Shown here: in pieces, positions 1-29,501 of the stretch | Position numbering within the stretch: the stretch's first letter is position 1 | Layout: every line of letters starts with the position of its first letter | Source of the DNA: a virus | Lineage: Duplodnaviria > Caudoviricetes | Direction: 5' to 3' (one strand) | IMG/VR virus record: IMGVR_UViG_3300011437_000308 | Span: 1 to 29,501 of that record | Length of the DNA: 29,501 nt | Notes under the pieces: model-generated | Seen by the model: the letters and a program-made list of their open reading frames with translations, nothing else | What the model was told of the DNA's origin: nothing | Databases searched by the model: none | Made by a program: the position numbers and the translations under genes

Positions 1-182
1 ACGTACAACGCGAGCCCAATGAGGAGCCCCGGCCACAGCCACGGATAGGCCATACACCACAGCCCCGTAAGGATCATGCCCAACAGATCCCAGATAAAGA
101 AATTCCTGGATACCCCTGCGATCAGTTGTGGCTGTGTGAGGCTCTGGTACAGTGGGGCCGAAAAACCGGGGATGTCACTCAT
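1..182 (-). CDS. trbD: Type IV secretion protein TrbD/VirB3 family (runs off the left edge)
   Basis: Not in the ORF track. Manual translation from ATG at 182 gives MSDIPGFSAPLYQSLTQPQLIAGVSRNFFIWDLLGMILTGLWCMAYPWLWPGLLIGLALY, matching the TrbD N-terminal pattern (IPGF..P.H.SLT.P.L..G..R) followed by hydrophobic segments. ATGA overlap with the pilin stop. Confidence 0.8.
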   Translation of the reverse strand, partial: MSDIPGFSAPLYQSLTQPQLIAGVSRNFFIWDLLGMILTGLWCMAYPWLWPGLLIGLALY

Positions 183-610
183 GCGCGCCCCCGCCGCGTG
201 AAGGGCAGGAGTACCCCGCCAAACAGCCAGGCCGCATACACCCCATGCCCGAGGAGTTCCCCTGCCAGGTCACTCAGGAATGTTGCGAGCGGCAGCCCGT
301 GCGCGACCACCACTGGCCACCCACCAGCCCCACCGCCAAAGAGTGTGACGGCCTTGGCTGCCCCCAGCGTCAGGCCGGTGCCAACGGCCGTGGTCATAAA
401 AACTTCTTTCCCGTGTTCATGGCCCATGCGATAGTTAATCCCCGCCCATGCCACGCCCACGGTACACGCGGACACCCCCGCTCCGCCAGTAATGCTACTC
501 GCCACCGTTTGCAAGGGGGATTCCCACGGCATTCCGGTAGATGCGAGGGCATAGCTTGCGAGGCCGGTGACTGCCAGCCCTGTGATCATTGCAATGTCTT
601 CCTTTGTCAC
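179..610 (-). CDS. trbC: Conjugative pilin, TrbC/VirB2 family
   Basis: Signal-like N-terminus ending ALA, then GMPWESPLQTVASSITG (typical TrbC MPWE.PL...SITG motif), two hydrophobic helices and a Gly-rich LFGGGAG. Lies directly upstream of trbD. Confidence 0.8.
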   Translation of the reverse strand: MTKEDIAMITGLAVTGLASYALASTGMPWESPLQTVASSITGGAGVSACTVGVAWAGINYRMGHEHGKEVFMTTAVGTGLTLGAAKAVTLFGGGAGGWPVVVAHGLPLATFLSDLAGELLGHGVYAAWLFGGVLLPFTRRGRA

Positions 611-1920
611 ATCGTACTCCTTGCGGCCCAGACCGCATTGTTCTTGTAGTAGGTCTTTGTCGCCAAGACCTTGTGCTGCCCCACGACCACGAGTGCCTGC
701 TCGCTCGGCAGATTCATGAGCGCAGTCGGCGAGAGCAGCGGCTCCTTCACTTTCTCTGTACTCCAGTTCCGTCCGATCTTGTGTTTCTTCTCCACCTCCG
801 TTTCGCCGACCCGTTGGCTAAAGGTTCTGGCTGCCGCATCATCCACGCTGAAGGCAATCTTGATCTCGCATCCATCAAAAAAAGGATGATGCTGTTGAAA
901 GGTGCGGATGACCTGCTCCATGCTTGCCGTGACCAACAGAAACCGCACGCCATACCCCGCCGCATAGGTCAGGCCATCGCTCACGGCGGTGATGCGATCT
1001 AGCAGCGGAAACTCATCGAGCAGCACCGCTAACTTCCATCTCCAGCCCTCCAGGTGTTGCGTGGCGTAATCAAGCAGTTGCCGTACCACGATGCGTGTCC
1101 AGGGTTTCACCCGCTCCCGATCACTCGGGGGAATCGTCAGGTAGAGACTCAGTGGCCTGGCCCGTTCCCGTAGATCCCGAAGCGTAAAGTCACTTGTGTC
1201 GGTGGCCCGTGCGATAAGCGGATCGGTATACAGGCGCAGTGCCCGGCTCAGGGTGGTGAGAATTCCACCTTTCTCGCCTTGCGGTCCGGCCTGGCGGAGC
1301 GCCCAGGCCGCGCGGTGAATTGCTGGATGGGGATAGTCGTGCATGGTCTTGAGGAGTCGATCAATATCCGTACTCACCAGGAGGCTATCGAGTGCCCCGA
1401 GCGACCGCGCCCGCTGGGTATACAACCCGTAGAGGACCAGTCCCACAAACCCCTCCGCCGCAAGGCCCGTGAAATGGCGCCCGGTATCACTCATGTGGTC
1501 CGTGCCTTTCTGCTCCACGTCGGTGATGCCCTCGGCAATCATCTGGGCCGCCCGGATTTCCCCCTCCTCCCCAATGGGAATCGCATCCAGTACGTTATAC
1601 CGCTGCGACAGCGAGGACGTAGGCGAGAGGCGCACGACTCGGGAGAATGTGCTGCGCCAGCCTGCGGAGAGGGGATGCAATTCGTCTTTTGGGTCCACCA
1701 CGAGAAAACTCTCCCGCCAGGTCAACAGGTTAGGCAGCACGAAGCAGGTGCTCTTGCCCTTGCGTGTCCCTGCCACGAGTAAGAGATGTGCCGGCCCGTT
1801 GTGGCGCAGCAGGCGCCGGCCCACGCGCCCCAGGATGAGCCCTTCGTCGGCAAAGAGGCCGGCCTTCCGCAGTTGGCGGGGGGTGCTCCACTGGGCGTGC
1901 GTCGACAGTGAGCCCCCCAT
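607..1920 (-). CDS. virD4: Type IV coupling protein, VirD4/TraG family (no N-terminal TM anchor from the likely start)
   Basis: HAQW..LRKAGL, Walker A AGTRKGKS, LPNLLTW, VVDPKDE, SDFTLRDLR, Walker B LLDEFP, AGYGVRFLLV, PLLSPTALMNLP. Likely start ATG 1920 (MGGSLS); the track start at 2010 overlaps the upstream gene. Confidence 0.88.
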   Translation of the reverse strand: MGGSLSTHAQWSTPRQLRKAGLFADEGLILGRVGRRLLRHNGPAHLLLVAGTRKGKSTCFVLPNLLTWRESFLVVDPKDELHPLSAGWRSTFSRVVRLSPTSSLSQRYNVLDAIPIGEEGEIRAAQMIAEGITDVEQKGTDHMSDTGRHFTGLAAEGFVGLVLYGLYTQRARSLGALDSLLVSTDIDRLLKTMHDYPHPAIHRAAWALRQAGPQGEKGGILTTLSRALRLYTDPLIARATDTSDFTLRDLRERARPLSLYLTIPPSDRERVKPWTRIVVRQLLDYATQHLEGWRWKLAVLLDEFPLLDRITAVSDGLTYAAGYGVRFLLVTASMEQVIRTFQQHHPFFDGCEIKIAFSVDDAAARTFSQRVGETEVEKKHKIGRNWSTEKVKEPLLSPTALMNLPSEQALVVVGQHKVLATKTYYKNNAVWAARSTM

Positions 1921-1922
1921 GA

Positions 1923-2144
1923 TCAGTACCCCCAATACCACAGGCGCGTCGCCCAATAGTGGACAAGATAGGCACTTGTGAGTGCGCACCCTTTCTTCCA
2001 TATCTCCCACAACCCAGGCACCATTTCCTCGCTGCCGGTGATCACCAATACCGACAGACCAAAAAGCAGCATGAGTGCCATCAGCCCTCCATGTGCGATG
2101 CGGTGTACTATCGGGATTCCTTCGAGATACTCAGAGTAATCCAT
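1923..2144 (-). CDS. Small membrane protein (73 aa, about two hydrophobic segments)
   Basis: MDYSEYLEG...LMALMLLFGLSVLVITG...LWYWGY; AAGGA RBS upstream; stop 2 nt before the virD4 ATG. Confidence 0.6.
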   Translation of the reverse strand: MDYSEYLEGIPIVHRIAHGGLMALMLLFGLSVLVITGSEEMVPGLWEIWKKGCALTSAYLVHYWATRLWYWGY

Positions 2145-2483
2145 TCTAAAACCGTCCTTTCGTTTGACGTTCCGCCGCTTGCACGCGGGCGACCATCTGT
2201 TCATGGCCCTGCTCCGCCTCGCGCCAGGTCTCATACCTGTCCTGTTCCTGATCACATACTCCTCCAAACACCATCGTCTCAAACAAGGCAACCGGCTGAT
2301 CGCCATACGAGACAGCCATTCCAAGAAAGACCGTACTGATGCGGATACCTGGCGTGACCCATGTCTCCGCCACGCGGCGGTTCGCAGTTTCGAACCATCG
2401 CGCCCATACGAAGACGTTTGCTTCACGCACAGGGATTGTTCCATCAAGGACATAGTGGTCCGACATCCTAAAACCGTCCTTTC
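2142..2483. repeat. Direct repeat of a gene-junction sequence (2142-2161 and 2464-2483)
   Basis: cat-N-ctaaaaccgtcctttc occurs twice (16 bp exact, 19/20 including the start codon); both upstream ORFs end KGRF*. Confidence 0.85.
2146..2466 (-). CDS. Conserved phage-type hypothetical protein
   Basis: ISTVFLG...LFETMVFGG..DQEQDRYETWREAEQGH resembles a recurrent small phage protein family (from memory); RBS and tight packing. Confidence 0.7.
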   Translation of the reverse strand: MSDHYVLDGTIPVREANVFVWARWFETANRRVAETWVTPGIRISTVFLGMAVSYGDQPVALFETMVFGGVCDQEQDRYETWREAEQGHEQMVARVQAAERQTKGRF

Positions 2484-2806
2484 TGTTTCGCAGGTTCCAT
2501 CCGTGAAAAGCCCGGTGGCAACATCCCACCGGGCACCCATCGCACAGTTCCCCAGCACAGCCCCCACCCGAGCACGAGTGCCATGCCCACGGCAGCGGGC
2601 GTGTACCACCATGGTCGCGTGACTGGCACGGGCGCCTTCAGTCGGTCCACCGCATCCGCTACGTCCTCCAGCCGCCGCGCCACCCCGGCAATGTCGGGCA
2701 CCGCGCGTTGCTCCAAGTGCGTGAGGATTTCGCCGTGATGGGTCAGCATCGCGCCCAGGTCATCGAGCGCCTCATTGATCGCCGTGAGGTCAGTAGCTGC
2801 GGCCAT
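2468..2806 (-). CDS. Coiled-coil protein with C-terminal TM segment (possible mobilisation accessory)
   Basis: MAAATDLTAINEALDDL..., hydrophobic AAVGMALVLGWGLCWG; overlaps the upstream stop. Confidence 0.6.
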   Translation of the reverse strand: MAAATDLTAINEALDDLGAMLTHHGEILTHLEQRAVPDIAGVARRLEDVADAVDRLKAPVPVTRPWWYTPAAVGMALVLGWGLCWGTVRWVPGGMLPPGFSRMEPAKQKGRF

Positions 2807-3392
2807 AGCCGTGCTCCTGTTGGGGCTGCTGTTTAGCCGCGAGTCGCTTGGCGATGCGGTCTTGTGCCCCAGAAAGCCTGCCCTCACTCCTGTGCTCTCG
2901 CCACTCCCCCAGCCCGTCGTATCCGATGTTCCGGCCCCACCCTGGAGACATCACCTCTCGCTCGATCTCGACGGGATCACCGTTGATCAGTGTTTCTTCT
3001 GGTGTGAGTGGCGGATAGATTTCTATTACAGGCTCTGGGTTGATGGCGCCATGCGTCTGTATCCATGCCACAAACTCTGGAGAAAGGTTCTCGGGGTCGA
3101 GTTCAGCTACGGTGCGCGATAAGGGCGTATTGAGAAATTCCTTCTCCTTCGCGTTGTAGTCGTCCCATAATTTGTCGTATACCACCGGATCATCGCCGTA
3201 TCCCATAGGTTCGGGACGCAAGCCGCTAAGCTCCTTGTCGCGGAGGTATTGCTGAAAGAGAGGAGCGTTGTCTACCTCCACGGCCCACTGCGCATTCTCA
3301 CGGATCTCCGCTGTCGTCTGCCGAAACGTCTCGACAGTGCGCTGCATCGCCGTTTTGGCTTCTTCAGCGTCCATAGCCTGTCCCTCGCTCAT
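2790..3392 (-). CDS. Hypothetical acidic protein downstream of the relaxase
   Basis: 200-aa ORF with protein-like composition, GAGGAG RBS, overlap with the relaxase end; C-terminus QEHGYGRSY resembles relaxase-type tails. Confidence 0.65.
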   Translation of the reverse strand: MSEGQAMDAEEAKTAMQRTVETFRQTTAEIRENAQWAVEVDNAPLFQQYLRDKELSGLRPEPMGYGDDPVVYDKLWDDYNAKEKEFLNTPLSRTVAELDPENLSPEFVAWIQTHGAINPEPVIEIYPPLTPEETLINGDPVEIEREVMSPGWGRNIGYDGLGEWREHRSEGRLSGAQDRIAKRLAAKQQPQQEHGYGRSY

Positions 3393-4491
3393 GTCCCCAC
3401 TCCTCTTCGCGTAAGTTCGCCCGCAACCCGGCCCCCACGCCCTCCGGTTCCCGGCGCGGCATGCGTGGGAGGTGCAGCGTGTGTTGTCGCCGGGTCAGGA
3501 TGCGCAGCTCCGTCTCTAGTGCCCGCCGCTCCGTCTCTCGAAGCGCCTGCACCCGCGTCGCCCGCTGTTGCCGCTGGGCCTGGGGGGAAGGGGAGCCCGG
3601 TGCCCACTGCCCCGGCTGGGTCCCGCGTGCCCGCGCCCGACTCTCGGCAAGAAATTGTGCGGGCGGGATCTGGGACACGTCGGTCATCCCGAGCCTGGCC
3701 TTCCGCAGTTCCCATCCCTCGGCTGCCAGGGCCTGCTCTTTCGCGGCATCGCGTGCCTGGCGGATACGGTCTCGCTCCGCCATGCCCCCAGGGTCCCTGC
3801 CAGGGCCCACCTTGGGCTCGGGCGGGCGGTCGATGTTGCGCGTATAGAGACTGCTGGGGTGGATACGGGCGGTCTCGCCTGCGCGTTCCAGGGTGTAGTT
3901 GGTCCAGTCGCACCAGGCCGCCCGTACCTCGAACACTGTAGACCGTTGTTTGAACCAGGGGTCCTTTTGGCATCCGCCCCGCTCCGGCTGTGATGGGTTA
4001 TACCGTTTGAAATAATGTGCCGGGGTCTGCCGTTCGATGCTATCGTGGCTGCGCTCGCTGAAGAGGACATGGATGTGGGGCTGATGTGCTCCCTCTGCCG
4101 TGATGGGGTCATGCATCACCCAGAGATACGCTTTGTTTCTCAGGTGCGTTGCCAAGAAGTCTCGCGCCAAGGCCAATTGCTCCTCCTGTGGCAATTCCTT
4201 GGGAAGTGCGAGTTGCCAGGTCGTCCCCCACCGCCCGTTGGCTTGCTCATACTGCTCGGCGTGTGCAAAGAAGGTAGCCGTACTCCCCTTGGCCCAGGCC
4301 GGGAGGTTGGCTGTCTCCTGATGTACCAGATCATCCCGCTCTGCTGTGGCCGCTGAGGTCCGGGTGAGATAGTCCACCCCGGCTTGCTTGGGCGCATACT
4401 GGCCATCGCGCGTGATATAGTTGATGACCCGCGTTGCCCCGCGCCCGCCTTGTACCTTGAGATGGTTGACGTGAAATCTGACCACTGCCAC
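3364..4491 (-). CDS. mobA: MobA/MobL family (MOBQ) relaxase
   Basis: Catalytic Tyr in NYITRDGQY, NLPAWA, FFAHAEQYEQANGR, ALPKEL, HUH motif HDP...QPHIHVLFSER, YFKRYNPSQPERGG, RAAWCDWTNYTLERAG..ARIHPSSL. Confidence 0.93.
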   Translation of the reverse strand: MAVVRFHVNHLKVQGGRGATRVINYITRDGQYAPKQAGVDYLTRTSAATAERDDLVHQETANLPAWAKGSTATFFAHAEQYEQANGRWGTTWQLALPKELPQEEQLALARDFLATHLRNKAYLWVMHDPITAEGAHQPHIHVLFSERSHDSIERQTPAHYFKRYNPSQPERGGCQKDPWFKQRSTVFEVRAAWCDWTNYTLERAGETARIHPSSLYTRNIDRPPEPKVGPGRDPGGMAERDRIRQARDAAKEQALAAEGWELRKARLGMTDVSQIPPAQFLAESRARARGTQPGQWAPGSPSPQAQRQQRATRVQALRETERRALETELRILTRRQHTLHLPRMPRREPEGVGAGLRANLREEEWGHERGTGYGR

Positions 4492-4508
4492 TCATATCCC
4501 CTACGAGA

Positions 4509-4542
4509 ACCTTCGTCATCGACGAAGGTGTTAGCGCGCTTG
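4509..4542 (+). other. oriT: Putative MOBQ oriT (predicted nic between 4538 and 4539 on the + strand)
   Basis: Perfect 9-bp inverted repeat ACCTTCGTC-ATC-GACGAAGGT followed by G-TTAGCGCG^CTTG, similar to the RSF1010/R1162 IR + TAAGTGCG^CCCT; immediately upstream of mobA in the RSF1010-like orientation. Confidence 0.65.
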
Positions 4543-4544
4543 TC

Positions 4545-4817
4545 TCACTTTCCCGCTTTTCCCTCACCCGTTTCCACCGCCGCCGCTTCGAGTCCAAGAT
4601 CCCGTGCCGCACGCCAACACATCGCGGCGATTTGCACGAGTTCTCCCCTCACCACACGGGGGTCACGGTCCGCCTGTTTCTTCCGTACCTCGCCCCACAG
4701 TTCATCCACTTCTTCGAGGATGACGGCATACGCCTCATGGAGGGAATGCATCGGCGGATGGAGCTGCACTGCTCGCACTACCTCATTGCATAGATCATGG
4801 AGAAAGTCGTGCGTCAT
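4545..4817 (-). CDS. MazG-like (all-alpha NTP pyrophosphatase fold) phage protein
   Basis: SLHEAYAVILEEVDELW...ELVQIAAM; ATGA-coupled to the upstream gene. Confidence 0.65.
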   Translation of the reverse strand: MTHDFLHDLCNEVVRAVQLHPPMHSLHEAYAVILEEVDELWGEVRKKQADRDPRVVRGELVQIAAMCWRAARDLGLEAAAVETGEGKAGK

Positions 4818-4999
4818 TCGAAGGTCTCCCCTAGATATTTCTCCGCCATCTGTCGCACGATGGCCCACTGTTTTGGACTGAGCGAGTACGGGCGATGCTT
4901 GAGGAGGTCCTCGATGAACCGCGCTTCCCAATCGCTGACCTCCTGCGCCCCCGCGTCAATGGCTTCTACATAGGCAAGGTAATCGTCAGGCATCGGCAC
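4814..4999 (-). CDS. Small phage-type hypothetical protein
   Basis: SDWEARFIEDL...LSPKQWAIV motif; coupled at both ends. Confidence 0.65.
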   Translation of the reverse strand: MPMPDDYLAYVEAIDAGAQEVSDWEARFIEDLLKHRPYSLSPKQWAIVRQMAEKYLGETFE

Positions 5000-5324
5000 G
5001 CTCCTCTGTCAGCCGACACATGTGCAGCAGCCGTGGACGGATGGCAGTCTCCGCGGGATCATCGGCGGCATCGAACAGGGCATGCATCGCCCCAACAGAG
5101 AGGCGTTGCTGGAGGGCCGCCTCCCTGGCCCATGAGCGAGCGTAGTACGTCCCTGAGTCGAGGGTGGCCTGCGCACTCACCGGGCACAACCGCCCTTGGT
5201 ATGCCCAGGCGCCTCCGCCACTGATCGATACGAGGTAGCCCTCCCGCGTCACCGTCCAGACAAACACCGTTCCGGCGCCTGCCGCAAACCGCGTCAACCA
5301 CTGCTCGACCTCGGGCGTCAGCAT
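4986..5324 (-). CDS. Hypothetical protein
   Basis: Likely start MLTPEVEQW at 5324 with AAGGAGAGG RBS; overlaps neighbours. Confidence 0.55.
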   Translation of the reverse strand: MLTPEVEQWLTRFAAGAGTVFVWTVTREGYLVSISGGGAWAYQGRLCPVSAQATLDSGTYYARSWAREAALQQRLSVGAMHALFDAADDPAETAIRPRLLHMCRLTEERADA

Positions 5325-5527
5325 GCGGCCTCTCCTTGCGCGATGTGCGCCTGTGCCCGGCGCACCGGCTCTTGCCAGGTGCCCATGTTGAGGCGCACGA
5401 CGGTGGCGGACGGGAGCCCCTCCGTTCGCACAAAATCTTTTTCCTTGGGCCATTTCCCTTCGCGGCGATGAAACTCCAGCACGGCCTCTATGATGCGGGT
5501 ATCCGTCCAAAACCGTTCAGCCGACAT
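5318..5527 (-). CDS. Homing-endonuclease-associated repeat (HNH_repeat-like) small DNA-binding protein
   Basis: WTDTRIIEAVLEFHRREGKWP...LPSATVVRLNMGTW matches the WT.E.II.....G..P....LPS......FGSW repeat. Confidence 0.65.
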   Translation of the reverse strand: MSAERFWTDTRIIEAVLEFHRREGKWPKEKDFVRTEGLPSATVVRLNMGTWQEPVRRAQAHIAQGEAAC

Positions 5528-5858
5528 CGGGCGGCTCCTCTGTCTCTGTGGGCACGCGCCCCTTGCGTTTGGCTTCGCGGAGCCCGAGCTTGAGCACCGC
5601 TTCGAGTTCCCCCAGGTCACAGACGTATTCCCCCCCCGCATGATCGCAGGTGAAGAGCCCCACGGACGCCACCACGTGGGCAATCTGTACGCAGGTGGCT
5701 TGGTAGTCACGCCGGGCGAGCTGCCGCAGCTTCTGCTCGGTGGACCGTAGTTGTGCTTTTTTGTCCTCCAGCAACTTACGAAGCTGGCCCTTCTTGTCCA
5801 GCGGTGCGTCCTCGCCGCTGGCGTGTGGTAGGTCGTCTCGCTCTTTAGGTGCGGCCAT
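5517..5858 (-). CDS. Coiled-coil protein, possibly TraD/MobS-like relaxosome accessory
   Basis: Basic coiled coil followed by RRDYQATCVQIAHVVASVGL, loosely like TraD RK.RTR.LIQLGGLV.KAGL; near a MOBQ relaxase. Confidence 0.45.
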   Translation of the reverse strand: MAAPKERDDLPHASGEDAPLDKKGQLRKLLEDKKAQLRSTEQKLRQLARRDYQATCVQIAHVVASVGLFTCDHAGGEYVCDLGELEAVLKLGLREAKRKGRVPTETEEPPDVG

Positions 5859-6120
5859 GCGTCCCTCCCCCGTGCTGGTGGTGTAAGGTGCCACAGTGGA
5901 CAATCGCTGTTTTGATCTGACGATAGAGCCGGGTCGGAAGCGTATGCGGATCACCAGCGGCGTGGGCCGCGAGAAGGATCGCGTCAATCGCGCCCTGCCC
6001 GGCCTCGCGGAGTTCGTGATAGGTGACATCCCCGCAGTAGCGCGGGTAGTAGTGGCGGGCAAGATGCTCACGCATCTGCACCACCTGACGAGGGGTCAAA
6101 CCTGGTATACTTCCAGCCAT
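5845..6120 (-). CDS. Hypothetical protein
   Basis: 91-aa ORF with GGAGG RBS; overlaps the next gene. Confidence 0.6.
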   Translation of the reverse strand: MAGSIPGLTPRQVVQMREHLARHYYPRYCGDVTYHELREAGQGAIDAILLAAHAAGDPHTLPTRLYRQIKTAIVHCGTLHHQHGGGTHGRT

Positions 6121-6157
6121 GGGACACCTCCCTTGGAACAGAAGGGGGGAGACTCAT

Positions 6158-6187
6158 GGAGGGGCGAACCGCACTCCTCGCCCCTCC
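6158..6187. other. Intergenic hairpin (10-bp stem)
   Basis: GGAGGGGCGA-N10-TCGCCCCTCC, with no U-tract. Confidence 0.6.
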
Positions 6188-6342
6188 GACGTACACTCTC
6201 ATCATCACACTACTGGACGACGGACACCCCCTATACGGCCAACCTCACATTGGGGTGATAGAGCGTGCGCTCCATCTAAGAAAGAGCAGCTAGGGTGCCC
6301 GTCGTCACACCTCATGACTCCTCGCCTCGCTGCGTCGCAAAC

Positions 6343-6642
6343 TCATAGAGCGCCCTCCCCTCGTGCCTGCGCCGCGCCCCTCCGCCCCGGCCTGGACTGG
6401 TCCATGAGCCCCGCCACCCCCTGCGCGAGAAACCGGCGCACCCATTTGTACACAAAGCGCCGGCTAATCCCCACCGTACGGGCCGTGGCACTCACCGACG
6501 CTCCGGCATCGAGCAGCAGCACGATCTGCCCCCGGCGCACCCGGCCCACTGGCATGCTCGGCGAGCGTTGCCAGTGCTCCAGCGTCTGGCGGTCCTGGGC
6601 GGTGAGGGAAACCTGGACCTCGGTGGTGCGTCCTCGGGCCAT
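6343..6642 (-). CDS. Stand-alone IS630-type helix-turn-helix protein
   Basis: LTAQDRQTLEHWQRS...RRGQIVLLLDAG.SVSATARTVGISRRFVYKWVRRF..QGVAGLMDQSRPGR; no DDE domain follows; TGATG-coupled to recT. Confidence 0.8.
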   Translation of the reverse strand: MARGRTTEVQVSLTAQDRQTLEHWQRSPSMPVGRVRRGQIVLLLDAGASVSATARTVGISRRFVYKWVRRFLAQGVAGLMDQSRPGRRGAAQARGEGAL

Positions 6643-7628
6643 CAGTCCTCCTCCCCGGCCTCGCGGGCCGCGCGCTCTTCCTCGTCAAACAGATTGCGCT
6701 CAGGGGACACCCAGGACGCTGTTCCGTCCCCCACGTCGGGGATATCGTCATCGGGGGGCTGTGCCTCTGCTGGGCGATCCTGGGTGGGACTCGGGGTATG
6801 CCCTATCGATGGCGTCATGATTACCGGAGGCCCGTAGAGTTCTTCGCTGAGCGTAGCCAGGGGCAGATGCCCTGCGAATCGTGGGGCAGCCCGTCGCGTG
6901 ATCGTCGCCTCCTCGCGGGACTGGTATAGCCCTTCTTCCGTCCGTAACGCCTCTGTGATATCCGCATCAAGAGAGAGATGCCTGGGGGAACACAGTTGTC
7001 GTAGGCAGGTTTTAAGAGCCATCTTATCAAAGTTTGTCAGGCCCTCTTTATCCGCATGGTTGTCGGCCCAAAAGGTACTCTTGGCACTTGCCGCATAGCG
7101 ATCCCGATGGCCCGCCACTTCTGCCTTGCTCATACTCACTACCCGCCAGAATCCCGACCGTAGATACGCCGCGGCGTAGTAGCCAATCGTCCGTCCTCGT
7201 GGCGCAAAACTTTCGGGCAGCCGATGGATTGGTAGCGACACGGGGCTCTCGGCCGGATGGTAGGTATCATTCTGACAGACCGCAGCCGTGAAAACATCGA
7301 CCACCTCAGGATTGCGAAGGACGAGTTTGCGCAACCCGCCATAGCCGACAATGAGAGAGGCTTCCTGTTTGTACGGCACAAGAAAACACTCGTTTGGTAC
7401 GGACGGATCGAGCCCTAGCCGTGCCATCCGCACCAGCGCATCTAGGATGCTCTCCTTGCTACAGGCTGCCAGTTGCGGGACCTTGCGGAATTGGTTGAGC
7501 GCAATAATCAAAAAGCGGTCGGCGACCTCTGCGCTGCCCATCAGGCGCCTGATGTGTGCCGGGGCCAGGGCAAACGCTTCGTCGAGGGGCGACTTCTTCT
7601 GGACGGCGGTGGATGCAGGCATGGACAT
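6642..7628 (-). CDS. recT: RecT family single-strand annealing protein
   Basis: PQLAACSKESILDALVRMARLGLDP, ECFLVPY, LIVGYGGLRKLV, GYYAAA, FDKMALKTCLRQL, acidic tail. Confidence 0.92.
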   Translation of the reverse strand: MSMPASTAVQKKSPLDEAFALAPAHIRRLMGSAEVADRFLIIALNQFRKVPQLAACSKESILDALVRMARLGLDPSVPNECFLVPYKQEASLIVGYGGLRKLVLRNPEVVDVFTAAVCQNDTYHPAESPVSLPIHRLPESFAPRGRTIGYYAAAYLRSGFWRVVSMSKAEVAGHRDRYAASAKSTFWADNHADKEGLTNFDKMALKTCLRQLCSPRHLSLDADITEALRTEEGLYQSREEATITRRAAPRFAGHLPLATLSEELYGPPVIMTPSIGHTPSPTQDRPAEAQPPDDDIPDVGDGTASWVSPERNLFDEEERAAREAGEED

Positions 7629-7664
7629 TTCTCCTTAGCATTGAGTGGGGCAATTCGCGTATAC

Positions 7665-7713
7665 TGTACAGCATTTTGCGGCACTCATCATTTCCCAGAG
7701 TGTACAGCATTTT
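7665..7713. promoter_or_regulatory. 13-bp direct repeats in the recT / RHH divergent promoter region
   Basis: TGTACAGCATTTT at 7665-7677 and 7701-7713; extended -10 TGGTAAAAT on the minus strand overlaps the second copy. Confidence 0.65.
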
Positions 7714-7738
7714 ACCATACACGACAACAGGAAAATAC

Positions 7739-7885
7739 GTGGAACCAAAACAGTCTACGACGGTGCGCCTTACGGCAGAGGCACGGCGCCTGCTGCGCTT
7801 GCTTTCCTCAACCCAAGGGGTATCACAAACCGCCATTATTGAAACCCTCCTCCGCCGCGAAGCCAGACGCCTCGGGCTGAAGTAG
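7739..7885 (+). CDS. Ribbon-helix-helix (CopG-like) regulator
   Basis: GTG start: VEPKQSTTVRLTAEARRLLRLLSSTQGVSQTAIIETLLRREARRLGLK, a classic RHH strand-helix-G.S-helix pattern. Confidence 0.75.
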   Translation: MEPKQSTTVRLTAEARRLLRLLSSTQGVSQTAIIETLLRREARRLGLK

Positions 7886-7911
7886 CGCCGTGCCGCGTGG
7901 GGCCGTGCCCC

Positions 7912-8244
7912 TTAGAACGGCTCCTCCTCGTCCACCTCTCCCCACCCCCGGTCATCCTCCTCCGCCCGCTCGGGCAGTTGCCGGGGGATGTCCACCGTCA
8001 CCGGCTCGGGCCGGATCGCTCGGAGGGCCGCCCGTGCCAGCTCCTCAGTGACCAGGGTGAGGCTATAAATGGCACTCACGCCGACAAAGCGGGTATAGGC
8101 AGGCATCTCCCCTTCCTCGGGGATATCGACCCGGAAGAGGGCCGACCCGCCGATGTGGACCGTAGAGAGGTAGCCAGACAGTTTATTATGCTCTAGCATA
8201 TCTATAATGGCCCATCCTTCAATGACCGTCTGGCTGTCACTCAT
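7912..8244 (-). CDS. Conserved phage hypothetical protein
   Basis: WAIIDMLEH..LSGY...IGGSALFRVDIP....YTRFVGVSAIYSL; AAGGAGG RBS. Confidence 0.7.
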   Translation of the reverse strand: MSDSQTVIEGWAIIDMLEHNKLSGYLSTVHIGGSALFRVDIPEEGEMPAYTRFVGVSAIYSLTLVTEELARAALRAIRPEPVTVDIPRQLPERAEEDDRGWGEVDEEEPF

Positions 8245-8419
8245 GGTCCGCCTCCTTCGTTGCACAGTGGTGCTCGACGCCCAGGCACGCGCTCACCAGC
8301 GTCCCACCCTTCCCCCGCATGAGCAACGCCCGGCAGCGCCAGCACGCCGCAATAAAGGTGGGCTGCGGGGGGGCATACACCGCCTGCGGATCACGTGGTT
8401 CACGGTATTTTGCCATCAT
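8237..8419 (-). CDS. Small Cys-containing hypothetical protein
   Basis: 60-aa ORF with CWRC; RBS and overlap with the next gene. Confidence 0.5.
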   Translation of the reverse strand: MMAKYREPRDPQAVYAPPQPTFIAACWRCRALLMRGKGGTLVSACLGVEHHCATKEADHE

Positions 8420-8533
8420 ACCCCTTTCTCGGTACCCACGAGTGTCAGGAAGGCACGTTCGCCCTCCAAGACGTACTTTATCACTCTAGACACTCACGAT
8501 TGATTCTAGGGCCACCCTCGACGGTTATTTGGC

Positions 8534-9214
8534 CTATCCACTGATTTCCTGGGGAATGGCCGGCCGGGGCAACGTAATCGGCTGCCCATCCCCGCGGAGC
8601 AGGTTGCCAGTTGAGACAATCTGCTCAAACAGCCGGCGCGTTTTCTCGACATCCCCCGCACAGTAATTCAGCACCTCGGCAATCCGCCCCGCCCGCCACA
8701 GCCGGGGGGCCATGGCCCCGTCCATCGCTTTCTCGCCATACCCATTGGCGACGGAGATGGCCCCGAGACTATTCAGCCCGCGCTCAAACTTGCGCACCGG
8801 GTCTGCGGACCATACGGCGTCTAAAATATCGTAGCCCCGCCCCATGAGGTCCTGAAAGGCATCGCAAAGCTGGTACAGGGACTCATCACGATTGCGGAGG
8901 ATCGCTTGCAATAATGGCCCGTCGAAACGGAGGGAATTGAAACCGACCATCAAGGGTTGCTCTGCCACCCAGCGCGTGATGATCTGTTCGAGTGCCGACG
9001 TGTCAAACCACTCTACGGACATCCTGCGATACGAAAAAGCACATCCAATACTCAGCCCTAGTGCCAATGGGTTGTTCCAGCCGATAGGCTCATAGTCGTG
9101 CGTCTTTCCTGTCTCGCCCGCATGGCACTCAGGTGAACCAGCACAGTAGAGGCAGGCATCTGCGCTATGGGCAGTCTCGATGTCGAATATATACACATTG
9201 GCGCATCTAAGCAT
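8534..9214 (-). CDS. DEDD 3'-5' exonuclease (RNase H-like)
   Basis: Exo I FDIET, Exo II GFNSLRFDGPLL, SLGAIS..NG, Exo III YCAGDV. Start 9214 has an AAGGA RBS; the frame stays open upstream to 9457. Confidence 0.85.
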   Translation of the reverse strand: MLRCANVYIFDIETAHSADACLYCAGSPECHAGETGKTHDYEPIGWNNPLALGLSIGCAFSYRRMSVEWFDTSALEQIITRWVAEQPLMVGFNSLRFDGPLLQAILRNRDESLYQLCDAFQDLMGRGYDILDAVWSADPVRKFERGLNSLGAISVANGYGEKAMDGAMAPRLWRAGRIAEVLNYCAGDVEKTRRLFEQIVSTGNLLRGDGQPITLPRPAIPQEISG

Positions 9215-9316
9215 GGGATGATCCTTCTTAGGGAGACTGTTTCCAATTATATTTTTTGACCCCTCGTCCTCCTCGTCCAGGCCCAGGCACATGGCCCGGC
9301 GTTCGGCTGGCGTTAA

Positions 9317-9573
9317 CATCTCGGTCAAGAAGCGGAGGCGGTCACCGGGGTCCACCTGGCGCCAGACGCGGTGGAGCACCGTCAGCGGCGCGTCGTGGAC
9401 GATACGCCCGGCTTCGTCGAGGGATACCCATGCCAGGGTGGGGGGTCGGGGGTCCATCAGGCAGTCTCCTCGTCGAGGCCGCGCATCAGCGCCCGGCGCT
9501 CGGTGGGGGTGAGCATCTCGGTCAAGAAGCGGAGGCGGTCACCGGGGTCCACCTGGCGCCAGACGCGGTGGAG
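9317..9573. repeat. 60-bp exact direct repeat (9317-9376 and 9514-9573)
   Basis: catctcggtcaagaagcggaggcggtcaccggggtccacctggcgccagacgcggtggag twice; encodes LHRVWRQVDPGDRLRFLTEM in two consecutive ORFs. Confidence 0.95.
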
Positions 9574-9624
9574 GGTGGTCAGGAGGGATTCGGTATTGCA
9601 CTGTACAGGTATAAGCTCGTTCAT
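9457..9624 (-). CDS. 55-aa hypothetical protein, paralog of the peptide starting at 9457
   Basis: Manual translation MNELIPVQCNTESLLTTLHRVWRQVDPGDRLRFLTEMLTPTERRALMRGLDEETA; coupled at both ends. Confidence 0.7.
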   Translation of the reverse strand: MNELIPVQCNTESLLTTLHRVWRQVDPGDRLRFLTEMLTPTERRALMRGLDEETA

Positions 9625-10626
9625 CTCCTTCTCCCTTCTTGGCGACAGTCTTCACAAAGCCCAGCTTTCAGCGCATCAATCGGGATGCGCCGCCCACATG
9701 CGTAGCAGTCCCCTACCACCGTAGCCACCTTTCCGTTCATAGGCCGTGCACGGAAGGCTTCATCGAGGGGCCGACAGCATTCCTGGCGCAAGCCATACAG
9801 GAACTCGCGCCAGGCTTGCGGCGAGAAGGATTGCCAGGCTTTTGACTCATGTGGCACGAGTTGTTTTACGCGGAAGCCACTGATGTCGTACCAGGACGGG
9901 TCAGCTTCGAGCCGCGTGGCTGCCAGGGTATACAGGACGGTGAAGGCGGGGAGGCCCGCCCGTGCCGCCAAGCGCTTGGTCACTGTTGCAGGCTTAATGT
10001 CCTGCCCAACATCGACCGCCGTCTCAATCAGTGCCAGGGGCTCTTTTGTCCCATTGTCGTATTCGATGTACAACGAGGCGTCCAGGTCAATCATGGCGAG
10101 GAGCGTGGCATGATCAAAGCTGACTCGACTGTTGTGATTTGCATTTGGCAACCTCAACGTGTACGATAGCGCTCGTCACAAGCATGGTTCTGGTGACAAT
10201 GTCTGGGACGATCAGGACGTGTGAGCAGCTTCCTCCTGGTGCGGTATATCGGATGTGTAGGCCATCACCAACCCGATCCGGTTGGCGTGGGGTTTGCACG
10301 ACGCATGCCCAACAAAATGAGGAAGATACGTATACGTCACCGCCGTCAAGACCGGCTGCGCGGTGTCACCCCACCAAGCCATGGGGGCAACCAAAAGGCC
10401 TACCTGAACCACCTTTGTATCCACACGACGACCGCCCGAGGAGCATGCTGTCGGGAGGCCGTACTAGGTGAGTTGCGCCTCGTGGACCTCCAAGCCAACC
10501 AAAAATCCATCAGCCACCAGCCAAAACACAACAGTCGAGAAAGCTGATAAAGCGCCGCGTCGAGTCGCGCCGATGCCAGCCGGAATAGGAGCGATCACGG
10601 GTGTTCAATCGCTCATGCTGCGCCAC
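9621..10626 (-). pseudogene. Phage protein (possible PD-(D/E)xK-like fold) interrupted by a MITE
   Basis: Removing the element plus one TSD joins VAQHERLNTRDRSYSGWHRRDSTRRFISF to DHATLLAMIDLDASLYIEY...PLALIET in frame (193 aa). The GTG start overlaps the MTase stop and has a GGAGG RBS. Confidence 0.85.
10124..10539. mobile_element. 416-bp non-autonomous IS/MITE
   Basis: Terminal inverted repeats CTCGACTGTTGTG(A/T)TTTG (17/18 match); flanking 8-bp duplication AAAGCTGA at 10116-10123 and 10540-10547; no transposase-length ORF. Confidence 0.9.
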
Positions 10627-11945
10627 TACGACACCTCCCAGACGACAAGTTCCCGTGAGAGCACGAGGCACTGCTTGTTGGCCTTGGCCCATTCCACCAT
10701 TTGCGCGGTACATTGCTGGCTCTCGTAGGGACACTGAAAGCGCATATGCAGCGGCAGTGGCACGGCGCGTAACATATTGGCGACATGATCGGTGTAGCGC
10801 TTCTCGGGGGCCCGCCATTGCGTCGGCTGCATGAGCATGGCAATCTTCGCGCCCGCCGGGAGCTTCTTGGCAAAGCCAGTGATGATCCCGGCGAGCGTCT
10901 CGGTGAAGGTGGCAAGGTCCATGTTGGCGAGGTCGGTCGGATCGTTGCTATAGTCTCCTTCCACTTGTTTCCAGTACGGCGGATCAAGATAGACAAGCTG
11001 CACATCCTGCCAGCGTGGCAAGGACGGGGGCCCGTCGGTGAGGTCATGGAGCCGGATGTCCTGCTCCCGCTCGACAATCGGCTTCCGGTCGCTGACCCAA
11101 TAGCGGCGAAAGCGTTTCTTGCAGAGGTCGATGGTACTGCCACTGCCGCCAAACGGGTCGACCACAATGCCGAACGGGTCGGTGTAGAGGTACAGGAGGT
11201 TATCCACCCAGCGGACTTCGCTATTCCCAGCATGGCGCATGCCGGGCGTCTTCTCTTGCTGTTTCCACACGTTGTAGAGCGGGGGGTCGAAGTCGGTGGC
11301 GTGTTGAGCCATTGGTTTGTTCGAAAGAGTTTTCTGGAACTCTTCCGAACAAACCTCGCTGACAGTAGCTTTTCCACATGAGCACGCTTCTGCTATTTCG
11401 TCCGTACTATAACACGCCAACCACAGCGCCTGGATTTTCTCATTCCGCCGCTCGCGCTCCTCCTTCACCGTGCGCGAGAGCCACTCGGAGATTTTCTTTT
11501 TCCCCACATGCAACCGCTTGGCGATCTCCTCATACGTCGTCACGCCATACTGGTAGTAGCGCTTGGCGTTGCGTTCCTTGTCCCGCATATCCGTTTGCTT
11601 CCCATGCTCCCCATTCAGATCATTGGCGAGGTCAAAACACTCCAGCCATGCCGAGACAGGATACTTATAGGCCTGTATCTCACGGTCTGCGCCATCGGTC
11701 AGTTTGCGATAGGCCAGCCAGCGGTGCTTGCCATCCAGCAAGCGATTGTTGGTTGTGACAGAGATAAAGTGCCGCCGCGCTTCAATACTCTCCATCGTTT
11801 CCGCATATTGCTGGACGAGTTCGGGATAGTGCTCAGCCCGTGGATAGATATCCTCCTCAAAGACCACCTCCGATAGCTTGATTGTCACAAGCTCTGGTAT
11901 GAAGACTTTTGGCTCAAGCTCTGGAAAAAGTGAGGCAACTGCCAT
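10626..11945 (-). CDS. ParB-like N-domain + HTH + amino-DNA methyltransferase fusion
   Basis: LLDGKHRWLAY (ParB-N), YEEIAKRLHV and TDEIAEAC (HTH), SAM-binding VVDPFGGSGST, catalytic LVYLDPPYW. Confidence 0.85.
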   Translation of the reverse strand: MAVASLFPELEPKVFIPELVTIKLSEVVFEEDIYPRAEHYPELVQQYAETMESIEARRHFISVTTNNRLLDGKHRWLAYRKLTDGADREIQAYKYPVSAWLECFDLANDLNGEHGKQTDMRDKERNAKRYYQYGVTTYEEIAKRLHVGKKKISEWLSRTVKEERERRNEKIQALWLACYSTDEIAEACSCGKATVSEVCSEEFQKTLSNKPMAQHATDFDPPLYNVWKQQEKTPGMRHAGNSEVRWVDNLLYLYTDPFGIVVDPFGGSGSTIDLCKKRFRRYWVSDRKPIVEREQDIRLHDLTDGPPSLPRWQDVQLVYLDPPYWKQVEGDYSNDPTDLANMDLATFTETLAGIITGFAKKLPAGAKIAMLMQPTQWRAPEKRYTDHVANMLRAVPLPLHMRFQCPYESQQCTAQMVEWAKANKQCLVLSRELVVWEVS

Positions 11946-11946
11946 C

Positions 11947-12309
11947 CTAGCTCTCCTCCCTTACCATCGCCGTCTCTGCTGGCCACACCGACGCAATCAG
12001 CCGGCGCACCTCCTCCGGATCCACCAGCTCCTCTCGTAGCGCCAACTGGTCACCCGGCGCTGGACTGGCCTGCGCCAGCCCCCGCTGCGTCCCCAGCCAC
12101 TCTTTGGCGTAGGCGCGGAGGATGGCGGGGACGGGAAAGAAGCTCTCCTCCTTCAGGGCCTGAATACTCGCCGCCTGAATCGCGTCAAGCGGGTAGTCTT
12201 GCAGCGCCAGGTAGTAGGCGTGTTTCTTCATGCTGGAGAGCTGCACGTTAAAGACCTCCGCCAGTTGGTCCAGGCAGAGACTGAAGTCCTTGAGATCCTG
12301 CATGGTCAT
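11947..12309 (-). CDS. Putative helicase loader/inhibitor (lambda P / G39P-like)
   Basis: AYYLALQDYPLDAIQAA....EESFFPVPAIL; directly downstream of the initiator. Confidence 0.6.
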   Translation of the reverse strand: MTMQDLKDFSLCLDQLAEVFNVQLSSMKKHAYYLALQDYPLDAIQAASIQALKEESFFPVPAILRAYAKEWLGTQRGLAQASPAPGDQLALREELVDPEEVRRLIASVWPAETAMVREES

Positions 12310-13183
12310 AGTAGCCCGTCTCCTGTAGGAATTGATCCGTGGTGGCCAGGTTGTATTGGCCTTTGGCGCTGACGCGCAGGTCAGTGGCGGTCTGGGCGCC
12401 TGGGGTATCGAGAGGGATAAGCTCGTCTTCATAGCGTCCCCCGTTCAACCAGGTGGATGCGTGGGGGATAAATTTCCGCTCTTTCCCATACCAGGTTGTC
12501 ATCGCCAGTCGAGTGATCTTGTTGCAGAGTTCGTCTGCCCGTGGCTCAAGTCTCTCAGCAACCCATACCTCAAAGCATTTGAGTTTCCCGACGCGCCTGT
12601 CATGAGGATAGACTTCCCACCATTGCATGAAGCCAGGGCTATAGTCTGTGCTTAACGCCTTATGCTTGTACTTCGAGGGTGGTGCGATGGAAGCGCTCTG
12701 AGGGGGTAAGGGGGAGTCTTCTTTCTTCATGGGATCTTCTTCATGGGATCTTCTTAAGATGGCGTTCACCTGTTGAACGCTCCGTTCACCTGTTGAACGC
12801 TCATGGTAATCATCGTTCACCTGTTGAACGCTCCTTGAAAACTCTTGCATGTTTGATGTCCATATATCCTTGATGCGTATACGGTCTGTGCTATGTGCCC
12901 CATGCTTTCCCGCAATAATAGTGATCAGTTTGGCATCTTGGAGTTCTCTCTTTGCCGTGGTGATTGTGCCGAGGCTCAGCCCTGACCCTTGTGCCAACAT
13001 GCGGGTCCCTTGGAAGCATTCTCGATCATCGCCTGCCACACTCTTGAGGTAGACATAGAGCCACTTAGCATGCACCGAGAGGCCACGGCTTTTCATGCCA
13101 CGCACCACCGTGTTGGGAATCGCCGCGTAGTAGGCATGTAGGGACCCCTCGTCTCGAATCTCCGCCGAGCGCTCTCGACTCAT
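12248..13183 (-). CDS. Phage replication initiator (N-terminal wHTH, conserved C-terminal domain)
   Basis: LSVHAKWLYVYLKS, LAQGSGLSLGTITTAKRELQDAKLI, FMQWWEVYP..RVGK, FIPHASTWLNGGRYEDE; iterons in the linker. Confidence 0.85.
   Translation of the reverse strand: MSRERSAEIRDEGSLHAYYAAIPNTVVRGMKSRGLSVHAKWLYVYLKSVAGDDRECFQGTRMLAQGSGLSLGTITTAKRELQDAKLITIIAGKHGAHSTDRIRIKDIWTSNMQEFSRSVQQVNDDYHERSTGERSVQQVNAILRRSHEEDPMKKEDSPLPPQSASIAPPSKYKHKALSTDYSPGFMQWWEVYPHDRRVGKLKCFEVWVAERLEPRADELCNKITRLAMTTWYGKERKFIPHASTWLNGGRYEDELIPLDTPGAQTATDLRVSAKGQYNLATTDQFLQETGYYDHAGSQGLQSLPGPTGGGL
12723..12833. repeat. Iterons, putative replication origin
   Basis: Three exact CGTTCACCTGTTGAACGCTC (12763-12782, 12783-12802, 12814-12833), each with an internal palindrome CGTTCA-N5-TGAACG; tandem TTCTTCATGGGATC x2 at 12723-12750. 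Confidence 0.85.
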
Positions 13184-13590
13184 AGCACAATGCCTTGTTG
13201 TTCGAACCAGAAGAGATATGGTGGATAGCACGGAAAGTTATCTGGGAGCTGAATGCCAAGGCGTTCCAGATGCGCGACATGCTTTGGGGTAAATTCGCCG
13301 TAAAGCCGGACATGGAACATCAGTCGCCATTCCTCAAGAAGCTTTGTGCCCTTCGATGAGTTACAGTAGGGGCAGACTGCTGCAAGGTTTGTGATTTCTT
13401 CACTACCACCGCGACTCCTGGGGCAGAGATGATCTATTCGTACAGCATCGCGTGGCGGTGGCTGCCTGTGCAGATTCCCTGTCCTATCAGGGACGAGCAG
13501 TACGCCGCAGTAGGCGCAGCGCCCACCTGTCTTCGTAAGAATCATTTGCATTTTTGTGGGAGAACGCCCTACTCGCACTGTGCTCTCCAT
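13180..13590 (-). CDS. HNH endonuclease
   Basis: KTGGRCAYCG...IDHLCPRSRGGSEEITNLAAVCPYCNSSKG. Confidence 0.9.
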   Translation of the reverse strand: MESTVRVGRSPTKMQMILTKTGGRCAYCGVLLVPDRTGNLHRQPPPRDAVRIDHLCPRSRGGSEEITNLAAVCPYCNSSKGTKLLEEWRLMFHVRLYGEFTPKHVAHLERLGIQLPDNFPCYPPYLFWFEQQGIVL

Positions 13591-13629
13591 GCTCTTGTGT
13601 GAAAGTGTTGGGTATCTAAAGCACACAAG

Positions 13630-13680
13630 ATTATAGAGGAGAAAAACGTCCTTGTCTAGTGGGTAATTAATGTGTATAGT
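13630..13680. promoter_or_regulatory. Divergent sigma70 promoters with overlapping -35 boxes
   Basis: Minus strand TAGACA-17-TATAAT (13658 to 13630); plus strand TTGTCT-17-TATAGT (13652-13680), with the ATG at 13688 following 7 nt after the -10. Confidence 0.7.
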
Positions 13681-13687
13681 ATTTGAC

Positions 13688-13864
13688 ATGACAAAAAAAC
13701 CCCTACCCAAAAAACCTGGACCAAGGCCTAAGGGTTACGCACGCCAGCACATCTTCCTTCCGCCTGATCTTGCTGAGTGGGCCAAAGCGCATCCCGAGGG
13801 CCTCTCTGGGCTGATACGGCGCTTACTTGCTGAGGAGCGTCGCAAAACAGATCGCACCCCCTAG
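13688..13864 (+). CDS. Small RHH-like regulator with basic N-terminal arm
   Basis: KKPGPRPKGYARQHIFLPPDLAEWAKAHPEGLSGLIRRLL. Confidence 0.65.
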   Translation: MTKKPLPKKPGPRPKGYARQHIFLPPDLAEWAKAHPEGLSGLIRRLLAEERRKTDRTP

Positions 13865-13873
13865 CCTCACCCC

Positions 13874-14107
13874 CTACGCCCCTCGTGGCGCCCCGTCCTC
13901 CCAGTGTGCCGGGTGCCAGATATGTCGTCCTAGCCGGGCCTCTAGGCGATCCGCGAGGCCCTCCCACGTATCCCAGGGCGCCAGCGTGACCTGTGCGCCC
14001 CACGTGGCCATTGCCTTCATGCGGAAATACTCTTGCGCGGTTTGGAGCATCATGGGCATGCCACGCGCCGTGAGGTCCGCTACTTCGTTGTCCCGTGCTG
14101 GTCGCAT
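13874..14107 (-). CDS. Hypothetical protein
   Basis: ORF with GAGGAG RBS at the end of the leftward operon. Confidence 0.45.
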   Translation of the reverse strand: MRPARDNEVADLTARGMPMMLQTAQEYFRMKAMATWGAQVTLAPWDTWEGLADRLEARLGRHIWHPAHWEDGAPRGA

Positions 14108-14135
14108 CGCTTCTCCTCGTTCATACCACTCGGTA

Positions 14136-14390
14136 TTACCCCGTGACTGTCCACCCTTCGTGGCAATGCCGACATACCTGCATGCCCTGGATCTGCGGCT
14201 GCCGGGGAAAGCCATACGCCCCGAACAGCCCCTCCTGGTAGCGCCGAAACCACGGCGGTTGGAGGTAAATGTCCGTAATGTCCTGGCCGCACCGGGGGCA
14301 GGCGACGCCCGGTGCGGCGTGGCACCGAAACGGCCACCAGCGGGGGCGCCACGGATGGAGCGGCGTCTGCGGCACAGGGTCCTCCTTCAT
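14136..14390 (-). CDS. Zn-finger-like hypothetical protein
   Basis: CPRC...CRHC; ATGA coupling. Confidence 0.55.
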   Translation of the reverse strand: MKEDPVPQTPLHPWRPRWWPFRCHAAPGVACPRCGQDITDIYLQPPWFRRYQEGLFGAYGFPRQPQIQGMQVCRHCHEGWTVTG

Positions 14391-14593
14391 TTTGTCCCCT
14401 TTTTAGGTATCGGCGGTGGGGGATGGTGGGTACTGAGATAGGCATCCAGCACCGTCTTGGCTACGGCCTCCCACGCCCGCTGTTCGACGACATCGAGGCG
14501 CGCAAACGCCGCGGCATCTGGCGGGAGGGGCTCGGGTTCGAGGGCCTGCCAGTAGGCCGCGAGGGCGAGCGCGGCGTAGTGGGGTTCGGTCAT
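14387..14593 (-). CDS. Hypothetical phage protein
   Basis: MTEPHYAALALAAYW...EQRAWEAVA; GGAGG RBS, ATGA coupling. Confidence 0.6.
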   Translation of the reverse strand: MTEPHYAALALAAYWQALEPEPLPPDAAAFARLDVVEQRAWEAVAKTVLDAYLSTHHPPPPIPKKGTK

Positions 14594-14973
14594 GGCGCGT
14601 CCTCCTCCAGTACCACGGCCCCACACCGCCCACACACCAGCGGCAGCGCCGTGACGGGCTGCCAGGCTCCGCAGTGGCCCACAGCAGGGCCGGGAATGTG
14701 CGCGCCGCTAGCAGCATCAAGGGACGGTGCCCGTGACTGCCGCAGGGCTTCATGCACCTGCCATTGGTCCGGGGTCAGGTTTCGATTTTTCCGCCTGGCG
14801 TCTAGAAACCTGCACGCAGGGCAGCGCACAAAGCCGGGCTGTCCTGGTACGAGGCCGCAGTTTGGGCAGAGCCCTGCCGCTTTGCGCCGGACGTAGGTGG
14901 TGCTGTTCATGAGGCGGGTCTCCAGGGTTGCGTAAGGCGACATCAAGACACGCGCTGCCGTCAAACAGCGCAT
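14590..14973 (-). CDS. Cys-rich (Zn-binding) hypothetical protein
   Basis: RRKAAGLCPNCG...RCPAC...CGRCG. Confidence 0.6.
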   Translation of the reverse strand: MRCLTAARVLMSPYATLETRLMNSTTYVRRKAAGLCPNCGLVPGQPGFVRCPACRFLDARRKNRNLTPDQWQVHEALRQSRAPSLDAASGAHIPGPAVGHCGAWQPVTALPLVCGRCGAVVLEEDAP

Positions 14974-15431
14974 AGCGTAGACTCAATGACATTCCAGTCT
15001 GATGGTCTCCATAAAAAACACTGTATTCCAGTTATTGTTTGTAAAACATCGAGCCATGCTTGTTGTTCTATTGTTGGCTTCTCACCCTCAATCTTTACTT
15101 CAGCCATGAGGAGACTTCCTCCTGGGAGTTGCCTGGTAGGAACATGTGCCATGGTCAAATCGGGGTAGCCTGGGATGGACTTACGGCTATCGAAGGGGTG
15201 AAAGACCTTCCAGCCATGGGCCATGGCCAGTTGGCCCATGGCTGCCATAAAGGCTTTCTCACTGAGTATGGGGGTGTGCCCTCCATGGACGACATCACGC
15301 CCCATCCGTTGCACATACGCGGCATATTCCGATTCAGTCCAATTAGTCACGATGCGTCCTCTTCCTCGGACGACATCACGCCCCATCCGTTGCAGATACG
15401 CGGTATAGTCTGCTTCCGTCCAGTTCATCAT
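14961..15431 (-). CDS. VRR-NUC domain nuclease with duplicated N-terminal peptide
   Basis: SEKAF, GYPDLTM, AEVK.E..KPTIEQQAWLD, LWRPSDW. Confidence 0.88.
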   Translation of the reverse strand: MMNWTEADYTAYLQRMGRDVVRGRGRIVTNWTESEYAAYVQRMGRDVVHGGHTPILSEKAFMAAMGQLAMAHGWKVFHPFDSRKSIPGYPDLTMAHVPTRQLPGGSLLMAEVKIEGEKPTIEQQAWLDVLQTITGIQCFLWRPSDWNVIESTLCAV

Positions 15432-15432
15432 C

Positions 15433-15633
15433 CTAGAACTCCCTCATCGTGCCGAGGTCTATCCAGTGGGCGCGGACCTTGCCTGCTGGACTCAGCGTGA
15501 TTTTTGGTCGAAAAGGTTCTATCGTGCTCGCCCGGAAGAAGGCGATGGCGTGTTGGAGTGAGTCCTGGTCAATGGGTTGTGCTTCCTCTGCCGCTTGCTG
15601 GCACAGTTGCTCGATCCGTTCTAAGGATGTCAC
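15433..15633 (-). CDS. Hypothetical protein
   Basis: 66-aa ORF tightly packed in the operon. Confidence 0.55.
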   Translation of the reverse strand: MTSLERIEQLCQQAAEEAQPIDQDSLQHAIAFFRASTIEPFRPKITLSPAGKVRAHWIDLGTMREF

Positions 15634-15845
15634 TATTCCTCCTCAAACTCGCCAAAGCGACAGTCCGCACACCACGGCCCAGGAGCAAAGCTCCCATCGC
15701 AGGGGACCGGCCCATGGTCCTCAAATTCCTGCTGCTGGGCGTCGGTCATGGTCTCCCATGGCTGCCGCAACTCCAGTGCAATGTGACAGGTGGCAATCCA
15801 TGTCGCCCACGCCGTCGCGTCGTCCTGTCGATAGGGTACTGTCAT
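15633..15845 (-). CDS. Hypothetical protein
   Basis: MTVPYRQDD...WCADCRF; purine-rich RBS. Confidence 0.55.
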   Translation of the reverse strand: MTVPYRQDDATAWATWIATCHIALELRQPWETMTDAQQQEFEDHGPVPCDGSFAPGPWCADCRFGEFEEE

Positions 15846-16084
15846 CGCTACTCTTCCTCGCTTCGCAATGGCGCCACCGCCACATGGAGCACCGCCACCT
15901 CGCCATGGCAGCGATAGCACCAGACGAGCAGCATCCCCCTTCCCCACATAGATCAGATCGACGCCTGCCCGTGGGTGGCAGGCACTGATCAGGCCATCCG
16001 CCTCTGTGCCGGGATGCAGCCGCGCCAGCTCCCGGCGTGTCTGTTCCAGGCTGCGGCGCGTCAGGGCCGGTGCGGCATGCATCC

Positions 16085-16312
16085 CTACCGCCCTCCCAGC
16101 ATGGCGCCGGCCCACCGTGCCAGTGCCCAGAGCCCCCACCAGCCCGCGGCAGATCCCGCCCCCACGCCCAGCCACACGGTCACGCGCAGCCACCGGGGGC
16201 ACGGCGCCGCGTCGAGGGTATCACAGGGACACAGGGCACCGATCGGGTAGAGATCCTCGCAAAAGGGGCACACAAGGTAGCCGAGGGGATGGGGGAAGCG
16301 GGTCTGGCGCAT
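16085..16312 (-). CDS. Small Cys-rich membrane protein
   Basis: CPFC..CPC followed by a hydrophobic segment. Confidence 0.5.
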   Translation of the reverse strand: MRQTRFPHPLGYLVCPFCEDLYPIGALCPCDTLDAAPCPRWLRVTVWLGVGAGSAAGWWGLWALARWAGAMLGGR

Positions 16313-16323
16313 GGGGGGCCTTT

Positions 16324-16521
16324 CTAGTTGAAGGGGGCGTGATAATGGCGCAGATAGGCCTCGATCTCGCCGTCGTTCGGGTCCGCCTCGTCCATGGCAT
16401 CGTCGAGGAGCCACGCCGTCTCCGTCATATCTTCAAGGCTCATGTCGCAGGGATAGGCGGACGCCCGGTTATCGAGGGAGGAGCGCGGGCGCAGGCCTTC
16501 GGTGTTGCGGGTGTCGGGCAT
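16324..16521 (-). CDS. Acidic hypothetical protein
   Basis: MPDTRNTEG...; TGATG coupling, AGGAG RBS. Confidence 0.55.
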   Translation of the reverse strand: MPDTRNTEGLRPRSSLDNRASAYPCDMSLEDMTETAWLLDDAMDEADPNDGEIEAYLRHYHAPFN

Positions 16522-16940
16522 CAGAGGTCTCCTATGCTCGGGACGGCCTGCCCGGTCAGCCAGCAGCCGTCTGTGTATGTGGGGCACTGATGGCAGCGGT
16601 CACAGATGCGATGGTGTCGCACATCCGGGCTCTCAAACGGGTGGTCACAGCGCCGACAGTCCACACGCCGGGCATAGGGCGCCCGGGTGGGGAGGGGTGG
16701 GACCTCCACCGCCGCGAGCCACGCTGGCAGGGAGCCAAACAGGTGGCGGATGGTTTCGTAGTTGGGCAGGCCATTGGAGGCGCGACACTCGGTCGTTCTC
16801 GGCATCCGCCCCTCCTCGGTGAGATAGAGGGACAGCGCCGTGAGGGCCGCGGCCTGCGTCCACACATGCCCCCGGCCATGGAAGGCAAGGGGTAGCGCGG
16901 CATAGTGGGTGTGCCGGGTGAGCGGGGGTGGGAGGGGCAT
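16521..16940 (-). CDS. HNH_repeat-like domain + Zn ribbon protein
   Basis: WTQAAALTAL..Y..EEGRMP...GLPNYETIRHLFGSL, then CRRCDHPFES.....RICDRC. Confidence 0.65.
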   Translation of the reverse strand: MPLPPPLTRHTHYAALPLAFHGRGHVWTQAAALTALSLYLTEEGRMPRTTECRASNGLPNYETIRHLFGSLPAWLAAVEVPPLPTRAPYARRVDCRRCDHPFESPDVRHHRICDRCHQCPTYTDGCWLTGQAVPSIGDL

Positions 16941-16952
16941 GGGGTGGCTCCT

Positions 16953-17822
16953 CTAGATGACATCCGATTGCAGGATGCCATGCGTCTTGAAAGCCTCGGT
17001 TGTGGCGTGCTGGCGCCATTTCAGGTTGTAGCCGGATTTCGCGCCATGGTGGGCCGTCCAGGCATGCCGCGTAGCGTAGGATGCGCCCATAGGAGTCGCT
17101 TCCCAGGTGCCAGCAATGGTTTTCACCTGCCACCCAATCTGTTCGAGGGCACGATTGACGGCTGCGCCACTGGAGAGACCACACGCAGTGGCCAGGTCCT
17201 TAGGCTCCAGCATTTTGTCTTCTGGGCGAATGGTATCTTGTGCTGGCGCTGTAAGGAGGAAAGCATGGAGATTGATGCCAGTGGCGTGTTCGACTTGCTT
17301 TACGGCTTCTTGCTGGGCAATGTGCTCCGGGACGTTGAAGAGTTTTCCCATGCGCAGCCACGCACTGGCGACCCGCTCGGCATGTTCATCAGGGAGCATC
17401 CCCCGTGAGGACTTGGGGGCAAACTGGCGTGCAGTCTGGGTGTTCGTCGCTACTGCAAGCTTTTTGCTTTCTTCGTCATCAAGGAAGTTTGCCAGGGCGA
17501 TCTGGGTCGTGGCATTTAGTAGGGTGAGGGGATTCCATCCGGCAGCCTGAAAGAGTGGTTGGAAGGAAAGCAGAATCGGCTTTCCTTCAGACTTTATGCG
17601 GCTCCAGTCGAGTTCTGCGATATCTCCTTGCGCTACATAGAGGGCATAGGCAGGAATGCTGCGAATGACACGTAGGAAATCGCTATGCCGCTGGTACTTC
17701 CCCCCGTACTGACTATTGGCGAGATATTGCGTATGAAAGTACTGGCTGGTGAAGTACTCCTGCCCCTGCCACTGCACCGGCTGCATCAGGGGGGATTGTG
17801 GAGTGAGAGCAGTGTTGCTCAT
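16953..17822 (-). CDS. Phage antirepressor-like protein
   Basis: N-terminal PVQWQGQEYFTS..RHSDFLRVI; C-terminal KilAC-like PKDLA..CGLSSGAAVNRALEQIGWQ..WEATPMG..LKW; follows cro. Confidence 0.7.
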   Translation of the reverse strand: MSNTALTPQSPLMQPVQWQGQEYFTSQYFHTQYLANSQYGGKYQRHSDFLRVIRSIPAYALYVAQGDIAELDWSRIKSEGKPILLSFQPLFQAAGWNPLTLLNATTQIALANFLDDEESKKLAVATNTQTARQFAPKSSRGMLPDEHAERVASAWLRMGKLFNVPEHIAQQEAVKQVEHATGINLHAFLLTAPAQDTIRPEDKMLEPKDLATACGLSSGAAVNRALEQIGWQVKTIAGTWEATPMGASYATRHAWTAHHGAKSGYNLKWRQHATTEAFKTHGILQSDVI

Positions 17823-18052
17823 GCCCGCACCTCGGCTGGCTCGGGCGTCAGCGGCTCGTCGTCTTGTTCAAATAATTCGCCGACGCTGATCTCAAGGGCC
17901 TGCGCCAGCTTTCCCAGCAACGCCGTGAGGGGCACCCCCGAGGTGCCGGTTTCGTATTGGGCGAGCGCAGACCGCTTCATGCCAACCAGGGCTGCTAACT
18001 CTGCCTGGGTCAGGCCTTTGCGCTTGCGATGCTTGGCAATGATGAGTCGCAT
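17819..18052 (-). CDS. Cro-like XRE HTH regulator
   Basis: RKRKGLTQAELAALVGMKRSALAQYETG; divergent from the second XRE gene. Confidence 0.88.
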   Translation of the reverse strand: MRLIIAKHRKRKGLTQAELAALVGMKRSALAQYETGTSGVPLTALLGKLAQALEISVGELFEQDDEPLTPEPAEVRA

Positions 18053-18201
18053 ACAACCTCCGTGTTAAATTTCGTAGCATTATAGCATCTCAAGATAGAA
18101 ATTTTAACAAAAAAAGAGCGGTAGTCTTGGGAAACTATGGTAGAATGTTAAATAATTTGACATTACCACTTTTGTATGGCAGAAACGGAAGGGGATCAAT
18201 T
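18053..18201. promoter_or_regulatory. cro/cI genetic switch region
   Basis: AT-rich. Extended -10 TGCTATAAT on the minus strand (18079-18087), TGGTAGAAT on the plus strand (about 18138-18146), imperfect palindrome AATGTTAAAT-A-ATTTGACATT (18144-18164). Confidence 0.7.
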
Positions 18202-18576
18202 GTGAGTGAATATGTCATGGGGAGTGAGTTTGCGGTTCGACTAGGTGAGCGTCTCCGTGCCTTTCGCCGGAAGCATGGCCTGAAGCAAAAAGCCCTGGCC
18301 GATCTGCTCGGCTATAAGTCCCACGCGACCATCGGACTGATGGAAACGGGTGCCCAGGTGCCATCGTTAGAGGCAACGATAGCGCTGGCGCGGGTCTTTG
18401 AGATATCCCTGGGGGATTTACTCGGGGAACTCGTCTTTGATGAATCGCATGGCGAGTATTATGAGCCCTGGATGGTGGCCCTGCGTGAGAAAGTCACCCA
18501 GACGCCCGAGGAATATCGCGAGGGGTTGGCCGATATGCTCGAAAGCATTGCTCTTGGCCTGCGAACGACTGTGTAG
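18202..18576 (+). CDS. CI-like XRE repressor (no peptidase domain)
   Basis: LGERLRAFRRKHGLKQKALADLLG...TIGLMETG...LARVFEISLGDLLG; start codon uncertain. Confidence 0.85.
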   Translation: MSEYVMGSEFAVRLGERLRAFRRKHGLKQKALADLLGYKSHATIGLMETGAQVPSLEATIALARVFEISLGDLLGELVFDESHGEYYEPWMVALREKVTQTPEEYREGLADMLESIALGLRTTV

Positions 18577-18791
18577 TCAAAGTCATCATGTGCATCTTTC
18601 CTCCAGAAACAACACGTTATCCTTCCTTTCCTTCTCAGATTTCTCGCAGACATTCATCCCTTTTCCCTAGTCCTGCCGCTACGCATAATGTTCCCATTAT
18701 TCTTAGCACTTTTAATACTATTGTTACACAAGGGGTCACGCCGACAAGAAGCCCAGTGTCTCTCTTCTCACCTCTTACATGGAGTATTGTC

Positions 18792-19673
18792 ATGGCATCA
18801 TCGTTTACCCTCAATGACTTATTACTCATTTATACGCGGGATTTCCTCCCCTTGAAGGCCCCAACGACGCAAGCGCAACAGCGTCACCTTTATCAACGCC
18901 TGCGCGCCGACCTGGGGGACATGCCGCTTCCGGCCCTGACGCCGTTACGGTTACGCCAGTGGCGCGATAGCCTGCGCAAGAACTATCAACCCGGCACGGT
19001 CCGGTGTTATCTCAATGCGCTTGCGGCAGTCCTGACGGTGGCGGTCAATGAGCTGGAACTGCTTGAGGTCTCTCCGCTCCGCAAAGTCCGCCGTCCCCCG
19101 AACCCGCCCGGCAAAGTGCGGTTCTTGTCCCAGGATGAACAGGTGCGCCTGCTCAGCGCCTGCCTGCGGATGCGTGCCCCGGCCCTCTATCCCTGCGTGG
19201 TCCTGGCGCTGTATACGGGGTGTCGCAAGACGGAAATTCGCTGCCTGCGGTGGGAGGAGGTGGACCTGGAGGGGCGCTGCTTGCGGCTACTTGCCACGAA
19301 GAATGGCTCGACGCGAGTGGTCCCGCTGGTGGGCGAGGCCCTCACGGTGCTGCGCCAGCAGTATGCCACGCGCCGGCTGAATGTCCCGTGGGTGTTCCCG
19401 CGCTCGGACGGGAAGGGGGCGGTGGATATCGATGGGTCCTGGCGACGGATGATGCAGAAGGTGCAGCTCCCGAACTTCCGCTTTCACGATCTACGCCATA
19501 CGGCAGCCTCGTATCTGGCAATGAGTGGCGCCACGTTGGCCGAAATTGCGGAGGTCCTCGGGCATCGGAGTCTGCAAGTGACAAAGCGGTATAGTCACTT
19601 TCTCGATAGTCACACGGCGGGCGTGGTTGAACGGATGGCTGCTCAGTTTTTAACGCCCCCGCCCGTAAAGTAG
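18792..19673 (+). CDS. int: Tyrosine recombinase / integrase
   Basis: TGCRKTEI (R), TKNG (K), FHDLRHT (HxxR), LGH, TKRY (Y); GGAG RBS before ATG 18792. Confidence 0.95.
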   Translation: MASSFTLNDLLLIYTRDFLPLKAPTTQAQQRHLYQRLRADLGDMPLPALTPLRLRQWRDSLRKNYQPGTVRCYLNALAAVLTVAVNELELLEVSPLRKVRRPPNPPGKVRFLSQDEQVRLLSACLRMRAPALYPCVVLALYTGCRKTEIRCLRWEEVDLEGRCLRLLATKNGSTRVVPLVGEALTVLRQQYATRRLNVPWVFPRSDGKGAVDIDGSWRRMMQKVQLPNFRFHDLRHTAASYLAMSGATLAEIAEVLGHRSLQVTKRYSHFLDSHTAGVVERMAAQFLTPPPVK

Positions 19674-19708
19674 GGTATGGTTAGGGCACACTCTAGAGAG
19701 GGGAAACG

Positions 19709-20179
19709 ATGCATCGAATGACGCGAGTACTGGGCGCCGTGGCGTTGGGCTGCGGCCTTGTCTGCGCGGGCTGCGTCACGCCGTCCACGCTGCTGGTGAA
19801 TGATCAGGGCCATGTGGCCCGCTGTAGTGCGCATGGGTATGGCGTGATGGGGGTGGCGACGGCAGGGGAGATTCATCGACGCTGTGTGGTGGATAGGCAG
19901 ACCCTCGGCTATGTGCCGCTCGCCGCCGTGTGGCTGGGGGTGCATACGGCGCCGGGCACGGATGTCATTGCCCGCTTTTCGCCGCAGTCCCAGGCCCCGG
20001 CTGCGGGGCTGCGGGTGGGGGACCGGCTGCTCAGGGTCAACGGGCGCCCGGTCCTCCCGCCCCCGGCACTGATGCGGACACTGGCGGGGAAACAGGCCGG
20101 AGAGATGGTGGAGGTGACCATCGCACGGGACATGCAGGAGCTGGTCTTCTCCGTCCTGTTGCAGCCACGGGGGCAGTAG
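19709..20179 (+). CDS. PDZ-domain lipoprotein
   Basis: Signal peptide with lipobox LVCAGC; PDZ signature WLGV...SQAPAAGLRVGDRLLRVNG...GEMVEVTIAR. Confidence 0.8.
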   Translation: MHRMTRVLGAVALGCGLVCAGCVTPSTLLVNDQGHVARCSAHGYGVMGVATAGEIHRRCVVDRQTLGYVPLAAVWLGVHTAPGTDVIARFSPQSQAPAAGLRVGDRLLRVNGRPVLPPPALMRTLAGKQAGEMVEVTIARDMQELVFSVLLQPRGQ

Positions 20180-20242
20180 CCAGCGCGTGCTATACTCCCC
20201 TGTTGACTCCGGGCTTGGGGCTCGGGGCCGTTTTCCGTCGAG

Positions 20243-20277
20243 CCTGGCGCGGGGGGTGGTCGTTGTCCCGCGCCAGG
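20243..20277. terminator. Hairpin between convergent transcription units
   Basis: CCTGGCGCGGG-N13-CCCGCGCCAGG, 11-bp stem; no clear U-tract. Confidence 0.45.
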
Positions 20278-20294
20278 TGGGATGTTGGTGGTGC

Positions 20295-20792
20295 TCAGGT
20301 GCCTTCCCTGAGCTGGCCGATGAGCGCCTCAGTGATGACGCCATCCGTCTCCCAGCCATCCACATCCTGCGCCGTCACTTTGATCCGCAGTGGCGTGTTT
20401 GGGTCGGCGCATCCCAGGCCAGGAATCCTCACCAGCTCCTCGCGGGCCTGACCGCCTCGCCCGTCTGTACTACTATACAGTTTTGGATGTCCTGTCGTAT
20501 CGAGGGCCGGGGTCCAGGCAGCGCAGCGGCTGCCCACGCACCAGTAGACCCGAATCCCTTTGAGATTTTTCTTGGGGGCATAGGGTTCCGTGTAGTTCAG
20601 GGTTGCGGCGAGGTCGGCGCACCCGGGTGCCCTACTCCATCCTGGGTCGTGTAGGACGGCGCCTGCCCCCGTCGTCCCCCTGCGCGTGCTCGGTGAGATG
20701 ATGGGCAAAGATGCCCAGATACCGAGCACGCAGAGCAGGACGCCTCCACTCCACCACAGATAGTCTTTCCGTCGCAGATCCGTGTTGGGCAT
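20295..20792 (-). CDS. Membrane-anchored hypothetical protein
   Basis: N-terminal TM WWSGGVLLCVLGIWASLPII; AAGGAG RBS. Confidence 0.65.
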   Translation of the reverse strand: MPNTDLRRKDYLWWSGGVLLCVLGIWASLPIISPSTRRGTTGAGAVLHDPGWSRAPGCADLAATLNYTEPYAPKKNLKGIRVYWCVGSRCAAWTPALDTTGHPKLYSSTDGRGGQAREELVRIPGLGCADPNTPLRIKVTAQDVDGWETDGVITEALIGQLREGT

Positions 20793-20834
20793 TCTTTGCT
20801 CCTTCGTGGGGCTCCGTAGAGCCCCGGTGGGCGT

Positions 20835-21149
20835 TTAGGGTTCCAGTGTAATTGTCCATTCAAGCCCAAGCTTCTTGGCACAGTCTGGGCCGATAAAGAA
20901 CCACAGCATGTCGCCTTCATCGGAGGTATACAACGCCTCATCCTTGGGGTGGAGGAATGATAAGCCGCCGTCTATGAGGTGGACCATGCGTTGCTGGCGG
21001 CTTCGTCTGAGTGGCTTGTTGCACATGCAGCAGCACTGATCATCCGTGCCGCTGTGTGGAGTGGTTTGTATGTAGGGCTTAGTCGTGTAGCCTTGCGATA
21101 CGTCCTGGACATCATTCCATGCTGCCTGGATGGCCTTGCCTTCTAGCAT
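20835..21149 (-). CDS. Hypothetical phage protein with Cys motifs
   Basis: CCCMCNKPL...FFIGPDCAKKL; flanked by motif copies. Confidence 0.7.
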   Translation of the reverse strand: MLEGKAIQAAWNDVQDVSQGYTTKPYIQTTPHSGTDDQCCCMCNKPLRRSRQQRMVHLIDGGLSFLHPKDEALYTSDEGDMLWFFIGPDCAKKLGLEWTITLEP

Positions 21150-21194
21150 TTCATTTCCTTCGTGGGGCGCCGACGAGCCCCTGTGGTGTGGTTA

Positions 21195-21420
21195 CTACGG
21201 CTCCACGTGGCGATGTACGCGCCACGCGAGAAAAATGGCCTCCTCTCTGGTGAGGAATTTACACCATTCGGCATGCCAGGTGCCCATGAGGGCCTGGGCA
21301 TTCTCGATGGCGTTGGTCTGCCCGCTGGTCGTGTTGAATGCTATCGGGGCATAGACACTGCGTGCACAGCCCCCCGTCAAAGGTATGCTCGCAGGGGGAA
21401 TCGTCGAGTCTCCTGACCAT
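21195..21420 (-). pseudogene. Small gene, apparently split across two frames
   Basis: The RBS-linked ATG at 21420 stops at 21259, while the frame ending at 21195 abuts the next junction motif. Confidence 0.4.
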
Positions 21421-21461
21421 CTTTCTCTCCTTTGTGGGGCTCCGCAGAGCCCCAGTGGTGC

Positions 21462-21656
21462 TTACTGCCGAGTCGTCTTCCGTGTCTTCTGTGGTGTCAG
21501 GGCAAAGCAGAGCACGCCGGTATCCGTCTGGACAACGACTTCCTCCGTGATCCGTTGCCGCTGGATATCCTCCACAAGATCCTCTTGGATTTCCAGCGAA
21601 AGCCAGCCGCCCTGGTCCCATTCCTGGCTTTGCGCATGCGATAGGATGATGGTCAT
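21462..21656 (-). CDS. Hypothetical protein
   Basis: 64 aa; ATGA coupling, GGAGG RBS. Confidence 0.6.
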   Translation of the reverse strand: MTIILSHAQSQEWDQGGWLSLEIQEDLVEDIQRQRITEEVVVQTDTGVLCFALTPQKTRKTTRQ

Positions 21657-21919
21657 GCGTCGTCCTCCTCTTCGTCACAGGCATGGGCCTGTGCCATCCA
21701 GGTGTGATGCAGCTCGCACAGCCGCGCAAACGCCGTATCACGCTGGTCCCGCGTCAGATACGTCACGTATGCCCGCTGGGGCGTATGCCCCACGTCGAGC
21801 AGGCAGCCGATGCCGTAGGGGGCGTCCTCGTCCTCCAGGGCATCCACGGTTTCGGCGACAATCAGGTAGCGCACGTCGAGCAGGACGGTGGGACTGTAAA
21901 AGACATGGCTGGTGATCAT
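21653..21919 (-). CDS. Hypothetical protein
   Basis: 88 aa; AGGAG RBS. Confidence 0.6.
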   Translation of the reverse strand: MITSHVFYSPTVLLDVRYLIVAETVDALEDEDAPYGIGCLLDVGHTPQRAYVTYLTRDQRDTAFARLCELHHTWMAQAHACDEEEDDA

Positions 21920-21934
21920 GGGGGCTCCTGCGTG

Positions 21935-22135
21935 TTAGAGTGCGGCCTGGCAGACCGGGCAGGTCTCTGGGTCTTTCAGGTCAATGTAGCGTTGGACAAC
22001 TTCCATGCATAAGCTGATCATGCGGGTGCGTTCGCGTTCCTCGGACGCGGAGAGGCTCGCATCGTCGAGATGGGCGATACAGTCAGCAAGATCGACTACC
22101 GTCGTCTCAAAGCGGCAATAGGCCATGTTCGCCAT
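21935..22135 (-). CDS. Conserved small phage protein
   Basis: NMAYCRFETT..DLADC resembles a recurrent phage MSYCRFENT..DL.DC family (from memory). Confidence 0.7.
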   Translation of the reverse strand: MANMAYCRFETTVVDLADCIAHLDDASLSASEERERTRMISLCMEVVQRYIDLKDPETCPVCQAAL

Positions 22136-22179
22136 GGTTTGTTCCTTTCGTGAGGGGGAGCCGCAGCTCCCCGGTGGTG

Positions 22180-22722
22180 TTAGTTGCGCAGCTTACGGTA
22201 CATCATGGCTGCGAGCCCATGCATGCAATAGAAGGTTTTCTCGCCGTCTTGGTGACGATGTTTGTAGTCAGGGCACGAGCACACTGCCCCGTCAACCTCA
22301 TACCAATGGGCGGGCGTCGTCCGGCTTTGCACCGCCAGCATCCCCTCGCGTTCCCCCGGACTGACCATGCCGCCCAGGACGAGGGCTGCTGCCTTACTCA
22401 GGCGCTCGATCAGGCCATGGTCCTGCCGGGCCATGGCTTTTTTCAGCCCACACGTCAGCAGCGCCCCCAGCCTGGCTTCCTCGCTGACCACAGGCGGGGC
22501 TTCGAGTGCCTTCTTCGTCGCCGTGATCGTGGCGTGTAGGTTCGCTACCGCTTCGCTGGCGGTAGCGCCACGCCCGGTCGCCTGCGCCCTGCCGTAGCCC
22601 TCGACCTCGAAGAAGAGGTTGACGCTACACGCTGCCTCGGGCAGCGCCGGGGTGGCTGCCGGCGCTGGGAGGATTAAGTGGTTGTGGCCGTTCGGCAAAG
22701 CTGGTACTGTTCTCACGTTCAT
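22180..22722 (-). CDS. SWIM zinc-finger protein
   Basis: WYEVDGAVCSCPDY...YCMHGLAA (CxC-xn-CxH). Confidence 0.78.
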   Translation of the reverse strand: MNVRTVPALPNGHNHLILPAPAATPALPEAACSVNLFFEVEGYGRAQATGRGATASEAVANLHATITATKKALEAPPVVSEEARLGALLTCGLKKAMARQDHGLIERLSKAAALVLGGMVSPGEREGMLAVQSRTTPAHWYEVDGAVCSCPDYKHRHQDGEKTFYCMHGLAAMMYRKLRN

Positions 22723-22740
22723 GTCTCCTAGAGGGTGAAC

Positions 22741-22786
22741 ACCGGGCGCTACGTTTCGTTGTCGAGGCGGTGCGTAGCGCCCTGGT
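22741..22786. other. Intergenic hairpin
   Basis: ACC-GGGCGCTACG-N19-CGTAGCGCCC-TGGT. Confidence 0.6.
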
Positions 22787-22809
22787 AGTTTTTGGTTGTC
22801 TCCTCTGCC

Positions 22810-23007
22810 TTACCGCTCCTGGCGCATGTAGCGCTCCAGCAACTGGCTGATGACCTGTGCAATATCCTGTTGCTCCCAGATGTCGGCCGCTACGAGCACG
22901 TCGCGTGTCTCGTGGTTGGTGGCCTCAGCCTCACTGAAGGCCTCGGGAAAGAGTGTGGCCAATTCCGTGCGGAGAAAACGGGTATAGTCCTCGACGTCTA
23001 CCTGCAT
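22810..23007 (-). CDS. Hypothetical protein
   Basis: MQVDVEDYTRFLRTELA...; AAGGAG RBS. Confidence 0.6.
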   Translation of the reverse strand: MQVDVEDYTRFLRTELATLFPEAFSEAEATNHETRDVLVAADIWEQQDIAQVISQLLERYMRQER

Positions 23008-23069
23008 GTTTCTACTCCTTAGTCTCATTTGCGTACTCGCATGTCTTTGCTCCTTGGTTGGGCAGGGCC

Positions 23070-23516
23070 TCACCGTCCCGATTCCGTGGAGGGTTCTGGG
23101 ATACGAAAACCGAGCGCCTTGAGCCGCGGAATGTCCGCGTACTCAGCGAGGTCGTCATATTCCGCCCTGCGCATGATCGACTCCTGCAATTCCCCCCGTG
23201 ACACTTCCTCGCACACCTCAGGGCGTGTGTCGCTCCCTTCGCGGCCACGAGGGCGGTAGAAATAGAAAACCTGTGTTCCACGACGCGCATGGAGGAGATA
23301 GTCCCCTGAGAGACGATCCTTGCGTCCAGCAAGGATCATTTCGTCTTCATGTGGATGCACGGTGCACTGTCCTCGCCCTCTGTGAATCAATCGTTGTGAC
23401 ATTCTCGCTCTCCTATTCGCTTGCGCTCGCGCCAAACGCGGCTTGGCATACAAGGCTGTCATATATTGCGCGTCTAACTGTGTCAATGCGGCCTGGTCTT
23501 TGCGTGTTGCTGCCAT
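23070..23516 (-). CDS. Hypothetical protein, first gene of the leftward operon
   Basis: 148 aa; AAGGAG RBS directly after the ribozyme. Confidence 0.6.
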   Translation of the reverse strand: MAATRKDQAALTQLDAQYMTALYAKPRLARAQANRRARMSQRLIHRGRGQCTVHPHEDEMILAGRKDRLSGDYLLHARRGTQVFYFYRPRGREGSDTRPEVCEEVSRGELQESIMRRAEYDDLAEYADIPRLKALGFRIPEPSTESGR

Positions 23517-23528
23517 GATCGTGCTCCT

Positions 23529-23586
23529 TGGTGTTTCGCGTGACGTTTCCGCTCATTCAGGCCAGGCCAATTTCCTGGCGACACCA
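23529..23586 (-). ncRNA. Type III hammerhead ribozyme (core variant with 1-nt insertion)
   Basis: UGGUG-UC^GCCAGG-AAAUUGG-CCUGGC-CUGAAUGA-GCG-GAAACGUCA-CGC-GAAA-CACCA: all three stems pair and the GUC cleavage triplet is present. Confidence 0.8.
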
Positions 23587-23771
23587 TTCCTACCTGGAGC
23601 CCCGTGCCATCGACAGGGCCGGTCGCTCCTCTGAGGCTCATGTCATCGCCCCTCATCCTTCCTATACCGCCAGCGTTTAGGATTTGCTCTCGCGCTGGCT
23701 GGGTGCGTGCTTTGGCTGGGAGTTTCTCGGGCCGCCTACTCTGTGGCCCCTCGCAAGCACCAACTAAGGAG

Positions 23772-23800
23772 AGTATATGATATCCATAATGGATAGTCAA
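23772..23800 (-). promoter_or_regulatory. Strong sigma70 promoter with a palindromic operator in the spacer
   Basis: TTGACT-17-TATACT; perfect palindrome TATCCAT-A-ATGGATA at 23781-23795. Confidence 0.8.
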
Positions 23801-23805
23801 GGAGG

Positions 23806-23994
23806 TTATGAAGATTTCTTGAACTTTTTTTGTCCAAGTATAGAGCGCACTAATTTCTCAAAGCGTGCGGTGATTGTTTCGTCACCGCGTTCTAGGCGCG
23901 AGATGTAATTCACATGATACCCAAGGAGTTCGCCGATGGCTCTTTGTGTTAAGCCGTGGGCTTTGCGTATCGCGTATAATTCTTCTTTGGTCAT
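23806..23994 (-). CDS. XRE HTH regulator
   Basis: IRKAHGLTQRAIGELLGYHVNYISRLERG. Confidence 0.88.
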   Translation of the reverse strand: MTKEELYAIRKAHGLTQRAIGELLGYHVNYISRLERGDETITARFEKLVRSILGQKKFKKSS

Positions 23995-24026
23995 TGCGCC
24001 TATTCCTCTCCAAAAAGGATATAATA

Positions 24027-24060
24027 TTGACAGTATACATTTTGGCGTGCTATCCTGCAA
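24027..24060. promoter_or_regulatory. Overlapping opposed promoters
   Basis: Plus strand TTGACA-18-TATCCT (24027-24056); minus strand TTGCAG-17-TATACT (24060 to 24032). Confidence 0.7.
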
Positions 24061-24070
24061 GGAGGATTCC

Positions 24071-24187
24071 ATGGGAAAGTCTAGTGGAACACTTTACGCC
24101 ATTGCCGCTCTGGCGGCCGTCCTGGGGGTGAGTACGGACTCCCTCCTGGCTATGGATGCCCGCGAAGCTGAGGAGGATGCGGCATGA
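24071..24187 (+). CDS. 38-aa peptide resembling the C-terminal half of an XRE HTH
   Basis: AAGGAGG RBS; MGKSSGTLYAIAALAAVLGVSTDSLL. Confidence 0.55.
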   Translation: MGKSSGTLYAIAALAAVLGVSTDSLLAMDAREAEEDAA

Positions 24188-24417
24188 GTGACGATGGCCG
24201 CTACGCTCTCGTCTGCCATGCGAGCTATAGCGATGAGTCGGGCTCCTGTGGGCATATGGTGTCACTGGTGGATGCCACGGGCGCCCGCATGGCACAGACG
24301 TTTGTCTTTCGCCATCCATATGGCACGGATCACGAAACCTTTGCGCGTGATCTTGCTGCGAGCCTGTATCCATCCGCCCCGTTGCGCTGGGATGATTGTT
24401 GTGTGTATGATGAGTGA
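24184..24417 (+). CDS. Hypothetical protein
   Basis: 77 aa; ATGA coupling, GGAGG RBS. Confidence 0.55.
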   Translation: MSDDGRYALVCHASYSDESGSCGHMVSLVDATGARMAQTFVFRHPYGTDHETFARDLAASLYPSAPLRWDDCCVYDE

Positions 24418-24579
24418 CTGCCGCCGCGTCACGTCGGTCGAGGCATCCAGCACCCTCGCTGGGCGGGAATGTGAGGGCCTGCCCGAACTGGACGCCCGGC
24501 TACGCCGTAGGCGCTGCGACTGCCCCTGCCTCGCACAGCAGGCGCCCGAGGCCCTCTGAGGCCTGCGTAGCATGATCGC

Positions 24580-24608
24580 TTGACATCCCCGCTGGAACCG
24601 CCTACCCT
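24580..24608 (+). promoter_or_regulatory. Putative late promoter
   Basis: TTGACA-17-TACCCT upstream of terS. Confidence 0.6.
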
Positions 24609-24733
24609 CTCCCCAAGCGCATTTTTCCCCTGGTGGGAGAGATGCGCGTTGTTGTGTGGCATGCCGGGCTGAAAAAGTGCGCTGCGTTCCCTGGTGTCGC
24701 TGGCGGGCATCAGGGAGCAGGATGCAGGAGTCT

Positions 24734-25150
24734 ATGACTGCCGGCCACCTCTTCTCTACGATTATTCACCCCAAAAAGCGTGCGGTCCTTGCGGCGTATG
24801 CGACGAGCGGTCGCCTCGTCCATGCCTGCAAAAGTGCCAAGACCGATGCCTTTATGCACTACTACTGGATGCGCACCGACCCTGCCTATGCGACGGCGTT
24901 TGCGGAAGCGCAAGAGGTGGTGGCGAATCTCCTGGAAGAGGAAGCGATCCGCCGGGCCACCAAAATGCAGCATGCCAGTGATGTGCTCCTCATCTTTCTT
25001 CTCAAAGGCGCGAAGCCCCAGAAGTACCGTGATAATGTGCACGTGCAGCAGGAAATAAGCGGCGAAGTCACCTTGACCTGGAGTGATCGTCTTAGCCGCG
25101 CCCATCTCGCGTTAGAGGAGCGCCGGAATGGCCACGCTCTGCCTGCCTGA
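24734..25150 (+). CDS. terS: Terminase small subunit
   Basis: HYYWMRTDPAYATAFAEA...LEEEAIRRA...SDVLLIFLLKGAKPQKYRD; overlaps terL. Confidence 0.85.
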   Translation: MTAGHLFSTIIHPKKRAVLAAYATSGRLVHACKSAKTDAFMHYYWMRTDPAYATAFAEAQEVVANLLEEEAIRRATKMQHASDVLLIFLLKGAKPQKYRDNVHVQQEISGEVTLTWSDRLSRAHLALEERRNGHALPA

Positions 25151-26606
25151 TGCCGATCTCCTCGAATTCGCGGCTTCCTGCGTGGATGATCCGCTGCGCT
25201 TCGTCCTGGCGGCCTTCCCCTGGGGCGAACCGGGCACGCTCCTGGCGCAGGAGACCGGGCCGGATACCTGGCAGGTGGAGGTGCTCGAAGAGATGCGCGT
25301 GCATATCCAGACCTCGACCGTGGCCTTCCGCAAGGCGGTCGCCTCGGGCCATGGCGTGGGCAAGTCCGCCCTCACCTCGTGGATTATCCTGTGGTTTCTC
25401 GCCACCCATCCCCACCCGCAAGCCGTGGTGACCGCGAACACGGGCACGCAGCTTAATACCAAGACCTGGCGCGAGCTGGCGAAGTGGCTCCAGCTCAGCA
25501 TCTATGCCGAGACGTTTGCCTGGACGGCGACCAAGTGTTATCACCGGGAGCACCCGGCGACCTGGTTTGTGGCGGCCGTGCCGTGGCGGGCGGATCGCCC
25601 GGAAGCGTTTGCCGGGACGCACGAGAAACACGTGCTGGTGATCAAAGACGAAGCGAGCGCGATTGACGATATTATCTGGGAGAACGTGGAGGGCGCGATG
25701 ACGACCCCCAGCGCGTTCTGGCTCGCGTTTGCCAACCCCACCCGCAACAGTGGCCGCTTCAAGGAGTGTTTCCCTGGGGGCCGCTTTGCGCATCGCTGGA
25801 GTACCACGCAGGTCGATAGCCGCACGGCCAAGATGGCCGACCAGGCCCAGATTACGCAGTGGATCACGGACTATGGTGAGGATAGTGACTTTGTGCGTGT
25901 CCGCGTCAAGGGGGAGTTCCCCCGCCAGGCCGTGGGGCAGTTCATCAGTGAGGCGGATGTGGACGCGGCGACGAAGCGCGAGGCGGTCGATGACCCGTTG
26001 GCCCCGACCATCATTGGCGTGGATGTGGCGCGGTTTGGGGATGATCGCAGCGTCATTCTGGTGCGCCGCGGGGGGCAGATTCTGGAGTGTACCCTGTACC
26101 GCGAACTCGATACCGTGCGCCTCAGTGGCTTTGTGTGCGAAGCGGTCGAGCGCTACCGCAGTCACCAGCCGACGCTGTGTGTCGATGGTGTCGGCGTGGG
26201 CGCGGGCGTGGTCGATGTGTGCCGGGCGCGCAACTACCGCGTGGAAGAAGTGCTGAACGGCGGGACGCCCCAGGACCCGGTGCACTATGAGAATATTCGG
26301 GCCGCATCGTGGGCGGGCCTGCGCACCTGGGTGCAGACGCGGGCCAGTCTCGACGCACAGGCCCCCTACATGCAGGAACTCCGCGCGGACCTGCTCGGGC
26401 CGGAGTACGGGTACGATGCGCAGAATCGGTTGCAACTGGAGCGGAAAGCGCACATGAAGGCGCGCGGCCTGGCTAGTCCTGATTGTGGGGATGCCCTAGC
26501 GCTCACGTTTGCCGTGCCGGTGGCCCCCAAGGGGATGCCCGCCGCGCCCGTGCGCCCGCTGCCTTCGGTGGGGGCGGTGCCCCGTGGCCAGAGCTGGTTG
26601 GCGTAA
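25128..26606 (+). CDS. terL: Terminase large subunit
   Basis: Walker A ASGHGVGKS, Walker B LVIKDEAS, ANPTRNSG, nuclease GVDVARFGDD, VDGVGVGAGV, SPDCGDALAL. Confidence 0.95.
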   Translation: MATLCLPDADLLEFAASCVDDPLRFVLAAFPWGEPGTLLAQETGPDTWQVEVLEEMRVHIQTSTVAFRKAVASGHGVGKSALTSWIILWFLATHPHPQAVVTANTGTQLNTKTWRELAKWLQLSIYAETFAWTATKCYHREHPATWFVAAVPWRADRPEAFAGTHEKHVLVIKDEASAIDDIIWENVEGAMTTPSAFWLAFANPTRNSGRFKECFPGGRFAHRWSTTQVDSRTAKMADQAQITQWITDYGEDSDFVRVRVKGEFPRQAVGQFISEADVDAATKREAVDDPLAPTIIGVDVARFGDDRSVILVRRGGQILECTLYRELDTVRLSGFVCEAVERYRSHQPTLCVDGVGVGAGVVDVCRARNYRVEEVLNGGTPQDPVHYENIRAASWAGLRTWVQTRASLDAQAPYMQELRADLLGPEYGYDAQNRLQLERKAHMKARGLASPDCGDALALTFAVPVAPKGMPAAPVRPLPSVGAVPRGQSWLA

Positions 26607-26618
26607 AGGAGAGCAACG

Positions 26619-26858
26619 ATGTCTGAGGAGAGGACCCCGTACACCGTGGCCACGTTGGCCTTCCCCGATACGCGCCTGACCAGTGAGCGGCTCTGGGTCA
26701 GTAGCGCGCTGTCGGTGCTGCGGGCACGCGAGCACGAGCATATGGGGCGGCATGAGTGGGGGCTGGCCATCCTGACCCGCGATACCATCGCGCTCTTGGC
26801 GCGCCTCGAAGCCACCTTGCGCTTACGGGAGGAGGAGGAGCATGCGTCTACAGATTGA
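26619..26858 (+). CDS. Hypothetical protein
   Basis: 79 aa; AAGGAG RBS. Confidence 0.6.
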   Translation: MSEERTPYTVATLAFPDTRLTSERLWVSSALSVLRAREHEHMGRHEWGLAILTRDTIALLARLEATLRLREEEEHASTD

Positions 26859-27012
26859 GCCCGCGTCCAGTTTTGAAGAACCGTTTCGCGTCTACCCCAC
26901 CAGCAGTGAGGTCATCGTGGTCTGCACCCAGGACGGCCATCGGTATACGCTGCGCTTTGATACGGCCGAGCAAGCGCTACTGACCGAGGCGCTAGGAGCC
27001 CTGAGTGGCTGA
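26842..27012 (+). CDS. Hypothetical protein (56 aa)
   Basis: Manual translation MRLQIEPASSFEEPFRVYPTSSEVIVVCTQDGHRYTLRFDTAEQALLTEALGALSG; GGAGG RBS; bridges to the portal gene. Confidence 0.55.
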   Translation: MRLQIEPASSFEEPFRVYPTSSEVIVVCTQDGHRYTLRFDTAEQALLTEALGALSG

Positions 27013-29113
27013 GTCTTTTGCCTTTGCGACCACGACCGCGCCCACGCAGGACCCCGACGCCGCGTCGGTGCAGTGGCCCTCGCAGGACGACGCGACCTTG
27101 CTCGCCACCGCGCAGACGCACTGGACGCAGGCGGAGCAGGCCGAAAGCGCCTGGCGGACGAAAGCGCGGAAAGACCAACAGTTCGAGGCGGGCGAACAGT
27201 GGCCGCCCGGCATTGTCGAGCAACGCGACCGGGACCGGCGCCCCTGCCTCACCATTGACCGGATGGGTACGCATTTGCGCCAGGTAGAGAACGAGGGGCG
27301 ACAGAGCCATCAAGGCATGGTGGTGAGTGCGGTGGACGATCAGGCGGACCCGGAGACGGCGAAGATCATGCGGGGGCAGATTCGGGACATTGAGCAGCAA
27401 AGTGGCGCCGACATGGCCTATACGTTTGCGCGGAAGAACGCCATCGGGCCGGGGCGGGGGTTTGTGCGGGTGCTGCCCGAATATATCGACCCGTTTAGTT
27501 TCAAGCAAGAGCTGCGCATTAAGCCGATTCGCAACCTGTTCAGTGTGTACCTGGACCCGGCGCACATCATGCCGGATGGCTCGGATACGAATTGGGCGTT
27601 CATTGTGAGTCGCATGGCGAAAGACGACTACGAGCGGACGTATCGGCGCTTGCCTGTCGAGGCCACGCATTGGGCGGCCGAAGGGGACACCTGGTTCAAC
27701 GGCAGCGAAGTGCAAGTGGCGGAATACTATTGGCGCGAGCAGCACCCGCTGGACATTGCCTTGCTTGAGGGGGGGCAGGTGTTCCCCGTGGATCGGGTGC
27801 CGGACGATCAGCGCGGCTTGATCGTGAAAACACGCACCACGCGCGTGCCCTATGTCTGGTGGGCCAAGATAAACGGCCATGAGGTGTTAGAGAAGACGCG
27901 CTGGCTCGGGCAGTATATTCCCATTGCGCAGTACGTGGGCGAAATCATGGACCAGGAAGGCGAAGTGGACTACCGGGGCATGACGCGCCGCTTGAAAGAC
28001 CCGCAACAGATGGCCAATTACTGGTTTACGGCCTTTACCGAGGGGGTGGCCCTCGCACCCAAGAACGCCTTTGTCGGCGCCTATGAACAGTTTCAGGGCT
28101 TTGAGGAGTACTGGAACGCCGCGAACACGAGTAACTATAGCTATCTGCCCTACAATCCAGCGCAAGTGGCGGGCACGGTCCTGCCCCCGCCGCAACGCTC
28201 CGCCGTGGAGCCTGCCGTGCAAGCCATGATGCAAGGCGTGGCCATGGCGGCCGACCACATCAACGCGATTAGCGGCTACCATGACCAGGTGCAGGACCAG
28301 GACCCCGCCATCAGTGGCGAGGCCATCAAGCGGCGCCAGCAGGGCACGAATAATGCGACGTATCATTTCCAGGATCACGAACGCTGGATGCTGCGCCATC
28401 TGGGCCGCATCATTGTCGATGCGATCCCGCACTACTACGATGAGGCGCAAACGATTCGCATTGTGGGCGACGATGAACAGGTGCGCCAGGTGCTCATCAA
28501 CCAACACCATGTGGACGAGGACGGCAAGGCGCAGCTCTACGACGTGACGGTGGGCCGCTACGATGTGCGCGTGGATGGTGGCCCCTCGTTTGCCACGAAG
28601 CGCCAGGACGCGGTGGATAAGCTGAGCCCGATCATGGGGAGTAGCGAGTGGTTGCAACATACCATCGGGGATATCTATTTCCGCTCGCTGGATGTGGACT
28701 TTGCCGAGCAAGCGGCGAATCGCCTCAAGAAGGCCATGCCGCCCGAGCTGCTGGCCGATGAGCCCGGTGCGGAGAAGTTTGCCAAGGCGCAGGAGCAAAT
28801 GCAGCTCGCCCAGAAAGCGCCCCTCCTGGAAGAGGAACTGAAGAAAGTCCAAGGCCAGATGATGCAGATGCAACAGAGCATGCAGAGTCTCACGATGGAC
28901 AACCAACAATTGCGGCTGGCGGTGCAGAATAAAGAGCGCGAACTGGCGCTCAAGCAGCAACTCGAAGAGCACAAGCTGGCGCTCCAGGCCCAGGAGCAGG
29001 CGCATGAGGCCCGCATGGCGGAGCTGGAGTTGCAGGTAGCGGAGTTCGAGGCGCGGACCGACCGGATGCAGGCCCTGCAGCCGCGGGCGACGAATGGCGC
29101 CCGCGAGGGCTAA
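27005..29113 (+). CDS. Portal protein, P22-like
   Basis: F.AGEQWP...RRPCLTIDR, GRGFVRV, VQVAEYYWRE, KDPQQMANYW, SGEAIKRRQQ, GRYDVRVDGGPSFATKRQ, C-terminal coiled-coil barrel. Confidence 0.93.
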   Translation: MAESFAFATTTAPTQDPDAASVQWPSQDDATLLATAQTHWTQAEQAESAWRTKARKDQQFEAGEQWPPGIVEQRDRDRRPCLTIDRMGTHLRQVENEGRQSHQGMVVSAVDDQADPETAKIMRGQIRDIEQQSGADMAYTFARKNAIGPGRGFVRVLPEYIDPFSFKQELRIKPIRNLFSVYLDPAHIMPDGSDTNWAFIVSRMAKDDYERTYRRLPVEATHWAAEGDTWFNGSEVQVAEYYWREQHPLDIALLEGGQVFPVDRVPDDQRGLIVKTRTTRVPYVWWAKINGHEVLEKTRWLGQYIPIAQYVGEIMDQEGEVDYRGMTRRLKDPQQMANYWFTAFTEGVALAPKNAFVGAYEQFQGFEEYWNAANTSNYSYLPYNPAQVAGTVLPPPQRSAVEPAVQAMMQGVAMAADHINAISGYHDQVQDQDPAISGEAIKRRQQGTNNATYHFQDHERWMLRHLGRIIVDAIPHYYDEAQTIRIVGDDEQVRQVLINQHHVDEDGKAQLYDVTVGRYDVRVDGGPSFATKRQDAVDKLSPIMGSSEWLQHTIGDIYFRSLDVDFAEQAANRLKKAMPPELLADEPGAEKFAKAQEQMQLAQKAPLLEEELKKVQGQMMQMQQSMQSLTMDNQQLRLAVQNKERELALKQQLEEHKLALQAQEQAHEARMAELELQVAEFEARTDRMQALQPRATNGAREG

Positions 29114-29125
29114 GCGAGGACCCCG

Positions 29126-29470
29126 ATGGAACTGACCCGGCGTGACGCCACGGATATTCCGGCAGGGCGCCGCCCCCTCGTGGAAGTGGATGTGCCCGAG
29201 GGCTTGCGCACGTTTCTGCTGACGTACTCCACCGTCGATTGGCCGGTGGTGGCCGCGGGGACCGTCACGTTTACCCTCTTTATCACGCGCGGCACCCGTG
29301 GCGAGCAGGCCGTGTGGAGCGATACGATTGCCTATGTACGGGCGACGAAGCGTCCGGCTATCCAGTCCCTGGGTGCGACGGTTGATGGCGGAGTCCCCGC
29401 TAATAGTAGTCTGCGGATGGAGATTGATGGCCCCGCCCTGCGGACGCCCCTGGTGCTGGAGGGGGACTGA
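29126..29470 (+). CDS. Hypothetical protein in the virion gene cluster
   Basis: 114 aa; GAGGA RBS; follows the portal gene. Confidence 0.6.
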   Translation: MELTRRDATDIPAGRRPLVEVDVPEGLRTFLLTYSTVDWPVVAAGTVTFTLFITRGTRGEQAVWSDTIAYVRATKRPAIQSLGATVDGGVPANSSLRMEIDGPALRTPLVLEGD

Positions 29471-29501
29471 TGGCGGCACGGGTTGGAACAGGGGTGACGG
29501 G

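What the first reader, a model, noticed from the sequence alone, without database searches (positions are those of the whole stretch)
1..29113. Tailed temperate phage with an oriT-relaxase-T4SS module built into its early region (candidate conjugative phage)
Seen: one contiguous window holds terS/terL/P22-like portal, cro/cI/integrase and a phage initiator with iterons, plus a MOBQ relaxase, oriT candidate, VirD4, TrbC pilin and TrbD. From recT (7628) to the left edge every gene is on the minus strand, mostly with overlapping stop/start codons. Phage-type small genes (MazG-like, HNH_repeat, the 2146-2466 family) are interleaved with the conjugation genes. I see no att site, duplication or orientation break separating an ICE from the phage. 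Established: conjugation and virion packaging are normally carried by separate element classes. Inference: a single element that may spread both as virions and by conjugation.
Basis: partly seen in the sequence, partly recalled or inferred. Interest (0 to 1): 0.92.

Follow-up and report, generated by a model that had tools for sequence, protein, structure and literature searches.

The report
Phage carrying its own conjugation machinery
A bacterial virus from freshwater-sediment DNA carries, among its own early genes, a DNA-nicking enzyme gene, that enzyme's predicted target site and genes for a pared-down mating channel that related viruses also keep intact, so it likely spreads both as virus particles and by direct cell-to-cell mating, a double route not yet shown for a phage.

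Summary
The window carries P22-like terS/terL/portal, cro/cI, one tyrosine integrase, a MOBQ relaxase, VirD4, TrbC and TrbD. It is not a misassembly: a separate assembly runs unbroken from recT through mobA into trbE-J-L-F-I-G and the late-gene end at even depth. A circular 58.7-kb sister phage (G001; TerL 96%, MobA 66%) has the same layout, a P22-like head, ejection and tail-fibre-like genes, and one integrase. A second, unrelated phage backbone (G002) carries the same module. The conjugation genes are under purifying selection (dN/dS 0.07-0.31). The RSF1010-type oriT hairpin has compensatory changes. No ICE integrase or att boundary was found. Against: the channel is pared down, with no VirB11, an anchor-less VirD4 and a shortened VirB9. 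The nearest cultured phages with this coat are 33-40 kb, so packaging of about 60 kb is unproven. Neither transfer route was tested. Best reading: a phage lineage, probably of Tectomicrobia, with a resident conjugation module and two routes of spread (0.55). A 2025 review says no phage-plasmid or prophage has been found conjugative.

The parts
1..182 (-). trbD/virB3, 5' part; continues left into trbE-J-L-F-I-G in a separate assembly
   Evidence: PF05101 E 9e-4; 62% to G001 TrbD; continuation
179..610 (-). trbC/virB2 pilin
   Evidence: PF04956 1e-13; 55% to G001, dN/dS 0.18
607..1920 (-). VirD4/TraG coupling ATPase, 437 aa, Walker A/B intact, no N-terminal membrane anchor
   Evidence: PF02534 7e-53; motifs; hydropathy; lacks residues 1-109 of plasmid TraG
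1923..2144 (-). 73-aa hydrophobic ORF, not in G001 or G002
2146..2466 (-). 106-aa ORF of unknown function; present in G001, absent from L094 and G002
2468..2806 (-). MobB-like relaxosome accessory protein with a hydrophobic C-terminal half (lead only)
   Evidence: 82% to G001, 42% to G002; ESM Atlas 0.86 to an IncQ MobB cluster, PF17511
2790..3392 (-). 200-aa variable ORF between mobA and mobB-like
3364..4491 (-). MOBQ-type (MobA/MobL) relaxase with Tyr25 and the three-His motif
   Evidence: PF03389 1.5e-20, NF041496 4e-17 below cut-off; motifs
4509..4545 (+). oriT: 9-bp inverted repeat (4509-4517 / 4521-4529) then an RSF1010-like nic region; nick predicted between 4538 and 4539
   Evidence: fold; alignment and covariation; RSF1010 substrate in PMC4814116
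4545..5527 (-). four small phage-type ORFs between oriT and the TraD-like gene (4545-4817 PHROG of unknown function; 5318-5527 weak HNH_repeat)
5517..5858 (-). TraD(PF06412)-like accessory gene, upstream of mobA in all five elements aligned (lead only)
   Evidence: alignment; only the L098 homologue hits PF06412, E 0.0018, below cut-off
6343..6642 (-). HTH protein; a 56% homologue lies upstream of mobA in G002
6642..7628 (-). RecT annealing protein
   Evidence: PF03837 1.6e-29
9269..9582 (.). 117-bp direct repeat (85%); the only break in the X1 assembly graph over 1-20000
10626..11945 (-). DNA methyltransferase
   Evidence: PF01555 6e-9
12248..13231 (-). phage replication initiator with internal iterons (12763-12840)
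   Evidence: phrog_270 1e-24; repeat family D5
17819..18576 (.). divergent cro (17819-18052, minus) and cI (to 18576, plus)
   Evidence: HTH_3 hits
18792..19673 (+). tyrosine recombinase, 293 aa; the only one in the window and the only one in circular G001
24656..25150 (+). terminase small subunit
   Evidence: phrog_4044 5e-16
25128..26606 (+). terminase large subunit; 96% to G001
   Evidence: phrog_2 1e-33
27005..29113 (+). P22-like portal; followed in overlapping assemblies by scaffold, coat, head-closure and ejection genes
   Evidence: PF16510 7e-136; L002 and L171

Best explanation
The window is part of a roughly 60-62-kb P22-like phage, likely temperate and likely infecting Candidatus Tectomicrobia, whose early gene arm ends in a conserved relaxase-oriT-type IV secretion module, so the circular phage genome likely spreads by conjugation as well as in virions. 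Proposed steps: (1) the phage is present as a circle (shown for G001 by terminal repeats; inferred for the window's phage). (2) MobA, with TraD-like and MobB-like helpers, would nick the + strand at 4538/4539 beside the hairpin (inferred from RSF1010 likeness and covariation). (3) The anchor-less VirD4, probably held at the membrane by a small partner, would pass the strand to a pared-down Trb channel (TrbC, D, E, J, L, F, I, G) that works without VirB11 or borrows an ATPase (inferred; the weakest step). (4) DNA right of 4539 (recT, exonuclease, methyltransferase, initiator, cro/cI/integrase) would enter first and the transfer genes last, as in plasmids (inferred). (5) In the recipient the circle would establish under cI or go lytic, and the late operon would package it into podovirus particles (genes shown intact and selected; packaging inferred).
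For: Same order and orientation in circular G001 (123-bp terminal repeat). The window's own phage continues into trbE, J, L, F, I, G and the late-gene end on a 23,725-bp unitig at depth 14.8, against 15.5 for the unitig right of 9544. The window's exact MobA, VirD4, TrbC, MobB-like, TerL and portal, and VirB4 P0121, all list a longest contig of 62,219 bp. dN/dS is 0.07-0.31 in 13 of 13 conjugation-gene comparisons and 0.06-0.14 for terL, portal and coat. 4 of 9 oriT stem pairs differ on both sides between window and G001 yet still pair; over 7 distinct sequences 84% of cells pair, against 37-51% for slid controls. One tyrosine integrase and no resolvase or ParA in G001; no flanking direct repeat over 13 nt; GC3 of module and head genes overlaps in G001 (0.71-0.81 vs 0.78-0.81). 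Same module in unrelated backbone G002. VirB4s form their own clade apart from proteobacterial TrbE.
Against: No VirB11/TrbB in G001 or G002, though the nearest plasmid system has it between traG and trbC and it is required in most Gram-negative T4SSs, F being an exception (PMC12857230). VirD4 lacks about 109 N-terminal and 115 C-terminal residues, TrbE about 70 internal residues and TrbG about 125 C-terminal residues of the plasmid homologues. The nearest cultured phages with this coat (29-37% identity) are 33-40 kb, though weaker matches reach 51-87 kb. G002's oriT hairpin is broken, and L097 shows none. G002 has no recognisable coat, portal or integrase. No endolysin was recognised in G001. 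Only two phage genomes link head and module directly. Host rests on two named homologues. No RNA, virion or mating data.
Confidence: 0.55

Rival explanations
1. Mobilisable phage: relaxase and oriT are functional, but the pared-down channel cannot transfer DNA alone. The phage genome moves by conjugation only when a co-resident element or the host supplies VirB11 or a whole T4SS.
For: VirB11 absent, VirD4 anchor-less, VirB9 shortened; MOBQ relatives in PLSDB are mostly on mobilisable plasmids (1306 of 1967 records).
Against: The whole channel operon is kept in order, with open frames and dN/dS 0.12-0.25 between G001 and G002; the same truncations recur in both, which fits redesign better than decay.
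Confidence: 0.2
2. Nested or tandem ICE/plasmid inside a prophage (ICE::Phage): a separate conjugative element that inserted and keeps its own identity.
For: Such nests are described (PMC13651849); the module occurs in two unrelated backbones; it has diverged more than terL between window and G001 (dS 0.8-2.1 vs 0.57).
Against: No second integrase or resolvase; no boundary repeats; genes coupled to phage early genes; same position in phages whose head genes differ at dS 0.6-1.0; no close-clade MobA among 185,579 representative prokaryote genomes (best 35%).
Confidence: 0.1
3. Phage turning into a conjugative element: after gaining about 12 kb the genome no longer fits the head, so it spreads by mating and the head genes package only partial genomes.
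For: Nearest cultured coat relatives are 33-40 kb; three portal relatives at 52-53% list longest contigs of 42-44 kb; P1-like phage-plasmids converting to mobilisable plasmids are described (PMC10879196); one assembly (G004) has a coat frameshift.
Against: terL, portal and coat have dN/dS 0.06-0.14; another assembly of the same phage has the coat intact (L171); weaker coat matches include 51-87-kb phages.
Confidence: 0.1
4. Misassembly, or a T4SS repurposed for protein export or exclusion with a vestigial relaxase.
For: A 117-bp repeat at 9269-9582 breaks the X1 graph between the module and the head genes; runs X1-X4 may be the window's own source.
Against: Depth is even across the break; circular G001 is a different phage (81% DNA identity over terS-portal) with the same linkage; relaxase motifs and the oriT stem are conserved.
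Confidence: 0.05

Closest known systems
Phage-ICE tandems and ICE::Phage nests (PMC13651849; abstract, Introduction, one Results section and Discussion read)
   Same: Phage genes and a conjugation system on one excisable DNA; conjugation could carry the phage genome.
   Different: There the two elements form by site-specific accretion, keep distinct identities and each has an integrase; the authors say they are not a hybrid element. Here there is one integrase, no boundary, and the module is coupled to the phage early genes and conserved in place.
Phage-plasmids (P1, N15 types; PMC12282955, PMC7969092, PMC10879196; passages read)
   Same: Virion genes and plasmid-type functions in one replicon.
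   Different: Their plasmid side is replication and partition. The 2025 review states that none has been found conjugative, nor any integrated prophage. No ParA in the window or G001.
p1002-1, a fused conjugative phage-plasmid (10.1101/2025.03.14.643293; passages read)
   Same: Conjugation and phage genes on one molecule.
   Different: A fusion of two whole replicons with identifiable parents. Here it is a roughly 12-kb replicon-less module shared by several phages.
Streptococcal 'conjugative prophage' Phi1207.3 (PMC4260502; passages read)
   Same: A prophage proposed to move by cell contact.
   Different: The label is operational; the words 'relaxase' and 'type IV' do not occur in that paper's text. 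Here relaxase, oriT, coupling protein and channel are all encoded.
P-type (MPF_T) Trb system, traG-copG-trbB-C-D-E-J-L-F-G-I, as on plasmid NZ_CP044976
   Same: Homologous genes in nearly the same order; TrbE 41-46% identical.
   Different: No trbB or copG; trbI before trbG; shortened TraG, TrbE and TrbG; paired with a MOBQ relaxase.
RSF1010-family (MOBQ) relaxase and oriT (PMC4814116; passages read)
   Same: MobA/MobL domain, catalytic Tyr and three His; hairpin followed 8-9 nt later by a GCG-ending nic site; MobB-like neighbour.
   Different: Different stem sequence; sits in a phage beside its own channel rather than on a small mobilisable plasmid.

Membership tests
Tailed P22-like phage | terminase small and large subunits and portal | tested here: met
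   Walker motifs
Tailed P22-like phage | coat, scaffold, head-closure and ejection genes | tested here: met
   L002, L171 and G001; coat frameshifted in one assembly, intact in another
Tailed P22-like phage | lysis genes | tested here: inconclusive
   no endolysin recognised in G001; small membrane ORFs at the late-operon end
Tailed P22-like phage | whole genome packaged in infectious virions | not testable with these tools
   no virion data; head size unknown
Temperate, integrating phage | cI/cro switch and integrase | tested here: met
Temperate, integrating phage | att site or host junction | tested here: inconclusive
   no joint or high-depth loose end over 1-20000 in four runs; no host genome found
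Conjugative element (MPF_T) | relaxase with catalytic Tyr and three-His motif | tested here: met
Conjugative element (MPF_T) | oriT in cis | tested here: met
   predicted from sequence and covariation, not nicked
Conjugative element (MPF_T) | VirD4 and VirB4 ATPases with Walker motifs | tested here: met
Conjugative element (MPF_T) | VirB2, B3, B5, B6, B8, B9, B10 homologues | tested here: met
   G001; TrbJ weak (E 0.005); TrbG shortened
Conjugative element (MPF_T) | VirB11/TrbB ATPase | tested here: not met
   absent from G001 and G002; 1.35 kb after trbG in the window's phage could not be read
Conjugative element (MPF_T) | membrane-anchored coupling protein | tested here: not met
   no hydrophobic N-terminus in window, G001 or G002
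Conjugative element (MPF_T) | demonstrated transfer | not testable with these tools
   needs mating assays
ICE nested in or tandem with a prophage | own integrase or recombinase | tested here: not met
   one PF00589 hit in G001, at the immunity region; no PF00239 hit
ICE nested in or tandem with a prophage | att-like direct repeats around the module | tested here: not met
   longest exact repeat 13 nt in G001, none of 12 nt in G002
Phage-plasmid | plasmid partition system | tested here: not met
   no PF13614 in window, G001 or G002; G002 has a ParB-like gene

The most novel reading that the evidence does not exclude
A family of truly conjugative phages: Tectomicrobia-associated viruses that spread both as podovirus particles and through their own redesigned minimal T4SS (no VirB11, soluble VirD4 with a separate membrane partner, shortened VirB9). 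The oriT is placed so that early and immunity genes enter the recipient first, and the module is swapped between unrelated phages like a tail-fibre cassette.
Probability: 0.45. Interest if true: 0.95.

Novelty: categorically new. Interest (0 to 1): 0.88.

Why it matters
Virion packaging and conjugation are treated as the mutually exclusive transfer modes that define phages and plasmids/ICEs. A 2025 review states that no phage-plasmid or integrated prophage has been found conjugative (PMC12282955). A phage with both could enter receptor-less or resistant cells without killing the donor, and its host range would be set by two different machines. Virus/plasmid classifiers would split or discard such genomes. 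The module is compact (about 12 kb) and testable, and its conserved lack of VirB11 and of the VirD4 anchor bears on what a Gram-negative T4SS minimally needs.

Tried and rejected
Misassembly: rejected. Second integrase, resolvase, ParA and flanking att repeats: not found. Host genome or chromosomal ICE with this module: the GTDB scan gave 6 loci, best 35%; MAGs outside the representatives were not covered. More phages with the module: IMG/VR scans with MobA returned 1 locus each (G001), VirD4 none, VirB4 2 (G001, G002). The metagenome scan gave 60 loci; besides the window and G001 records the close ones (45-74%) were four contigs of 2.5-4 kb, too short for context. Empty-site relatives: none usable. 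I tested 24 of the 80 TerL loci (the longer records; the scan covered 20 of 64 parts): 0 of 24 had VirD4, but they are distant and only 2 of 24 matched the P22 coat. G005, G032 and G004 are fragments that stop before the module. Ten relatives of a late-end gene were unrelated phages without VirB4. Cultured-phage collection: 4 of 50,697 records matched VirB4 and 7 matched VirD4, none examined further. Promoter scan of 1-9000: 0 sites. No prediction of a VirD4/MobB-like complex was obtained, so that pairing is untested. Earlier scan findings: four look-ups returned nothing.
Full report
OBSERVATION. Profile scans confirm both gene sets in one 29.5-kb contig. Left end, minus strand: VirB3/TrbD (1-182, cut by the edge), TrbC pilin (179-610), VirD4 (607-1920) and a MobA/MobL relaxase (3364-4491). 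Phage side: RecT, exonuclease, methyltransferase, an initiator with iterons, cro/cI, a tyrosine integrase, terS, terL and a P22-like portal. Of 15 gene junctions from recT to trbD, 13 overlap or lie within 2 nt; the others are a 222-nt gap and the 53-nt oriT gap. GC content shows no step at the module. Catalytic motifs are intact: relaxase Tyr25 and His127/139/141, and Walker A/B in VirD4 and TerL. Two accessory genes are leads only: a MobB-like gene at 2468-2806 (ESM Atlas 0.86 to an IncQ MobB cluster) and a TraD-like gene at 5517-5858 (one of five aligned homologues hits PF06412, below cut-off). Four small phage-type genes lie between the TraD-like gene and oriT, so the interleaving is real.

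NOT A MISASSEMBLY. Of 16 listed runs, 7 hold at least half of the sampled words of 1-9000; all are freshwater-sediment or groundwater metagenomes. In run X1, which may be the window's source sample but is a separate assembly, a 23,725-bp unitig covers 1-9346 without a difference, and a 36,669-bp unitig covers 9544-20000. Depths are 14.8 and 15.5, and the only break is the 117-bp repeat at 9269-9582. Laid on the sister phage G001 at 80% likeness, a unitig of the same length and depth (taken to be the same one) continues colinearly through trbE, trbJ, trbL, trbF, trbI and trbG and then into the end of the late genes. The window's exact MobA, VirD4, TrbC, MobB-like, TerL and portal, and a full-length VirB4 (P0121, 90% to G001), each list a longest contig of 62,219 bp. 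I read this as one assembly of the whole genome but could not fetch it. Overlapping records supply scaffold, coat, head-closure and ejection genes; the coat is frameshifted in G004 and intact in G032.

A CONSERVED LINEAGE. G001 is 58,743 bp with a 123-bp terminal repeat. It is a different phage: 81% DNA identity over terS-portal, and a primase/helicase-type replication gene instead of the initiator. It has the same plan: head operon, integrase-cI-cro, early genes, then mobA, mobB-like, virD4, an HNH gene, trbC, D, E, J, L, F, I, G, converging on the end of the late genes. Identities to the window are TerL 96%, portal 86%, MobA 66%, VirD4 57%, TrbC 55%. G002 (59,585 bp, linear) has a different TerL family, ParB, a SNF2 helicase and virion-type proteins shared with G001, and the same module in the same order, with an intein in VirB4. 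No coat, portal or integrase was recognised in G002, so it is probably part of a larger phage. In a quick tree of 60 VirB4 rows, the two phage proteins fall in a 15-row subclade (support 99) within a 25-row clade (100) apart from proteobacterial TrbE. The only named close homologues of MobA (65%) and VirB4 (55%) come from Candidatus Tectomicrobia MAGs, so that host is likely, not shown.

NOT A SEPARATE ICE. Circular G001 has one tyrosine integrase, in the immunity region about 10 kb from mobA, and no resolvase or ParA. No direct repeat longer than 13 nt flanks the module in G001, and none of 12 nt in G002. The GTDB scan found no close-clade relaxase (6 loci, best 35%). Against this, the module has diverged more than terL, and it occurs in two backbones. 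It therefore moves between phages, most plausibly by recombination; HNH genes beside it in G001 and G002 could assist (speculation).

SIGNS OF FUNCTION. Nei-Gojobori dN/dS was 0.07-0.31 in all 13 comparisons of conjugation genes (0.37 for the 2146-2466 ORF) and 0.06, 0.14, 0.07 and 0.37 for terL, portal, coat and integrase. Five values have dS above 1.9 and are near saturation. The oriT lies on the + strand: a 9-bp stem (4509-4517/4521-4529) and, 9 nt on, a site ending GCG. This matches the spacing of the RSF1010 substrate printed in PMC4814116 (10-bp stem plus 8 nt; passages). Window and G001 differ on both sides at 4 of 9 pairs and still pair fully. Over 8 sequences (7 distinct), 84% of cells pair, 6 of 9 pairs show double changes, and slid controls give 37-51%. 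Caveats: I chose those 8 by eye from 19 upstream regions; the structure came from the window; three of the eight are plasmid-like distant relatives; G002's stem is broken; L097 and the L099-type loci showed no such site. If the nick is at 4538/4539, the early, replication and immunity genes would enter first and the transfer genes last, as in plasmids (inference; leading-region background from PMC12282955 passages).

EVIDENCE AGAINST. The nearest plasmid system has traG-copG-trbB-trbC-D-E-J-L-F-G-I. Against it, neither complete module has trbB. VirD4 lacks about 109 N-terminal (membrane) and 115 C-terminal residues, TrbE lacks about 70 internal residues in G001, and TrbG stops about 125 residues short. 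VirB11 is needed by most Gram-negative T4SSs but not by F, and pIP501's TraI was proposed to anchor its coupling protein (PMC12857230 passages); VirB11 is rare outside MPF_T (PMC4027160 passages). From recall, the VirB9 C-terminal domain helps form the outer-membrane cap. The VirD4 and TrbG truncations recur in G001 and G002 under purifying selection, which suggests a redesigned channel, but not necessarily a self-sufficient one. About 1.35 kb after trbG in the window's phage could not be read and could hold a VirB11. On the virion side, the closest cultured coat relatives have 33-40-kb genomes, while weaker matches reach 51-87 kb, so head capacity is open. No endolysin was recognised, and no att site or host junction was seen.

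MECHANISM. Most likely (0.55) the circular phage genome is nicked at oriT by MobA and passed by VirD4 through the pared-down Trb channel to a neighbouring cell, where it re-circularises and establishes or lyses, while induction still yields podovirus particles. Shown: linkage, conservation, intact motifs, selection and stem covariation. Inferred: nicking, transfer, packaging, lysogeny and host. Rivals: mobilisable only with helper functions (0.2), nested ICE (0.1), phage outgrowing its head (0.1), artefact or repurposed channel (0.05).

COMPARISON AND NOVELTY. It works like a self-conducting phage-ICE, but fails membership tests for a nested ICE (no own integrase or att), a phage-plasmid (no partition system) and a canonical MPF_T system (no VirB11, no VirD4 anchor). 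PMC12282955 (passages) says no phage-plasmid or integrated prophage has been found conjugative. PMC13651849 (abstract, Introduction, one Results section, Discussion) describes 612 tandems and nests and says they are not hybrid elements. A fused conjugative phage-plasmid is reported in 10.1101/2025.03.14.643293 (passages). Phi1207.3 is called conjugative on operational grounds (PMC4260502 and PMC5154133 passages). A single-cell preprint mentions 51 vOTUs with plasmid hallmarks including T4SS and relaxases (10.64898/2025.12.20.690322 passages), and another found T4SS domains only sporadically in phage-plasmids (10.1101/2025.11.07.687105 passages). PMC10879196 and PMC7969092 were seen as passages. 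The 2023 ISME J paper on ICE-mobilised streptococcal prophages was not held and is known only from citations. Searches listed no description of this lineage, and searches returned zero papers; most subscription journals are not covered. Supplements not seen (data S2/S3 of PMC13651849; Table S3 of the single-cell preprint) could list similar elements.

VERDICT. A real, conserved and selected phage-resident conjugation module, apparently undescribed, with function untested. Interest 0.88.

Noticed in passing
window 20790-20830, 21146-21186, 21418-21458, 22155-22177: Four copies of a GC hairpin next to a ribosome-binding-like stretch, each upstream of a small minus-strand gene; a related stretch is in G001 near 14257-14493. 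Possibly a cassette of host-takeover genes with repeated control units.
   Followed up: partly
window 9269-9385 and 9466-9582: A 117-bp duplication makes the 55-aa ORF 9457-9624 a near copy of the N-terminus of the exonuclease gene.
   Followed up: partly
window 2141-2165 and 2461-2487: A roughly 20-bp direct repeat (ribosome-binding site plus stop and start) flanks the 2146-2466 ORF, which is absent from L094 and G002; it looks like a removable cassette inside the module.
   Followed up: no
L156:8834-12082 (G002 trbE): VirB4 carries a Hint/LAGLIDADG intein inserted in its Walker A motif.
   Followed up: partly
L001:13352-14029 (G001): An HNH endonuclease gene sits between virD4 and trbC, where plasmid systems have copG-trbB.
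   Followed up: no
window 19709-20179 (+): A small PDZ-domain protein with a lipoprotein-like N-terminus directly follows the integrase; possibly a lysogen-expressed membrane gene.
   Followed up: no
window 15282-15430: A 68-nt two-copy repeat (period 81) forms the N-terminus of the VRR-NUC gene.
   Followed up: no
L086:5844-10160 and L157:7628-9517, 14155-18498: G001 and G002 share large Big_7/beta-helix proteins (47-60% over long stretches) and a roughly 385-aa virion-type protein despite unrelated terminases, suggesting a shared host.
   Followed up: partly
phage records PP438431 (H8) and MT835580 (H5): A 20-kb Synechococcus phage record and a 55-kb unannotated gut phage record match VirD4 at 25% and 32%.
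   Followed up: no
window 10778: All four runs laid read C where the window has T, so the window base may be an assembly error.
   Followed up: no
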